Virus record (IMG/VR): IMGVR_UViG_3300025617_001208
Span: 1 to 64,000 of that record
From: a virus
DNA length: 64,000 nucleotides
Strand: one strand, 5' to 3'
In this document: one piece after another, positions 1-64,000 of the stretch
How the letters are laid out: the number at the start of each line of letters is the position of its first letter
How positions within the stretch are numbered: the stretch's first letter is position 1
Position numbers and translations under genes: made by a program
The notes under the pieces: model-generated
Told to the model about the DNA's origin: nothing
What the model saw: only the letters and a program-made list of their open reading frames with translations
Database searches by the model: none

Positions 1-357
1 CCAGGTGTGCGTAAAAAAGGTACTAAGAACAAAGTAGGACTAATCGAAGCGTTTGAAGATAAAAGCACTAAAGGCTACAACTGGAACAACATGATGCTAC
101 AACGTTGGACTGATCACGAAGGTGCAGAACATCGTGTACTAGATGACTACAATCGTAATGTTGTACTGTGCGATTTAACTGCACAGCCCGAAGACATTAG
201 ACAAGAAATAAATAATACTATCCAATCAGCAGAAAGTAAAAATATTTCGCAAGTAGGCATGCGACTAATGAAATTTTGTGCTCGGTGGGACTTACAGCGT
301 ATTGCAGATCAAGCAGCAATGTACGCAGAACCATTACAAGCGAGGTATAACGTATGA
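1..357 (+). CDS. C-terminal part of T4 RNase H-like 5'-3' exonuclease (5' truncated by window)
   Basis: Frame is open from base 1 (PGVRKKGTKNKVGL...). The H3TH-adjacent PGV.K and later 'YNRN..LCDLTAQP..I' resemble the flap/RNase H 'RN..L.DL..IP' motif. Confidence 0.6.
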   Translation, partial: PGVRKKGTKNKVGLIEAFEDKSTKGYNWNNMMLQRWTDHEGAEHRVLDDYNRNVVLCDLTAQPEDIRQEINNTIQSAESKNISQVGMRLMKFCARWDLQRIADQAAMYAEPLQARYNV

Positions 358-827
358 GTGTAAAAGCAAAACCAGTTTTAGAAAACAAGTTTTGGATTGT
401 TGAAGAAAAAGGACAACGTATTGGAACATTAAGTAAAAGCGACGATGGGTATATCCTTGCTAAAAAAGGTGATGTAAAAGTTTATTCTTCTGAACGTCAA
501 TTAAAAAAACATGTTGGTTTAAAATTTACTATTAGCGATCTTGCAAATAAAAAGCTATTAGAAGTACAGGATGTACACGGATATCCTGCAAAAGGAATTC
601 CTTATAATAGCATGTTTGATATTAAAAGAAAATTGCCTCTATTTACTAAAAGTGAAAAATCTAAAAGTGTATATTGTGCAGGATATTACCTTATAAAGTT
701 TAATGTGAATTGGCTTAAAAGTTTCTGTCCTAAACTAATTACAGTCGAACGAAACGAATATATTGGCCCGTTTAAAACTGAAATAGAGATGAAAGAAAAA
801 TTAAAGCATGTCAATAGAGCCAATTAA
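354..827 (+). CDS. hypothetical phage protein
   Basis: 157 aa ORF, ATGA overlap with the upstream gene. Confidence 0.8.
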   Translation: MSVKAKPVLENKFWIVEEKGQRIGTLSKSDDGYILAKKGDVKVYSSERQLKKHVGLKFTISDLANKKLLEVQDVHGYPAKGIPYNSMFDIKRKLPLFTKSEKSKSVYCAGYYLIKFNVNWLKSFCPKLITVERNEYIGPFKTEIEMKEKLKHVNRAN

Positions 828-1050
828 TACAATACCTATACAGCAATTTTTACAAAAGGTTAAATCTGCAGACAGCGGCAATGCAAGAGAAGTTAAACTA
901 GACATTGCTACTGCTAAAAATTTAGCGTTTACATTAGGCATTGTAATGAGTAGAATGAACGGTGATTTAGAAAAATTTGTAAAAGAAAATGCTGGTGGAT
1001 CTATGGAAGATCTTGTAATTGAGTTAGGTAGTAGCAACTCGGATTGGTAG
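808..1050 (+). CDS. hypothetical phage protein
   Basis: 80 aa ORF in a co-directional run, overlaps the upstream gene. Confidence 0.7.
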   Translation: MSIEPINTIPIQQFLQKVKSADSGNAREVKLDIATAKNLAFTLGIVMSRMNGDLEKFVKENAGGSMEDLVIELGSSNSDW

Positions 1051-1100
1051 ATAACAGCGTATAAAAAGATAAATATATGCGTATATAATTGGAGACGCAT

Positions 1101-1391
1101 ATGAGTAGGCCAAAGCCAAATGTTTTAATGGAGTATACAAATCCAGCAACCTACAAATCTGAACAAATTTTACACGCAGAAGCAATATGGGCTGTTTTTT
1201 ACAACGGAGAACCTTTTAACTTAAAAAGTTCAAATGCTCTTACAAACTATCCTGGACCAAAATACAAAAAAACAAGTTTTTCAAATCCTGGTCATGCACA
1301 CAATCTATCTAAAAAACTAAATCAAATGTTTAAAACAGATAAGTTTACCGTTGTAAAATTAACTTCGGGCGAAACTATAGAAAATGTCTAA
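1101..1391 (+). CDS. hypothetical phage protein
   Basis: ATG at 1101 preceded by GGAG; GATAAATA motif at 1068-1075. Confidence 0.8.
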   Translation: MSRPKPNVLMEYTNPATYKSEQILHAEAIWAVFYNGEPFNLKSSNALTNYPGPKYKKTSFSNPGHAHNLSKKLNQMFKTDKFTVVKLTSGETIENV

Positions 1392-1764
1392 TAAAACTGT
1401 TTACACAAAATTGTTTTTAAGAGAATTAGGACAATCTGTAAATGAGCAAAATGTCAAGGCTATGATGCCTATATGGTGGTACAACACTCGAGACAAAGAA
1501 ATAGGCGGACTGCGATTAACCGACGACGGTTTCGATACTATAAATAAAATAGAACTTGCAACATACGACATACCGTATCCAAAAGATATGCCGGTAACTA
1601 CACAAGTAATTATTTTTTTAGATCAATTTATTGATTGTCCTTATTATCTAACTAATAGAAGTATTACTGTTACCAATGAAAAGAAAGCAGTTGAGCTTAC
1701 ATTGTTTAGTGGCGATTTACGTAAATACGGTTTAACAAAAGCAATGAAACGACATGAGGATTGA
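1384..1764 (+). CDS. hypothetical phage protein
   Basis: 126 aa ORF, translationally coupled overlap. Confidence 0.8.
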   Translation: MSNKTVYTKLFLRELGQSVNEQNVKAMMPIWWYNTRDKEIGGLRLTDDGFDTINKIELATYDIPYPKDMPVTTQVIIFLDQFIDCPYYLTNRSITVTNEKKAVELTLFSGDLRKYGLTKAMKRHED

Positions 1765-1984
1765 TTTACACGGATATCATATCCACGAAGGTTGGCGTAA
1801 ATTTAAAATAGCAATTGATCGTGCATACTATGACAATCATAAGAAAGTTACAGTTATAACAGGTCAAGGTGCTATGATGCACGAATTTCCTACATGGGCA
1901 CACAATCACCCATTAGTCAAAGAATGTAGACAAGAAAACCATAATCCCGGAAGTTTTAGTATAAAATTAAAGAAAAAAGGTTGA
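1754..1984 (+). CDS. stand-alone Smr (MutS2 C-terminal-like) domain nuclease
   Basis: Motifs IDLHG, VITGQG and NPGS are typical of Smr domains. Confidence 0.8.
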   Translation: MRIDLHGYHIHEGWRKFKIAIDRAYYDNHKKVTVITGQGAMMHEFPTWAHNHPLVKECRQENHNPGSFSIKLKKKG

Positions 1985-2008
1985 CTTTAACTGTACTTAT
2001 GCTATTAT
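1981..2008 (+). promoter_or_regulatory. sigma70-like promoter for the AAA ATPase
   Basis: TTGACT(1981-86)-16 nt-TATTAT(2003-08), with an extended -10 TG. Confidence 0.65.
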
Positions 2009-2040
2009 AAAACATAGGCACAAAACACAAAGGATATACT

Positions 2041-3123
2041 ATGTCTGAAGCACGTACACTTAACCCTAACAAAGCAAAAAACGCATTGCGTATTGCAATG
2101 CAAAAGAAACGTCCAATTTTCCTTTGGGGTCCTCCTGGTATTGGTAAATCTGATATTGTAGCACAGATTACAGATAGTCTGTCTAACTCATATCTTATTG
2201 ACATTCGTTTGTCGCTGTGGGAACCCACCGACATCAAAGGTATTCCGTATTTTGATAGCAATGCTAACAAAATGGTTTGGGGTGCTCCGGCAGAACTGCC
2301 AGATGAGGCTATGGCAGCTGAATACGACCATATTGTTTTGTTCTTAGACGAAATGAACTCAGCTGCTCCTGCTGTACAAGCGGCAGCGTACCAATTGATT
2401 CTAAATCGTCGTGTAGGACAGTACAAACTGCCAGACAATGTTATTATTGTTGCGGCAGGTAACCGCGAAGCAGACAAAGGCGTAACTTATCGTATGCCTG
2501 CTCCACTTGCTAACCGATTTATCCACATCGAAATGGGTGTCAACTTTGACGACTGGTTTAACTGGGCAGTTGATAACAAAATCCACCAAGATGTTGTCGG
2601 TTATTTGCAATTTGCTAAACAAGACTTATACGACTTTGATCCTAAAAGTTCAAGTCGTAGTTTTGCTACACCACGTAGCTGGAGTTTTGTAAGCGAATTG
2701 TTAGACGATGAATTCGACGATGGCACCACAACCGATCTTGTTGCCGGTGCAGTAGGCGAAGGCCTAGCAGTTAAGTTTATGGCTCACCGTAAGGTTGCTG
2801 CAAACATGCCGAATCCTACAGACATTCTGCAGGGTAAAGTAAAAGAGCTTAAGACTAAAGAAATCAGTGCCAAGTATTCCTTGACTGTATCTCTTTGCTA
2901 TGAGCTAAAAGAAGCAAGTGACGTAAACGATAAGAAGTTTGACGACAAGGTTAATAATTTCTTGCGCTTTGCAATGGATAATTTTGAAACTGAGCTAGTT
3001 GTAATGGGTATTAAACTTGCTCTTACACAATACTCACTTCCAATTGATCCAGACGAAGTAGAATGCTTTGACGAGTTTCACGATCGTTATGGCAAGTATA
3101 TTAAGGCTGCACAAAGCACATAA
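2041..3123 (+). CDS. MoxR-like / dynein-related AAA+ ATPase
   Basis: Walker A GPPGIGKS, Walker B LFLDE, sensor AAGN, Arg finger PLANRF. Confidence 0.9.
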   Translation: MSEARTLNPNKAKNALRIAMQKKRPIFLWGPPGIGKSDIVAQITDSLSNSYLIDIRLSLWEPTDIKGIPYFDSNANKMVWGAPAELPDEAMAAEYDHIVLFLDEMNSAAPAVQAAAYQLILNRRVGQYKLPDNVIIVAAGNREADKGVTYRMPAPLANRFIHIEMGVNFDDWFNWAVDNKIHQDVVGYLQFAKQDLYDFDPKSSSRSFATPRSWSFVSELLDDEFDDGTTTDLVAGAVGEGLAVKFMAHRKVAANMPNPTDILQGKVKELKTKEISAKYSLTVSLCYELKEASDVNDKKFDDKVNNFLRFAMDNFETELVVMGIKLALTQYSLPIDPDEVECFDEFHDRYGKYIKAAQST

Positions 3124-3131
3124 CGGTACAT

Positions 3132-3161
3132 AATGGGTAACTTTTGAGTTACCCATTTTTT
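3132..3161 (+). terminator. intrinsic terminator
   Basis: Stem AATGGGTAAC / GTTACCCATT followed by a T-run just after the ATPase stop. Confidence 0.8.
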
Positions 3162-3165
3162 CTAG

Positions 3166-3193
3166 TTGACATATATGATATAGATGCTATAAT
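3166..3193 (+). promoter_or_regulatory. sigma70-like promoter
   Basis: TTGACA(3166-71)-16 nt-TATAAT(3188-93), with an extended -10 TG. Confidence 0.75.
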
Positions 3194-3224
3194 ATATGTA
3201 TAAGTTAACAAAAGGGCGATAACA

Positions 3225-4511
3225 ATGGCTACTAAAGATACACAATCTAAACTGAAAAATTGGGAACCAAATCCTAACATTACAGAAGCAGAACTTTTAT
3301 CCATGCGCGATGAAGTACACGAACGCATTATTACTGCCCGTGTAGGTCTATTGTTGCGCCATCCGTTCTTTGGTAACATGGCAACACGTTTAAAAATTCA
3401 GGCAGCAGATGAGTGGTTAGGAACTGCCGCTGTAGACGGTCGTAATTTGTTTTACAACACACAGTTCTTTAATGCAATGGATAATAAAGAAATCGAGTTT
3501 GTTCTTGCACATGAAATTTATCATATGGTATACGATCATCTAAGCCGGCGTGATAACCGCAATCCTATGCTTTATAACATTGCCGCTGATTATATTGTTA
3601 ACAACGAACTTGTAGACGGTCGTATTGGTAAAAAGCCTAGCATTGTAGATTGTTTCCAAGACTTTAAATATCGTGGTTGGACATCAGAAGAAGTTTACGA
3701 CGAGCTGTTTGAAGAAGCTAAAAAGAATGGCGAAGAGTATCTCAAACAACTAGGCGAAATGTTAGATGAACATTTGGACTTAGAAGGTGAAGATGGTGAT
3801 GAAGGCGAGAATGGCAAAGACGGCAAAGGTCGTCCTAAGTACAGCAAAGAAGAAATCGATCAAATCAAAGACGAAGTAAAAGAAGCTATGATTAATGCTG
3901 CTCAGACTGCTGGTGCTGGTAACACACCTGCAGGTGTACAGCGTCTTATCAAAGAGATGACAGAATCTAAAATGAACTGGCGTGAACTATTGCGTCAGCA
4001 AATCCAGAGTACAATCAAAAGTGATTATACATTTAGTCGTCCATCACGTAAAGGTCAAATGACTGGTGCTATTTTGCCAGGTATGAATTATCAAGACACT
4101 ATTGATATCTGTGTAGCAATTGACATGAGTGGCAGTATTGGAACTCAACAAGGTGCAGACTTCTTAGGTGAAATCAAAGGCATTATGGAAGAATATCAAG
4201 ACTATAATATCAAGGTGTGGTGCTTTGACACAAAAGTCTACAATGAACAAGATTTTACTGCCGACAGTGGCGAGGACTTGTCTGAATACGAAATTATGGG
4301 CGGCGGTGGCACCGACTTTGATGCTAACTGGAAGTACATGAAAGAACAAGATATTCAACCTAAAAAGTTCCTTATGTTTACAGATGGTTATGCTTGGGAT
4401 AGCTGGGGTGACCCAGACTACTGCGATACGGTATTTGTTATTCACAGCAATCATGATAAAAATTTGCAAGCGCCATTTGGCATAACAGCTCACTACGAGG
4501 AGGCAGCTTGA
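3225..4511 (+). CDS. HExxH metallopeptidase-like + VWA domain protein (DUF2201-like), partner of the AAA ATPase
   Basis: LAHEIYH motif; MIDAS-like IDMSGS, GGGGTDF and FTDG; adjacent to the MoxR-type ATPase. Confidence 0.85.
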   Translation: MATKDTQSKLKNWEPNPNITEAELLSMRDEVHERIITARVGLLLRHPFFGNMATRLKIQAADEWLGTAAVDGRNLFYNTQFFNAMDNKEIEFVLAHEIYHMVYDHLSRRDNRNPMLYNIAADYIVNNELVDGRIGKKPSIVDCFQDFKYRGWTSEEVYDELFEEAKKNGEEYLKQLGEMLDEHLDLEGEDGDEGENGKDGKGRPKYSKEEIDQIKDEVKEAMINAAQTAGAGNTPAGVQRLIKEMTESKMNWRELLRQQIQSTIKSDYTFSRPSRKGQMTGAILPGMNYQDTIDICVAIDMSGSIGTQQGADFLGEIKGIMEEYQDYNIKVWCFDTKVYNEQDFTADSGEDLSEYEIMGGGGTDFDANWKYMKEQDIQPKKFLMFTDGYAWDSWGDPDYCDTVFVIHSNHDKNLQAPFGITAHYEEAA

Positions 4512-4783
4512 CAAAAACTTTGATTAAAGAGTTGGATGTTTTAAAATTAAGGCGTGTAGATTTTTGTCCTGATCATTTTACAACAACAAATACTCCACGT
4601 CACTACAACCTTGAAAATGCTATTGTAGCATGGATAGAAACAAATCTAAGTGGAAGATTTTTCTTTGGACTAAATATTGAGTTAAAAAACAATACTGTAG
4701 AAAAAGTTTATACTATAGGGTTTGAAAGGGCAAGCGAACTTAGTTTTTTTATGTTAGCTTGTCCACATTTAAAATACAATTAA
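4508..4783 (+). CDS. hypothetical phage protein
   Basis: 91 aa, TTG start overlapping the upstream stop, GGAGG upstream. Confidence 0.7.
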   Translation: MTKTLIKELDVLKLRRVDFCPDHFTTTNTPRHYNLENAIVAWIETNLSGRFFFGLNIELKNNTVEKVYTIGFERASELSFFMLACPHLKYN

Positions 4784-4822
4784 AAATGCGCAGATAATTA
4801 TATTTGTAAAAGGAGAAAATAC

Positions 4823-5071
4823 ATGTCAGCGACACAAGAACAAAATGCTAATGAATTAAATATTCAAGACTTAGCAGTAATGCGTAGCGTTATTGAATTA
4901 GCTACAGAACGTGGCACATTCAAAGCACCCGAAATGGCTGCTGTAGGCACACTGTTCAACAAATTAGACCAGTTTTTAAAACAAGTCGAAGAACAAGCTA
5001 AAGCAGCTCAAGAAGGTGCAGAAGCAGCTCAAGAATCAGCCGATACAGGCGCAGGAGAAGAAAATGGCTAA
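4823..5071 (+). CDS. hypothetical phage protein
   Basis: 82 aa, strong SD AAGGAG. Confidence 0.8.
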   Translation: MSATQEQNANELNIQDLAVMRSVIELATERGTFKAPEMAAVGTLFNKLDQFLKQVEEQAKAAQEGAEAAQESADTGAGEENG

Positions 5072-5708
5072 TATTAAACATGTGGGAAGAATTACCCATA
5101 ATCAACGAAAAGTAGTTGTTGCATACAGAGTTATTCCGGGTGACCCAGAAAACTGCTTGATTGTGTCAACTGAAAGTCTTAGTGCTGATGAACACGATGC
5201 ATTAATTAAAGCAGTTGAATCAGCTAGTGGACAATCTGCATACGAATTTGCAGAAGCAATGGCACGTAATAGTTTACCAGACGGCCGTAACATGCTTGCT
5301 GGGTTTCAAAAAACAGGAAAGTTTCAAAAAGTACCAACTAAAATGGTAGAAATGACTCCTAATACTATTACATCAGTAAACTTAGCTGAATTAAATCAAA
5401 TTATGGCTGATCAAAAAGGCGTAACTATAAACGACTTGGCTCTTAAGGACGAACAGGGAAATACTGTTCCAGTTCGTAGTAGTGCCAGTGATACACAAAT
5501 TGATCCGGCGGCACTATATACAAATGAACAACCAGCTACTACAACAACAGCAGCATCAGATGGTGTACTTTCAGATGAAGATTTAGCTGCTCAATACAGA
5601 TCACAAGCCGATGCACTATTTAAAGAAGCAAAGGCATTACGTGAACAGGCGGAAGAGTTGGTTCCAACAAAAAAGAAAAGCACAAAAAAGTCAACTGAAA
5701 CAGTATAA
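5064..5708 (+). CDS. hypothetical phage protein
   Basis: Start moved from 5016 to ATG 5064 (AGGAG at 5053-57). Confidence 0.8.
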   Translation: MANIKHVGRITHNQRKVVVAYRVIPGDPENCLIVSTESLSADEHDALIKAVESASGQSAYEFAEAMARNSLPDGRNMLAGFQKTGKFQKVPTKMVEMTPNTITSVNLAELNQIMADQKGVTINDLALKDEQGNTVPVRSSASDTQIDPAALYTNEQPATTTTAASDGVLSDEDLAAQYRSQADALFKEAKALREQAEELVPTKKKSTKKSTETV

Positions 5709-5995
5709 TGAAAAAAACTGAAACATACTGGCAAGAAATTTTTGATACTGTTGACATGAAATACTTGCCAGTATCTTATATGAAATCAATTGAAGTTGAG
5801 TTTACTGATGGCGAGATTTGGGAAATAGATCTTGATGAAAAAGAAAGTGAAAATGTTCCTGTTGACGAAGTATTAGATAATTTTTTTGAAGAATACGAAA
5901 ATACTATCAAGGAAGTGCAGTTTAAGTTAGATTTTGATAAAATCAAATACGATATTTCAAAACGTACAACAAAATTTTTAAAACATAACAAATAA
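5708..5995 (+). CDS. acidic hypothetical protein
   Basis: 95 aa, TAATG coupling. Confidence 0.75.
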   Translation: MKKTETYWQEIFDTVDMKYLPVSYMKSIEVEFTDGEIWEIDLDEKESENVPVDEVLDNFFEEYENTIKEVQFKLDFDKIKYDISKRTTKFLKHNK

Positions 5996-6010
5996 TAAAC
6001 TGCCTATAGT

Positions 6011-6018
6011 GATAAATA
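6011..6018 (+). promoter_or_regulatory. putative late promoter (GATAAATA; T4 TATAAATA-like)
   Basis: Same motif precedes several structural genes in the window. Confidence 0.6.
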
Positions 6019-6054
6019 CTATATAAGAAATACGTCACCTAGGAGATATTTAAC

Positions 6055-7536
6055 ATGGCTTTGCGATTAAGACGCGGTACAGATGCAGAACGCTTACTAA
6101 TTACCCCAGCAGATGGGGAAATGATCTGGACTACAGATACACAAGAATTATATGTAGGGAATGGCACTACTGTAGGCGGTATTAGAATTACCGGTGCGCT
6201 AAATGATAGCCCAGAATCACTTACACGAAACCTTGACTTAGATTCTAATACAATTTTTGGATCAGGTGATATTAATATAAGTGGACAAATTACTACATCA
6301 GGATCAATAACTGCTACAGGAACAGTGACAGCCGGTAGTTTAGTAGGCGATGGTAGTCAAATTTACAATCTTAGTGCTGCAAATTTAGATGTAAGTGATT
6401 TAGTTGTTGAAGGTGGTGCATATTATTTAAATATTGTTGGACCAGATAGTGCAAGCGTACTTGATACACAAGCAAGTGAACTTAATATAGATAGTATTAC
6501 AGGAACATCTATTAGATTATCGGAAGATGCAGATATTGGAGGCAGTGTAACAGCAAATCAATTTTATGGCGATCTAATCGGTGAAGTTAATTCAGAAGAT
6601 AGTACTATTGTAATTGACAGATTTGGCAACTTATTTACAGAAGAAATTACTGCTGATTTTTTAAAATTTAAAAGAAGTGACACAGCAACTAACAATGTAC
6701 AAATTGAAGGTAACGACAATTCATCCGGATTGTTTTTAACAAGAATATCGCCAAGTGGTTCAGGATTTCCAGATTTACTCGGTCGTGTAAATTTTGACGA
6801 TGATAATTTAGATACACAAACAAGAACTACCTATGCATTTATTAGTGCTTCGCCTTACGGAATGTTTTTAAGTGCAGACCAAACCGGAATACATGCAGGA
6901 GATAAAGTTACAAATTTCGTTAACGGTGCAATTGGAATCGGCGGTTTACCAACTACAGATTATAAACTTGCAGTATTTGGCGATATTAATGTTGACGAAG
7001 GAAAACTTACATTAGGACAAGTAGAACCTAGTGAAGTTACGTCTCCGTCAGCGGGCGATGTAGTTTATTCGCCTGGCGCAGATAGAGTATTCTTTAGAGA
7101 AGGAAGTACATGGAAATTTCCTCTCACAGTTGGCGAATCAGATGTTTATCTAGCTAACACTCTTCCAATCCAAGCATCAAACTACAGTACAATACAAATT
7201 GGTCTAGGATTGACTGGAGCAGAACAAACAGGTGTTCTACTATTTAATACAACAACAAAACAACTACAAGTTTACAACAATGGTTGGAAAAATATTGCCA
7301 GTGACGGCGGTGTGTTCGTAGGTGATCATCAAGGTAGTGTAGGACTAGACGATAGTACTACTGTAATTGATGGAACTGATGGTAAAATTACTGCACCAAA
7401 TACAGTTACTTTTGCAAGTTTCTCGACTGTTGAAAGAGATGCGCTAGGAGTTGTTACAGGTGGTACAGTAATATTTAATAGCACAACTGCTAAACTACAA
7501 GTTTATAACGGAAGTACTTGGTTAGACTTACACTAA
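6055..7536 (+). CDS. tail fibre / virion appendage protein (Mtd N-terminal-like start)
   Basis: N-term LRLRRGT..ER....GE..WTTDT..LYVGNG.T.GG; Gly/Ser/Thr/Asp rich; repeated FN.TT..LQVYN..W module also found in 33691-35019. Confidence 0.75.
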   Translation: MALRLRRGTDAERLLITPADGEMIWTTDTQELYVGNGTTVGGIRITGALNDSPESLTRNLDLDSNTIFGSGDINISGQITTSGSITATGTVTAGSLVGDGSQIYNLSAANLDVSDLVVEGGAYYLNIVGPDSASVLDTQASELNIDSITGTSIRLSEDADIGGSVTANQFYGDLIGEVNSEDSTIVIDRFGNLFTEEITADFLKFKRSDTATNNVQIEGNDNSSGLFLTRISPSGSGFPDLLGRVNFDDDNLDTQTRTTYAFISASPYGMFLSADQTGIHAGDKVTNFVNGAIGIGGLPTTDYKLAVFGDINVDEGKLTLGQVEPSEVTSPSAGDVVYSPGADRVFFREGSTWKFPLTVGESDVYLANTLPIQASNYSTIQIGLGLTGAEQTGVLLFNTTTKQLQVYNNGWKNIASDGGVFVGDHQGSVGLDDSTTVIDGTDGKITAPNTVTFASFSTVERDALGVVTGGTVIFNSTTAKLQVYNGSTWLDLH

Positions 7537-7547
7537 GTAAGTCTAAC
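7521..7547. terminator. hairpin between convergent genes (probable terminator)
   Basis: Perfect 11-bp stem GTTAGACTTAC/GTAAGTCTAAC, loop ACTAA contains the stop codon, T-rich tail on +. Confidence 0.6.
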
Positions 7548-7552
7548 ACTTT

Positions 7553-8203
7553 TTATTTTTCAATAATATCTATTTTTTGTTTAATTTTAGTAGGAAATGT
7601 AAAATCAGTAGCGTGATGTTCTCTACGATTTCTATTTTCATTTTTAAACCCAATACCCATTAACAATAGAATATTATTATCAGCACCTACTATTTGCTTG
7701 ACGTTTTTGGCATCAAAGCAACTACAGCATCCTGTATTAAGCCCTAGCATACTTGCTGTTAAGTTTGCATAACCAGCAGCAATACCTACTGCTACATGTG
7801 TATCTCTAACAAGATTTTCAACAGAAGTTGATGTCATAGTACCAGTTATTGTTTTTTCGTACCATTCTTCGTTTCTCACTTCCGTGTTTGGTGTTTCAAA
7901 CGGATTAGTTGCTTCAAATGCTAAAACTAAGTTTGCTAAAATTTGACTGTTAGTAGTACTTTCATTTGTTTCAAAATTATAAGTAAACCCGTCGGTGTTT
8001 GAATGTATTTGCTCGATTATATTACGATCTTGTATAAAATGCACTTTGTAAAATGCCATATTTTGCTTACTAGGACAGTTAGCTACAGAATGCTTTAGCA
8101 AGTCTAAATCGCTTTTTGGAATACTTTTTGTAAGATCCCAGTTTCTTTGACAGTGTTGGCTACGTATCACTGCTTTTTTTACATCATTGTATGTAGTTTG
8201 CAT
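7553..8203 (-). CDS. nitroreductase-family flavoprotein
   Basis: QRNWD...IP, CPSKQN, GIAAGYANLTASMLGLNTG, LLMGIG. Start moved to ATG 8203 (AGGGAG SD). Confidence 0.8.
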   Translation of the reverse strand: MQTTYNDVKKAVIRSQHCQRNWDLTKSIPKSDLDLLKHSVANCPSKQNMAFYKVHFIQDRNIIEQIHSNTDGFTYNFETNESTTNSQILANLVLAFEATNPFETPNTEVRNEEWYEKTITGTMTSTSVENLVRDTHVAVGIAAGYANLTASMLGLNTGCCSCFDAKNVKQIVGADNNILLLMGIGFKNENRNRREHHATDFTFPTKIKQKIDIIEK

Positions 8204-8221
8204 AGTATTCTCCCTATGCAA

Positions 8222-8794
8222 TTATTTATCTAATAATGTTGCTACTAGATGTATCCTATTTTCTTTGCTAGAATTTATTGCGGTATGATATAGTTTTGTA
8301 TTAGTCCAATACCATTTATTCTGTTCTAGATATTTTGTTTCTTCATCGATTATCATCAAACATCCTTGTTGTGTTTTCATTGGAAAATGTATCCGAGTTG
8401 TATCGTCTTTATGCCAACTTAAACAAGTTTTAGGTTTACTTATCATAATTCTAACACGCCCTATATTAGTATATTTTTGTTGAATAGCATTATAAACTAT
8501 TTCAAAGTTAGTTCCTTTAAACTGTGTACATAGATACTTAAAATCTTCTTCTTTAAAAAATTTTTCTCTAAGAGGAATGATCATTTTTCCTTGCTTATGA
8601 TCATAATAGCTTTCATCCCAATCATAGTGCAAGCTACCTCTTCCAAAATTATAGTTATCATATTTGCCTTCAACTGTGTTTAAGCATATTTGATCTGTGT
8701 CTTCTTTGTATTCTAGAATACCAGCATCTATCATTTTTAAAAAATCTTCATACAAGTTATATACTGGTAAATCAATTTCTTCAAAGTTATTCAT
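8222..8794 (-). CDS. aspartyl/asparaginyl beta-hydroxylase-like Fe(II)/2OG oxygenase
   Basis: GRVRIM, WHKD (HxD), RIHFP, HTAIN, RIHLV. Confidence 0.8.
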   Translation of the reverse strand: MNNFEEIDLPVYNLYEDFLKMIDAGILEYKEDTDQICLNTVEGKYDNYNFGRGSLHYDWDESYYDHKQGKMIIPLREKFFKEEDFKYLCTQFKGTNFEIVYNAIQQKYTNIGRVRIMISKPKTCLSWHKDDTTRIHFPMKTQQGCLMIIDEETKYLEQNKWYWTNTKLYHTAINSSKENRIHLVATLLDK

Positions 8795-9920
8795 CTATTT
8801 GTCCTAACAATAATTTTATATCTAATGTATTATTTTTTTCTGCATTTTTGTTATTGAGATAGGCTTCAAGTTCTGTTTTGTCAAACGCTTGTGTTCCAAC
8901 TGTATTTATTAAACTATCAAACCATGTATATACTTCGTTCTTATTTAAACACTTTTCATTATTGTGTTCAAATATATTTTTTGCTTGTTCTATATATGTT
9001 TTTAGGTATTTAGGTGCTTTAGAAATACTAAGTTCAATAGGCTGAAGTACAAAATTTGGATTTAAGTAATAAGGTTTATATCCTTTAGTAATATGTTTAA
9101 TATAATTAGGAAAATCTTTGATACTAAGAATATTAACTGTAGGATTATAACTTATACAAAATGTTCTACGATGATGATATAGTGTATTTAAATTATCATT
9201 CCATTGTTTCCAACTAGAACCGTGCCTAATATTTTCAAATACTTTTTTAGTAGCCTCTCCACTAAATCCCCAAACCCAAACCCAGTTAGTTTGTTCCATA
9301 TAATCTAATAATATTGAAATTACACTACTATGCATATTTCCATTACTAGTTGTGATTAACACAATATTTCTGTCATTTGCATTTGTCTGTATAAGTTTTT
9401 GTATAAATTGATGGTAACCTTTACTAAGAGTAGGTTCTCCTCCTAACATGTTTATACGTATTTCTCGTTTTTGAAAAATAATTTCTTTTATATATTCTGT
9501 AGCAATTTCTACATCATTTCTGTCGTGTTTTGTAATATATTGATGTAGTCCTTTTTGTTTTGCTATAGTACTGCTATCAATTTCGCTACAATATAAACAC
9601 CCTAAATTACATACATTATCAAATTTTAATTCTATAAATTCAACTAGCTCGTCAGGAGTTTTATTCAAGTTTATTGATTTATTGTAAATATCTCTATAAG
9701 AAGACCCTGAGTTACTATCATGATTCCAACAATAATTACAATGAAAATGTTTATTTCCTTGTAAACTTTGAGTTCTTCGTTGAATAATTTCAGGACTGTT
9801 GTTTATAAACTCTTTATCTAATTCTGTGTATTTTTCACTTAATGATTTGCAACAATGCTTTATTCGTTTTTCGCCAAAGTCTATGTTAATATCAGTCCAG
9901 CTTTTCGAACATAATGCCAT
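8787..9920 (-). CDS. radical SAM protein with N-terminal twitch domain
   Basis: CNLGCLYC, GGEP; N-term C...CC...CNYC. Confidence 0.9.
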   Translation of the reverse strand: MALCSKSWTDINIDFGEKRIKHCCKSLSEKYTELDKEFINNSPEIIQRRTQSLQGNKHFHCNYCWNHDSNSGSSYRDIYNKSINLNKTPDELVEFIELKFDNVCNLGCLYCSEIDSSTIAKQKGLHQYITKHDRNDVEIATEYIKEIIFQKREIRINMLGGEPTLSKGYHQFIQKLIQTNANDRNIVLITTSNGNMHSSVISILLDYMEQTNWVWVWGFSGEATKKVFENIRHGSSWKQWNDNLNTLYHHRRTFCISYNPTVNILSIKDFPNYIKHITKGYKPYYLNPNFVLQPIELSISKAPKYLKTYIEQAKNIFEHNNEKCLNKNEVYTWFDSLINTVGTQAFDKTELEAYLNNKNAEKNNTLDIKLLLGQIDE

Positions 9921-10710
9921 AATTTAAACTTATTCCTAACTTATAAGTAGCAGATTTTTTAGTTAGTTTTTCTGCCCAGTGGATTCTACAACTATCAAAA
10001 ATAATTAAATTTCCTGGCTTCCATTTATGTTCTGCTTCTATTGATAATTTGTCAAATGTGCTATACGGAACAAAAAATGGCTCGTCTATATGTTCTTTCC
10101 ACCAATTTTGCGATATTGTATTTGTTTCTTCTAAATATTTTACACCATCGTTTTTGTAATCATACGAAAAATAGACACCGCAACTCTTTTGCCGTTCTAT
10201 TTCTTTGTCAATACTATCAATTTTTTCACATCCATTACGCATACGTGTACTTGGACCGTAAAAATATTGATTAGCAGTATAAAGCATTGGATAATCGTTA
10301 GTATCTATTTCAACTGGTACAACAACACTACGAGTTCCTACTATGCCTTTTTTATCATTATCTGCTCTAAAATCTCTATTATCAATATGTACATCATGAG
10401 GAGGATAATTTATGCAAAAAGCAGTATCTCCTATTAACACTTCGTTTGGATCAAGTAAAGGTTCAATGTACTTTTTACTAAATTCTTGTATTATTTGTTG
10501 TGTGTGTACCATCCCATTACGATACCAAAACAAGGTTTTTGGAAACTGATCCGGAATATTTAAATACTCGTATACAAATTTTTTTAAATCTTGTAAAACA
10601 TCTTTGGGTATACAATTTTCAATTGAATAAGATTTGTTTTCGCTGCTAATTAGATTTTCTACTGTAGAATTTAACGCAAATGCATCAGGATGGCTCATTG
10701 GTATTTTCAT
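9892..10710 (-). CDS. putative Fe(II)/2OG oxygenase (paralog of 20931-21755)
   Basis: VHID and WKPGNLIIFDSCRIH. Start moved to ATG 10710. Confidence 0.65.
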   Translation of the reverse strand: MKIPMSHPDAFALNSTVENLISSENKSYSIENCIPKDVLQDLKKFVYEYLNIPDQFPKTLFWYRNGMVHTQQIIQEFSKKYIEPLLDPNEVLIGDTAFCINYPPHDVHIDNRDFRADNDKKGIVGTRSVVVPVEIDTNDYPMLYTANQYFYGPSTRMRNGCEKIDSIDKEIERQKSCGVYFSYDYKNDGVKYLEETNTISQNWWKEHIDEPFFVPYSTFDKLSIEAEHKWKPGNLIIFDSCRIHWAEKLTKKSATYKLGISLNYGIMFEKLD

Positions 10711-11821
10711 GTGTCTTCCTTTTAGGTATTTTACTATCTGCACTACTCACACAACTATCAGTCATACAAGGCATAGGCTTATCAAACAGTTTAAACCCTG
10801 TTTCAATGTTTCCTAGAGGAACATCGTGGCAACTGTAACTGCGCTTTACACTACCATCTGGTTCGCGTATAATGATACCCTGATAGCCGGCGTTGCAGTT
10901 CCAGCCTTTGAATTTGTTAAAGTTAAATGCATTAAAACGTTCTGCTTGATCCATATACCACTTCTTGCCGTCTTTGTCTTCAAACTCTACTTGCATGTGC
11001 CATGGAATACTAGTATCAAGTTTTCCGTCAACTCCAGTAGGTATTTCAAATGTTGGCTTAGGACGTCCTGACCACTTGCGTTTGCTTTCTGTATATGCAC
11101 GTTGTGGCATGCCGTTGTGCAGTCGTTTTAGGTTCTCGTCTGTATACCCATCTACAACTCGACTAGCTGTAGGGTCGCTTTGAGGCTTTAGCGTTACGTT
11201 GATTCCTTGCTCGTGGAAGAACAGGGCGTTTTCCCAATCTCTTTCAAACCAATCTGGTACCATGACCATATTAATGGTAACCTGTACATCGTGCTCCTGA
11301 CAGAAGATTAACTTGTCTGCAAAATCTTGCATCTTCTCAATTGTATTTAAGTGTTCTGTGTGCAAACTTGCTGTAATGCTGGCACGGTGAAATGGCTTAA
11401 CTGCTTCTACATACTTTTCAAACCAGGCCATATTGCGTGACATATTTGTTGTCATATGAACACTAGTATAGTTGGTGTTGTCTACGTCATCAGCCAGATG
11501 TTGTAGAATGTCCAAGTAGCCAGGATGGAAAGTAGGCTCACCACCACTAAGACTAAAATGATAACTATTAAATCCGTTTTCACGTGCTTGCCTCTTTATT
11601 TCATCCATGGTCCGTAAGCAGAGCTCGGTAGGACGGTGGTCTTTACGATCGCTGCGGGCATAAGGCCAACAGTAGGAGCATTTGTAATTGCAGAACCTTC
11701 CAAGGAGCCAACTGACAGTAAATATATCACGATACAACAAGGTACGCTGACCAACACTAACAATATCGTCAAAGGGTATTTTTGTAAAGTCATAGTTTGA
11801 CCATTTTAAATCTTTATTCAT
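10685..11821 (-). CDS. radical SAM protein with C-terminal twitch/SPASM-like domain
   Basis: CNYKCSYC, SGGEP, C-term WNCNAG...SC...LGNI...PC...SC. Confidence 0.9.
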   Translation of the reverse strand: MNKDLKWSNYDFTKIPFDDIVSVGQRTLLYRDIFTVSWLLGRFCNYKCSYCWPYARSDRKDHRPTELCLRTMDEIKRQARENGFNSYHFSLSGGEPTFHPGYLDILQHLADDVDNTNYTSVHMTTNMSRNMAWFEKYVEAVKPFHRASITASLHTEHLNTIEKMQDFADKLIFCQEHDVQVTINMVMVPDWFERDWENALFFHEQGINVTLKPQSDPTASRVVDGYTDENLKRLHNGMPQRAYTESKRKWSGRPKPTFEIPTGVDGKLDTSIPWHMQVEFEDKDGKKWYMDQAERFNAFNFNKFKGWNCNAGYQGIIIREPDGSVKRSYSCHDVPLGNIETGFKLFDKPMPCMTDSCVSSADSKIPKRKTHENTNEPS

Positions 11822-11827
11822 ATCTAT

Positions 11828-11855
11828 ATTATACTACCTTTAGCTATTTTGTCAA
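11828..11855 (-). promoter_or_regulatory. sigma70-like promoter, probably leaderless transcript
   Basis: TTGACA-16 nt-TATAAT-6 nt-ATG(11821). Confidence 0.75.
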
Positions 11856-13124
11856 TCAAATTCTATTGTGTCCAACTGTTGTTAACCAAGGAAATGTTTC
11901 TTGCCAATTTGTGCCTCTACGTTTGTCAAGTTCTGTAAGACGCCATTTAAGCATTTTAATTGCTTCATAATCTGCAGGTGTTTCGTTTATTTCTTTAAAA
12001 ATAGTATCTACATAATCTATATAAGCAGTATTTTTACCTTGATACATAGTTTGATTAAGTTCTTTTAATTGTGCAATTACGTCATCGTAAAACCCTTCGG
12101 GCATAATTTTAGGATCAAACCAATGCGGATCATGGCACCTATTATAGTTTACACTTACATATCTATGTTTATTCCATTCTATTACCTTTTTAACTAATTC
12201 AGGTGTATTTTTTAGACTAAGATTTGTTACAGTCCAATTCATAGTTGGAATAATTTCAGGACATTCGTATATTAAATAATTTATGTTTTCTTCCATTACA
12301 TCCCAGTTGTGAGGAAAACGTATGTATTCACTTTCTTTTCCAACTGTATCAACACTTATTACAAAAACAACTTCTTTAACTGTTTTACTAAGCTCTTTAA
12401 GTTTTTCGCAGCCTCTTTTAAATAACTTAGGCTTAACTTCCATGTTACTATATATTTCTATATCGCATTCAGGGTTAGGGTGGTCGATCATCCAATCAAC
12501 ACAATCCCAAGTTTCTTGTTGTATAAATGGTTCGCCACCTAGTAAATCAAATGCTTTTAAACTACTGTAATTATTTTCCATCCATTTGTAAAATTTTTTT
12601 AATCTGTCTTGATATGTGTTTTCTTTTATATCAACGTCTTTTATAAAACTATGATCAGGTTCGTACTTTTGCATTTCTTTAACCCAGGCACTACTGTATT
12701 GAGGTCCACAGTAAACACATTTTAAATTACATTTGTTATTAAAGTGCATACTTACTTGTGTAGGTTTTATACGTGTTGCTGTTGGATTGTTAAAAAGCTC
12801 TTTTGGAACATATCGTTTATTGTTTTCGTTGCTTAACCATTGCATACGGTCACTAGTACCGCCAATTGCTTCTTGGTCTCTGCAATGCTCGCAGCCCCAG
12901 CCATCGCTTGGCCAATTTCCTTTGAGCATTTTTTCTCTATGTTCTACCCACTTAGGTTCATTGTGAAAATCAAAATTCTCACCTATCGGAGACATGCCAT
13001 TTCTATGACAACTACTACTAGTATTATCCCACAAACTTAATGTAACCTGACTCCATTTAAGTAAACAAGCCTTATTGCCTTGAGCCGGAAACCAATCTGG
13101 ATTTTTCCATTCTTTTTTACTCAT
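11856..13124 (-). CDS. radical SAM protein with N-terminal twitch domain
   Basis: CNLKCVYC, GGEP; N-term ACLLKW...SCH...GCEHC. Confidence 0.9.
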   Translation of the reverse strand: MSKKEWKNPDWFPAQGNKACLLKWSQVTLSLWDNTSSSCHRNGMSPIGENFDFHNEPKWVEHREKMLKGNWPSDGWGCEHCRDQEAIGGTSDRMQWLSNENNKRYVPKELFNNPTATRIKPTQVSMHFNNKCNLKCVYCGPQYSSAWVKEMQKYEPDHSFIKDVDIKENTYQDRLKKFYKWMENNYSSLKAFDLLGGEPFIQQETWDCVDWMIDHPNPECDIEIYSNMEVKPKLFKRGCEKLKELSKTVKEVVFVISVDTVGKESEYIRFPHNWDVMEENINYLIYECPEIIPTMNWTVTNLSLKNTPELVKKVIEWNKHRYVSVNYNRCHDPHWFDPKIMPEGFYDDVIAQLKELNQTMYQGKNTAYIDYVDTIFKEINETPADYEAIKMLKWRLTELDKRRGTNWQETFPWLTTVGHNRI

Positions 13125-14287
13125 ATATACTCTCTTAACTTTAATAGTTTTTCATCTTTTTTCTGTGCAGCAATTTTAATAATCCAATTATCTAATTCTA
13201 GATTATTTTGCTGTTGTGTTCCTATACGTGCTTGTAATTGTTCAAGCCATTTATATGTGTGATTGTACTGTCCTTGATCTAAAAACAAGTCTTTATTTTT
13301 ACGTATTAATTTTAAACATTTTTTAACATGTTTTTTATAAGAGTTATCTAATCGACTTGGGTCAAGTTCGTTTGGCCAATTTACCCAGTTTCCAAAAATT
13401 GCCAGTTTGGTATTTGTTTTTCGTAGTTCAGTAATAGTCCAATCAAAATAATCATACATATGCCTAACTGTAAAAATATTAGGAGTAGGTGCAAGAGTAA
13501 CATTTACTAATCTTGGATGATTGATATAATCTATAAAATTATTTTGAAAACGTTTCCAATCTAATCCGTATCTCACCGATTCTGCTACAATTCCAGTTGC
13601 CTCGTTGCTTATTCCTAAACTTATTCCCCATTTCTCAGGCAAACTATCAAATAAATCAAGTAGTTTTTTTTGATTTTTAGCTGTTGCATTACCGTTAGTG
13701 AGTACACTAAAATTTATTCTACTATCGTAAATAGATTCTTTTTGTAATATAAGTTGCATAAACTTATAAAAGTTTTTGCTGTAACTTATTTCTCCTCCTA
13801 AGAAACTTAAAGGTATAAATTCTTGTTTTAATGCTACAGATTCAAACCAGTTAATAAATGTTTGCATGTGTTCTTCATTAGGAACATTCATTACATGCTT
13901 GTGGCCCAGCTCTTGTGCAATACGACTACTACTAGTTGCATCACAGTATACACATGCCATATCACAAATATTATCAAGTGTAATTTCTATGTTGTTGATA
14001 TTTGTGTTTATACTACTGTTATCAACCCATTTGTTTTTAAAATCTCTATATGCAGTTCCGGTTTCTTTGTAACTATTCCAACAAAACTTACAAGCAGGAT
14101 TTTCTACCCCGGACATTAAGTCTTTCCTAAGAGATTGTATGTGTGTGCTATTGTTAAAAAAGTCTATTGTAACATTCTCAGGAAATGGTTCACGCTCACT
14201 TTTACAACAATGACTTAAAGTCTTTGCACCAAAGTCTACGTTTATATCATACCATGCAGCACTGCACAATGTTTTATTTAATGCCAT
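13121..14287 (-). CDS. radical SAM protein with N-terminal twitch domain
   Basis: CDMACVYC, GGEI; N-term C...HCC...ACKFC; closest paralog is 8787-9920. Confidence 0.9.
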   Translation of the reverse strand: MALNKTLCSAAWYDINVDFGAKTLSHCCKSEREPFPENVTIDFFNNSTHIQSLRKDLMSGVENPACKFCWNSYKETGTAYRDFKNKWVDNSSINTNINNIEITLDNICDMACVYCDATSSSRIAQELGHKHVMNVPNEEHMQTFINWFESVALKQEFIPLSFLGGEISYSKNFYKFMQLILQKESIYDSRINFSVLTNGNATAKNQKKLLDLFDSLPEKWGISLGISNEATGIVAESVRYGLDWKRFQNNFIDYINHPRLVNVTLAPTPNIFTVRHMYDYFDWTITELRKTNTKLAIFGNWVNWPNELDPSRLDNSYKKHVKKCLKLIRKNKDLFLDQGQYNHTYKWLEQLQARIGTQQQNNLELDNWIIKIAAQKKDEKLLKLREYI

Positions 14288-15264
14288 ATTATGTATGACC
14301 CTATATTTTCTTGATTTGATTTGTGATAACTATTATCAGCAGGAATATCTTTTTGATCTTGTATCCTTGGATCAAAATAACTTGTTGCATCTTCGTCTTT
14401 ATAACCTAACCCTAATAGTACTTGTACTTTATGCCCTGGACGGCCTAACGATTCGCTTATGTTAGTAGGTTCTTGTATACATGCACAATATCCAGTACTT
14501 AAACCTCTAGCTTGTGCATTCCATATAATAAAACTGCTTGCAATACCTATTTCTATCATCGATTCCTGCACAGCATTATCATCTGGATTGTGCGAAATAC
14601 GAGGAGTAAATGCAAACAAATACGGTGCAAGAACCTGAGGATTTCCAAAATCTGTTTTTGCATCGTGTTTAGGTTCTCTCCAGCACCATTCAAATATATC
14701 ATGACGTAAATCTTTATTTTTCCAATCTAGTACATCTAAATAATAAGGTGCCCTGTTCTGTTTACTTGGAGCATACATATGCAAATCTAATAAAATGTCT
14801 TCTACTGTCTCTTGAGATACTTTTTTATTACTCCAGGTAAATGTTGTCTTACGTTCCTTTATTAAATCACTAAAGTTTCTAGTATAATTTGCTTCTTCAA
14901 GTTTTACAAAATTATCTTTTAGTAATTGCATTGCTTCTATCATAATTTCAACATCTGTTCTATGATGTTTTAGTAGCTTGTATAATTCGCCTTCGATATA
15001 GGCATAGGTAGCCAGTTCTACTTTGTGATCATATAATACTAACTTTTTATTTTTTACAAATTTATGAGAAATCTCTTTAATACAATTTGCATCTTCGTGC
15101 AAAATACATCTAGCAAGTCCCCACAAAATATATTTTAAATCACGTTTGCATCTATAATGATCTCTAGTTCGCTGCATTGGAAATTTTGTCTTTACAAAAT
15201 TCATTCCCCATTCAGAGATTTCATCTATTCGTTTGTGTAATATATGGTAACCAACTAAGCTCAT
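14278..15264 (-). CDS. nitroreductase-family protein with extra N-terminal helical (phycobiliprotein/globin-like) domain
   Basis: C-term ERKTTFTW, APSKQN, EIGIAS...A.ARGLSTG, LLGLGY; N-term CKRDLKYIL motif. Confidence 0.75.
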   Translation of the reverse strand: MSLVGYHILHKRIDEISEWGMNFVKTKFPMQRTRDHYRCKRDLKYILWGLARCILHEDANCIKEISHKFVKNKKLVLYDHKVELATYAYIEGELYKLLKHHRTDVEIMIEAMQLLKDNFVKLEEANYTRNFSDLIKERKTTFTWSNKKVSQETVEDILLDLHMYAPSKQNRAPYYLDVLDWKNKDLRHDIFEWCWREPKHDAKTDFGNPQVLAPYLFAFTPRISHNPDDNAVQESMIEIGIASSFIIWNAQARGLSTGYCACIQEPTNISESLGRPGHKVQVLLGLGYKDEDATSYFDPRIQDQKDIPADNSYHKSNQENIGSYIIWH

Positions 15265-15282
15265 ATTTTTATATCTCCAAAG

Positions 15283-15298
15283 TATTTAGCACTAAATA
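15283..15298. promoter_or_regulatory. back-to-back TAAATA motifs (divergent late-type promoters)
   Basis: Inverted repeat TATTTAG-CA-CTAAATA between divergent genes. Confidence 0.55.
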
Positions 15299-15327
15299 TA
15301 CGCATATAATGAAGAAAAGGATTCGAC

Positions 15328-16062
15328 ATGTATACAGTTACAGAATGGGGTGTAAGCAACGAACCACCTGAAATATTTGCAGATAGAAATAAGTATCCAG
15401 CAAAGCCAAAATACCCACAAGATTTAAAAAGCTCACGTGATATACACATGAGTGACCAATTAGATTATTTGCCTATTGTAGGATTTGAAGATGCCGAATG
15501 GGAGAAGATGTTACAAGAAGCAAAAAATTTAGAAAAACATTATGTTCCGCATAGACATCACGAAAGTCATAGTGGCTGGAGTAGTTTATGCATACATGGG
15601 TTAAGCAGTGTACATACCGAATCTCATCATACATACGGATATACAGATAGAAAGGACGCTCCTTACAAATGGACCGATGTTGCAGACTGGTGTCCTACAA
15701 TAAGAGATTTTTTTGAAAACCGGTTTGATTACAATCAATATGACAGAATACGTATTATGAAACTATCTCCAGGAGGATGGATTATACCACATAGAGATAG
15801 TGTAACACTTGACGAAAATCATATAGGTCCTACTAATATTGCATTAAACAACCCAGAAGACTGTCACTTTTATATGGATAACATTGGATATTTGCCATGG
15901 GAACAAGGACGCATTATTAAATTAAATTTGTATAATTTGCATTGTGTATACAACTGGAGCAACGAAGATAGATATCATATTATTGCTCACGGCAGACTAG
16001 GAGACGGCTGGAACAAACGTATTGAAGATAGTTATCATCACTGGAGAAAAATTTATGTATAA
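15328..16062 (+). CDS. aspartyl/asparaginyl beta-hydroxylase-like Fe(II)/2OG oxygenase
   Basis: GWSSLCIHG, RIRIMKLSPGGWIIPHRD, HCVYN, DRYHII. Confidence 0.8.
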   Translation: MYTVTEWGVSNEPPEIFADRNKYPAKPKYPQDLKSSRDIHMSDQLDYLPIVGFEDAEWEKMLQEAKNLEKHYVPHRHHESHSGWSSLCIHGLSSVHTESHHTYGYTDRKDAPYKWTDVADWCPTIRDFFENRFDYNQYDRIRIMKLSPGGWIIPHRDSVTLDENHIGPTNIALNNPEDCHFYMDNIGYLPWEQGRIIKLNLYNLHCVYNWSNEDRYHIIAHGRLGDGWNKRIEDSYHHWRKIYV

Positions 16063-17344
16063 CATACAACATGCCGTTGTTGTACCAAAAAATGTAAAAG
16101 AAAACATTAATCGAGATTTATATCAAAGTTGGATGTTGTATTATCAACGTGGACACTATGTAAAACAAAGCGTTGAACAGCATCCATTTGTGTGGGCAGA
16201 AACAGTTGACGATATATTATCAATTGTTTCTCCTAAAAAAACTGAATATTTAATTGTAACTTGGTTTGGGATATATAATCACGACTTTTGGAATGTTCAT
16301 ACACTGTGTATAAAAGACATACAAGATCAAAAAACAGAGTGGAACGTATTGCACAGCAATAACACACCAACAATACAAATTGTTAATTTAAAAAGATGGA
16401 GAGAACAAGGCCAGCCGGCATTTGCAGATTACATAAAAACAAATAGTAAAAAAATTAATCCTGCTATTTCTACAAGTTTACTAGATTCCGAAGCAACACA
16501 AAATCCACAAGCATGGAGCGACGAATTAAATCATTTTACCAAACTACCTATTATCAATACAAATCTTACTGAGCTACTTGTTAAACTTCTTACAACACGA
16601 AATCCAAGGCATGCTAACAACCACGACAAGGGTGTGTTTTTCTTATATAATACAGAAGCTATATGTACGGATAAACAACGTCTAAGGGCGGTACAGGGCG
16701 CTATAAACACGGTTATAGGCCCTTGTAGTATGTTTAAAGCATTTATATTAGGTAGTAAATATATAGACAATGTTGATAACTATTTACACTTTGATATATT
16801 TGATCGTAATTTACAATGGAAAAAACTTATTACTGAAAATTGGGACGGTACTAAAAAAGGATTAACTAAAACACTATCACTTTGTGCAGATGAAGGAGAT
16901 GGCGATTTTAGCTTTTGGAATAATAGCAATGAAAACATTATTGAAAAGCAGTGGAATGTACTATTAAACGAATTAGGAAGTAAGGAACAAATACTTAGAG
17001 CATGGAATATTTACAAAACAAAAAATCATGCATATGCATTAAGTAATATGTTGTTTGACGATAACGAAATTATAAACAAGTTAGAACAATTTAATATTAC
17101 AGGAATATATCATGCAATAGGAGATATACCCGGTTTTAGAAGTAATGCATTACAGTTTGGATTACAACAAATAAATCAATTAACTAAAAGTCATCTAACT
17201 AGAGTTGCTAAAATAAATAACAATCTTTATGCAGATATAAAAGTTCCTGCGTCAGATTTACAAAAGTTTAAAAAATACAACGAAATCATTGACGATTTAC
17301 AAAACGATTATAACGAATTTTCGTTCGAAGAGTATTCAGAATAA
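16055..17344 (+). CDS. hypothetical protein (paralog of 25049-26410; possible transferase)
   Basis: Start moved to ATG 16055 (GGAG). Shares F..YNT(E/D), FD/AD and WDG motifs with 25049-26410. Confidence 0.7.
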   Translation: MYNIQHAVVVPKNVKENINRDLYQSWMLYYQRGHYVKQSVEQHPFVWAETVDDILSIVSPKKTEYLIVTWFGIYNHDFWNVHTLCIKDIQDQKTEWNVLHSNNTPTIQIVNLKRWREQGQPAFADYIKTNSKKINPAISTSLLDSEATQNPQAWSDELNHFTKLPIINTNLTELLVKLLTTRNPRHANNHDKGVFFLYNTEAICTDKQRLRAVQGAINTVIGPCSMFKAFILGSKYIDNVDNYLHFDIFDRNLQWKKLITENWDGTKKGLTKTLSLCADEGDGDFSFWNNSNENIIEKQWNVLLNELGSKEQILRAWNIYKTKNHAYALSNMLFDDNEIINKLEQFNITGIYHAIGDIPGFRSNALQFGLQQINQLTKSHLTRVAKINNNLYADIKVPASDLQKFKKYNEIIDDLQNDYNEFSFEEYSE

Positions 17345-18549
17345 TTATCAAACAAATTAGTGCCGTGATAGTTATCTAATGCGGCACTATAATCTAAAAA
17401 TATCTGCCACTTATTGTTTCTATCTTCACTGTTCATATAATTTAGTGTATTAGTAGCAAATTTTTTAATTCTATCTAATTGTTTTTGAGGTTTTACCTTA
17501 TTACTTACACTTTTTATATATTCTTCAGCTTCGTTATTGTACCATACCCAAAATTCTTCTGTAATTGAGTCCTTTAAATGCTGAGGTAATAGTTTAATGT
17601 TTAATGCTTCAGGATATTGTACTAAACTTGAATGAAAATATACATCCAAACTACAAAAATACTTTACAATATTGGTAAATCTAGTTATATTATATAAATT
17701 TACTGTGCAGGTTGCACTAATATCAGTATTTGTTAATGTACTATTTAAAATTTTAATATTTTCTTCTACTTTGTCTAAGTTTCCTGCGGCTCGTACATAC
17801 TCATAGCAACTTGGATCGCCGTCTATACTTACACGCAACCATATTTCTTTAAAATTTTTCCATAAATCTAATACACTTTTACCTTTGTATTCTAAAATAT
17901 TTAAATTTGTATTATAACTTAATCTAATATTTTTTGCATAAGGTTGCATATCTTCTAAGAATTTGTAATGTTTGTCATGATACAACGGCTCGCCACCAGC
18001 AATCATTATTTCTTCTAAGTTTGGAGCAAGTTCATTTGCTATTTCGTCTACCATTTCTTGTGTTAAACTAACATGTTTAATATCTTTTCTGTATGTACCG
18101 TATTCTACCATTTTATCAAGTAGTGCCGAATCACGTTTTACAGCTTGTTCCCATACACTACTAAAGTCTGGACTACAATGTCTACACATAAGATTACATA
18201 TATTATCAAATCGTATTTCTACACTTCTAATATATTTTGTAGGAAAACTGTAATCACTTCCGACGTTTTCTTTAACAAACTTTTCGTTAACATAAGGAAA
18301 AGTTTGACTACATTGCTGTCTAGTACTAACACTACCACTTTTTTCCATATCCCAGCAACTACGACAACCGTTATTTTGTACTCCATTTAACAAGTCATTT
18401 CTAACTTGTTTTACTTCATTACCGTTCCATATGTCTTGTAATTTTTGTGTACGATAATCACCAAGTTTGTCAGGAAATCTCCAACAAGCACTAACTTTGC
18501 CTTCTTGTTTAATATTAAGATGTGTAAAAGGCATGGGACAAAATGTCAT
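17308..18549 (-). CDS. radical SAM protein with N-terminal twitch domain
   Basis: CNLMCRHC, AGGEP, SIDG; N-term FCPMPF...SACW...GCRSC. Confidence 0.9.
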   Translation of the reverse strand: MTFCPMPFTHLNIKQEGKVSACWRFPDKLGDYRTQKLQDIWNGNEVKQVRNDLLNGVQNNGCRSCWDMEKSGSVSTRQQCSQTFPYVNEKFVKENVGSDYSFPTKYIRSVEIRFDNICNLMCRHCSPDFSSVWEQAVKRDSALLDKMVEYGTYRKDIKHVSLTQEMVDEIANELAPNLEEIMIAGGEPLYHDKHYKFLEDMQPYAKNIRLSYNTNLNILEYKGKSVLDLWKNFKEIWLRVSIDGDPSCYEYVRAAGNLDKVEENIKILNSTLTNTDISATCTVNLYNITRFTNIVKYFCSLDVYFHSSLVQYPEALNIKLLPQHLKDSITEEFWVWYNNEAEEYIKSVSNKVKPQKQLDRIKKFATNTLNYMNSEDRNNKWQIFLDYSAALDNYHGTNLFDNYSEYSSNENSL

Positions 18550-19910
18550 TGTATTTTTCCTTTATAATCTACGTAATCCTTTATTTGTTCCCAAAGCTCG
18601 GGCAAAGATTCTTGTATTTTTTGATTGCGCAGTTTATCAACATCGGCACTATATTCAACAAAGTCTTGTAAACTATTATTTGTATTTTTTGAAAAACTAC
18701 TTATAATATGTTTAATCATGTATCTAAAACGTACAAATATTTCATACTCGTCTAGATTATCAACACGTTTAGAATGCTTTTTAATAATTTCTTCTAGCTG
18801 ATCAATAACTTCTTGCTTTTGCGGTAACATTGTACTTGTTAAATAATTAGGTGTTTGCAACATTGTAGGACTAAATCTTGCTATTTCATATATGTAACTA
18901 ATGTCTGTACCGTGTTTGTTTTTGCGAATATACTTAGAATATAAATCATTGTCTACAATAAATTTTTTACCGTATAATTCTTCTTGTAAATTTTCCCACC
19001 AGTTCCACATTTTTGGTAATTGTAAAATATTATACAAACTAATAGTTGGAGAAAATACAATATCAAAGTTTTTATATTCTTTTGCTAAACTTAGCCATTT
19101 TTTAGCACTTTCTTCAACAGTATGCCATTTACTCGGATAACGTATATAATCATTAACTTCATCTAATCCGTCAATACTTAAATAAATTTGTACTAACCCA
19201 AATTGTTTTAACCTATCAATTATTTTTGACTTAGGAACCCAACTACAATTAGTATATATTTGTAGCATAATATTATCTGTATGTCCACTTTCAATAACCT
19301 TGTCTATAAAAGGAATAAATGTAGGAACAATCATAGGCTCGCCGCCGGTCATTTTTATTAACTGTGTTTCTTTAAAATCATCCGCAGTAAAGTTCAAATC
19401 TAACACTTGCGGACGTTTACTAAAATCAAACCTATCTTTGTAATGTTCTGCTAATACTTTGTCATCTGCATCCCACGTTGTACTTAAATCACTACTACAC
19501 ATTCTACATGCAAGATTGCAGTATCTACCTGTTGTTAGTTCTAAGTATTTAAAACTGAGCTGTTGATTAACATCGATAGGCCTAAATTCGTTTTGCTCAT
19601 TCCATGCATTATTAGCATTAAACCTCATACTAAATTTGTCGCCGGCGTCTTCTTTGTCGCACTTGTAACACCCAGGAATTGTTTTTCCTTTAAGCATATC
19701 GGTACGTAAGTCATTCCAAAAATCACTTTCCATTATTTCTTTAAATGATTTTTCTTTTACATTATACTGAGACATTATAGGATTGCCTTTTTCGTCTCTG
19801 TATGCTTCATTCATATGATCAAACCGACAACAAGGCTTTGCTTGCCCATTGGGTTTTAGTTGCATGTGTATCCATGGATATATGCAAAAACTATTTTTTA
19901 CTACTGTCAT
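18546..19910 (-). CDS. radical SAM protein with N-terminal twitch domain
   Basis: CNLACRMC, TGGEP, SIDG; N-term FCIYPW...PCC...GCYKC. Confidence 0.9.
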   Translation of the reverse strand: MTVVKNSFCIYPWIHMQLKPNGQAKPCCRFDHMNEAYRDEKGNPIMSQYNVKEKSFKEIMESDFWNDLRTDMLKGKTIPGCYKCDKEDAGDKFSMRFNANNAWNEQNEFRPIDVNQQLSFKYLELTTGRYCNLACRMCSSDLSTTWDADDKVLAEHYKDRFDFSKRPQVLDLNFTADDFKETQLIKMTGGEPMIVPTFIPFIDKVIESGHTDNIMLQIYTNCSWVPKSKIIDRLKQFGLVQIYLSIDGLDEVNDYIRYPSKWHTVEESAKKWLSLAKEYKNFDIVFSPTISLYNILQLPKMWNWWENLQEELYGKKFIVDNDLYSKYIRKNKHGTDISYIYEIARFSPTMLQTPNYLTSTMLPQKQEVIDQLEEIIKKHSKRVDNLDEYEIFVRFRYMIKHIISSFSKNTNNSLQDFVEYSADVDKLRNQKIQESLPELWEQIKDYVDYKGKIQ

Positions 19911-20931
19911 TTACATAAACCGTTTTATTTTGAAATTTTTTGCCACATGTTCTTGCACAAGTTAATAATTTTCCTTCAGCAATACTTTTTAGTTTAAAGC
20001 GTCTTTCTATATCATATAAATTTTCAATTGCTTGTTCAGGAGTTACTTTATGCAAATCAACTCCGTTCATATCAAACTCTTGATTAAATTGAAATGCTCC
20101 GGGGCTATCATGATGTAATGTTCCTAAGAAACAACAAGGCATTAAGTGACCTGTATGTGCTAAAAATAATTCTTTCCAATCTTGTATTTGACATTCAATT
20201 TCTACATTGTCAAATGGAGTAGGCTTTTTGTAATCAAATTTAAAAGTTGCAGGACCAGGAACATGATTTTGTTCGCCTACATTTGGGTGCCTATATTCTT
20301 TAGTTTCAGGCGGTTCTAAATCATAAAGCCTATTTCCATCTTCCATTACTGCCCAGTTCTTATGTCCTCTAAACTTTTGTGTAACTTTAAGTCTAAAATC
20401 CATGCCTAAATTTGCAGCTAATTCTTTTGCTTCTTCAACTTGATGCTCATTGTGTTTAAAAACAATAAACGTCCATGCACCGTTTCCGCCTGCTTCTTGA
20501 AATGCCTTTACATTGTTCCAGACCTTATCCCAAACAACTCCTCTTCTATAAAGATGATTAGTATCTTCAAGTCCGTCGATAGCAAAGTGTACTCTTGTGT
20601 TCATCGAACCAAGTTCTGCCCACCATTTTTTACTACGATATCCTGCATTAGTATCAATAGCAACATCAACATTGTGTTTTTTAAACCATTTAACATAGTT
20701 AACTAAACTTTTGTTTAAACAAGGATCGCCATAGACACCACTAAAATAAACATGATCTAAATTTTTAGTGCGATTTTCAGTAAAAAATTTAAAAAACATC
20801 TCGTCTTCTAAATCCATAGTATTTAAACCTGGTTGTAAATATCCATCTGTTGTAAATCTACTGCACATTGGACATTTGCTATTACATCTACCGCTGGCTT
20901 CTATATGTACACGTTTTAGATCAGGGACCAT
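19891..20931 (-). CDS. radical SAM protein with C-terminal twitch domain
   Basis: CNSKCPMC, SGVYGDP, AIDG; C-term C...PCC...CARTC. Confidence 0.9.
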   Translation of the reverse strand: MVPDLKRVHIEASGRCNSKCPMCSRFTTDGYLQPGLNTMDLEDEMFFKFFTENRTKNLDHVYFSGVYGDPCLNKSLVNYVKWFKKHNVDVAIDTNAGYRSKKWWAELGSMNTRVHFAIDGLEDTNHLYRRGVVWDKVWNNVKAFQEAGGNGAWTFIVFKHNEHQVEEAKELAANLGMDFRLKVTQKFRGHKNWAVMEDGNRLYDLEPPETKEYRHPNVGEQNHVPGPATFKFDYKKPTPFDNVEIECQIQDWKELFLAHTGHLMPCCFLGTLHHDSPGAFQFNQEFDMNGVDLHKVTPEQAIENLYDIERRFKLKSIAEGKLLTCARTCGKKFQNKTVYVNDSSKK

Positions 20932-21755
20932 TAAATTTTCCTTGTAGTCATTAGGCTTAAGCCTGCTTTCATTGTAACATTATATTTTGGAAAATCCATA
21001 CCGCTATGTGCCTGACATCTATCAAAAGCAATAATACTGCCTCTGTCCCAATTATACATTGCTTCAAAATCAAAACCTTCTAGCCAACGTGCAGGAAAAT
21101 GGCTTAAATATTTTTCTCTTACTTCTGGATCAAACGGTTTATTCCAATTAACATCTTTAACTGTTCCGTCTTTGTTATAACAAGTCAATCCATCGTAATT
21201 ACGTACCGTATAAAAAACATCTGTGTCGTATTTGTTATCACTTTTTGCAAAGTTAGTTCCAAATTTAATAAATCTGTTATCAAATAAACAAGTACCCGCA
21301 GGAGGAATTTTATCAGTGCCTTTGTATGTTTTGTTTGTATGCCCAACCCATAAAGGAATAATGATTTGCCTGCCCGGTACAAGCCCCCTGTCCATTAAAT
21401 ACTCTGGACGACCTGTGTCAATATGTAAATTGTAAGGACTAGCAGTCATTACAAAATTGCCTTCCCACATACCTGTTTGTTCTAATTCAGGAACATATTT
21501 TTTCCATTTATCAAAAAATTTGTCTTCGATGGCAGTATTGTCGCTAAAGAAATGTAATGTTCCTGTTTCCTTAACACGCATTTTGTTATAGCGTTTGAGC
21601 ATATGCTCCTTTAACCATTCTAATTCATCTTCGTCCATTACATCTTGTACTTGAAAACTGTCAGTCCAGGTTTCTTTCCATGCGTTATGATATTCTTCTG
21701 CTACCTCAAAATCAATCTTGGTATCAGGATCGGTATCTAATTTTGCTATACTCAT
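20931..21755 (-). CDS. putative Fe(II)/2OG oxygenase
   Basis: LHIDTG and WDRGSIIAFDRCQAH. Start moved to ATG 21755 (ATGA overlap). Confidence 0.65.
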   Translation of the reverse strand: MSIAKLDTDPDTKIDFEVAEEYHNAWKETWTDSFQVQDVMDEDELEWLKEHMLKRYNKMRVKETGTLHFFSDNTAIEDKFFDKWKKYVPELEQTGMWEGNFVMTASPYNLHIDTGRPEYLMDRGLVPGRQIIIPLWVGHTNKTYKGTDKIPPAGTCLFDNRFIKFGTNFAKSDNKYDTDVFYTVRNYDGLTCYNKDGTVKDVNWNKPFDPEVREKYLSHFPARWLEGFDFEAMYNWDRGSIIAFDRCQAHSGMDFPKYNVTMKAGLSLMTTRKI

Positions 21756-22309
21756 TGTTCGTTCCAATACTTATCTTGCATAGGATCAATACTAATCTCA
21801 TTTATTCCTATGTCTTTAGGCTGATCAACAATCCATTTGATATATTGTGCTGCCCTATCAATGTCTAAACATATTCGTTGTGGATGCTTCATTGTATTAT
21901 TACTTAGCGTTCCAAAACTTATGTAAGTAATTTTTGGACTTGTTCCCCATACTCCACTTATACCAAGTGTGTTACTATAATCACGCAATGCTTTCTTTTC
22001 TGCATTATAACGCCATGCTTTTCCATTTTTTACACGATCGGTAGTGCTACCTATGTTTATAATATGCGGCCTATGTTTGTGTTCTACACATAATTTATAA
22101 ACTTCATCTAATAAATTTGTTTGATGAAATTTAAATAATGCTGCACAATTTATAAAAACGTCATGTTCTAACACCAATTTTGCAACACGAACTTGATCTT
22201 CTCTTAAACTTAAATCGTACCCAGTATTTCTACTACAAAACTGTGCATTAGGATAAATTTTTTCTAATGCGCCTGCAACACCAACATCCTTGTTACCTGT
22301 AATAATCAT
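21752..22309 (-). CDS. short-chain dehydrogenase/reductase (compact, atypical)
   Basis: ITGNKDVGVA, DVFINCA, IINIGS, YNAEK (YxxxK). Confidence 0.8.
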   Translation of the reverse strand: MIITGNKDVGVAGALEKIYPNAQFCSRNTGYDLSLREDQVRVAKLVLEHDVFINCAALFKFHQTNLLDEVYKLCVEHKHRPHIINIGSTTDRVKNGKAWRYNAEKKALRDYSNTLGISGVWGTSPKITYISFGTLSNNTMKHPQRICLDIDRAAQYIKWIVDQPKDIGINEISIDPMQDKYWNEQ

Positions 22310-23619
22310 ATATACTCCGAAAACATTGGCTCAACATCGAGCAAATTTTCATTTCTTATGCAATCTAAATCTTGTGTATATTTTAAAAATTCGTTCCAAT
22401 GTGTTTCATAATAACTATCGCTATTCATATATCTAATAACACTGTTTTTAATTTCAATTGCTTTATTAAAAGTATTTTCAGAAAAATCTTGCGATTCGCA
22501 CCATACTATAAAATTATCAAAATTTTGCACAATTTGATTTTTCATTTCATCTGGCAATACTCTAATATTTAAATGCTTAGGATGATGTGCAACGTGATGA
22601 GTGATAATTGGACGCTTTTTAGTGCTATTAATTTTTTTAAATTTGCTTTCAGTTAATTTCCACTTCATAAAATCAATCATATGATTTACGTTGTATGCGG
22701 TAACTGTAAATGCTAACCAACCCATTATATTTGGCGAAGTGTTATCTAATATTTGTAAATTTTTATAAATTTTATTCCATTTTGCAGGATGACGTTGATA
22801 TTCTAAAACTTCGTTCATACCATCTACACTAGCACCTACACGCACTTGTTTAAAACTTTCCCATAATTTTACAACTCTAGGAGGCAATGTACTCATGTTA
22901 GTATTGTATTCTACGATCATATTTTTGGCACTACCGTTTTCTATGCAACGTTCTAAAAAGTCGTAGTGTCTTTCAATTAGCATTGGCTCACCGCCTGCAA
23001 AGTAAACATGTTTAATGTTGTGTGCATTGGCTTCAAGTTGCTCCCAAAACGGTTCGTGGCTTGGCCAATCAAATTCAGTTGCACAAAGTTTATTACCTAT
23101 TTGTTTAATTTCTACTTCGCCGCTAGTATCTTTAAATGTATTTTTTCCTGTTAGTTTAATCCAGTCATCATACCATGCATCGCTGTCAGTTGGTCCACAC
23201 ATACGACATTTTAAATTACAAAAATTACCAAAACGTAAATCATAATATTCAACAGGAGTTTCTTCTATATCAATACTTCCGTCTAACTCAGTTTGCTCCT
23301 GTGCTTTTTGTAAGGTAAAATTAGGCCAATTTTGTTGTTCATACTGACGTCTGCTATTAAGTCCGTTTTCTTCTTCACTACGACATCTTCCGCACTCTTC
23401 GCTCCAGTTTCCTATGAGCATATTAGTACGAATAGTTTTCATAAAATCTGCATTGCGAGCATCTTGTAATACGTCAGCACCTGCGTTATACGCAGCACCG
23501 TCTTCCTTACGTATTACACCTTTGTTTTTTGTTACATTTGCTTGACAACATACTCGTATATCTCCGTTTGCTCTTACAGCTTGAAATATCCACGGTATTG
23601 GACAAAATGTATTAGACAT
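22306..23619 (-). CDS. radical SAM protein with N-terminal twitch domain
   Basis: CNLKCRMC, AGGEP; N-term FCPIPW...VCC...ECGRC. Confidence 0.9.
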   Translation of the reverse strand: MSNTFCPIPWIFQAVRANGDIRVCCQANVTKNKGVIRKEDGAAYNAGADVLQDARNADFMKTIRTNMLIGNWSEECGRCRSEEENGLNSRRQYEQQNWPNFTLQKAQEQTELDGSIDIEETPVEYYDLRFGNFCNLKCRMCGPTDSDAWYDDWIKLTGKNTFKDTSGEVEIKQIGNKLCATEFDWPSHEPFWEQLEANAHNIKHVYFAGGEPMLIERHYDFLERCIENGSAKNMIVEYNTNMSTLPPRVVKLWESFKQVRVGASVDGMNEVLEYQRHPAKWNKIYKNLQILDNTSPNIMGWLAFTVTAYNVNHMIDFMKWKLTESKFKKINSTKKRPIITHHVAHHPKHLNIRVLPDEMKNQIVQNFDNFIVWCESQDFSENTFNKAIEIKNSVIRYMNSDSYYETHWNEFLKYTQDLDCIRNENLLDVEPMFSEYI

Positions 23620-25021
23620 TGTTGAAAATATCCTTCATTTCAGGAAATACTTCCTGCCAATTTAAATTACGTTGTTTATCGCATAATTCAATGAACTCGC
23701 GCATTTCGGGTAAACGTACACTCCAGTCTTCGCTTTCCATAAACTTGAGCATACCTTCCAAACGTTTTAGCCCATAAGGTGCATTATCAAACATTGCTTT
23801 TGTAACTTTGCCCTTGTGCCAACTTGGAACACCTAGTTCCCAGTTTTCTTCCCACCATGGATAAAACTCCTCATACTTTTTGCGTACTTCTGCTTTGAAC
23901 CATTCTGGCAATACTTTAACATTTAGGTGCGGTGGATGGTATACAAAGTGATAGTTTACGCCGCCGGCGCCAAATGGCCACATATTAATCTTTTTAAATT
24001 TTTGTTCTAGTTTCCAACGAATAAAATCTGGTATGTAATATATGTTTAATGCTTGTACTGCACATGCTACAGTGATTTCTACATTGTTACTTGTTTCGTT
24101 GTCAAGTATATGAAATACTTCTTCTTGACGTTTCCATTTACTTGGATAACGAATATAGTCGTTCATTTCGTGTATGCTGTCTACCGAATAGTGAAACCGT
24201 ACCAGCTTAAATTCTCGCCATAAATCAAATAAATCCTCTCGCCATTCAACTCCGTTTGAGTTATAACGTAGTTCGAGATCTTTTGCATAACCCATTTTAA
24301 TTGCATGTTCAAGTATTTCATAATGTTCCTCGATAATAAGACTTTCGCCACCTGCAAAATATATCTGCTGCATACTAGGCATTTGTTCGTAAAACTGTTT
24401 CCAGAATGTGTCATTTTGTTTATGCCAATTATAACTGCTACCGTTGTAACTGCCTTTGTCTTGCCATTGCATAGTCTCTTTAAGACTGTCGTTTTCAACT
24501 GCTGGAAATATTTTTTTGTAGTCTTTGATCCATCCACTACTATCGTGCGGGCTACACATTACACAAGCAAGCTGACATTTGGTACCAAACCGTAAATCGA
24601 TATATGCTAACTGCGGTGGAACACTGCCATCTTCTTCTGTATTAGCAATTAGTTGATCTACATCTGTTCGTTGGCTCCAGTATGCTGTTTCCCACATACG
24701 TTTACTGTTATGCCCTGCTGCTTCTTCTTTGTAACATTTTAAACAGCTAGGCGGCTTTTCACCAGCTAACATTTGCTTACGAACATTTCGCATATAGTTG
24801 CTATTCCAAGCAGTTTCGAAATCTGTAACGTTTAAGTTATTAGGTTTACCGTCATCGGTTTTAAGAATACCGACTTGACCGCCGTGCTCTTTATCATTAG
24901 TAGCGCCTACACTACTAGCGTTTGCTGTACAGCATACTCGCATGCTGCCATCTGGTCTTGTGCTTAAATGCACCCATGGCAATATGCAAAATGTTTCGGA
25001 AGGGGCTTTTCTATCTGTCAT
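23612..25021 (-). CDS. radical SAM protein with N-terminal twitch domain
   Basis: CQLACVMC, AGGES; N-term FCILPW...VCC...SCLKC. Confidence 0.9.
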   Translation of the reverse strand: MTDRKAPSETFCILPWVHLSTRPDGSMRVCCTANASSVGATNDKEHGGQVGILKTDDGKPNNLNVTDFETAWNSNYMRNVRKQMLAGEKPPSCLKCYKEEAAGHNSKRMWETAYWSQRTDVDQLIANTEEDGSVPPQLAYIDLRFGTKCQLACVMCSPHDSSGWIKDYKKIFPAVENDSLKETMQWQDKGSYNGSSYNWHKQNDTFWKQFYEQMPSMQQIYFAGGESLIIEEHYEILEHAIKMGYAKDLELRYNSNGVEWREDLFDLWREFKLVRFHYSVDSIHEMNDYIRYPSKWKRQEEVFHILDNETSNNVEITVACAVQALNIYYIPDFIRWKLEQKFKKINMWPFGAGGVNYHFVYHPPHLNVKVLPEWFKAEVRKKYEEFYPWWEENWELGVPSWHKGKVTKAMFDNAPYGLKRLEGMLKFMESEDWSVRLPEMREFIELCDKQRNLNWQEVFPEMKDIFNNV

Positions 25022-25048
25022 ACTATATTTATTCCGTTAACTACGTAC

Positions 25049-26410
25049 TTAATTATTTTCTGTTTGATTTAAAAACTGTTGTGCAATTTTTTCAATTTTT
25101 ATATATTTGTTGCTAGTAAACCCTGGTGTACCATAAGGCATTGCAAAATCACCAAATATGTGTACAGTGTTAGGTATTCTACTAATTAAATAATCTTGTG
25201 CTCTAGCTCTGTCAATTAAACTGTGAAACATGCTTGTAGGTTTGTAATGGTATACGTTACTTAGCCACAATATTTTGTTTCCGTCAACATTTAAAAAATC
25301 ATGTATTTTATCTGCTTGATCTGTTTGTTGTCTTACTAACAAGTAATTTACTCTTTCAAACCGAACCTTTATATTGTTTCTAAATTCATTCCACCATATA
25401 CACCATTCATCAACTCCGCCAAAGTGTTCAATAAATTCAGAATTAAAATCACCAAAATTTTCAGCAACAAAGTTTCCATTGTGTATGCGTGTGTCAATAC
25501 TTTGAATAAATTGTTTATAATCTCTGCCGTCCCAAGTTTCATACATCTTACGCATTACGTACAAACTAAACTTGTCATAATCAGCAAACATTAATTCAAA
25601 GTTATCTGCATATCCTATTTCGTGTATTGTTTTTAAATGATTAAGACCTGCTGCTACTGTAACCATACGTGTTAGTGGCTGTTGTGTAGTACAGCTTTTT
25701 ACAAATCTAGGATTTGTATTATTTGTATCTGTATTATATACATAAAACTTACTAATACATTGCTTTTCTGTAAGTTGAGTTAATTTATCATTAGCATCGT
25801 CAGTATCAGGGTATAAATAGAATTTACTTTTGCGTACAAAGTCGTCAAAACTTCTTATAGTATATCCAGCAGTTAAAATGTCATGTACTATTTTATATCC
25901 AGGTTTACAATTTTCATATGTACTTGTAAACATACTTGGAGCAATCCAATGCGGAGTATATTCGTCATGATGATTTTCTTCACTTCTAGCAGGTTGTATT
26001 AGATCTACAGATTGTTTACATCTATCAAAGTTGCAAGAACTTACTTGTTTTAATTTCTTAATGTTTAAATAAAATGCTTGATCGTGTATTTCTATATAAC
26101 GTTCTTGTCTATCTAGAATGTGTCCAACTAATATATCGTCATCAATAAGAAAACTATCTAATGTTTCTAAAAATCTGCCATGTACTTCAAGATCATTGCC
26201 CATATTAATACAGACCAAATGCTCGATGTTTTTTTCAACAGAATAATTAATAGCTGATTGATGACTGTCAAACTTTTTAATATTTTTTAGTCCTAGCTGA
26301 GCTCCCAATTCGACCCACCAAAACTCGGTTAGATTTTTACTAACTCCTTTTGTAATATTGCTTTTTGATAAATTCATATTATCAATAAATGCTATAAAGA
26401 AATTTCTCAT
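25049..26410 (-). CDS. hypothetical protein (possible glycosyltransferase-like N-domain + Rossmann/methyltransferase-like C-domain)
   Basis: Start moved to ATG 26410 (ATGA overlap). LVGHILD...HDQAFYLN; VAAGL...FADY...WDG...LWLSN. Confidence 0.65.
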   Translation of the reverse strand: MRNFFIAFIDNMNLSKSNITKGVSKNLTEFWWVELGAQLGLKNIKKFDSHQSAINYSVEKNIEHLVCINMGNDLEVHGRFLETLDSFLIDDDILVGHILDRQERYIEIHDQAFYLNIKKLKQVSSCNFDRCKQSVDLIQPARSEENHHDEYTPHWIAPSMFTSTYENCKPGYKIVHDILTAGYTIRSFDDFVRKSKFYLYPDTDDANDKLTQLTEKQCISKFYVYNTDTNNTNPRFVKSCTTQQPLTRMVTVAAGLNHLKTIHEIGYADNFELMFADYDKFSLYVMRKMYETWDGRDYKQFIQSIDTRIHNGNFVAENFGDFNSEFIEHFGGVDEWCIWWNEFRNNIKVRFERVNYLLVRQQTDQADKIHDFLNVDGNKILWLSNVYHYKPTSMFHSLIDRARAQDYLISRIPNTVHIFGDFAMPYGTPGFTSNKYIKIEKIAQQFLNQTENN

Positions 26411-27423
26411 ATTTTTGTTAACCTTTTTACTGTACAAGTATCTGCACATCTTTTTATTTTTCCGCACTTGCCTTCGCCTACTGGATTGTTAAAACTTTCT
26501 ATCAGATCATTTGCAAAAAACTCGTGTTTGATAATGTCATCAACACTATGATGCTCTAAACTATTAAATGTTTCACCGTAGTTTTTATTGATACGTGCAG
26601 TCATATGATCATACATTCCGTGACGCATAAAATATCCATTGTGTAAAAAACAACAAGGCCATATTTTACTATCATAACTCATAAAATACATTTTGCGTTC
26701 TAAGCTATGACAGTTGATAGGCAACTTTTCTTTTTCACTGTAATCCTTAGGCGGCAAATCAATATTAGGCACAGGACGATTTGCTGTTTTTTTCTTAACA
26801 ATACTTAGTTGTGTTTCTTGTTCGGTTATGTGAGATAAGTCGTATCGTTTGTGAAAACTTTTAAATCCCATTTTATAAGCAAGTTCTTCAGCTTCATCTA
26901 CTTGATGTTCATTCCACGGAAATATCAAATATTGCCAAATAACAGTGGCACCTGTACCAATTGCTGCTTTTGCATTTTCAATAATTTTATTGTAGTTTGT
27001 CTTTTGTCTATAAATGTGATTAGTGTTTGCCAACCCATCAATACTAAAATGTAAACTGTGATTAGGAAACTTTAGTAGTTCTTTACCTATTTTTTCAAAA
27101 TATTCTGGTGAACGCAAACTTCCATTTGTGTGTATACTTGGAACTAGTTTATTATTAATATTACTTGCAATTGATAAAAATTTATCAAACTCAGGATGCA
27201 TAAAAGGATCGTCTACAGTGCCACAAAACTCCAAGTCTGTTAGTGTACTCATAGTATCCGATTTTAGTAGTTTTTCAAATGTTTCTAGTTTTACTAATTT
27301 CTTTTTTGGTATAATTTTTTTAGTTTCGTTATAGTTAAATTGTTCAGTTCTATGACAACCCAAGCATAATGCATTACACATACTAGACAATTCCATTTGT
27401 AATATACTAGCCTGACTAAACAT
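26407..27423 (-). CDS. radical SAM protein with C-terminal twitch domain
   Basis: CNALCLGC, CGTVDDP, SIDG; C-term C...PCC...CADTC. Start moved to ATG 27423. Confidence 0.9.
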   Translation of the reverse strand: MFSQASILQMELSSMCNALCLGCHRTEQFNYNETKKIIPKKKLVKLETFEKLLKSDTMSTLTDLEFCGTVDDPFMHPEFDKFLSIASNINNKLVPSIHTNGSLRSPEYFEKIGKELLKFPNHSLHFSIDGLANTNHIYRQKTNYNKIIENAKAAIGTGATVIWQYLIFPWNEHQVDEAEELAYKMGFKSFHKRYDLSHITEQETQLSIVKKKTANRPVPNIDLPPKDYSEKEKLPINCHSLERKMYFMSYDSKIWPCCFLHNGYFMRHGMYDHMTARINKNYGETFNSLEHHSVDDIIKHEFFANDLIESFNNPVGEGKCGKIKRCADTCTVKRLTKI

Positions 27424-27712
27424 TAACCTTTTCCTTAATTTTGCGAGAGCCGTTTTTAGGACAATGTCTAACACATCCTATATAAGGATTTTTAGTTCTC
27501 CATGTATTATAAATTTTATCCCAAAGTTTTACAATTTTTTTTGGATGATTATTTTGCAACTTTAACATTTCGTAATCTTTACCAAATAAATCTCTTAGCT
27601 CGTGTTCGTGATTAGAATGTGTAGTTAAATAGCAGCATGGCAAAAATAAACCATTAATTTCTACAAAAGGATGTAAATTTTCCATGCACATTGGTTTAAT
27701 TTTTTTATACAT
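27416..27712 (-). CDS. stand-alone twitch/SPASM-like Fe-S domain
   Basis: PMC...G.FLPCCY...W...GCVRHC matches the C-terminal domains of neighbouring rSAMs. Confidence 0.75.
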   Translation of the reverse strand: MYKKIKPMCMENLHPFVEINGLFLPCCYLTTHSNHEHELRDLFGKDYEMLKLQNNHPKKIVKLWDKIYNTWRTKNPYIGCVRHCPKNGSRKIKEKVNV

Positions 27713-28430
27713 TTAACGAGCTCACTATTGTATCGGTATTATTTTTTGGATAACTGAAATTATAGCCGCCTAGTTTTAAAACTTTCCAAGCCCAACGTGC
27801 AGAAAAGTCAGGACGTAACCATTCATGCTGGCCTACATGCGGCCAATCAAATCTAATATAATCAAACTTAGCGTTAATTGCTTCTTTTACTATATCAACT
27901 AATTTCCATTTGTTATAAGAAAAACAGATTGTTTTTTGAATTATTGTTGGTTTATTTTCAACTTGCAATAAAGACTGAATTCCTATATCTATACTTTGAA
28001 TATCCCCATTTACTCTATATTTTGTAAAATTTTCTCTAGTGCCATCAATTGAAAAATATATACAATCAGTTGGCTTCATTACATTACCTAATTCTTTCCA
28101 AAACTTTTTATCTCTGTAACTTCCGTTTGTGTGCATTTGTATTGTAATTGGCGAGCCAGTTTCAATTTCTCTTTCTCTAATAAATTGCACAAGCGGTATT
28201 AAATCAGGATAGTAAATTGGATCTCCCCAATTTCCACAAAACTCAATTCCAGAAGGGTTAGTTTTATTGATTAATTTTGTATAATTTTTATAATTAACAT
28301 GAACGGTGTTTGTTATATCAGGAATTGTGTTTTTAGGAGCAGTAGTTCGAGCACACGCCAAGCATCCTAGTGTGCATTTATATGTTAGTCCTAAATGTAA
28401 AGAATCAATTTCTCTACCTTTCCAATTCAT
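27705..28430 (-). CDS. radical SAM core lacking the C-terminal twitch domain
   Basis: CTLGCLAC, CGNWGDP, HTNGS, SIDG; 241 aa. Confidence 0.85.
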   Translation of the reverse strand: MNWKGREIDSLHLGLTYKCTLGCLACARTTAPKNTIPDITNTVHVNYKNYTKLINKTNPSGIEFCGNWGDPIYYPDLIPLVQFIREREIETGSPITIQMHTNGSYRDKKFWKELGNVMKPTDCIYFSIDGTRENFTKYRVNGDIQSIDIGIQSLLQVENKPTIIQKTICFSYNKWKLVDIVKEAINAKFDYIRFDWPHVGQHEWLRPDFSARWAWKVLKLGGYNFSYPKNNTDTIVSSLNV

Positions 28431-29512
28431 TTAAATTGCTCCGCAAACGGATCAAACTCAGTACCGCACTTTTGCGCACATACTCCTAACTTACCTTCTT
28501 TAACACTAGACAAATTCCAACTGTTTTTAATATCAGACAACAAAGATCCGTTCATAACATCTTGCAAGTCGTTGTCAATTACATCAATGCCTTCTTTGCC
28601 GCCTGCACGGTCAATAAAATCCCAAACTTGTTCTACGCGAGGATCTGGATGCCACCATTTGTACATACGTCCAGCAGTCCAACAACAGGGCATCATCAGC
28701 CCTTCTGCTGTAATAAAAATATTACCTTCTTCTGCAACTTTACATTTAATACTACATGTATCGTAGTAATCCTTCATACTACCATATTCTTTGGTAATTT
28801 GTTTTTCTTTTAACAATGCAATATTAATGTTTTCTTTTTTCTTAGGCTTTGCTAAGTTTTGTGTATCCTCGCCTTTGCGGTTTTTTGCTTGGTGTGTTTC
28901 TTTACCTGTTAACTTAGCAGTACTGTAGAATCTGCCGGTCTTCTTTTTAATAAATTTTTCACATCCCCAAGAATTAGCAAGTGCTTCTGCTTCATCTACT
29001 TGGTGTTCGTTATGCGCAAAAATAATGTAATCCCAACGAGCTCTGCCGCCGGCGTCAATAAACGCTCGCATGTTGCGTTCTACATTGTCCCATACTACTC
29101 CTTGTCGATACAAATGATTCGTATTGCTAAGACCGTCCACACTAAAAATAACAGCGCCCATTCTTCCAAAGACATGGGCTAACTCGGTCCACCATTTAAC
29201 ATCTTTCGCTCCTGCGTTTGTATTCATGCTTAACCACATGTTTGGATTGTGCTCTCTAAAGTAACGAAATATTTCTAGTGTGTCTCTTGCAACAATAGGA
29301 TCACCTAAATTACCACACATAAACATTGTTTTTAATTGTGCAATAAATTCTGGTTTAAATATACGTTTACAATCTTCTAAACTTAATTCTGCATTAGTAA
29401 TATGAGGATTATCAGCACCGCCATTCATATTACGATCGCACATAGGACACGCTGCTTGGCAGCGTTGTGTTACTTCTAGGTGTACTGTTTTAATATCTTC
29501 ATATCTATACAT
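28427..29512 (-). CDS. radical SAM protein with C-terminal twitch domain
   Basis: CQAACPMC, CGNLGDP, SVDG; C-term C...PCC...CAQKC. Start moved to ATG 29512 (TAATG). Confidence 0.9.
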   Translation of the reverse strand: MYRYEDIKTVHLEVTQRCQAACPMCDRNMNGGADNPHITNAELSLEDCKRIFKPEFIAQLKTMFMCGNLGDPIVARDTLEIFRYFREHNPNMWLSMNTNAGAKDVKWWTELAHVFGRMGAVIFSVDGLSNTNHLYRQGVVWDNVERNMRAFIDAGGRARWDYIIFAHNEHQVDEAEALANSWGCEKFIKKKTGRFYSTAKLTGKETHQAKNRKGEDTQNLAKPKKKENINIALLKEKQITKEYGSMKDYYDTCSIKCKVAEEGNIFITAEGLMMPCCWTAGRMYKWWHPDPRVEQVWDFIDRAGGKEGIDVIDNDLQDVMNGSLLSDIKNSWNLSSVKEGKLGVCAQKCGTEFDPFAEQFK

Positions 29513-29865
29513 TATTCGTCCCAATACATTTTGTTATTTTTTTGATAAAAATATTCTTTTTCTAATTCTAACATATCATCATATGTTAGTCTATGATGAA
29601 ATGTACTCCATCCTATACTTACACTAAAACGCACATAAGGATTAACTTTACGTTCAGGACGTGGGCCGTGTTTTTTGTATTCAACAAAAATGTATCCACC
29701 TTCAAAGGCAAATTCGATTCCTGTTTTCCACTTTTGTAAAATAGATTCAAACTCATTTTGTTTAAAACGATATCCGTTTACAAGTGTGTCATTTACTTTA
29801 ATGCTAACATCTACTCTATCTTGATTTTTAAATAGATAAGTTTTTATAGGTTTTGTAAATTTCAT
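29512..29865 (-). CDS. hypothetical protein
   Basis: 117 aa, coupled on both sides. Confidence 0.75.
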   Translation of the reverse strand: MKFTKPIKTYLFKNQDRVDVSIKVNDTLVNGYRFKQNEFESILQKWKTGIEFAFEGGYIFVEYKKHGPRPERKVNPYVRFSVSIGWSTFHHRLTYDDMLELEKEYFYQKNNKMYWDE

Positions 29866-30083
29866 TCCATAACCAACTTTACTTTTTTACCAGGGCCTGT
29901 TTGACTAGGTAAATCTCCGTATTCATCAATATACCATTGTATAACTGCTTTGTACCATTGCTGGCTGTTGTGGTGTGCTTGTTTGTTAAACTGCCAAATG
30001 TTATTATTAGTGGCTTGCATTGTACTCAATGCTCTTGCACTTTCTTTTTGCAGTTGTCTTAAACTTAAATCATCTAAATCCAT
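29862..30083 (-). CDS. small hypothetical protein
   Basis: 73 aa, TAATG and ATGA coupling on both sides. Confidence 0.75.
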   Translation of the reverse strand: MDLDDLSLRQLQKESARALSTMQATNNNIWQFNKQAHHNSQQWYKAVIQWYIDEYGDLPSQTGPGKKVKLVME

Positions 30084-30970
30084 TAAGGTCTTCCAATTAC
30101 CATAAAACGTTTGTATCCAAATAGTTCTTGTTCACCTGCATATTCAAGTCTACTCATTGGAAACTTTTTAATCATATGATCAATACTGTGTACACAGTTT
30201 ACATGTTCTTCTACATCAAACAAGTTGTTGCTTTGAATTACAAACAATGGGTCACTTTCCATTGGGCGATTTGCAAACTTTTGATACCACGTACTAGGCA
30301 TGTGTTCGGCACTTGTATTAAACACTAAACTTGGTTGTGTTTTTTCAAATATTTCTTTGTCAGTTGTATAATTTTTAACATTATAAGTACACCCTGTTCT
30401 GCTGACCCATTCCATGTTTTTATCTAAATCGCTGCTACTTGCCATTGGTAGTTTCATTTCAACAGATTTTACTTTATAGCCTTCAATGCGCTGTGCGTTA
30501 AAAATCTTATCACTAACGTAACATGCCTCAGGATCAACGTCAAACACTCTCATTTTATTATATTGTATAACTTGCTCAAGGAACAACCGTATCTGTCCGT
30601 ACCATCCACCAAGTACGTACACAGTATCAAATTCTTTTTGTATTTTTGCAAGTTCTTCCATTGCCCATATTTTACTATTTACTTGCCCTCTACTAAATGC
30701 ATCTTGTAGGAAAATAGGATTATAGTTATTTCTATAATACTTGTCAAATATATCAAAAATATCATTAGTTGTTTGTTTCTTTAAAAAATGCAAAAATTCT
30801 GCAATGTTAAGATCCAATGATAAATTTATCATATTGTCCTTTGAGTACACCATTGATAAGAAAAAGTCAACAAGCATTTTTGATTCTTTATCGTTGACAA
30901 AATCAAAATATTCTTGTAAGCCGTGCAACCAGCTTATATTATCTACTGCAATTTCATTATTTACATTCAT
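30083..30970 (-). CDS. class I SAM-dependent methyltransferase-like protein
   Basis: VYVLGGWYG (motif I), VFDVDP (motif II), NTSAEHM. Confidence 0.7.
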   Translation of the reverse strand: MNVNNEIAVDNISWLHGLQEYFDFVNDKESKMLVDFFLSMVYSKDNMINLSLDLNIAEFLHFLKKQTTNDIFDIFDKYYRNNYNPIFLQDAFSRGQVNSKIWAMEELAKIQKEFDTVYVLGGWYGQIRLFLEQVIQYNKMRVFDVDPEACYVSDKIFNAQRIEGYKVKSVEMKLPMASSSDLDKNMEWVSRTGCTYNVKNYTTDKEIFEKTQPSLVFNTSAEHMPSTWYQKFANRPMESDPLFVIQSNNLFDVEEHVNCVHSIDHMIKKFPMSRLEYAGEQELFGYKRFMVIGRP

Positions 30971-31988
30971 TAGCAAATCTCTCTTCTAACCAATCAAAGT
31001 CATTAATATTTCTTAATTGTTCACTGTTGTGTTTATTACGAGCACCAAACATTGCTCCTGACTTTGCACCCTGGAATGCATAATCAGCAAAGTCTCCTGT
31101 ACCTTTTGTACACCAAGTAACAAGACGTTGTTGTGTTTCGTTGTCTTTTTGTCTGTCTATTACACGACTACTTAGCTTTGCACATTCTCTAAATGCACTT
31201 TTCCATGTATTAAAAGGATCAGTGTTAAATCCAGTAATGTTGCTTACTTGCATCATTGCTACAAATTTGTTACTAATACTTGTGGTCATATCAGGTTTAC
31301 TTGTGTCCATATTAATTGTTTCTTCTCTTGGAAACAACTTTACTCCGCCGTATCCATATTCAAGACCGTTTACCGGGTTAATACTGCGCCAAACGTGTAC
31401 TGCTTTACTATTCCACCATTCAGGTACATAGTCAAAATTAAAGTTATCAACTATTTCAGCATCACCGTCAACTATCCAGACTCTGTCAGTTGTGCAAAGT
31501 TTTGCAGCTTCGATGTGTGCCTGGTGTATTCCTTTTACTCCGTGTACACGTTTAGCTCGTGGAAATCTCTTTAACAAACTTTGATAATTTTCATCAGCAT
31601 TGGGCTCTTGATAACTGATAAAAACTATATCACTTGTTTCACTTAAAGGTGTACTTGCACAAATATCTGTAAACTTTTTGTTAATATAAAATCTAGCAGC
31701 AAGTTCTCCTGGTCCGTGATGACTTTCTTTTGGCATAAGTGCTATACCATCGTAATTGCTACTATTTAAAAATACATGTGTATACTGCATATCAGCCGGC
31801 TTAGATTTATATGTAAAGTCCCAATCGCTATTAAGTTCCAGTTCTGGATATACAATCCACAACATCTTTGTGTTTGCTTGGGACTTTGCCGAAACAACGG
31901 ATTCTGCTGTTTTAGCAGTTATAAATTCTTCTTTCAATTTTAGGTATTGGGGGTGATCTTTTGATCCAATAAAATAAATATCATACAT
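30957..31988 (-). CDS. glycosyltransferase-like protein (GT-A, DxD) with duplicated N-terminal half
   Basis: FISYQEPNA...RVHGVKGI..AH...WIVDGD...YGYGGVKL; paralog of 39688-40608. Confidence 0.7.
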   Translation of the reverse strand: MYDIYFIGSKDHPQYLKLKEEFITAKTAESVVSAKSQANTKMLWIVYPELELNSDWDFTYKSKPADMQYTHVFLNSSNYDGIALMPKESHHGPGELAARFYINKKFTDICASTPLSETSDIVFISYQEPNADENYQSLLKRFPRAKRVHGVKGIHQAHIEAAKLCTTDRVWIVDGDAEIVDNFNFDYVPEWWNSKAVHVWRSINPVNGLEYGYGGVKLFPREETINMDTSKPDMTTSISNKFVAMMQVSNITGFNTDPFNTWKSAFRECAKLSSRVIDRQKDNETQQRLVTWCTKGTGDFADYAFQGAKSGAMFGARNKHNSEQLRNINDFDWLEERFANECK

Positions 31989-31994
31989 AGTTTA

Positions 31995-32040
31995 ATTATT
32001 ACACATATTTGTGTTCCTGTCAACTATTTAATGATAAATA
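31995..32040. promoter_or_regulatory. divergent promoter region (sigma70-like on -, TAAATA motifs on both strands)
   Basis: Minus strand TTGACA(32023-18)-17 nt-AATAAT-6 nt-ATG; TATTTA(32025-30) and GATAAATA(32033-40). Confidence 0.55.
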
Positions 32041-32076
32041 TCCTGTGTTCAACTATAATTGACAAATACAAAATTT

Positions 32077-33681
32077 ATGCCAGAAATTATTATTTTTAAT
32101 GATTGCAACGGGCCTTTAGGATTTGGAAGATATGCCGGCCCTTATCGTATTGCAACAGAACTTCGCGACAACGGATTTACTGTACAAGTAATCGAATTCT
32201 TTGGAGACATGAGTCCCAGCGAAGTCGAATCTGTGATTGATGCTAAGGTTACAAAAGAAACACTTTGGGTAGGATTTGCTAGTACATTACTAAGCCAACA
32301 TCTGTCTCACAAAGAAGAACTTGAAATGTGGCTTACTCCACCTATGGGCAATCCAGGGCAATTATCCGAAATTTGGGTAACTTTATTTCCGCATACCGAC
32401 AAACAGATGACTGGATTTTTAGACAAAATAAAAACAATAAATCCTAAATGTAAAATTGTGGTAGGTGGATACAAAGCACTTGTTAAAGAATTTACTGGGG
32501 TAGATTATTGGATTTTAGGACAAGGCGAAGAAGCTGCTATTGCTGTATCTAAACATTTAAAATACGGAACTGAACTTAACACTTTGCAAATTGAAGGCAG
32601 TAATGTTATTACAGATAAGATGTACGAATACAAAGATTTTAATAATAGCAAAATTAAATGGCATAAATCAGACTTATTAACACCCGGAGAACATTTACCA
32701 ATTGAAACTGCAAGAGGTTGCATTTTTAAATGTGCGTTTTGTGCATATAATTTAAACGGTAAAAAATTTGGTGATTACACTAAAAATGCATATACCCTTA
32801 GAGAAGAATTATTGTATAACTACGAACATTTCGGAACTACAGATTATATGGTATCTGATGACACCATAAACGATTCTTTAACAAAAGTACAGTACTTACA
32901 CAATGTAATAACAAGTTTGCCTTTTAAAATTAGTATTAGTGGATATCTACGTGTAGATATTATTGCTGCACAAACTGAAATGATTAGATTATTATACGAA
33001 ATGGGATTATCATCTGCAAATTTTGGTATTGAAACATTTAATAAAAAAGCAGGATCGTTAATCGGTAAAGGTGCAGATCCAGGATTAATTAAAGAAACAT
33101 TATTTAGATTGCAGGACGAATGGGGAGATGATGTCTTTACGTCTGGTAACTTTATTGTAGGATTACCTAGCGAAAGCAAAGAAAGTGTAAAAGAAACATT
33201 TGAGTGGTTACATAGACCGGACCTTCCGTTGCATGCAATAGGAGTAACTAGATTGTATGTAAAACAATATAATAGAAGCATTACGCCTGTTAACATTTCA
33301 GACGAGAATATGATAAAATACGGATTTAGAAAACTCGACGATGGATGGATGTATAATAATTCGTCAAAGATATTAGATGATTCAAAAAAATACGATATAG
33401 ATATAAATTATTTAGACGGCATGACATGGTCGTCTAACCATATGACAGCACAAGAGGCCGAACAACTAGTTAGCGATTTTTATAAAGATCCAAGAAATTC
33501 TCATAAAAAATTTAGTTTAACAGGATTCGTTGTTTATAATAGAATGCGAAATTTAGGATACACAAAAGAAAAAATAGCACACATGTGTAGTGATGATCCA
33601 AAAGTTGTAGTCGAAGCTGTAAATCTAAGGAGAAATTTAAAATCAGAATATATGCGAAAACTTCTGATAAATAAAGTGTAG
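32077..33681 (+). CDS. cobalamin (B12)-binding radical SAM protein (class B methyltransferase-like)
   Basis: N-term RYAGPYRIA.ELR..GF.VQV, VGFAST, KIVVGG, GQGE; ETARGCIFKCAFC; DDT; FGIET; FIVGLP.E. Confidence 0.9.
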   Translation: MPEIIIFNDCNGPLGFGRYAGPYRIATELRDNGFTVQVIEFFGDMSPSEVESVIDAKVTKETLWVGFASTLLSQHLSHKEELEMWLTPPMGNPGQLSEIWVTLFPHTDKQMTGFLDKIKTINPKCKIVVGGYKALVKEFTGVDYWILGQGEEAAIAVSKHLKYGTELNTLQIEGSNVITDKMYEYKDFNNSKIKWHKSDLLTPGEHLPIETARGCIFKCAFCAYNLNGKKFGDYTKNAYTLREELLYNYEHFGTTDYMVSDDTINDSLTKVQYLHNVITSLPFKISISGYLRVDIIAAQTEMIRLLYEMGLSSANFGIETFNKKAGSLIGKGADPGLIKETLFRLQDEWGDDVFTSGNFIVGLPSESKESVKETFEWLHRPDLPLHAIGVTRLYVKQYNRSITPVNISDENMIKYGFRKLDDGWMYNNSSKILDDSKKYDIDINYLDGMTWSSNHMTAQEAEQLVSDFYKDPRNSHKKFSLTGFVVYNRMRNLGYTKEKIAHMCSDDPKVVVEAVNLRRNLKSEYMRKLLINKV

Positions 33682-33690
33682 GAGAAAAGA

Positions 33691-35019
33691 ATGAGTGATA
33701 TTTTACCCGGTGATACAGTTAGATTAACTATTACAGGAAACGATAGTTCTATTTTGGTTGATAGTTGGAACAGTGCAATTAGAGGCCCTGTTGTAGGAAG
33801 TAATGGCACTACTTTAGTAGATACTGTTAGCAATTTACTATTGGGTAAATTAGAAGGCGAACTAGCTGGTAATGTGTTATCATCAAACGGAAGCATTGTT
33901 TTAAATCCAGGTATTAATGGAACTGACGCTGTTTTTATTGGAGATGTTACAGGCGATCTAGTTGGCGAAGTGTTTGGAGATGTAACTGGTAATATCATCG
34001 GAGATGTTTTAGACGAAAACGAAAACATAATACTAGATGCTACAAATAGAACTCTTACAGTAAACACAATTACTACAGAAAATATTGTGTTATCAAATGA
34101 TTTAACAGTAAATTCATTAGTTGCAGGCGAGATTACAACTGGTAATCTTATTGGAAGTCTATTAGGCGATTCTGTTGGAATGCACACCGGCGAAGTGTTT
34201 GGAGATGTAACTGGTAATGTAACTGGAGATATTACAGGAAACGTTTTAGATGGCGATGGTATAATCGTTGTAGACACTGGTGATGATGTTGCAGTTTTTA
34301 CAGGCGATCTAGTTGGCACAGTGTTTGGAGATGTAACCGGTAATCTCAATGGTAACGTGACTGGTGAGGTATATGGCAACGTAACAGGTAACGTGACTGG
34401 CGATCTAATAGGAAATCTAAAAGGTAGAGTTTGGAATCAAGATGGCACAAAGATAGGATTGGATGTGCAAGAAGATGGTGCTGTTTCAATTGCTAGTAAC
34501 AACAACGGTACTTTAGTATTTGGCAATAACAACGACACTTTAACTATTACATCTAATTATAGAGAATCTAACGATTTTGTGGTTGTTCCTCATCCAAGCG
34601 CAAAGGCATCATCTCGTATGCATTATCATAGATTAGACGATAACGGAAGAGCATCAGTAAATCCAGGTGATATATTAGATTTTAAATCAATTATTGCATA
34701 CAACGGAAGCGATTATAAAACAGCAGGACATTGGGGATATGCAGTTGATCCAGAATGGACTGTAACAGATACATCGCAAAGTATCAGAACAATATTTGGA
34801 ATTAGTGTTGCAGACGGTACAAATCAACCAGATGTACTAGGTCCTAAAAAACTAAGTGTAAATCACGAAGGTATTGTAGGCGGATACGGATTCAAAGCAA
34901 ATCCAATAAGTAGTACCGAACGTAATAATCTAACTGCCACAGCAGGAATGATTATCTTTAACAGTAGTACAAATAAGTTTCAAGGATATAATGGCAGTTC
35001 TTGGGTTGACTTAGGATAA
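33691..35019 (+). CDS. tail fibre-like virion protein with G-(D/N/E)-V-(T/F) repeats
   Basis: SD AGGAG; GATAAATA at 33666-73; C-term ERNNL...GMIIFNSSTNKFQGYNGSSWVDL shared with 6055-7536. Confidence 0.75.
   Translation: MSDILPGDTVRLTITGNDSSILVDSWNSAIRGPVVGSNGTTLVDTVSNLLLGKLEGELAGNVLSSNGSIVLNPGINGTDAVFIGDVTGDLVGEVFGDVTGNIIGDVLDENENIILDATNRTLTVNTITTENIVLSNDLTVNSLVAGEITTGNLIGSLLGDSVGMHTGEVFGDVTGNVTGDITGNVLDGDGIIVVDTGDDVAVFTGDLVGTVFGDVTGNLNGNVTGEVYGNVTGNVTGDLIGNLKGRVWNQDGTKIGLDVQEDGAVSIASNNNGTLVFGNNNDTLTITSNYRESNDFVVVPHPSAKASSRMHYHRLDDNGRASVNPGDILDFKSIIAYNGSDYKTAGHWGYAVDPEWTVTDTSQSIRTIFGISVADGTNQPDVLGPKKLSVNHEGIVGGYGFKANPISSTERNNLTATAGMIIFNSSTNKFQGYNGSSWVDLG
33947..34410 (+). repeat. intragenic coding repeats (GDVTGN-type tetrapeptide period)
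   Basis: Exact 30-nt repeat GGCGAAGTGTTTGGAGATGTAACTGGTAAT at 33964 and 34189; near-identical 47-nt copies at 33947 and 34298. Confidence 0.85.
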
Positions 35020-35034
35020 TTTTCATGCTATAGT
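35006..35034 (+). promoter_or_regulatory. sigma70-like promoter, probably leaderless transcript
   Basis: TTGACT-17 nt-TATAGT (TG extended)-6 nt-ATG(35041). Confidence 0.65.
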
Positions 35035-35040
35035 AAAAGC

Positions 35041-35688
35041 ATGAGTAAATTATATTTTGGTGTCGTTCCTTATGGCACATTAGCAGATGTTTTTATCAAC
35101 ACACTAGCAGGCTGGAGCGACAGATGGTTGCAACCATGTACTCCTATAATTAATACAAATGGCCACCTAATACATAAAAATCACGAAAAGTATGTGTTAG
35201 ATCTTACTAATAACAATCCTATGACATTTAGAGATATTGACTGGTCAAATAAGTTAGACAAAATTGAACAAGTTTTAGATAACGCCGGTGATCGTAAAGT
35301 TTGGATTGGAAACTTTGATAGTACCCAAGCAGATATTATTAAAAAACATTTTGATACAGATGTAACTACTATTGGCTTAACATATAATTTAGATAGCAGA
35401 GATACAATACTAGAAAACGTTTTAACATACTACGGAATTTCTGAAATAACTGATAAAGAAACATACTGCGTACAAATGCAGACTAGATACTACACAGATA
35501 AGGAAAAATGGAATAAACTTGTACCTAAAGAATTTTTTCCTTTTACCGACATTAGTATCAACATCAATAGTTTTTTTCATCCTGAAAACTATATACAACA
35601 GTTAGAGAGTCTAGACGGCAAACGTAATGAAAAACAACTAGAATATTATTTTACATGGTTATATAGAACAAAGGAGAGATGCAAATGA
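35041..35688 (+). CDS. hypothetical protein
   Basis: 215 aa ORF downstream of a promoter. Confidence 0.75.
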   Translation: MSKLYFGVVPYGTLADVFINTLAGWSDRWLQPCTPIINTNGHLIHKNHEKYVLDLTNNNPMTFRDIDWSNKLDKIEQVLDNAGDRKVWIGNFDSTQADIIKKHFDTDVTTIGLTYNLDSRDTILENVLTYYGISEITDKETYCVQMQTRYYTDKEKWNKLVPKEFFPFTDISININSFFHPENYIQQLESLDGKRNEKQLEYYFTWLYRTKERCK

Positions 35689-36746
35689 AAATAAGTAAAA
35701 TACCAGGATGCGGAAGATTTGGCGTTTTTGTCGACGGCATCGACTTTAACAATATTACCGAAGAAGAATGGATAGAGATAGGAAAGTTACATGTTAAAGA
35801 ACTTGTTACTATCATTAGGGATACTAAATTAGATCTAAACACATATCACCACTGGATTAAAAAATGGGGAAGAGACAGACTAACCATCCAAGGCATGTAT
35901 TTTGAAAAATACAAAGGATGGGACGGCAAAATCGAAACTGCGTTAGCTAGTCCTGACTGGTCTGACGAAGATAAGCAAAGTATTATAAATTATGTTCGTA
36001 TGCGCGAAGGTACTAGTAAAGAATCTGGTAACATTCTTCGTGTAAGTGGAAAAAAAGATAAAGATGGTAATCCAATAGGTATGTTTGCAGAAGGCGAGCT
36101 GCTATGGCACAGTAACGAAAGTGGCAATATTGCTTTTGCGCCAGGAGTTGCTCTTTTAGGATACCAAGGAACCACTGCGAGTGCTACAGGATTTTTAACT
36201 ACAGTAGATTATTATGAAAGTGTGAGCGAAAGTTTTCGTAGCGAACTAAACGAAATGATTCTCATACATAATTTTATTCCGGGACGTATTAATCCTGGAC
36301 TACGAAACTGGCAAGACTCTCTTATGTATAAAAATATGGCACCAGAACCAAACGCTGAAATTCCAATGGTTATACAAAGCCCAGGCGGTCATATAGGATT
36401 GCACTACAGTTTTAACACAGTAACCGGTATCAAAGGTATGAGTAAAGACGAAAGTGATAAACTACTTGCTCGTATTAGAAAAGAACTAGAAGTCGACAAA
36501 TACATATACGATCATTGGTACAAACAGGATGGCGATTTGTGTTTGTTTGACAACAGTATTACACAGCATAGGCGATTAGGCAGCACAGACAATAGATTGT
36601 GCTACAGATATCAATACGATTATACACACTTGCAAGAATCTCCGTGGATGCCTTATTTGCAAGAACCATATAAAACACAGTATACTAACAGAGTTGCACA
36701 AGTAGTTAACGCACTACAAATAAATGACTTTAAACTACCGGTATGA
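35685..36746 (+). CDS. TauD/TfdA-family dioxygenase
   Basis: FGVFVDGID, LVTIIRD, LLWHSNES, T.F.....YE, HW..DGDLCLFDNSITQHRR. Confidence 0.8.
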   Translation: MKISKIPGCGRFGVFVDGIDFNNITEEEWIEIGKLHVKELVTIIRDTKLDLNTYHHWIKKWGRDRLTIQGMYFEKYKGWDGKIETALASPDWSDEDKQSIINYVRMREGTSKESGNILRVSGKKDKDGNPIGMFAEGELLWHSNESGNIAFAPGVALLGYQGTTASATGFLTTVDYYESVSESFRSELNEMILIHNFIPGRINPGLRNWQDSLMYKNMAPEPNAEIPMVIQSPGGHIGLHYSFNTVTGIKGMSKDESDKLLARIRKELEVDKYIYDHWYKQDGDLCLFDNSITQHRRLGSTDNRLCYRYQYDYTHLQESPWMPYLQEPYKTQYTNRVAQVVNALQINDFKLPV

Positions 36747-37042
36747 AAAAATATATAGTTACATCCTGGATGATTTTTTTATGGATACTGATTTTTCCAG
36801 TTCCGATGCTAACAAAATATAGCAATTGTTGGTATTGGGCTTTATGGAAAAAAATTACCAAAGGTGGGCGCATGATTCCATATGCTAGTAAACGCTGGAG
36901 TGGACACCACTGGGTATGGAAAGATAAAGATGGCAAAACTTGGGAGTTTACAACAAAAAGAAAACTCCCAAAGTTTTCTCCATGGTGGACTTTGGTAGTT
37001 TATGACGGATACAGCAGACAGTTTAGGACTATAAACAAATGA
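36743..37042 (+). CDS. small Trp-rich membrane-anchored hypothetical protein
   Basis: Hydrophobic N-terminus; ATGA coupling on both sides. Confidence 0.7.
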   Translation: MKKYIVTSWMIFLWILIFPVPMLTKYSNCWYWALWKKITKGGRMIPYASKRWSGHHWVWKDKDGKTWEFTTKRKLPKFSPWWTLVVYDGYSRQFRTINK

Positions 37043-37647
37043 CAACGTGGAATCTCGAAATATACAACAAATCACAAGATTTAACAGAATTTTTTCTAGC
37101 AGCAAAAGAAAAAGGATTTTACAATAATAGCAGTATCAATATGCTGCACGATTACATTGACAAATCCGAAGAAACAAAAATGTGGTTATTAAGCAACAAC
37201 AACAGATATGTAGGCACTATTGTAAGCCATAGTTTAAATGAATTAGGAATTTTAGGCAACGGTGCTTGGAGGATTTGTGCTAGAATATGCGTTCTAAGTC
37301 ATTTAATCGAAGGACCTAGAAAACATTTGACGCTACGCAATGAATTACGAAATAAAACTCCACATGACCATGTAGGTGGACAATTTTTAATTCCTGCTTG
37401 TATAGAATATATAGGAAGAGATAAGCCTATGTACATTAGCACAAATGACAGTGTAGTAGGAAAACAACGAGCTGTTCACACAAGATGGGCGCCTGCTTGG
37501 AACAAATTAGGGTTTTTAGGCGACCCATTTGAAATCGAATATCGCGGTAAATTTCAAAAGTTTTGGAAGTTTAATGTAGATGCTTACTATAAACAAATGG
37601 CAACTGAACGCTGGCCCGAAGCAGAAGCAATATTACCTCTGTTTTAA
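37039..37647 (+). CDS. hypothetical protein, possible GNAT-fold
   Basis: Pattern WLL...YVG.....H...RICAR.CV...YIST...GF is compatible with GNAT topology. Confidence 0.5.
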   Translation: MTTWNLEIYNKSQDLTEFFLAAKEKGFYNNSSINMLHDYIDKSEETKMWLLSNNNRYVGTIVSHSLNELGILGNGAWRICARICVLSHLIEGPRKHLTLRNELRNKTPHDHVGGQFLIPACIEYIGRDKPMYISTNDSVVGKQRAVHTRWAPAWNKLGFLGDPFEIEYRGKFQKFWKFNVDAYYKQMATERWPEAEAILPLF

Positions 37648-38325
37648 AAACATTTTGTGAGCTTTTTCTCTAAAGGTGTATTTTTCTTCAAACAGATCTT
37701 CCCAGTTATCTGGTAAGTCGAAATTTACACCTAAGTAATAATCTTTATATTTTTTATAACTTTTGTCTAGTAAGCCAACGTAATTTTTATCGTTATAATT
37801 ACCATCCCACGGTGCGCCTAGTGCAAGTGTAAATTTAGTATCACCCGAGGTGTTGTGCATTTCGTGAGGCCATTTACCGCTCATCATAAACGGTTTGTCT
37901 ACAGTAGTAGGACGTACACTTGTGTCTTTACCAATAAAATCTAAGTCGTCGACATTACCTTGTAGAACATATCTAAACTTGTGCTGAGGAGTATCAAACA
38001 TTTCTGGACTACAATCAATATGCAAAGGATTTTTTGTACCGTTAGGAGTAGTAATAATCATTATCCTACTACGTTCTTTTGTAATTTGAAATAACACATC
38101 CTCGCACCATTGTTTTAACTTGGGCATTTGGAATGCCCACGGCATCCACTGGAATTCGTCTTTTTTAGTTGGATTATACATAATAGGAACATGATAACAG
38201 TTCCTATAGTCGTCTTGATATATTTTACTAACATCCAAACTATTTAAATAATCCATGTGATCCAATGGAGGATTTTCAATGTCTAGAGGCAAATATAATA
38301 AGTTGTCAAATTGATTTTTATCCAT
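37633..38325 (-). CDS. putative Fe(II)/2OG oxygenase / cupin
   Basis: SRIMIITT..G..NPLHIDC...WPHEMHN. Start moved to ATG 38325. Confidence 0.65.
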   Translation of the reverse strand: MDKNQFDNLLYLPLDIENPPLDHMDYLNSLDVSKIYQDDYRNCYHVPIMYNPTKKDEFQWMPWAFQMPKLKQWCEDVLFQITKERSRIMIITTPNGTKNPLHIDCSPEMFDTPQHKFRYVLQGNVDDLDFIGKDTSVRPTTVDKPFMMSGKWPHEMHNTSGDTKFTLALGAPWDGNYNDKNYVGLLDKSYKKYKDYYLGVNFDLPDNWEDLFEEKYTFREKAHKMFLKQR

Positions 38326-39691
38326 CTGTATCTTTACAAGTTTCAAAGAAGTTTGCCATTTCCGGAAATGCTTCTTTAAAATTTGTATTCCTTCTTTTGT
38401 CCTGTTCGTTAAAGAAACGCCAAAAATCAATACGTCCTTGCATTACTTTTGCAGGATCATATGTTGTACTATCCATATAATCAACTACTCTTCTAAAACG
38501 TTCGTACTCCATTGTTGTAAATGCATCTTTACGTTTGTCATCTAAATTATCTTTTATAAACTGTAAGTGGCTGTGCATATACTTCATATACTCTTGCGGT
38601 AAAATGTTAATATCATACTGCAACGGTTCTTTTAAGTAAGGAGTATCGAAACTCAATCGATTCCATCTATATGTTTCTACATTGTTGTATTTACGGCGCC
38701 ATTCAAGTATTTTTTCTAATAATGTTTGAAATGTTGTTACACTGAAAATATTAAATGTAATCATAATAGTTACAGGTGCATTAGTATTAGTCATGAAGTA
38801 ATCTAAGTTACGCTCAAAAGTTTCAATGTCTAATCCATTACGGATATACTCGGCTCTTTCGCCCCATGTATCAATACTAGTAAACAATTTAAATCTACGT
38901 ATTTTGTTTTGACTAAGCAGGCTGTTTACAGAATCAGTAAACTTTTCTAATTGTTTAGGTTTGCCGCCTAAATTGCTGTTTACATTTAATTCTAAGTTTG
39001 GCTTAGGATCATTTTCAAGCAAATCAAATAACTTGTATGTGCTTTTTTGTATAGTAGGTTCTCCGCCTGTAATACGTAAAATTGTTAGATCTTTACTAAG
39101 TTCTGGCCACCAACGCCAAAATGCATCTAAATATGGATTATTGTCTTCTTCGTAAATCTGAAACCAATCAATGTCGCAACGATGATTACGTACAGTTGTA
39201 TAAGGACCGTACTGTTTAATTTCGTTGTAATATCTACTACTAGCTTTTGGATGACAATATCCACAACGAAAGTTGCACTCGTTACCAAATGAAACTTCTA
39301 AGTATTCTGGATTAACATTAAACTCTGCGCCGCCTGTTTTAACTGCATCAAGTCTTTCTTCGTTGTAAATACTGCTACTACGGGTTTTACGATCGCTAAT
39401 ATAATCTTCGCCCATATTTTCAATATTCCAACAATACTGGCATCCCTTAGGTTGTTCTCCACGCATCATTGCAGCACGTTCTTGTTTCTTTTGTGCTGTA
39501 TTGTGTATAGCACTAGGATTAGTTAATAACGGTGCTGTGTCAATCTTGTGAGGAGCCGGATGATAACAACTGTGTGTTTCACCTGTTTGAAAATAGATGT
39601 TTGCGTGATACCATTTTGCAAAACAAAAAGTAGGAGATATTTCTTTGTCTGTATATTTTGTTATACGGACTGCTTCATCCCTTTCACTCAT
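38318..39691 (-). CDS. radical SAM protein with N-terminal twitch domain
   Basis: CNFRCGYC, TGGEP; N-term FCFAKW...SCYH...GCQYC. Confidence 0.9.
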   Translation of the reverse strand: MSERDEAVRITKYTDKEISPTFCFAKWYHANIYFQTGETHSCYHPAPHKIDTAPLLTNPSAIHNTAQKKQERAAMMRGEQPKGCQYCWNIENMGEDYISDRKTRSSSIYNEERLDAVKTGGAEFNVNPEYLEVSFGNECNFRCGYCHPKASSRYYNEIKQYGPYTTVRNHRCDIDWFQIYEEDNNPYLDAFWRWWPELSKDLTILRITGGEPTIQKSTYKLFDLLENDPKPNLELNVNSNLGGKPKQLEKFTDSVNSLLSQNKIRRFKLFTSIDTWGERAEYIRNGLDIETFERNLDYFMTNTNAPVTIMITFNIFSVTTFQTLLEKILEWRRKYNNVETYRWNRLSFDTPYLKEPLQYDINILPQEYMKYMHSHLQFIKDNLDDKRKDAFTTMEYERFRRVVDYMDSTTYDPAKVMQGRIDFWRFFNEQDKRRNTNFKEAFPEMANFFETCKDTDG

Positions 39692-40608
39692 TTAAGTTCC
39701 TTGTCAATAAACTTAGGATTACGCACAGGATTTTGATACACTGTTTTAAAAAATTTACTTTGATCTGCATTTAAACATTCAACAGAAATAGGCGCTTGTA
39801 ATTCATGCATTAATGTATCTCCAATTTCCTCGCTTTCGGTATCCATTTCAGATTCTGACATGTCGTTGCTGTTCCAGTAATTATTAAGCCACTCAAAGTC
39901 TCGAACGTTGATAAAGTCCCAATCGGTTAGCATAGTTTTATACAACCCTTCTCTAGCACCGTAAATAGCCCAACGACCATTTTCTGCATCAGCGCCTACC
40001 ATTAGCCAGATCCAAAGTCTATGCAAGTTTTTCCAATGATTACGTTTAAAATCTTCAATGTTTGGCCTAATACCTTGATCTAGTGCCATTTTAACACCTT
40101 CACGAAATCCAGCACGCCACGCTTGTTGCGGTGTTGCATTATTGTAGATATCACTAAATGTTCCATTCATTTGAATGTATTGTAAATCCCAACAAAAGTC
40201 TACTTGCGCATGTAGGTTGTCTGGATCAGCATTTTCATGTGTACGCATGTTTAACACTTTTTCTTTAGGCCAGCACTTGATACCGCCATTGCCATATGCT
40301 AGACCGTTGATCTGATTTAGTGCAGTCCAACTAATAACTTTATCAGTTAAATCATACTCGCTTAAATCTGCTTCTTGGCTTAAGAATGTTTCTCGAATTC
40401 TATTATCACCATCGATAGTAATAAAGCGATCGGTCTCACTGGCATTAGCAGCAGCTTTGTGTGCAGCATCGCTGCCCTTAACACCATGCACACGTTTAGC
40501 CCAAGGAACTTTAGTAAGCAAATCTGCATAATTTTGTTCTGCATTAGGTTCGTCATAACTTAAATAAATTATGTCATGATCAACTACTCTAAAAATATTA
40601 TCAGTCAT
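39688..40608 (-). CDS. glycosyltransferase-like protein (GT-A, DxD)
   Basis: YLSYDEPNA...RVHGVKGS.AAH...ITIDGD...YGNGG.K.W...AWRAGFREG. Confidence 0.7.
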   Translation of the reverse strand: MTDNIFRVVDHDIIYLSYDEPNAEQNYADLLTKVPWAKRVHGVKGSDAAHKAAANASETDRFITIDGDNRIRETFLSQEADLSEYDLTDKVISWTALNQINGLAYGNGGIKCWPKEKVLNMRTHENADPDNLHAQVDFCWDLQYIQMNGTFSDIYNNATPQQAWRAGFREGVKMALDQGIRPNIEDFKRNHWKNLHRLWIWLMVGADAENGRWAIYGAREGLYKTMLTDWDFINVRDFEWLNNYWNSNDMSESEMDTESEEIGDTLMHELQAPISVECLNADQSKFFKTVYQNPVRNPKFIDKELK

Positions 40609-41176
40609 TTATTACCTCGTGTGAATATGATCCAAACTTTTTAATAGTATAAACGCTTATAGGCATTTTGTCAAACTTAAAATTACTTGGGTAATCTACA
40701 TAAAAATTGTTGCTCTTACTATCAGCTACAAAATTTAAAATGTAATGAAGATTATAAGGATTATCTTTATCTGTTATGCTAAAACCGCTAATTGCATTTG
40801 TTAAATTTACTTTGTGTTCTTGAATATTACTTTCTAGTTCATTATTAAATTTTAATTCCCAGCGCTTTTTAACATTGTTTTGTATTAGTGTAACATCAGG
40901 ATCTTCATCAGATTCTATTTTATATAAAAAACTTTTAGATGTACGTGCTTGTTCCCATTCTTTATTATGTTTAAGCATGTAGCCTTTTGTTGGCAAATCA
41001 TACTCAACTGTATATTCGTGAATAGGAACAATTCCTTTTATAATGTCTTCAATTTCATTTATGTTTACTTTAATAAAATTTAAACTATCATCGTGCTGGC
41101 TTTTAATAGATACTATAGTACCATTATTGTCAAACATAATATATTTTTTTGCATTAGAACTAATTTTAATAGGCAT
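40601..41176 (-). CDS. hypothetical protein
   Basis: 191 aa, within a coupled operon. Confidence 0.75.
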   Translation of the reverse strand: MPIKISSNAKKYIMFDNNGTIVSIKSQHDDSLNFIKVNINEIEDIIKGIVPIHEYTVEYDLPTKGYMLKHNKEWEQARTSKSFLYKIESDEDPDVTLIQNNVKKRWELKFNNELESNIQEHKVNLTNAISGFSITDKDNPYNLHYILNFVADSKSNNFYVDYPSNFKFDKMPISVYTIKKFGSYSHEVIND

Positions 41177-41178
41177 TA

Positions 41179-42021
41179 TTATATTCCTAATTTATTTTCA
41201 TATTTTTTGATTATATCAGAACTTAAAAAGTCCTTTTCAGTATAATGAAATATACCGCTTTGTTTATAGTTACCTACAAATAATTCTAGATCATCACTTA
41301 GATAAACGCTTAAACGAGATTGCCAACTTTGATCTTTATACTTATTCCAATGTTGGACTTTTGGTTTCATATGTGTAAACGTAGGAAAATTATGTTTTGT
41401 AGTTATATTGTGTTCACAATCCATAATTTTAGCTGCAATTGCCGCAGTTAAATCCATACTACATGTTTTTTGAAAGGTTTTACCACCTGCATGATGTTTA
41501 TAGAAAAGTTGCCAATTATTTGTTATCATTTCCATCCATGCATAAAATTCTTTAGCTAACGGACGTTCTTTAAAATAATGAAATCCGCTATACAAATTTG
41601 GTAGGTTATATGTAGTAAACGCTCTTCGATAATAATCGTTTGTTACTAACTCTCCCCTATATGTATAAACATTGTTAGTGTAAAACAAATCATAATTTTT
41701 TAATAAATCAAACCATTTGGTTAAGTCTTGCAAAACTAACATGTCTGTATCAAGTACTACAGTTTCGTTAAACGGAGTTGCGTGATATAATTTCCAACGA
41801 TTACTGATTTTCCAATCTTCGTCTTCGGCATGATCGCCCCATGGAATTTCTATAATATATTCAAATAGATGTTTATACTTTTCTGGTACTGTATCGTTAG
41901 TTATAAGTGCTATTTTACTATTAGAATTTGTAGCATGAATACTCATTGCACAAACACATGCTTGTAAAACATAATCATCTGTGTTGTTATTTTGGGCAAG
42001 TAACGTAAAGTTTTTATTCAT
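41179..42021 (-). CDS. glycosyltransferase (GT-A; GT8/mannosyltransferase-like)
   Basis: IALITND, TPFNETVVLDTDML, YSGFHYF. Confidence 0.75.
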   Translation of the reverse strand: MNKNFTLLAQNNNTDDYVLQACVCAMSIHATNSNSKIALITNDTVPEKYKHLFEYIIEIPWGDHAEDEDWKISNRWKLYHATPFNETVVLDTDMLVLQDLTKWFDLLKNYDLFYTNNVYTYRGELVTNDYYRRAFTTYNLPNLYSGFHYFKERPLAKEFYAWMEMITNNWQLFYKHHAGGKTFQKTCSMDLTAAIAAKIMDCEHNITTKHNFPTFTHMKPKVQHWNKYKDQSWQSRLSVYLSDDLELFVGNYKQSGIFHYTEKDFLSSDIIKKYENKLGI

Positions 42022-42838
42022 CTATCATTCTTTCCAAACTAAATTTATTCATAACATGTACATTTTGATTTTTAGTTTTAACACCTGTATATTCACCTAA
42101 GTGCTGCTCTTTTTCTAAAAGAAACAAAAGTTCGTCATTGTTTATTTTTTCTAAAATATCCCTATCAGTAATAAAATATTTTTTACCAGGCAAATTTGAA
42201 ATTTGAGAATCTCCGGTAAACCCATTTAAAATATGTGCAGCAATACTAAATGCAAAATCGTTTCTATACAAAGGATTTACAATTTGATAAAGACTTGTAT
42301 AGTGCGAGTAGTTTTCTTTTACATGTTTTATTAAATCAAAAAATATTTTATTTTTATTACACTTTTTAAAGTATACAACTGTAGCCCAATAAAAGTTAAT
42401 ACCAGTATCATTAATTTTATCAAATTCTATAAGATTTCGCCAATGACACAAATCAACTGCATCACTATACATCATTAGATCTTGATTGCTATCAAAACAA
42501 CTTTTTAAATGATCGTTACAAATTACATAATCGGTATCCATAACAATTGTTTCTTCAAACGGTGATAAATCATATGCATTGCATCTATCCAAGTTGTTAA
42601 AATTTGCTAATTTTGTAGCCATATTACCATCGCGAAACTTTCTGGAATTTGCATTATTACTAGGTTCCAATTTAATAACATGATCAAAAAAATCAAGTCT
42701 GTTGTCATTGATCTTGTCAGTTGCTATGGCAACAGGAACATTTAAATGTTTTTTTACCCGTTTAGCACAAAATATAGCTTGTTTGATATAATCTAATGCT
42801 TTGTTGTCTTTAGCAAAAAGTAATACGCCTTTGCTCAT
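42014..42838 (-). CDS. glycosyltransferase (GT-A; GT8/mannosyltransferase-like)
   Basis: KGVLLFA, VAIATD, SPFEETIVMDTDY, RNDFAFSIA. Confidence 0.75.
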   Translation of the reverse strand: MSKGVLLFAKDNKALDYIKQAIFCAKRVKKHLNVPVAIATDKINDNRLDFFDHVIKLEPSNNANSRKFRDGNMATKLANFNNLDRCNAYDLSPFEETIVMDTDYVICNDHLKSCFDSNQDLMMYSDAVDLCHWRNLIEFDKINDTGINFYWATVVYFKKCNKNKIFFDLIKHVKENYSHYTSLYQIVNPLYRNDFAFSIAAHILNGFTGDSQISNLPGKKYFITDRDILEKINNDELLFLLEKEQHLGEYTGVKTKNQNVHVMNKFSLERMIDE

Positions 42839-43182
42839 AAATCTAGTATACCTTTAACACTTCTATTCTTTTTTATTTTACTGTATTCTACAAAATATTC
42901 ATTTGATGCTGTAAAGTATACATCGAGTATGCTGTTGTAAAATTCTTCTATGTTTGAAATTTCAATTGGAATATCATTATCGTCGCTGATAATTACTGAC
43001 TGTTGATCACTGTCAATTAAACCTTTAATAAAATTAATTAGCTCTCGCGAAACTGTAAAAGTTGCGCCGTTAAAATAATATACAAGATTTTCGTGATATT
43101 TTTCTTTTAAAATACGTGTTTGATTGTTTAATGTAACCATATAGTTACTAATATCTAATGCTTTTTCTAGACGCTCGTCCAT
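42835..43182 (-). CDS. hypothetical protein (first gene of the GT operon)
   Basis: 115 aa, SD AGGAG. Confidence 0.8.
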   Translation of the reverse strand: MDERLEKALDISNYMVTLNNQTRILKEKYHENLVYYFNGATFTVSRELINFIKGLIDSDQQSVIISDDNDIPIEISNIEEFYNSILDVYFTASNEYFVEYSKIKKNRSVKGILDL

Positions 43183-43210
43183 AGTTAACTCCTACATGTA
43201 GTATATATCT

Positions 43211-43239
43211 ATTATACACGCAGTTAATAAAAAAGTCAA
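43211..43239 (-). promoter_or_regulatory. sigma70-like promoter for the GT/rSAM operon
   Basis: TTGACT-17 nt-TATAAT. Confidence 0.75.
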
Positions 43240-43244
43240 ATAAT

Positions 43245-44297
43245 TTATGCTACACTAGGTTGATTTTCACTTGCACCCGGTCTCATTAGATTACCACCTA
43301 ATGTAAAGTCAGTATCTGTAGTACCATCATTTAGTGTAATAGTACTATCAGGGTAATACTGAGTACCCGAAATAGTTACATTAGCAGTTACAGGTTCATC
43401 TATTGGAGTACTTTGAGGACCGTCAGCAGGATTGCCTGTGCCTGTATCGTTATCAAGCAGTCTTACTTGTAAAGTTACACGACTAAATCCGTTAATAACT
43501 GCTAATCGTACTTGAATTTCGTTATCATTATAAATGCTTCCTGCACCAATTTTTGTGTACTTAGTGGTCATAGCTATACCTGTAGTAAGAGTAGGAATGG
43601 CTGTAACCGAGCCTGTTCCGCTACTATTTAAACTTTCCACTACCCATTCCCAACCAGTACCTGCAGTATCAGGACGAGCATATAGTCTTACTGTACCCAT
43701 ATTTGATGCCATTGTTTGCCAGTTTAAGTTTTTTTCATAACTAGCCTGTCCCGGACTACCAATGGCATCAATATCAACATTAATACGTAGTTCGCCGCCA
43801 GCTGTAAAATATTCTTCAAATGACTGATCAGAGGGAAATGTGTAAACAACACTACCGGATATAACATTCCATTGAGCAGTAACTTCATCTAGTGTATTCA
43901 CAACAGTACTAAAATCTCCACCAAATTCTGTTGTACGTCTGTCAAATCCTGCACAAGTATTTGCTAAATCATATAAACCTTGTACATTAGCAGCATCTCC
44001 CCAGTCTGCCCATTCAATTACTTCGCCAACTTGTAAATCGGAATATGTAGTGCCACTTGCTAATGTTTTAACTGCACCTGTTTGATGGTAGTGTATTAAC
44101 TGACCAATACTAAACAGTTTTTCAACATCTGCTGATAACACTGTATCACTAGTATTTGGGTCGCTTCCTCCAACAACAGCACTAGGAATTGCATCATTAA
44201 CTGTTCCAAACCCATATTTGCCCGGCCCAAAATTATTTTCCAATATACTTCTAATATTGTTAAAGTCAGTTGCTGATATTGCGCTGCCTACAGCCAT
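43245..44297 (-). CDS. virion structural protein (paralog of 45298-46194)
   Basis: G/S/T/D-rich; shared YF.AGG.L...K...W..M...GTV...G..IY..N...D....DE.V; GATAAATA upstream at 44339-32. Confidence 0.7.
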   Translation of the reverse strand: MAVGSAISATDFNNIRSILENNFGPGKYGFGTVNDAIPSAVVGGSDPNTSDTVLSADVEKLFSIGQLIHYHQTGAVKTLASGTTYSDLQVGEVIEWADWGDAANVQGLYDLANTCAGFDRRTTEFGGDFSTVVNTLDEVTAQWNVISGSVVYTFPSDQSFEEYFTAGGELRINVDIDAIGSPGQASYEKNLNWQTMASNMGTVRLYARPDTAGTGWEWVVESLNSSGTGSVTAIPTLTTGIAMTTKYTKIGAGSIYNDNEIQVRLAVINGFSRVTLQVRLLDNDTGTGNPADGPQSTPIDEPVTANVTISGTQYYPDSTITLNDGTTDTDFTLGGNLMRPGASENQPSVA

Positions 44298-44367
44298 GCG
44301 AGATCTCCATGTTTATTATAATACTATACTTTATTTATCAGTGTTTTGTCAACCGATTAAATACTAC

Positions 44368-45333
44368 ATGGAACGTTTTAATTATGCAGAACAACGAAAT
44401 TATGTTTACATAGATTGGGATATGAGTAGTAGGTGCAATTATGCATGTGCATATTGCGAACCTGCTGCACACGACGGAAAGTTTGATTTTCCTACTATAG
44501 AAAATGCAAAACTATTAGTAGATAAAATTTCAAAAACATATACTGATAAGTTTGCAGTTTTTAATTTATTTGGAGGAGAGCCTACTATATGGAGAGAAAT
44601 TCCTGCATTTTTTAAATATGTTAAAAAATCAAATCCAAACAACAAAGTACAGTTATTAACAAATGGTAACAAAACAAAACGCTGGTGGCAAAAAAATCAA
44701 AACAATATAGATAGCGTTGTTGTCAGTGTACATGTAGCACAAGTAGATATTGTAGATCTTGTTGAAAAATTTAATGCGTGTGCAGGAAGTTTTGACATAC
44801 ACTTTCAAATTTGTATTGATATAAATCACTTTGAAACTGCTATGCAACAATACGATTACTGTTTAAAAAATTTAGACAAACATATTAGATTAGATTACAA
44901 GCCTTTACGAATTAGCTTGGATAAACCAGAATCTATGCCTTACACAAATTTTCAAATTAATACAATGAAAAAATTAAAAAAACTGCCTGGTATTAAAAAA
45001 GACCATTACGGAAGTAGTATGGTTGATGAAAATAATAACCTAGTGGATCTGCAAAAATTATTATTAGAGAAAAATAATAAATTTAAAAATTGGGCATGTT
45101 GGATAGGAATAGACACATTAAATATTACACGTGAAGGAAATGTTACAATAGGTAGTCAGTGTTTTCCTAATTTTGTATTAGGCAATATTCACACGTTAGA
45201 TTTTGAAATTCCATACAAGCCTGTAAAATGTCAATACGAATACTGTAGCTGTTTAACTGATCTTACAACTAAAAAAATAAAAAATTATTCTGGAGATTTA
45301 TTGGAAGACTTGAATATTTTGGTAAGCCGGTGA
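44368..45333 (+). CDS. radical SAM protein with C-terminal twitch domain (paralog of 10685-11821)
   Basis: W.MSSRCNYACAYC, FGGEP, TNG; WACWIG...C...LGNI...C...CSC. Start moved to ATG 44368. Confidence 0.9.
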   Translation: MERFNYAEQRNYVYIDWDMSSRCNYACAYCEPAAHDGKFDFPTIENAKLLVDKISKTYTDKFAVFNLFGGEPTIWREIPAFFKYVKKSNPNNKVQLLTNGNKTKRWWQKNQNNIDSVVVSVHVAQVDIVDLVEKFNACAGSFDIHFQICIDINHFETAMQQYDYCLKNLDKHIRLDYKPLRISLDKPESMPYTNFQINTMKKLKKLPGIKKDHYGSSMVDENNNLVDLQKLLLEKNNKFKNWACWIGIDTLNITREGNVTIGSQCFPNFVLGNIHTLDFEIPYKPVKCQYEYCSCLTDLTTKKIKNYSGDLLEDLNILVSR

Positions 45334-46194
45334 AGGTAACTCGACATATACGCCAACTGGCCTATTTTGTTTTACAAGACTAGTAATTGTTCCAACTACA
45401 ACTTCGTCAACCGGGCCTGCGTTTTGCGGATCTGATCCAATGCTTGCGTCATCAAGTACTGTTTTAATATATACTACGTTGTTGTCTTTTCTAGCATATA
45501 TAAATAAGTCGTTATTACTGTAAATTCCACTACCTAACTTTTCATAAATTTTTGTATAGGATGTTGTTAAATCATATATTCCAATATTATTTTGTGCTAA
45601 TCCAGACCCGGTAACTTGTGTACCTGTATAATCAATTGTTACAGTTCCAATATTGTTTATCATTTCTGCCCAGCCTTGGGATTTATCATCGCTACCGGCT
45701 CCGACCATTGTAAAAGAAAGTTCTATATTTCCGCCAGCATTAAAGAATCCTAAAAAATTGTTATTGTTACTAAAGGTTGCTTTCCATTCGTGTGTAATGC
45801 TTTGCGGAGTTCCAGAACCTCCCCATGTACTAGCACGTACAGAATCTATACCAGCAGATTCCTTGTCAATATATTGTGCATCTACATCAAACCTATTAGC
45901 AAATAAAAGAGGATATAATGTTTCATATGCTTGATATAAACTTTCAGTTATTTCATTTTGATTAGTAACATTGCTAATAGTGGCAGGCAAATTACCATTC
46001 TGATGTGCATATACAGATACATAATCGTCATACAATTTATTCATATCTTCGGCATATACAATCCTAGTTTTTGGCAGTCTTTGACTTTTAACTGTTTGAT
46101 TATATCCAGTATCGCCTGATGGTATTCCTAATATGTTTTCAATTGCTTCAAATAGAACATTATATCTATATGCAGAAATAATCTGGTTTGCCAT
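45298..46194 (-). CDS. virion structural protein
   Basis: Paralog of 43245-44297; in the tail gene run. Confidence 0.7.
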   Translation of the reverse strand: MANQIISAYRYNVLFEAIENILGIPSGDTGYNQTVKSQRLPKTRIVYAEDMNKLYDDYVSVYAHQNGNLPATISNVTNQNEITESLYQAYETLYPLLFANRFDVDAQYIDKESAGIDSVRASTWGGSGTPQSITHEWKATFSNNNNFLGFFNAGGNIELSFTMVGAGSDDKSQGWAEMINNIGTVTIDYTGTQVTGSGLAQNNIGIYDLTTSYTKIYEKLGSGIYSNNDLFIYARKDNNVVYIKTVLDDASIGSDPQNAGPVDEVVVGTITSLVKQNRPVGVYVELPSPAYQNIQVFQ

Positions 46195-46215
46195 TATCAA
46201 GTCCTCTTTATATAC

Positions 46216-47727
46216 TTATACTTTTAGTACGCATTCTACTAATTTTTCTTTTTCGTTATCATTAGACTCTAATGCAATTCCTACTAATGCAGTAGTAGAT
46301 ATAGTTCTGCAAACTCCGTCGTTCCATGCGTATACTGCTTGGCCTTTTTTAACTGGGCCGTGTACTCTTACTGGAAGACGACCTTTTAACCCAATGTATT
46401 GCCCTTCGGCTTCACTGTTCATCATATATGCAGGATCAGTTGATACTACGCCGATGCATAAGTCGCTTGCACTTGCTGGTGCAACTTCAAACCCGTCATG
46501 GACGCTTACTGCTACTGCTGTGCCTGCTGGTAATTCTTCTGCTGTAGTATATTTTTCTGCTAAGTCGGCGTAACGTGCTCTACTTGCAACACCAACAAAT
46601 TCTACTGCATAAACTTTTTGATCAGCATCTCTAGCTACTACTGTATTTGCTGTACTTGCAGTCGTAGCACTTACATAACTAGTACCTAATTTTACTGTAT
46701 CTGACTTATCAGCAGTACCTCTAAAATTGTTTGCATGAACACTAGCCCATTTTGCGGTCGAAATACCTAAATTATATGTTTCTGTTTCGCCAGGTAATAT
46801 ACCTTTTCTTTCGTTATTGTTTATAAACTTTGCGATTACTTCTGCAGAACCATCTGTGTTTAATTTTGCACCAATACGTACTTCTTCGCCAACGGTATTT
46901 TCAATGTATCCAACATTTTCGTCAACAATTCTAACTGCTAAATCGTTACTATCGCCTACTCTAAACCCAAGATCTGAAAAACGTACAAGTTGATTAAATT
47001 CTGTGTTATTAACTGTTAAATAATCAGCGGCAGGTATTCCTCCTAATCTAAGAGCATCACTTGATGTTGCCCAAAGCACTGGTTCGTCTGTTTGACCAGC
47101 GTTAGCTGTGATACCGTCAGCATCGGTATTAATTAGTGTAATACCCTTTTTAATTTTAGGAAAATTTGAACTATTAATGCCAACTGGTACGTTTGAGTTT
47201 TGTGTAGATTTTAGTGTAAATTCTTCGTCGCTAATTATAAATTGAACATTGTCGTTAACTAGTGCAACAATAACAGCTTTGTTTGTGTTTCCGGTATCAA
47301 CAACATCAATACTGCGCATCTGTGTTTGCCCATCGCCAGCTGCTTGCGGGCCTACTAATACAAAGTCGTCTTGTGAAGTTCTAGCATATACTTGGTTAGT
47401 GGCATTGTTAAACCAAAAATCGCCAACTGTTAAACCAGTTGGTGCGCTACTACTTACTTCGGCGCCGCCTGTGTTTTTCCACTGCGACCCGGTATAAAAT
47501 TTTAGTTTGTTTAACGAAGCATCAAACCAAATCTGTCCGCTAATTGCCTTTGTTGGTGATGCTGTACCAGCAAAATTTTCCAACAAAAACAAATAGTTTT
47601 CATTTTGTATTTCTCCGTATCCACTGTAATTTTTACCAACAAACTTAATATCTGTGGTATTATCAACTGTGCCATCTTCAACTGATAACAGTTGAGTGCC
47701 GTTAAATTTATTAATTATGTATGCCAT
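46216..47727 (-). CDS. tail fibre/baseplate protein with C-terminal intramolecular-chaperone (peptidase G2-like) domain
   Basis: Shared N-term MAY.IN...LLENFA...GQ.WFD; C-term ARYADLAEKY...GVVSTDPAY.MN...LKGRLPV. Confidence 0.75.
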   Translation of the reverse strand: MAYIINKFNGTQLLSVEDGTVDNTTDIKFVGKNYSGYGEIQNENYLFLLENFAGTASPTKAISGQIWFDASLNKLKFYTGSQWKNTGGAEVSSSAPTGLTVGDFWFNNATNQVYARTSQDDFVLVGPQAAGDGQTQMRSIDVVDTGNTNKAVIVALVNDNVQFIISDEEFTLKSTQNSNVPVGINSSNFPKIKKGITLINTDADGITANAGQTDEPVLWATSSDALRLGGIPAADYLTVNNTEFNQLVRFSDLGFRVGDSNDLAVRIVDENVGYIENTVGEEVRIGAKLNTDGSAEVIAKFINNNERKGILPGETETYNLGISTAKWASVHANNFRGTADKSDTVKLGTSYVSATTASTANTVVARDADQKVYAVEFVGVASRARYADLAEKYTTAEELPAGTAVAVSVHDGFEVAPASASDLCIGVVSTDPAYMMNSEAEGQYIGLKGRLPVRVHGPVKKGQAVYAWNDGVCRTISTTALVGIALESNDNEKEKLVECVLKV

Positions 47728-47760
47728 TGACGATTTCCTTAATCTACACTGTATTTATGC

Positions 47761-49593
47761 TTATACTGCCGAAGTTACTGTTGAAGAATATGTCCAGACA
47801 TTACTACTGTTTACACTATAAGACATGATAGTCCTAGTATAAGTTGTTGTAACCGATGTTGAAACATCTGCAATACTAAAGTCTGCAACAACACTTTGGT
47901 TTTGTACACCGTTACTATCAACGTTTGTAAACGTTTTGTTTACTGCACTATTAACATCAATAGGATCTGTACTAGAACTACTTGCAACAGCATAAATTTT
48001 TGCAATTGTTCCTGCTGGTAATCCAGCTGCTGGTGCTAATTCATTTAGTACTGTAGCAACATTTGACTGTAATGTTACACCTATGCCCATTCCATCTATT
48101 ACTAAACTAAAAAATAACGGCGATGCATTTACTTTATTATCAACATAACCTTTTGTTGCAACATCAGTAGATGTTGTAGGTTCTGCTACGTTTGCAATTT
48201 TTTGTTGCGTTACTAATTGTATAGTACTCGAACTTTCAAGTTGTAATCCACTAATTCTACTAGTAATTCTATTACCGTCGATATCTATATTATCAACTGT
48301 TAAATCATTTAGAACACCAATATTTGTAATACCTGGTGCATTAATAATACTATTTGACAAAGAAGTTTCTGTGAGAATATCTCTGCCATTAATTTTATAA
48401 GCAGTGTTTTTTGGAATATCGATACTATTACTACTTGTCCAACTATTAGTATCAAGCTCCCAGGTCCAATATTTGTCGTCACCTGATACTCTAATAACAA
48501 TACCAGATCCGTCTACGTCCGCTTCTTCTAATAATGTACTATCACTTGTAATTGCAAGTTCGATTAATTTATCTTCAACTCTTAGATTGCTTACATCTAA
48601 GTTAGTTGTATCGCCTTCGACTCTTAAATTACCAGTAATTCTAGCGTCACCTGTAACATCTAAATTAAATTCAGGATCTGTTTTAAATATGCCTACTCTT
48701 TGATTTAAAGTATCAATATGTATTGCATCTAAAACATTAGGTACGTTATCTGCATCAGTATCGGTTTGTACTTGAATTTTAATATCAGTGTCTTCGGTTT
48801 CTGCTTTAATTAGTATATCGGATCCTGTTGCAATTCTTAGTAAAGGACTTTGTCCAATTACAATACCGTTATTATTGTAAAAATTAATTTCTGCACTAGT
48901 AGTATCTTGTCCTTGACCCGATTGTGTTGTTAAAAAGTCATTTTGTGTATACTCTATTCCGTCAACGTCTGTAAGTTTTAAACTATTTGATGCTGTTCCG
49001 TAAAATTGAAAATTAAATATTGAACTTACATTTGTTCCAATCTTAATACTTGTAAATCCATTAATTGGAATAGCAGGAGTGAATGCAGTTTTACTGTGTA
49101 TTAATACCAAGCTACCGTTGATATATTCTTGAGTAATTGTTTGGTTAGTACCAGTTGTATCTCTTATTGTTTCTATAAACTGTCCTGATTTTAATTGACT
49201 TGCTGAATATGTAGGACCAACTAGTTGTAACCCAGTTGATGTTGCAAAATACATCTGCTCATTTGCACTATCTATCCAAATGTCTCCTTCAACTAAACTC
49301 GACGGCTGAACTGCTGTATATGTACTGTTATCTGTACTTCTAAACGTGCTACCATCATAAACTTTTAATCTGTTTTCGCTTGTATCAAACCACAGTTGTC
49401 CTTTAATTGGCTTGCTTGGTGGAGCTGTATTTGCAAAAGTTTCTAGTAGTTTTATAAAGTTTTCATTTAAGAACTCGCCAAACCCTTTGTAATTTCTACC
49501 AATAAAAATTAAGTTTGTGCTGTTTTCGTCAATTTTGCCATCTACTATTTCAGTTAGCAAAGATCCGTCTGTTTTATTTAATTGATACGCCAT
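47761..49593 (-). CDS. tail fibre/baseplate protein
   Basis: Shared N-terminal module; RVGIF...P...LDV.G; VAEP....DVATKGYVD repeat. Confidence 0.75.
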   Translation of the reverse strand: MAYQLNKTDGSLLTEIVDGKIDENSTNLIFIGRNYKGFGEFLNENFIKLLETFANTAPPSKPIKGQLWFDTSENRLKVYDGSTFRSTDNSTYTAVQPSSLVEGDIWIDSANEQMYFATSTGLQLVGPTYSASQLKSGQFIETIRDTTGTNQTITQEYINGSLVLIHSKTAFTPAIPINGFTSIKIGTNVSSIFNFQFYGTASNSLKLTDVDGIEYTQNDFLTTQSGQGQDTTSAEINFYNNNGIVIGQSPLLRIATGSDILIKAETEDTDIKIQVQTDTDADNVPNVLDAIHIDTLNQRVGIFKTDPEFNLDVTGDARITGNLRVEGDTTNLDVSNLRVEDKLIELAITSDSTLLEEADVDGSGIVIRVSGDDKYWTWELDTNSWTSSNSIDIPKNTAYKINGRDILTETSLSNSIINAPGITNIGVLNDLTVDNIDIDGNRITSRISGLQLESSSTIQLVTQQKIANVAEPTTSTDVATKGYVDNKVNASPLFFSLVIDGMGIGVTLQSNVATVLNELAPAAGLPAGTIAKIYAVASSSSTDPIDVNSAVNKTFTNVDSNGVQNQSVVADFSIADVSTSVTTTYTRTIMSYSVNSSNVWTYSSTVTSAV

Positions 49594-51593
49594 TACGAAA
49601 GTACTCCATGATAAATTATATAATTCAATGCAACATAAGGCGGAGTAATATCAACACCTGAAGCTAGTGGCGAATTGTCAACACCGCCGGTTTTTGTTAT
49701 CCCACTAGCTGCTACTGACGAAACTTGCTGTGTATATGCATCAACATCTGCTTCACTACTATTATCAACTTTACTTACAGCATAATAAGTGTCGCCTGAC
49801 TCGCTTGTTAAATTGTGAGTGTGGTCTGGCAAATTATTAATATCAAGAACAGCACTTTCGCTACCGCCAAGTCCGCCCATTTGTCCTAATGCAGGATCGC
49901 TTATAAGTCTATTTGGTCCTGTTAATCCGCTGGAAATACCAGTTGCTAATCTTCCTCTTAAATCAGGAATGTTAAAGAACAGTGAAGGGTTACTTGATGT
50001 TCCCCAATACCATGTATTATTATCATTTGGGTTATAGCCGAGTGCGTTTGCTAAATCGATATAGTCTAATAAACTTGTTTCACTACCGTCACAAATAAAC
50101 CAACCAGTAGGAGCAATTAAGCCTGCATAAGGAACAAGTGTGCCAAGAGGAATAATAGGAATTGTAGAAACAAGATTAGCCTGTGTAATTTTTCTTAATC
50201 CGGATCCTGGTCTATTAATTATAATTTCGTCAGCTGTGTCCGGTGTTGTAACCGCAGTTTTATCTGCAATAAAAGTTTGATTGATTTGTGTAGTAAATTG
50301 TTTAGTTAAGCCGCCTGTTTGGCCGTCAAATGCTATACTGTTAGTAGAACTAACTTCTCCGGTCATGCTAAATGTTGTAGCACTAGTAAGTTTATTTGTA
50401 CTTCCCGAACTTCCAGTAACATTGCCGGTTACATCGCCTACAAAACTTCCTGTAAACTTTTTAGCAAAAATATTGTTAAATCTATCAGCATTTGTACCAA
50501 TGTTACTTACATTAGGCTCATCTGCAAAAATATTATCAGTAGTTAAAGATCCACTAATAGTTGCACTACCAATTAAACTAATATTATCATTAAATGTAGT
50601 AGTTCCGCTTACTGTTAAATTGCCTTGAGTTGTTATATTTCCTGTATTAATAATATTACCAGTAATATCTAATGCTTCAACTGGATCTGCTGTGAGTATT
50701 CCTACATTTCCATTATTTTTTATTCTGATTGGAGTTATTGTAGATCCGTTGTTGTTTGTTCTTAAATCAAAAAATCCTGTACTTTGGTTTTGACTAATAA
50801 TTGCATTTGTACCTTCAACTTCAAGTGCAAGTGTACGTGTATTGCCGACTTCTATGCCTTCATTAGTTCTAACTGTAAATGGAAATGTTGTTACAGTAGC
50901 TTCATCGTTTCTTACAAATCTGTTTCCGTCAACTGGATTGCCATTAACTAGTAATTGCTCGGCTTTGTCGGCAATGCCTTTAAATCGTGCAACTGTATTA
51001 TCAACATTTGAACTAACATTTACACCTGGTGATAATTGTCCAAATCCAGGAATTAATATCTTTGGAGTAAAGGTATTACCTACAATTATGCTTACAGCAA
51101 CATTATCGATATAATTAATAATTGCTTGTCTATCAACATTATCAGTGTCAGTAATAGTTATTGCCTTTGCACCTGTATTAGTACCACTTGCAACTTCAGG
51201 CCCAACTAAAATCCAGCCAGAACCGCTATACAAATATAATTGCTGTGTGCCTGTGTTTACCCAAAGGTCGCCTAAAACACTGTTAGATATATCCGGTTCA
51301 TCTGTACCCTTTTTTAATCCTCCAGCACTAACCCAATTAGTTCCATCATAAACTTTTAAAGTATCATTTTGAGAAGTATTGTCGTACCAAAGTTGTCCTT
51401 CAACAGGGTTGCTAGGCGGATTGTTATCTGCAAAGTTTTCTAATAAATGCAAAAAATTAGTTAAAACAGATTCACCAAAGTTTGTAGCACCGCGTCCTGG
51501 TAATCGCAAACTTGTATCAGTATTAATATCGTTATCTACAACTTCTATACTACCTTTGTTTACACTGTCAGTAAAGTTAATTTGGTATGCCAT
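49593..51593 (-). CDS. tail fibre protein with tail-collar domain
   Basis: Shared N-terminal module; PLGTLVPYAG..APTGWFICDG...FNIPDLRGR...NLPDHTH...PPYVALNYII. Confidence 0.85.
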   Translation of the reverse strand: MAYQINFTDSVNKGSIEVVDNDINTDTSLRLPGRGATNFGESVLTNFLHLLENFADNNPPSNPVEGQLWYDNTSQNDTLKVYDGTNWVSAGGLKKGTDEPDISNSVLGDLWVNTGTQQLYLYSGSGWILVGPEVASGTNTGAKAITITDTDNVDRQAIINYIDNVAVSIIVGNTFTPKILIPGFGQLSPGVNVSSNVDNTVARFKGIADKAEQLLVNGNPVDGNRFVRNDEATVTTFPFTVRTNEGIEVGNTRTLALEVEGTNAIISQNQSTGFFDLRTNNNGSTITPIRIKNNGNVGILTADPVEALDITGNIINTGNITTQGNLTVSGTTTFNDNISLIGSATISGSLTTDNIFADEPNVSNIGTNADRFNNIFAKKFTGSFVGDVTGNVTGSSGSTNKLTSATTFSMTGEVSSTNSIAFDGQTGGLTKQFTTQINQTFIADKTAVTTPDTADEIIINRPGSGLRKITQANLVSTIPIIPLGTLVPYAGLIAPTGWFICDGSETSLLDYIDLANALGYNPNDNNTWYWGTSSNPSLFFNIPDLRGRLATGISSGLTGPNRLISDPALGQMGGLGGSESAVLDINNLPDHTHNLTSESGDTYYAVSKVDNSSEADVDAYTQQVSSVAASGITKTGGVDNSPLASGVDITPPYVALNYIIYHGVLS

Positions 51594-52198
51594 TAGCTAT
51601 TACCTCCACTTAAACTTTGGATTCGTACAGTATAATCAATCTGGATAAGTCTGTTTAATGACTTTTGTACTGGGTGGAAGATAACGTGGGTAAGCAATTT
51701 TCCAGTACCGTCTGCACTATAGCTTCTCAAGCCTAATTCGTCAAATACAAATTGATTTTCGCTATCGCCACTGGTGTCAAATGCATCCTGACCATTTGGC
51801 TCGCTATAATCTAATAAGCAGTTTACAAACAAATCAGTATAATTTTGTCCGCTAACATGTCTAATTTCCATTTTGTTTCTAGTTGGGTCTGTGTTGTTAA
51901 CACTGTTTTCATCAACTACTTTACTGTATGTTTGATTGTAAAGGCTTGCAGTAGTTCCTGTACTGTTTGGTGTTAAATAAGTTATAACACCAGTAGGATC
52001 TACACTAGTTCCGCCATTACCAAAGCTCATTTCATAAACAAAGCCGTTGCCCTGATTACCTAAACTTTCTGCCAGTGCAATACTCATATTTTCATAATGT
52101 ATTGCATTTCTTTTATTAATTAAAACTTCGCCAGTCTTAGGATCATGTATTTTAATATGACCTTGAATGTTAAGTTTATTTGAATCATTATATTGCAT
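51593..52198 (-). CDS. virion structural (baseplate-associated) protein
   Basis: Lies between the giant structural gene and the tail fibres; FGNGG, FDELGL, THVIFHPVQKS; AATAAATA upstream. Confidence 0.65.
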   Translation of the reverse strand: MQYNDSNKLNIQGHIKIHDPKTGEVLINKRNAIHYENMSIALAESLGNQGNGFVYEMSFGNGGTSVDPTGVITYLTPNSTGTTASLYNQTYSKVVDENSVNNTDPTRNKMEIRHVSGQNYTDLFVNCLLDYSEPNGQDAFDTSGDSENQFVFDELGLRSYSADGTGKLLTHVIFHPVQKSLNRLIQIDYTVRIQSLSGGNS

Positions 52199-52227
52199 TT
52201 GTTTGCTTACCTTTACTTATACTGTAT

Positions 52228-55200
52228 TTATTTGCTTAACTTAATTGTTCCGGCTCTTATAAACCTTGCAATTTTTGAATCGCTTGTTGATAGATCATCT
52301 GTCCAAATTTTACCCTGTTTACGCTGTATTACAATTCTTACACCTGTTGGAACATCGTCTCTAAGTATAATAGTATCGTTGTCTGCGTCAATAGTAAACT
52401 CTGGCTGTACTACATTATCACCTTCGGGACTATCTTGGTCAATTAGTGGATCAAAAACTGTAAACTCTTGTGTAGCAGGCTTTCTAAGTTTCTTACCTCC
52501 TACTATAACCTCAACTTCGTTATAATTTAAAATATCAAAATCTAAATTGTATATATTTGTGCTTCCATCGGATACAAATATTTGTTGTAGATCTTTATCT
52601 TTATAAGGAATAGTTTCAGTTTCGCCCTGCTCTTGCATTTTAGTTCCTGCTGCATACTGGGTTTTAACACCTGTTCCTAATGTACCTCTGCGTATTTGTC
52701 TTAATAAATTTCCTTCTATAGCATAGTACTCAATACGTTCTCCTTCAATAAACAATACTCCAGGCTTGCCGTTTGTTCTATTTGGAATTGGAATACCTGT
52801 TGTATCTTCTAAAGTTATATATTGGTCAAAATAGTTCAAAGGTTGACCTAATTTAAATACACTTGCTTCGTTTAAACGTTTGTAATGAACACGATTTAAC
52901 ATGTCTTTAAAAATTCTAAATCCGTATTTTTCACTTGTAACATTTGCAGCAAATTGTATTATTTCTACTACTTCATTATCTGCAGGTTTATTAAACAAAT
53001 TAACAACAGTGTTATTGCTCATTAAATTATAATCAACACTAGGTCTTAACAATTTATTATCTTGTATTACCCATACATAATTAACACCAGCGGCTGGCTG
53101 ATTAAGTTTTATTCGACCATTTGTTAGCTGAATAGCTGTATTGTACTCGTCACTACTTGAAGAAATAACCGGAGTATATAATACTTCAAAACTCAATCTA
53201 TCAAAATTGTTAACATCATGTTCGCTAAATGTAATTATTTCAACTCGTTCGCCTTCTTCAGGAACTTTTTTAAATGTTAAATTTTCACTTTCAACAAATG
53301 TTACATTGTCTATTCTAACAGCTAGTGGATAACTTGCAGACTTGACGCCGGTTAATTCTAACGGAATATCATTTTCTGCTGATTTAACTTTTAATTCTTT
53401 AAAATAACCATTGAGTGTTAAACGAACACCGTTATCAGTTTCTTCAGATGACTTTACAGTTGCAAAAATTTGAGTACTATCTTCCATCACAAAAGATATT
53501 AAATCGCCTTCGTCGTGCAATACTCCAAGTTTAGTACTATCATCCATGTCAACTAAATCAACAACAGTGTCTATAAAATAATATTCGCCGTTACCTAAAA
53601 TATAAATTTCTAAAATATCACCTACGTTACCTATAGTAGGATTTAAAAATTCAATTCTACTGTTAATAGCATCCCATCTATAATCCTTTGTATCAGTAAT
53701 TACTCTATTATTTAAAATTACAACAACATCATCGTTTGATATTTTTGAAGGTTTCTCAAACTGCCATTGTTGTATGCCGTATACTCGATCATTGGTTACA
53801 ATGTGTCTAATATTGTAGCCTGCATTTAAAAATTTATCACCTTGTTTAACAAGCATTTTATGAGTAAACGGTTTTGCTGTATAAGTCATGTTGTTTTTGT
53901 CAAACTTGTAAACATAATTTACACCGTCTCCAACAAAACTCTTATCTACCATAATTTCACTAAACGATTTTGTATCATTATTATAAAGACTAAATCCAAT
54001 AAGTTCGCCGGCTGATGGAGCTCTACTAAATCTTAAAGCGGCGCAATTTTCTTGTTTGTAACTACTATCAGTTTCAAAAATTTCATAATTTAATCCTACT
54101 TGCTGAACAACTCCGTTTATTGTTACAAAACTACTAATCGGATTGGTAAACTTAATACCAGTAACAAATATTTTAGTATTTCCATCGCCAATAAATGTGT
54201 CGCTTTCTAATATATCATTGCCGTTATTGCCAACAACAATAATATGCAAGTCTTGATCATCTTGTATTGTGCTATCATCTTCGAATACTAGCAGATTATT
54301 TTCATAATCTACAGTATACGAATCAATATCAACTTTATTTCCATTTAAGTTAACAATTATAGCTTGCTGACTTTGAGGTAACATGTCTATTGAATACGAC
54401 AATGTGTTGCCTTTGGTTTTATAGATATAACTGGTTTTTATACCTTGACCGTCAGCTGGCTTGTGTTTGACTTGTATATCTAAGGTATCTACAATTTGAC
54501 CCGGTACTACTTCTTCTGGACCTGCACTTGTAATAGGTGTAACAAATCCGTCGCCATCAACTGTAATTTCTCCACTATTTAATCCTTTGGCTGTATTATT
54601 AAATCCGCCTCCAGTAAGTTCTGTATCAAGCACATTATCAGCTGGTTCAAAACTGCCATCGCTGGTTTCTTTTCGTACAATAAAGATATCGCCAGCAGCA
54701 GTCGGCACCTCGTTGCTAATTAATATTTCGTCAGTAACACCGTCTCCGTATACAGTATTTAATAATGCATTTTTATTAGTAATTGCACTACTGCCATCAA
54801 AATTAGGATCGTCTATACGCACATTATTTTTATAAATGTTGTATGCAACACCGTCTTCTAACGGCTTACTTAACGTTAGTACTAATGTACTTCCATCTAA
54901 TGTAAAAATTTCATCTTCAGTTTGACTAAAGATATCCCACGGTATAGTACCAAACCCGCCAATATCAAAGCCTTGCTCGGTTGCAAAGTCGACACTTTCT
55001 AAATTTACACCATCATAGTTAATACCAGTCATAAGCTGACCTAAATTTGTAGTGCCATCTTCGTTTTTTGTAATACCTGGCATGCCATTAGTTGGGTTAT
55101 AATACGCATTAATTCTGTCGGCTGCTGACAACATTGCAGAATCTTTGTAATATGTTATTTCAATTACTGCGTTATTTGCAGGAGCAGTTTCAAATACAAT

Positions 55201-58200
55201 TTGACCTAGTGTTCTTTCATACGTTTTAGATGTATTTTTTATATTACTAGTTTCAAAATCTGTATATAAAACATCGTTGCCATTTACTGTAATGCTAATT
55301 CTGCTTTTACGTAAATCTAATGGCCATTTGGTATTAAATGTTTTTTGTGCACCTGTGCCTGTAAATGTTTCAACTGTTTTTAAATCTGTAAACACAAAAT
55401 TACCCGACACACGATCAAACTTCATAATCATGTGTGTGCTTCTTACCGGACTATCTCCTAGTACTGCTATAATTCTTGGAATTTCATAATCGTCATCATA
55501 GCTACCATTAATTTCAATACTTGGTTGACTTGTATACAATGCATCGCTATAATCAATATCAATAGAAGTTAATTTATCACCTGTTCTATAGCCTTTGCCT
55601 ATTATAGTCGGTCCATTGCCTCCAGATATTGTAATAACCGGTTGAGAATTTAAACCATGTCCTTGATTATAAATTACCAATTCTTGTATTTTAAACTTGT
55701 AATTGTCTAACCAATTTTTTTGAGGATAAGTTTCAATAAACTCTCTATCACCTACAACACGTTCGTTGTAAAATTTAACAGTTTCGGTTACAATTTTATT
55801 TTGTATATTGTCGTATCTCGGGGGCAAATCAAAATCACTAATCATAGTTTGAGAATTTTCAAGGCTTTCGTACGCACTAATGTATTCTCTAATTTTACTA
55901 CTATAAGGTTTTACTTCACTAATAAAATCTTTATAACTATCAAGATTGTCTGATTTAAAATTAATGCGCTGATCTAAAACTCCTAAGTTGTGTTTTGCTG
56001 TTAAGAAACTTGTTTTAAAAATCCAATCAACTGTTTGCTGTTCGTAAAGTGCATATCTAATACCTGTAAACAATATATCGTTGAATTTAATTTCTAAATC
56101 TTCAACAAATATTTTATTTTTTATAGTTTCAAGTATAATTCGTCTTTCGTTAACTGGTTCTGTATCGTAAACTAAATTATCAAATCCAATTTTATCAAAT
56201 CCAAAATTAGTGTTTTGATATAATTTACTATTAAACTTAATTGTGCCGTTTTGTCTACCAATTGTTTTGTAGTTTACAGTATAATCGACTTCGGGCTGTA
56301 CATCAATTTTTTGTAATAGTAGCCAGCCTCCTGCTCCAACATCTTTAATTTTAACAACATCGCCAATACGATCATTCAAACTGTTCAATTGATAGCTGCC
56401 GTCAATTAAATAATCAATTGCAGTATTTTCATCGTAGTCGGTGTCATACCAATCAATATATGACCAGAAATTTTCAACATTCCATTTTTGATACTTTACT
56501 CTTTCAAAATTGCCAGCATAATCGTATTCGTAAATTGCCCATTTACCATTAAGTTCGGCATCAGCTTCAACTAGCAAACTAAACGGACGTACTTGTAAGT
56601 CAATCAGACTATAATTTTTACCAGAATCAACAATAGTAACCGAGTTGACTCTGCCGAAATTATCAATAGTAGTTGTAACTTCTGCATCTGTTCCTGTACC
56701 AGTAATAGTAACAATTGGAGCAGATTTGTATCCATATCCTTGATTTTGAATTTCAACGGAAATTAATTTTCCGTTGTCAATAGTAGGATTTAGAACTGCA
56801 CGTTTAGCGTTAGCAACGCCAACAGTTTGTATATCGTTAATTGTGTCAACACTAATATCAAATTTACCTTCAAGTATTCTTGGCTGTTGATCTTGCTTTG
56901 ACAAATCTGTAATATCTTTAAAATCTGTTATTATTTGTTGTTTTAAAATTAAATTAGTTCTCTCAATTGTTTGCTTAAGAGCTTCTAATCCGTTTCTAAA
57001 TAAGCCTTGTCTAGGACGAGTTTCAATTCCATACTTCTTAGTTTCACCTAATTCTGTATCAGGTACAGGTCTTAAATTTTCATCGTAGCCAACTAAACTA
57101 TCAATCCATTTTTCAATAAACGATGCAGGTGGGTTACTTCCTGCTAGTCCTTCGCTTAGTAACTTGTATTCAGTATGTATATTTCTGTCGTTTATTTCGC
57201 CTTTGTATACATCAATATGCAATGCAATATCTTTGTCTTTTATAAAAGATCCGACATTGTGTAATGCAAACTTGTTTGTACTCAATGCACTCATAAACAC
57301 GTATCCTGCGCTTTGCGGATCTTTTATTAATTGTTCTGCATCATTTGAACTTATTTTTTTATTTTCATTAGATAACAATTTTTTATTACGTACCCAGAAA
57401 TAATATTTGGTTTCAAATGTTTCTGTTATTGCATTATATTTACGACCGACACTATATTTAAAGTCGCCGTATTTGCTGAGACCGCTAATACCTTCAATAA
57501 TACCGTCGTTTGTATCAGCTAATTCGTCCCACTCACTCGGTAAGTAATCACTTTCAACCCATTCAAAAACTTCTGTTTTACTACTAGGAACAAGTTTATT
57601 CCAAAAACTTGTTTGATTTTCTGCATTTCCTTGATAAGGATTATACCACTTTGTAGATTCTGTATTCCACCAGTACTGTCCTACATATTCAGCTGCCCAG
57701 TAATCGCCTTTGTTATTAGTAGTTACATCAACTGAATAACTTGCAGGATCAAACGCTAATTTTAAATCAATAACTTCATCTGCCGGGCCTGCAATTTTAC
57801 CTTGAATAGGATCAATTACATCTAAGAACGTTAGTATATCATTTGTTTTCTTATCAAATAAGAATGCACGTTTGATTTTATTAATATTAGGTGTGTCTAT
57901 TTGTTCTGATAGTTTTTTCCAACTGTATGTACCCTTTTCACGTTTTAAATTAATTACAACACCAAAGTCTGCTGTATATTCTAATCTTGGATAACTGATA
58001 TATATGTGATTAAAGTTTGTAAGAATAATAGGTTTTGAACTTAAAGATGTATCGTAATTCCAATCAAGTTCTTCAGCATACAAGTAGTTGTTATTAAAGT
58101 TTTGGAATATATAGATAGTTCCGCTATCTTCAAACTTGTTAAAAAACTTTGTTGTATTATTATCAAACGATGTATCATTAACACGTATTAGCGTCTGATC

Positions 58201-61200
58201 AAACAATGTCGGGACTGCTCTATCACCATTTGCACTAGCAACAATTAAATTGTCTTCGCTAAAGTTTAAATCAATACCAAACAGTTCACCTTCGGCACCG
58301 GTTGGAGGATACAACGTTTGATTTAACGCATACTCGTTACCTGTATATCTGTAAACATAAACTGATCCAAACGATGTACCTTTATCGTTGTTTCTAATAG
58401 CACTTACAGCAATAGCATTTCCGTTGGCACTGATAGCAATATTACTGCCAAATTCTTCGCTTAAATCAGTAGTTTCAATTGTTTCGTAATATGTATATCT
58501 ATTATTCTCACGTCTGTATACACTTACTTTATTTGTATTGAGAGTATCTTCACCATTTAAAATTAGTACTTCTCCGTTTGTACTAAGATCAAAATCAGTA
58601 GCAATGTTATATCCGCCAGCAACTCCTAAATTATCGCTTTCTTCATTTAATAATTCATTTTGAGGAGGAACATAACCTTTATAATCAACAAACTGATCTA
58701 GTAGCTCCCAATTGTTTAAATTAAATGCTTGTGCTGACATGTCTTTTTTTGCACGATATAAATTGCTATCACCTGTATCACCGGCTGTATTATTGTAGTA
58801 TACTATTTCACCCTGAATATAACTCTCTGCTGCCGAGAATGTTCCTCGAAAATTGTCATCTCTGCTAAACTTCCAAGTACCATCGTCTGTATCGTTATCA
58901 AAGAAATAAATTCTACCGCTTGCAGCATCACTAGCAACATACAATCTTAAAATGCCATCGATGTCTTTTCTGCATTTTACAATTCTGCCAAATCTTTCAC
59001 TTGTTGTTGGAATTGGACTTAATATTGTTGTTTCTAATTCGTATGTTGTACCAACTTCTGCTTTTTTATAAACGCAAACTGCGCCTCTAATAGAAGCAGT
59101 TGGCGAACCGTCTTCATCTACTGATATTATATTAGCACGTTCCCAGTCTTGGCTTTGTTTGTTAACTGTGCTAGTATCCGACCCGTCTATGTCAACCTTA
59201 GCTCTCCAAAGAGTGCCTCTGTCATTAACAATTTCTCCTGCGCTATAACTAGTGCCTAGTACAATATTGCCTTTATATCTTGTTAATAGATTAGCTGCGT
59301 TAGGAGCGCCAACAAACAAATATTCTCCGTTTGGAGACATACTTACACTATATCCAAATTCGCTATTATTACCAATAATAGAAGTTTCGGCTCCGTAATT
59401 TTCTGTAGATGAAAAATCACCGTTTTCACCTATACGGTTGTAAACAATAACTCTGCCATTAGAATTTGGATCTCCAATTGCAAGTCTAGTGTTTGTTTGA
59501 TCTACTGCTATTGCATCGCCAAAATTTGTTTTTAATCCTGTTTGCGGATTAACTATAATATCTTCAACATCGTATACAGGAGTATTTTCAAGAACCGACC
59601 ATTTGTCATTTCCTAAATTATCTATCCAAGCTCTGTTACCAACAGAAACATCATTGACGTTTAAAACATTATTATATGCGTCAATGTTTTCAAATCTTCG
59701 CGGCGCAACTTTTATAACTATTCCTCTGCTACTATCTGATAAATCAATGCCTTCTTCTGAAATGTTATCTTCAGTATAAAATTCAACTTCTTTATATCCA
59801 GTATAGATTACCTGTCTAAACCCGTCTAATTCGTTTGCGACATTGGTTAACCCAATAATGTCACCGCTTTGTAAATCGTGATTAATGTCAAAAATTGCTT
59901 TAAAACCTGTAATTGTTTTTTCTATTTTTTCAACTTGGTATTCTTTTTTAGCAAACTCATATACATTCCAATCTAGTCCGTCGTCTGTAACCCAAACAAA
60001 CTGTCCTTGTTTAACTAAGTTAATATCAAACCCTAACAACTGACTTACATTAGGAGTTATAAAATCAATTTGCGCAGGCGCTACATAGCCCGCGGTTTTT
60101 GTTATTTCTTCATAGTTTTCAAATTCAAAAATTTGTTGGTTGTAATTTGCTGGTTTAACTTGTAAATCAGTAGATGGAACTTGATATATAAAATCAGTTC
60201 TAGTATTATCAACTGATTTAACTAATTCAAAAGGCTGAGGTGTTAGTTTATATTTTGATTCGTCAATGGTAATTTCATATTCGTCAAAACTATCAGTTGC
60301 ACCATATTGACCTGCTCTGATTGCCCATTCCTCGAAAAATTCAATACTGTCTTTGTCTGCACTACTAAGTTTATCAAATAATTTAGTTAGCACATTTTTA
60401 GTACCTTTGTCTTGTATCATTCCTTGATAAAATTTATACTGACTAATATCGTCGTTAATGATATTTTTTAAATATTCTCTTTTTTGATATCCAATTAAGT
60501 GCTGTGCAAGTCTTTGCTGCTCAGTATCAAAATTATCAGTATCTAAGTCATAAAAATCTGCAAATTGAGCAGCTCTATAATCAAAGTTAGGAATTAATTG
60601 ATTAACCGGCTTTTCTACTAATGTTGACCAATTTATGTTGTTAAAAAATTCACCACTTGTATGACTAACTATCGAAGTATAATATTTGTCTTTATATTGT
60701 ACTACATCGCCAATTATATAATCTTTATAACTTTTCCATTTTGTAACTTTAGGTTCGTCGAACACAAATCCTGGTATGTTTAAAGTACCGCTCCAGTTAG
60801 CAGTTCTATAGCCAGTTACTTTAATTCGTTCTTGTCTGTATCCACTGGTTTCATTGTAAATTGTATCTGCAAAAACAGTATCATTATCAATCACAATGCA
60901 ATGTTCTTTTTGCACTAAGAATAAACGAATAAAATAAACACCAACATTATCGTCGTTACTTGCAAGACTAAAACTGTTATCTGTATCTCTTACTAAATTA
61001 ACAAATTCATTTGATAATAATTTACCGTCTTGATCTAAAACTTCGTAATCAAAAATACTGTCATACAAACTATCTGGCAAATAGAAATCTCTTTTAAACT
61101 GTATTTTGTTTGCACTAGGAGACAAACTTATTATACTGTTTTCTCCCCAGTTTTGTGTTGTCCAGAATAAAAATTCTTTAGCACTTAATCTAAAGTTTTC

Positions 61201-64000
61201 AACTATTCCGTACTTTGCATTATTATAATCAAATATAAATCCAACAGATTTTAAATATCGGTCATATCCTAACAGAAAATCAATTACTTGCTGATATGAA
61301 GTAAACACAGTTCCGTACTGAAGGTAAGATAATTGCGATGAAAACCGTTTACTAAATCTTGCTGTACGACCGCCGACTGTAGGAAGAGTTCCTAATTTTG
61401 AAAATTTAGTAGTATCAAAGATATTATTGCTTGTATGAGTTTCTGTCACTCTATAATAGTTATTATCATATCTTACAATGCCGCCTGCAACGTAAAGTTT
61501 TTCTTCGTTCCAAGTACTAAAAGTTTCGCTTATACCGCCAACTGTAACAAACGGATCGCTATTAGTTTCTGTTGCACTATAATAAGGAAACGTTGGATTA
61601 TATCTATCATATCCATTTATTTTATACCCAGTTGGAACTTTTTCAATTACAACACCGCTATATGTAACTACTTCATAAGGACTACTAGTTTTTAAGAAAA
61701 GATTATAATTTTCTTGCGGAGTAAATATATCGCCCGAACTATTTGGTGTTTTACTGTCCAATACAAGATTTATTTTATCTTTATCACTAAATCCTGCTAA
61801 TCTAAAACTTAGATTAAAGTTAATTGATTTTACATATTCTACATATGTTTCGTATGACATATTATTATAATCTATATAACCTTTAATATAGTTTAAAAGT
61901 CCTGCACTTTTATTATTAAAATCAATGTTAGTTGTTGATATTGATGTTTTATGATCATATATAATATTTCCAGCTAAGTTTTTAGAAATTTTACTATAGT
62001 CGTAAGTTAACCCAAATATCTGTGCAGGACGTAACAATAACATTGCATTTAGTAAACTAAATGGATATTCTGAACTTCGGCGCCATGCAGTTTCAGCAGG
62101 ACCTTGATCTCCGAACTCAAAACTATATCCAATCTGATTTGCAAAACTAAAATCTTTTGAAAATCCTGTTTGGAAAGGACTTCTTATTCTTCCATATTCG
62201 TCAACTGGTATTTGTTTTAATAAATTTGGTCTAGCAAATCTAACATCTTTTACAACAGACGTATTAGGTTCTCTAATAATTCCAGCTTCTAAATCTTTCC
62301 ATAACGGCAAGTTATTACTTGTGTAAGGTGCTGGGCCGTATACTTCTTCCCACCATGTTGGCTGTATGCTGAATCCCAACATTTCCCAAGGAGTTAAATT
62401 TGGTGTATCTGTATCGTAAGCATTTTTATAAACAGCTCTCCAAAATCCTTCTAATTTTGTTCCATTAATATCGCTAGACGATTTATAATTGTAAGTAAAC
62501 GAATCATTTATATCACTGTATTTGTTGACATTGAAATCATAAACTTGAGCTACATTAGTCCAATTTATAAAATCTGCAATCATTATGTTATTAACATCTT
62601 TTTGATTTAACCCTGTGTCTCTATAACGCCCGGGTATAAAATTAAATAAGTCAAAATTATCAGGATTATAACGTGTTTTAACATTATTAAAAATACGTTT
62701 TTCTAGCTCTAGTAACAAGTCATCACGGAAATCGTTAAACGCAATTGTTCTGCTTCCGTCATGTCCTATAACTACTTTAGTTGGAGTGCTGTATGTATTA
62801 TCAATATAAATTTTTGGTTCGTATAACGGATACAAACCTAGCTTACTAGGAGTTGGCGGAACAAAACACCCGTCAGTTGTTTCGTACTCGTGTATTTCAA
62901 TTTTGTCGTCAATTTCAACAGAATAAATATATACAAATCCTTCTTCGGTGAATGTATATTCGTTTTCGTAAATTAACTGTGTACCGTTTTTGTATATTAA
63001 AACAGATTTACTTGTTAGTTTATTTAAATTAAATGCACTAGTTAATGGATAATAAGGATTTCCAGAATCTAAAACAGTATACTCAATTATATTTTTGCCG
63101 CCAAATGGCACCGTATCACTATTATAAAATGCATCGTTTCTTGTTTTATTTAAAGCAAATTGTTCTAACAAATAATCTACATGCTTTACATCTGTGTTAT
63201 TGTATCCGTCATATGTAGCAATTCTTAAGAACTCTCTTTTAAATTTGCTGTATTCTTTTAAAGCAAATTTTAAAGAATTAACAACATTATAATCTTTTGA
63301 TGTTAAATGATACAGTGCTAACCCTATAGGCCCTGAATGCTGTACAAACCTATCTCCATAAATTTCAATATTTCCTAAGTCTCGTAAATTACCAACTCCT
63401 GGATGTATTCCATTAAAGTTGTCATTGTTTTCGACTATAGTCTGTACATGATCGTTAACTTCACCGATTGTAAATTCAGTTACATCTAAGTTGTTAGGAT
63501 TTCTTTCTAAATTATATGCAGTTTCATAATATCCGTTTTCATTTTTACTAGACGTTGAATAACATTTAATAATTAATCTATCGTTTTCAGAAATATCATT
63601 GTTTAAAACAATTAAAACTTGTTGTTTAGAATTTGTTGTTAAAGTATAATCAATGTTTTCTTTTAAGAAACTTCTGTTAGTAAATAACTTAATTTTTAAA
63701 TCACTTATTGTTGCACTCTTATCAAAACAGTTTACAACAAAATTATTAGTTTGTTGCGATCCTTGAAAGTCAAGTATTACTGCTTGATTGCTTTTTTCAA
63801 AATGTTTCTTCCATGCATTTTCAAAAGAAATTTCTCCAGTATAACTATCTGTAATTTTTACAAATCCTTGATTACTAGGAATATCTATAGTTTCGTCGTT
63901 AATAATATATGTATTGCTTTGTTTTAGTAAATCAAATTCAAAAACAATGTCGCCTACATTATTAATATTCTTATAAGAAATTGGAAATCCTAATTCTGTA
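52228..64000 (-). CDS. giant virion structural protein (baseplate wedge / adhesin-like), 5' end outside window
   Basis: Manual translation shows the frame stays open from 63171 to the window edge (>=3923 aa). Contains FG-GAP-like propeller repeats, W...Y..G..V.Y....Y modules and F.GDG repeats. Confidence 0.8.
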   Translation of the reverse strand, partial: TELGFPISYKNINNVGDIVFEFDLLKQSNTYIINDETIDIPSNQGFVKITDSYTGEISFENAWKKHFEKSNQAVILDFQGSQQTNNFVVNCFDKSATISDLKIKLFTNRSFLKENIDYTLTTNSKQQVLIVLNNDISENDRLIIKCYSTSSKNENGYYETAYNLERNPNNLDVTEFTIGEVNDHVQTIVENNDNFNGIHPGVGNLRDLGNIEIYGDRFVQHSGPIGLALYHLTSKDYNVVNSLKFALKEYSKFKREFLRIATYDGYNNTDVKHVDYLLEQFALNKTRNDAFYNSDTVPFGGKNIIEYTVLDSGNPYYPLTSAFNLNKLTSKSVLIYKNGTQLIYENEYTFTEEGFVYIYSVEIDDKIEIHEYETTDGCFVPPTPSKLGLYPLYEPKIYIDNTYSTPTKVVIGHDGSRTIAFNDFRDDLLLELEKRIFNNVKTRYNPDNFDLFNFIPGRYRDTGLNQKDVNNIMIADFINWTNVAQVYDFNVNKYSDINDSFTYNYKSSSDINGTKLEGFWRAVYKNAYDTDTPNLTPWEMLGFSIQPTWWEEVYGPAPYTSNNLPLWKDLEAGIIREPNTSVVKDVRFARPNLLKQIPVDEYGRIRSPFQTGFSKDFSFANQIGYSFEFGDQGPAETAWRRSSEYPFSLLNAMLLLRPAQIFGLTYDYSKISKNLAGNIIYDHKTSISTTNIDFNNKSAGLLNYIKGYIDYNNMSYETYVEYVKSINFNLSFRLAGFSDKDKINLVLDSKTPNSSGDIFTPQENYNLFLKTSSPYEVVTYSGVVIEKVPTGYKINGYDRYNPTFPYYSATETNSDPFVTVGGISETFSTWNEEKLYVAGGIVRYDNNYYRVTETHTSNNIFDTTKFSKLGTLPTVGGRTARFSKRFSSQLSYLQYGTVFTSYQQVIDFLLGYDRYLKSVGFIFDYNNAKYGIVENFRLSAKEFLFWTTQNWGENSIISLSPSANKIQFKRDFYLPDSLYDSIFDYEVLDQDGKLLSNEFVNLVRDTDNSFSLASNDDNVGVYFIRLFLVQKEHCIVIDNDTVFADTIYNETSGYRQERIKVTGYRTANWSGTLNIPGFVFDEPKVTKWKSYKDYIIGDVVQYKDKYYTSIVSHTSGEFFNNINWSTLVEKPVNQLIPNFDYRAAQFADFYDLDTDNFDTEQQRLAQHLIGYQKREYLKNIINDDISQYKFYQGMIQDKGTKNVLTKLFDKLSSADKDSIEFFEEWAIRAGQYGATDSFDEYEITIDESKYKLTPQPFELVKSVDNTRTDFIYQVPSTDLQVKPANYNQQIFEFENYEEITKTAGYVAPAQIDFITPNVSQLLGFDINLVKQGQFVWVTDDGLDWNVYEFAKKEYQVEKIEKTITGFKAIFDINHDLQSGDIIGLTNVANELDGFRQVIYTGYKEVEFYTEDNISEEGIDLSDSSRGIVIKVAPRRFENIDAYNNVLNVNDVSVGNRAWIDNLGNDKWSVLENTPVYDVEDIIVNPQTGLKTNFGDAIAVDQTNTRLAIGDPNSNGRVIVYNRIGENGDFSSTENYGAETSIIGNNSEFGYSVSMSPNGEYLFVGAPNAANLLTRYKGNIVLGTSYSAGEIVNDRGTLWRAKVDIDGSDTSTVNKQSQDWERANIISVDEDGSPTASIRGAVCVYKKAEVGTTYELETTILSPIPTTSERFGRIVKCRKDIDGILRLYVASDAASGRIYFFDNDTDDGTWKFSRDDNFRGTFSAAESYIQGEIVYYNNTAGDTGDSNLYRAKKDMSAQAFNLNNWELLDQFVDYKGYVPPQNELLNEESDNLGVAGGYNIATDFDLSTNGEVLILNGEDTLNTNKVSVYRRENNRYTYYETIETTDLSEEFGSNIAISANGNAIAVSAIRNNDKGTSFGSVYVYRYTGNEYALNQTLYPPTGAEGELFGIDLNFSEDNLIVASANGDRAVPTLFDQTLIRVNDTSFDNNTTKFFNKFEDSGTIYIFQNFNNNYLYAEELDWNYDTSLSSKPIILTNFNHIYISYPRLEYTADFGVVINLKREKGTYSWKKLSEQIDTPNINKIKRAFLFDKKTNDILTFLDVIDPIQGKIAGPADEVIDLKLAFDPASYSVDVTTNNKGDYWAAEYVGQYWWNTESTKWYNPYQGNAENQTSFWNKLVPSSKTEVFEWVESDYLPSEWDELADTNDGIIEGISGLSKYGDFKYSVGRKYNAITETFETKYYFWVRNKKLLSNENKKISSNDAEQLIKDPQSAGYVFMSALSTNKFALHNVGSFIKDKDIALHIDVYKGEINDRNIHTEYKLLSEGLAGSNPPASFIEKWIDSLVGYDENLRPVPDTELGETKKYGIETRPRQGLFRNGLEALKQTIERTNLILKQQIITDFKDITDLSKQDQQPRILEGKFDISVDTINDIQTVGVANAKRAVLNPTIDNGKLISVEIQNQGYGYKSAPIVTITGTGTDAEVTTTIDNFGRVNSVTIVDSGKNYSLIDLQVRPFSLLVEADAELNGKWAIYEYDYAGNFERVKYQKWNVENFWSYIDWYDTDYDENTAIDYLIDGSYQLNSLNDRIGDVVKIKDVGAGGWLLLQKIDVQPEVDYTVNYKTIGRQNGTIKFNSKLYQNTNFGFDKIGFDNLVYDTEPVNERRIILETIKNKIFVEDLEIKFNDILFTGIRYALYEQQTVDWIFKTSFLTAKHNLGVLDQRINFKSDNLDSYKDFISEVKPYSSKIREYISAYESLENSQTMISDFDLPPRYDNIQNKIVTETVKFYNERVVGDREFIETYPQKNWLDNYKFKIQELVIYNQGHGLNSQPVITISGGNGPTIIGKGYRTGDKLTSIDIDYSDALYTSQPSIEINGSYDDDYEIPRIIAVLGDSPVRSTHMIMKFDRVSGNFVFTDLKTVETFTGTGAQKTFNTKWPLDLRKSRISITVNGNDVLYTDFETSNIKNTSKTYERTLGQIVFETAPANNAVIEITYYKDSAMLSAADRINAYYNPTNGMPGITKNEDGTTNLGQLMTGINYDGVNLESVDFATEQGFDIGGFGTIPWDIFSQTEDEIFTLDGSTLVLTLSKPLEDGVAYNIYKNNVRIDDPNFDGSSAITNKNALLNTVYGDGVTDEILISNEVPTAAGDIFIVRKETSDGSFEPADNVLDTELTGGGFNNTAKGLNSGEITVDGDGFVTPITSAGPEEVVPGQIVDTLDIQVKHKPADGQGIKTSYIYKTKGNTLSYSIDMLPQSQQAIIVNLNGNKVDIDSYTVDYENNLLVFEDDSTIQDDQDLHIIVVGNNGNDILESDTFIGDGNTKIFVTGIKFTNPISSFVTINGVVQQVGLNYEIFETDSSYKQENCAALRFSRAPSAGELIGFSLYNNDTKSFSEIMVDKSFVGDGVNYVYKFDKNNMTYTAKPFTHKMLVKQGDKFLNAGYNIRHIVTNDRVYGIQQWQFEKPSKISNDDVVVILNNRVITDTKDYRWDAINSRIEFLNPTIGNVGDILEIYILGNGEYYFIDTVVDLVDMDDSTKLGVLHDEGDLISFVMEDSTQIFATVKSSEETDNGVRLTLNGYFKELKVKSAENDIPLELTGVKSASYPLAVRIDNVTFVESENLTFKKVPEEGERVEIITFSEHDVNNFDRLSFEVLYTPVISSSSDEYNTAIQLTNGRIKLNQPAAGVNYVWVIQDNKLLRPSVDYNLMSNNTVVNLFNKPADNEVVEIIQFAANVTSEKYGFRIFKDMLNRVHYKRLNEASVFKLGQPLNYFDQYITLEDTTGIPIPNRTNGKPGVLFIEGERIEYYAIEGNLLRQIRRGTLGTGVKTQYAAGTKMQEQGETETIPYKDKDLQQIFVSDGSTNIYNLDFDILNYNEVEVIVGGKKLRKPATQEFTVFDPLIDQDSPEGDNVVQPEFTIDADNDTIILRDDVPTGVRIVIQRKQGKIWTDDLSTSDSKIARFIRAGTIKLSK

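Follow-up and report, generated by a model that had tools for sequence, protein, structure and literature searches.

Why does a virus encode 15 radical SAM (rSAM) enzymes next to its tail-fibre genes? The window analyzed here, 64,000 nucleotides of an uncultured, marine T4-type jumbo phage of ~360 kb, contains a 38-kb island (7553–45333) adjoining tail-fibre genes, in which 15 of 40 ORFs encode rSAM enzymes. An earlier note had read the island as a dedicated, phage-borne tailoring pathway. This reading is supported, and each relative that was inspected shows the island linked to tail-fibre genes.

Homologous clusters in bacterial chromosomes could suggest a misassembly, or bacterial DNA inserted recently, rather than a genuine phage feature. 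This was tested and rejected, and we regard its probability as negligible. Metagenome contigs from three independent runs bridge the fibre/island junction (6051–8250) with zero differences and even depth, so the island is not a chimera. Six marine runs, each belonging to a different study, contain a near-identical stretch. GC content is uniform over the island and its flanks (28–40%, vs 39–44% in the bacterial loci), identity to the bacterial genes is only 41–70%, and the same phage genes flank the island in relatives.

All 15 CxxxCxxC-containing ORFs previously counted as rSAM enzymes match PF04055, 12 of them above the gathering cut-off; the other three are 11856, 38318, and 27705 (genes are named by left coordinate and lie on the minus strand unless marked +). 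The set comprises eight N-terminal-twitch paralogues (family A; NF033640, cut-off 170 bits), four members of a second family, whose twitch is C-terminal (family B), two related singletons, and one B12-type enzyme. Family A includes 11856–13124 (NF033640 257 bits), 17308–18549 (308.8 bits, with PF13186 at residues 4–66), 18546–19910 (296 bits), 22306–23619 (367.8 bits), 38318–39691 (319 bits), and the core gene 23612–25021 (423.8 bits), along with two divergent members, 8787–9920 (160.6 bits, slightly below the cut-off; PF04055 35.9 bits) and 13121–14287 (167.9 bits; PF04055 31.2 bits). Family B contains the core gene 28427–29524 (PF04055 34.7 bits), 26407–27474 (33.4 bits and alignment), and 19891–20931 (47.8 bits), which has a non-canonical SAM motif and shows SGVYGDP and PCC...C...C in the alignment. 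Its fourth member is split (27416–28430) into a 241-aa truncated core (27705–28430) and a 98-aa Cys-rich twitch piece (27416–27712); when joined, the two products align end to end with the fused paralogues, PCC...C...C included. The singletons are the core gene 10685–11821 (PF04055 59 bits), which is weakly viperin/MoaA-like and has no twitch, and its blastp relative 44218–45333 (+; 41.7 bits). The B12-binding (class B) enzyme 32059–33681 (+; PF04055 44.5 bits; PF02310 27.5 bits, below GA) is probably a methyltransferase by sequence; its best NCBIfam match is the PhpK family (E = 6e-27).

Five of the six Fe/2OG oxygenases claimed earlier were verified, while the sixth could not be identified. 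Two are Asp/Asn beta-hydroxylase-like cupins with PF05118, the LpxO-type 8222–8794 (E = 4e-11) and 15328–16062 (+; E = 1.5e-9), the latter 57% identical to a gene of the bacterial counterpart island described below. A TauD/TfdA-family enzyme is encoded at 35679–36746 (+; PF02668, E = 1.3e-12). The predicted DSBH-fold dioxygenase 20931–21767 (AF2 pLDDT 86, pTM 0.87) matches proline hydroxylases, EvdO2, and KanJ with a Foldseek probability of 1.0, and the family model of its blastp paralogue 9892–10743 (invariant HxD...H in both) resembles P4H, EvdO2, and KanJ. Both nitroreductase-family flavoenzymes named earlier carry PF00881: 7553–8221 (35.8 bits) and its paralogue 14278–15264, with the domain at residues 135–288 and an extra N-terminal domain of ~125 aa. 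The core SDR-like oxidoreductase (21752–22309; 185 aa) has a TGxxxG-type N-terminus, Y101xxxK105, and a PDB SDR profile match (E = 4e-4), which upholds its assignment; its homologues in bacterial clusters are 36–40% identical. The methyltransferase call for the core protein 30083–30976 stands at the motif level (GWYG and D motifs) and drew no PDB match, and the motif-based GNAT call for 37039 was not supported (best PDB E = 0.61).

The four glycosyltransferases proposed earlier likewise hold as GT-A fold candidates, although Pfam returned no GT family for any of them and the calls depend on remote homology and models. The core enzyme 30957–31988 is GT2-like (AF2 pLDDT 84; invariant D174-G-D176), and its model matches K4CP, RmlT, SunS, and GtrB with a Foldseek probability of 1.0 but low TM-scores (0.24–0.32). 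A paralogue, 39688–40608 (blastp E = 3e-28; invariant DGD), was assigned through the alignment and model of 30957. Two glycogenin-type, GT8-like proteins (41179–42021 and 42014–42838) match a glycogenin profile (E = 2.6e-6) and share an invariant D91xD93.

As had been noted, fibre genes both bound and interrupt the island. The left-border fibre-like protein (6055–7536, +) has a fibre motif at both ends and shares the C-terminal fibre motif of 33691–35019 (+), a Gly/Asp/Asn/Val/Thr-repeat fibre-like structural protein inside the island with G-(D/N)-V-T repeats in its translation. At the right border are three paralogous tail-fibre proteins (46216–51593; PHROG tail-fibre matches and shared N-termini), kept beside the island in all four long relatives (G001–G004). 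Beyond them lies a giant virion structural protein of ~4,529 aa (52228–64000, continuing to base 65817 of the record and in L081), with tblastn matches to virion structural proteins of PA5oct and RaK2. The sequence NATAAATA precedes three fibre genes (6055, 33691, and 46216) and two island genes (32059 and 43245) by 14–37 nt. This short motif is late-promoter-like, and the island appears to be co-transcribed with the late fibre genes. In agreement with the earlier note, a Pfam search of the island ORFs found no NRPS/PKS, exporter, peptidase, or kinase, and the window's island encodes no polytopic membrane protein.

At least 232 IMG/VR contigs bear the island, and 232 IMG/VR stretches encode relatives of 23612; counts out of 80 below refer to the best 80 of these 232 matches. 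The relatives form one lineage (ATPase 79–84% identical, 9–13 rSAM matches each, a Gp23 capsid gene in G002) and keep the order ATPase, island, three fibre paralogues. A fixed core and backbone are conserved, the rSAM cassettes are swappable, and the remainder is variable; rSAM enzymes make up 616 of the 1,342 ORFs of the 80 loci. The most conserved island gene is 23612 (82–92% identity in the best 80 matches), 10685 is 79–91% identical among phage relatives, and 28427 is retained at ≥60% identity in 73/80 loci. Homologues of 30083 occur in 75/80 loci and of 33691 in 32/80. Other genes include a QueC-like PP-loop enzyme (48/80), an AMP-binding enzyme (13/80), a carbamoyltransferase (5/80), and a cytidylyltransferase (3/80; PF02348 lies inside the island in G003). 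The earlier claim of unprecedented scale holds in that no characterized example is known, but hundreds of contigs carry the island, and similar arrays were already in print: 12 rSAM genes in the genome of a T4-like marine virus (2017; PMC5332604) and rSAM cassettes within the host-recognition clusters of pelagimyophages (2020; PMC7029224).

What is new is that the phage island core also occurs in surface-glycan-type loci of Bdellovibrionota, whose chromosomes encode the three core rSAMs, a GT-A enzyme, the SDR, and the methyltransferase-like gene. NF033640 is matched above cut-off in 79/301 genomes of this phylum. In the bacterial counterpart G006:C91, phage-like cassettes lie in the same order, at 41–67% identity, between dnaG-rpoD and biotin genes, and the core trio with GT-A, SDR, and a 30083-like gene was also recovered from G168 (on a 2.9-Mb contig), G277, G280, G259, and G255. 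Bacterial homologues of 23612 are 57–62% identical and those of 28427 44–47%, while 10685 is present in 24/401 Bdellovibrionota genomes as a single copy (59–70% identity) adjoining the 23612 ortholog. These clusters hold CTP_transf_3, NeuB-like, carbamoyltransferase, and GH114 genes and membrane proteins with 3–13 TM segments, a context that suggests sugar tailoring and points to a sugar, probably an acidic one, over peptide or DNA chemistry.

Given the observed gene families, conservation, contexts, and bacterial counterpart, we tentatively propose, as a plausible reading short of a probable one, that the island encodes a soluble, cytoplasmic pathway for tailoring and transferring a sugar, set in the host-recognition (fibre) region of a widespread phage, with a virion protein as its most likely acceptor. 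The core (rSAMs 10685, 28427, and 23612, GT-A transferases, short SDR, and methyltransferase-like protein) would yield a radically edited, probably acidic, CMP-activated ulosonic-type sugar. Further enzymes that vary between loci, including extra rSAM paralogues, Fe/2OG oxygenases, nitroreductases, and the B12-rSAM, may diversify it by C–H chemistry (oxidation, epimerization, methylation, hydroxylation), and the four GT-A enzymes would link it to virion proteins, such as fibres, made in the cytoplasm. We infer this acceptor because the membrane and export genes that accompany the bacterial clusters are missing from the phage island, which is apparently co-transcribed with late fibre genes. Several observations count against the proposal. 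NeuB is absent from the window and the four long relatives, and only one of these five records has a cytidylyltransferase; among ~20 bacterial genomes checked, only 3 have NeuB-like and cytidylyltransferase genes within the rSAM cluster. The low TM-scores of 30957 also weigh against it, as do mixed rSAM PDB profile matches (SkfB, GDGT synthase, viperin, BlsE, MoaA, BtrN), and we know of no substrate for any enzyme of these rSAM families. The Asp/Asn-hydroxylase-like and SPASM-like domains fit protein or peptide modification equally well.

The same genes and sugar chemistry fit a host-envelope acceptor (LPS core, O-chain, or capsule), with surface remodelling through host carriers and export machinery blocking superinfection or progeny re-adsorption. 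We consider this rather unlikely, although the bacterial homologues are envelope-linked (membrane proteins, secreted GH114) and GT8 and LpxO-type PF05118 proteins are classic LPS enzymes. Exclusion functions are usually early, whereas the island belongs to the late structural module, runs in the same direction as fibre genes, and has late-promoter-like motifs before parts of it. A fibre gene is embedded within it in 32/80 relatives, and genes for a priming transferase, flippase, polymerase, or ligase are absent from the phage island. On the other side, a PagP-like gene lies ~6 kb from the small rSAM group of the cultured Vibrio phage K566, and such a role was proposed for glycosyltransferases of pelagimyophage host-recognition clusters (PMC7029224). 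The earlier note had named virion proteins or their glycans as targets; the glycan half gains support from the bacterial sugar-context loci, while direct side-chain modification lacks positive support, as the island yielded neither a precursor peptide nor an RRE/PqqD domain, a leader peptidase, or an exporter. RiPP-like cross-linking, epimerization, C-methylation, or beta-hydroxylation, for example of the repeat fibre 33691, therefore seems improbable. In its favour, RiPP pathways include SPASM/twitch rSAMs, B12-rSAM C-methyltransferases, nitroreductase-type dehydrogenases, and Asp/Asn hydroxylases; NCBIfam gives weak matches to peptide maturases, the B12-rSAM ends 9 nt upstream of 33691, and an M16 PqqF-like peptidase lies 1.3 kb from the G006 island. 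Against it, the core-sharing bacterial clusters have no 33691 homologue and a carbohydrate context, the conserved backbone includes four glycosyltransferases and the SDR, and a RiPP cluster typically has one to three rSAMs, far fewer than the 15 different ones encoded here.

Production of an unattached, diffusible small molecule for use during infection (an aminoglycoside-like or nucleoside-like metabolite or cofactor) is more doubtful still. Fold and family neighbours of the island proteins include the antibiotic-pathway enzymes EvdO2, KanJ, BtrN, BlsE, and PhpK-type proteins, and relatives carry AMP-binding and carbamoyltransferase genes, but we found neither a scaffold-forming synthase nor a resistance gene or an exporter. 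The bacterial versions have GH114 and polytopic membrane proteins typical of polymers, and the tight, conserved fibre-gene linkage would be left unexplained. Hypermodification of phage DNA, such as base glycosylation or further decoration, we hold to be very improbable. T4-type phages glycosylate DNA, some pathways of thymidine hypermodification and some deazaguanine pathways involve rSAM enzymes, and the QueC-like genes of relatives would fit. However, the island's transferases are GT-A whereas T4's are of the GT-B type, hydroxymethylase, nucleotide kinase, DpdA/TGT, FolE, and QueD genes are all missing from the island, and its bacterial homologues form surface-glycan-like loci in chromosomes.

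The island also encodes two proteins that matched no known family. The 472-aa product of 25049–26467 has no Pfam, PHROG, or PDB match. The 440-aa product of 16022–17344 (+) matches no family, and a 28% identical homologue occupies the same position in the bacterial counterpart island.

All 15 ORFs that the earlier note had described as radical SAM (rSAM) enzymes contain exactly one CxxxCxxC motif and match PF04055, 12 of them above the gathering cut-off of 29.5 bits. ORFs 11856 and 38318 (ORFs are named by their left coordinate in the window) lie under this cut-off but pass that of NF033640 (N_Twi_rSAM), and 27705 is a truncated paralog scoring 25.0 bits, also under the PF04055 cut-off. The proteins form four groups: family A, family B, the related singletons 10685 and 44218, and 32059, a probable B12-type rSAM. 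The best NCBIfam match of 32059 is the PhpK family, at 94 bits relative to a cut-off of 600; it scores 44.5 bits with PF04055 and 27.5 bits with PF02310 (cut-off 32.1).

The eight members of family A (8787, 11856, 13121, 17308, 18546, 22306, 23612, and 38318) match NF033640 over the full length of the model. Six pass its full-length cut-off of 170 bits, with scores of 257-424 bits, while 13121 (167.9) and 8787 (160.6) lie just below. Invariant C12, C30, C93, and C96 precede the C149xxxC153xxC156 motif, the SAM motif G224-G225-E226 is invariant, and PF13186 matches residues 4-97 in three members. Because four cysteines are conserved in the N-terminal domain of the eight paralogs, rather than the seven that define a SPASM domain with two auxiliary 4Fe-4S clusters, this domain is best described as twitch-like. 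The paralogs are 18-35% identical to one another and, judged by their sequences, are anciently diverged. NF033640 is so far a catalogue entry, here expanded to eight paralogs on a phage; no characterized member was found, and a literature search for its name returned nothing relevant. Profile searches of the PDB with family A gave mixed neighbors and did not separate sugar-modifying from peptide-modifying rSAMs.

Family B comprises 19891-20931, 26407-27474, 27705-28430 (together with 27416), and 28427-29524, all on the minus strand and each with a Cys-rich, twitch-like C-terminal part. In alignment, these proteins carry G-x-x-[GD]-D-P in place of the GGEP SAM-binding motif, and they share F[SA]xDG..TNHxYR. 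Their domain order is the reverse of that in family A, with the twitch-like Cys motif at the C-terminus instead of the N-terminus. One member is split (27416-28430, minus strand): a gene for a 241-aa core overlaps a gene for a 98-aa Cys-rich protein, and the two proteins, once joined, can be aligned over their whole length with the unsplit paralogs, PCC...C...C included. The substrate is known for no member of family A or family B, and the nearest Atlas clusters are nearly all viral.

The other enzymes proposed for the island fared unevenly. Pfam confirmed both nitroreductases, one of which (14278-15264, minus strand) has an extra N-terminal domain of ~125 residues without a family match, and 21752 is indeed a short SDR. 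Five of six proposed Fe/2OG oxygenases were recovered, namely two PF05118 proteins (hydroxylase-like cupins), one PF02668 protein (a TauD-like dioxygenase), and the pair 9892/20931, while a sixth was not found. In this pair, H115xD117...H254 is invariant and a DSBH model (pLDDT 86) matches Fe/2OG dioxygenases; an hhalign comparison of the 20931 family with the PF05118 ORFs was not significant. All four proposed glycosyltransferases stand. A profile of 18 sequences places 41179 and 42014, which have no Pfam match, as GT8-like (E 2.6e-6 to glycogenin-1/2, over the N-terminal ~100 residues only), with invariant D91xD93. The pair 30957/39688 has a GT-A fold by AF2 model (pLDDT 84), with 68 PDB matches at E<=1e-3 and low TM-scores; the matches listed are almost all GT-A enzymes (K4CP, RmlT, SunS, GtrB), and D174-G-D176 is invariant. 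No significant match lies behind the methyltransferase (30083) or GNAT (37039) assignments: PDB profile searches returned no match for 30083, 30957, 20931, or 25049, and a best E of 0.61 for 37039. Neither Pfam (up to E 5) nor PHROGs gave a match for 9892, 16022, 20931, 25049, 30957, 39688, or 42014, and both gave only weak or function-less matches for 21752, 30083, and 41179.

Scanning IMG/VR uncovered 232 stretches that encode relatives of 23612, of which 80 with 82-92% identity were retained. The long contigs in this set represent the lineage of the window: their ATPases are 79-84% identical, their CheckV size estimates are similar, and each has 9-13 rSAM matches. The proposed linkage to tail genes holds in these relatives, which have the ATPase, the rSAM island, and the three fibre paralogs in conserved order. 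The recurrent backbone of the island consists of the GT8 pair, GT-A 39688, rSAM 38318, GT-A 30957, a 30083-like gene, rSAMs 28427 and 23612, SDR 21752, and rSAM 10685, and the slots outside it vary between contigs. Altogether, rSAMs account for 616 of the 1,342 ORFs (>=100 aa) in the 80 loci, and 32 of the 80 relatives have a fibre gene inside the island. Several cassettes of the relatives are absent from the window. Of the 80 loci, 48 have a QueC-like PP-loop protein with SGGADS and a C-terminal Cys/Zn motif (L025:8168-8935, in a related phage locus, and 73 further ORFs), 13 have an AMP-binding enzyme, 9 a protein resembling fatty-acid desaturases, 5 a carbamoyltransferase, and 3 a cytidylyltransferase. 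Nine related loci combine a homolog of 39688 and one of 30083 in single ORFs of ~1,000-1,100 aa (for example L043:1219-4464, L033:3139-6210, L041:1234-4467, and L058:31-3303), which may be natural fusions of island enzymes.

The window is the first 64,000 bases of an IMG/VR virus record of 76,884 bp that CheckV rates as 21% complete, which implies a genome of ~360 kb. Its AAA ATPase (2041-3123) shares 50% identity with the ATPase of the Pseudomonas jumbo phage PA5oct, and a giant virion structural protein of ~4,529 aa, encoded by a single minus-strand ORF (52228-64000, extending to record base 65817 as L081:3-1817 on the stretch beyond the window), is patchily related to its counterparts in the jumbo phages PA5oct and RaK2. 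The lineage qualifies as T4-type through a Gp23-family major capsid protein in the related long contig G002 (PF07068, E 4.7e-84); this gene is not on the window's own fragment. A pelagimyophage identity is unsupported, the ATPase and giant virion protein being nearest to the PA5oct, RaK2, and Atu_ph07 groups. No tRNA or Rfam element was matched in the window. Three tandem paralogs on the minus strand (46216-47727, 47761-49593, and 49593-51593) match PHROG tail-fibre families; their first ~200 residues are common (32-37% identical) and the remainder is divergent, an arrangement that looks like a common attachment domain with differing distal parts. The fibre-like genes 6055-7536 (+) and 33691-35019 (+) share a C-terminal motif of ~35 residues, ER..L....G.(I/V)IFN(S)(T/S)T.K.Q.YNGS.W.DL, and the N-terminus of 6055 contains a motif similar to its own C-terminal one.

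The possibility that the island is an assembly chimera or a bacterial insert was ruled out by its presence in phage relatives together with contig, depth, and composition evidence. Six marine metagenome runs, drawn from six studies, contain near-identical sequence, and in three runs independent of the likely source a 2.2-kb contig extends from the fibre gene 6055-7536 into the first gene of the island without differences. Depth is even over this junction, and GC content ranges over 28-40% across the window with no break at the island borders. In four marine runs, summed contig depth rises 3- to 15-fold above neighboring genes over 10685 (window 10673-12006), and also over the ATPase, likely reflecting conserved genes common to related strains.

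A bacterial counterpart was recovered by scanning species-representative genomes with a profile of 17308, which matched one genome, a MAG labeled Bdellovibrionales. Its 178.7-kb contig (44% GC) carries dnaG, rpoD, biotin genes, HPPD, and an M16 peptidase, and is therefore considered chromosomal. Homology to the phage island (41-67% identity) extends over about 33 kb of this contig and includes a nine-gene run collinear with the window. Further sampling covered one phylum, Bdellovibrionota, in which 79 of 301 genomes pass the NF033640 cut-off and 24 of 401 encode a single-copy 10685-type gene (59-70% identity), adjoining the 23612 ortholog in at least 12 of these 24. The core trio of rSAMs (10685, 28427, and 23612) recurs in five more genomes, one of which is a 2.9-Mb contig, and is accompanied there by GT-A, SDR, and 30083-like genes and additional rSAM paralogs. 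Three genomes (G006, G259, and G280) have clusters that additionally encode a PF02348 cytidylyltransferase and a short NeuB-like synthase (PF03102), together with a GH114 hydrolase, a carbamoyltransferase of the NodU/CmcH type, and proteins predicted to span the membrane 3-13 times. The best bacterial identities to island genes are 59-70%, and GC content differs from that of the phage. N_Twi_rSAM genes are massively expanded in approximately one quarter of the sampled Bdellovibrionota genomes (G006-G406), reaching ~36 first-look candidates in a single genome and spread over several separate clusters (for example G168:C1:1414955-1428065 and G277:C15:638321-665196). Literature searches on this expansion, or on Bdellovibrio with rSAM or SPASM proteins, returned nothing relevant.

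A sugar substrate is suggested by the core common to phages and bacteria, by the SDR and the four glycosyltransferases, and by the carbohydrate genes that surround the bacterial copies; the cytidylyltransferase, carbamoyltransferase, and carboxylate-activating PP-loop cassettes of the phage relatives point the same way. From this gene content, we infer that the product of the island is plausibly a CMP-activated, acidic sugar. Genes of the nonulosonic/ulosonic pathway, NeuB (PF03102) and PF02348, are both absent from the record; among the four long related phage contigs NeuB is likewise absent, and PF02348 is present only in G003. Because the NeuB-type synthase and the CMP-sugar synthetase are missing, the window is not a member of that pathway and is linked to it by context only. 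A literature search combining rSAMs with nonulosonic acid found nothing relevant. An alternative substrate is a protein or peptide modified in RiPP-like fashion, since clusters such as those for polytheonamide and sactipeptides overlap with the island in enzyme classes (SPASM-like rSAM, B12-rSAM, Fe/2OG hydroxylase, and nitroreductase-type flavoenzyme). Unlike those clusters, however, the island has four glycosyltransferases in its backbone and bacterial homologs in carbohydrate loci; Pfam found no precursor, RRE/PqqD, leader peptidase, or exporter in any island ORF, and the small island ORFs are unlike precursors. Modification of DNA by the island would also be conceivable, but every known base-modification gene is missing.

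The phage island keeps soluble enzymes only. NATAAATA occurs at 17 sites in the window, and 7 of these, in sense orientation, precede the start of a gene by 14-37 nt (at 1068, 6011, 32033, and 33666 on the plus strand and at 44339, 47759, and 52232 on the minus strand). Among the genes so preceded are three fibre genes and those at the head of two island transcription units, with ~0.2 such placements expected by chance, and the sequence looks like a T4-type late promoter. TATAAATA is strongly depleted across the window, with 3 occurrences vs. 14.9 expected. The soluble enzymes, the location in the fibre module, and the late-promoter-like sites together favor a virion protein as the acceptor. 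A serious rival is the host envelope, which the phage would remodel, as proposed for the glycosyltransferases of pelagimyophages (PMC7029224).

Earlier papers have already noted rSAM gene arrays in T4-type phages from the sea (PMC7029224, PMC5332604), among them the 12 rSAM genes of a T4-like marine viral genome (Nishimura et al. 2017, PMC5332604). The island of that genome and the cluster for host recognition in pelagimyophages and cyanomyophages (Zaragoza-Solas et al. 2020, PMC7029224) resemble the one described here: all are large, hypervariable, and placed in the structural module, and in all of them tail fibres are mixed with Asp/Asn hydroxylase, with glycosyltransferases (GT8 prominently), and with rSAM cassettes that differ between close relatives. 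The phage of the window differs in belonging to a ~360-kb jumbo lineage and in its rSAM-dominated island, and neither study analyzed the rSAM families or their bacterial counterparts. In sugar-acting enzymes of the BtrN, BlsE, and GenK/Fom3/PhpK types, as in the island, an rSAM core is combined with one twitch domain or, as is probable for 32059, with a B12 domain, in a glycosyltransferase context, although similarity is marginal (BtrN E 0.06, BlsE E 0.005) and the twitch domain is N-terminal in family A. Glycosylation of mycobacteriophage capsids and tails and the fibril glycans of Mimivirus rely on soluble, virus-encoded glycosyltransferases and sugar-modifying enzymes near structural genes, a setting like that of the island, for which virion glycosylation is a prediction. 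To our knowledge, those systems use conventional nucleotide-sugar enzymes, and we know of no rSAM arrays in them. The island resembles phage-encoded glycan machinery combined with radical sugar tailoring, and what is unusual in it is the scale, the cassette-like variability, and the distribution between phages and predatory bacteria.

Tentatively, and as a reading that we consider rather unlikely to hold as a whole, the island could encode combinatorial radical glyco-editing of an undescribed kind. The invariant rSAM trio would build a new modified acidic sugar, and exchangeable cassettes of rSAM, oxygenase, and PP-loop enzymes would alter the C-H positions of this sugar, so that each phage strain would display a different glycan on its virion surface, that is, on its fibres. 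Such a system would act as a glycan-level diversity generator for host range or defense evasion, and would be common to phages and predatory Bdellovibrionota via gene transfer. 

For two large rSAM families, the N-terminal-twitch family and the altered-SAM-motif family, the island would provide a class of substrate and a function; both are abundant in ocean viromes and expanded to dozens of copies in Bdellovibrionota, and neither has a studied member. A product that decorates virions would be the first phage glycan known to be made by radical chemistry, and would give a widespread lineage of marine jumbo phages a further layer of host-range variation, while one that remodels the host surface would constitute an unusually elaborate superinfection-exclusion system. 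In both cases the core trio offers a defined and testable entry point for new enzymology, and its bacterial homologs possibly a culturable genetic system.

No close relative of the phage is in culture; among cultured phages, 23612 matches only rSAMs with 21-23% identity, in Vibrio phages K566 and K567 and Ralstonia phage RsoM2USA. The core trio is absent from K566, a cultured Vibrio phage of 255 kb. This phage encodes one group of four distant family-A rSAM genes (OZ196521.1: 161548-168284; 23-26% identical), with a PagP-like gene ~6 kb away, and is a possible laboratory model for family A.
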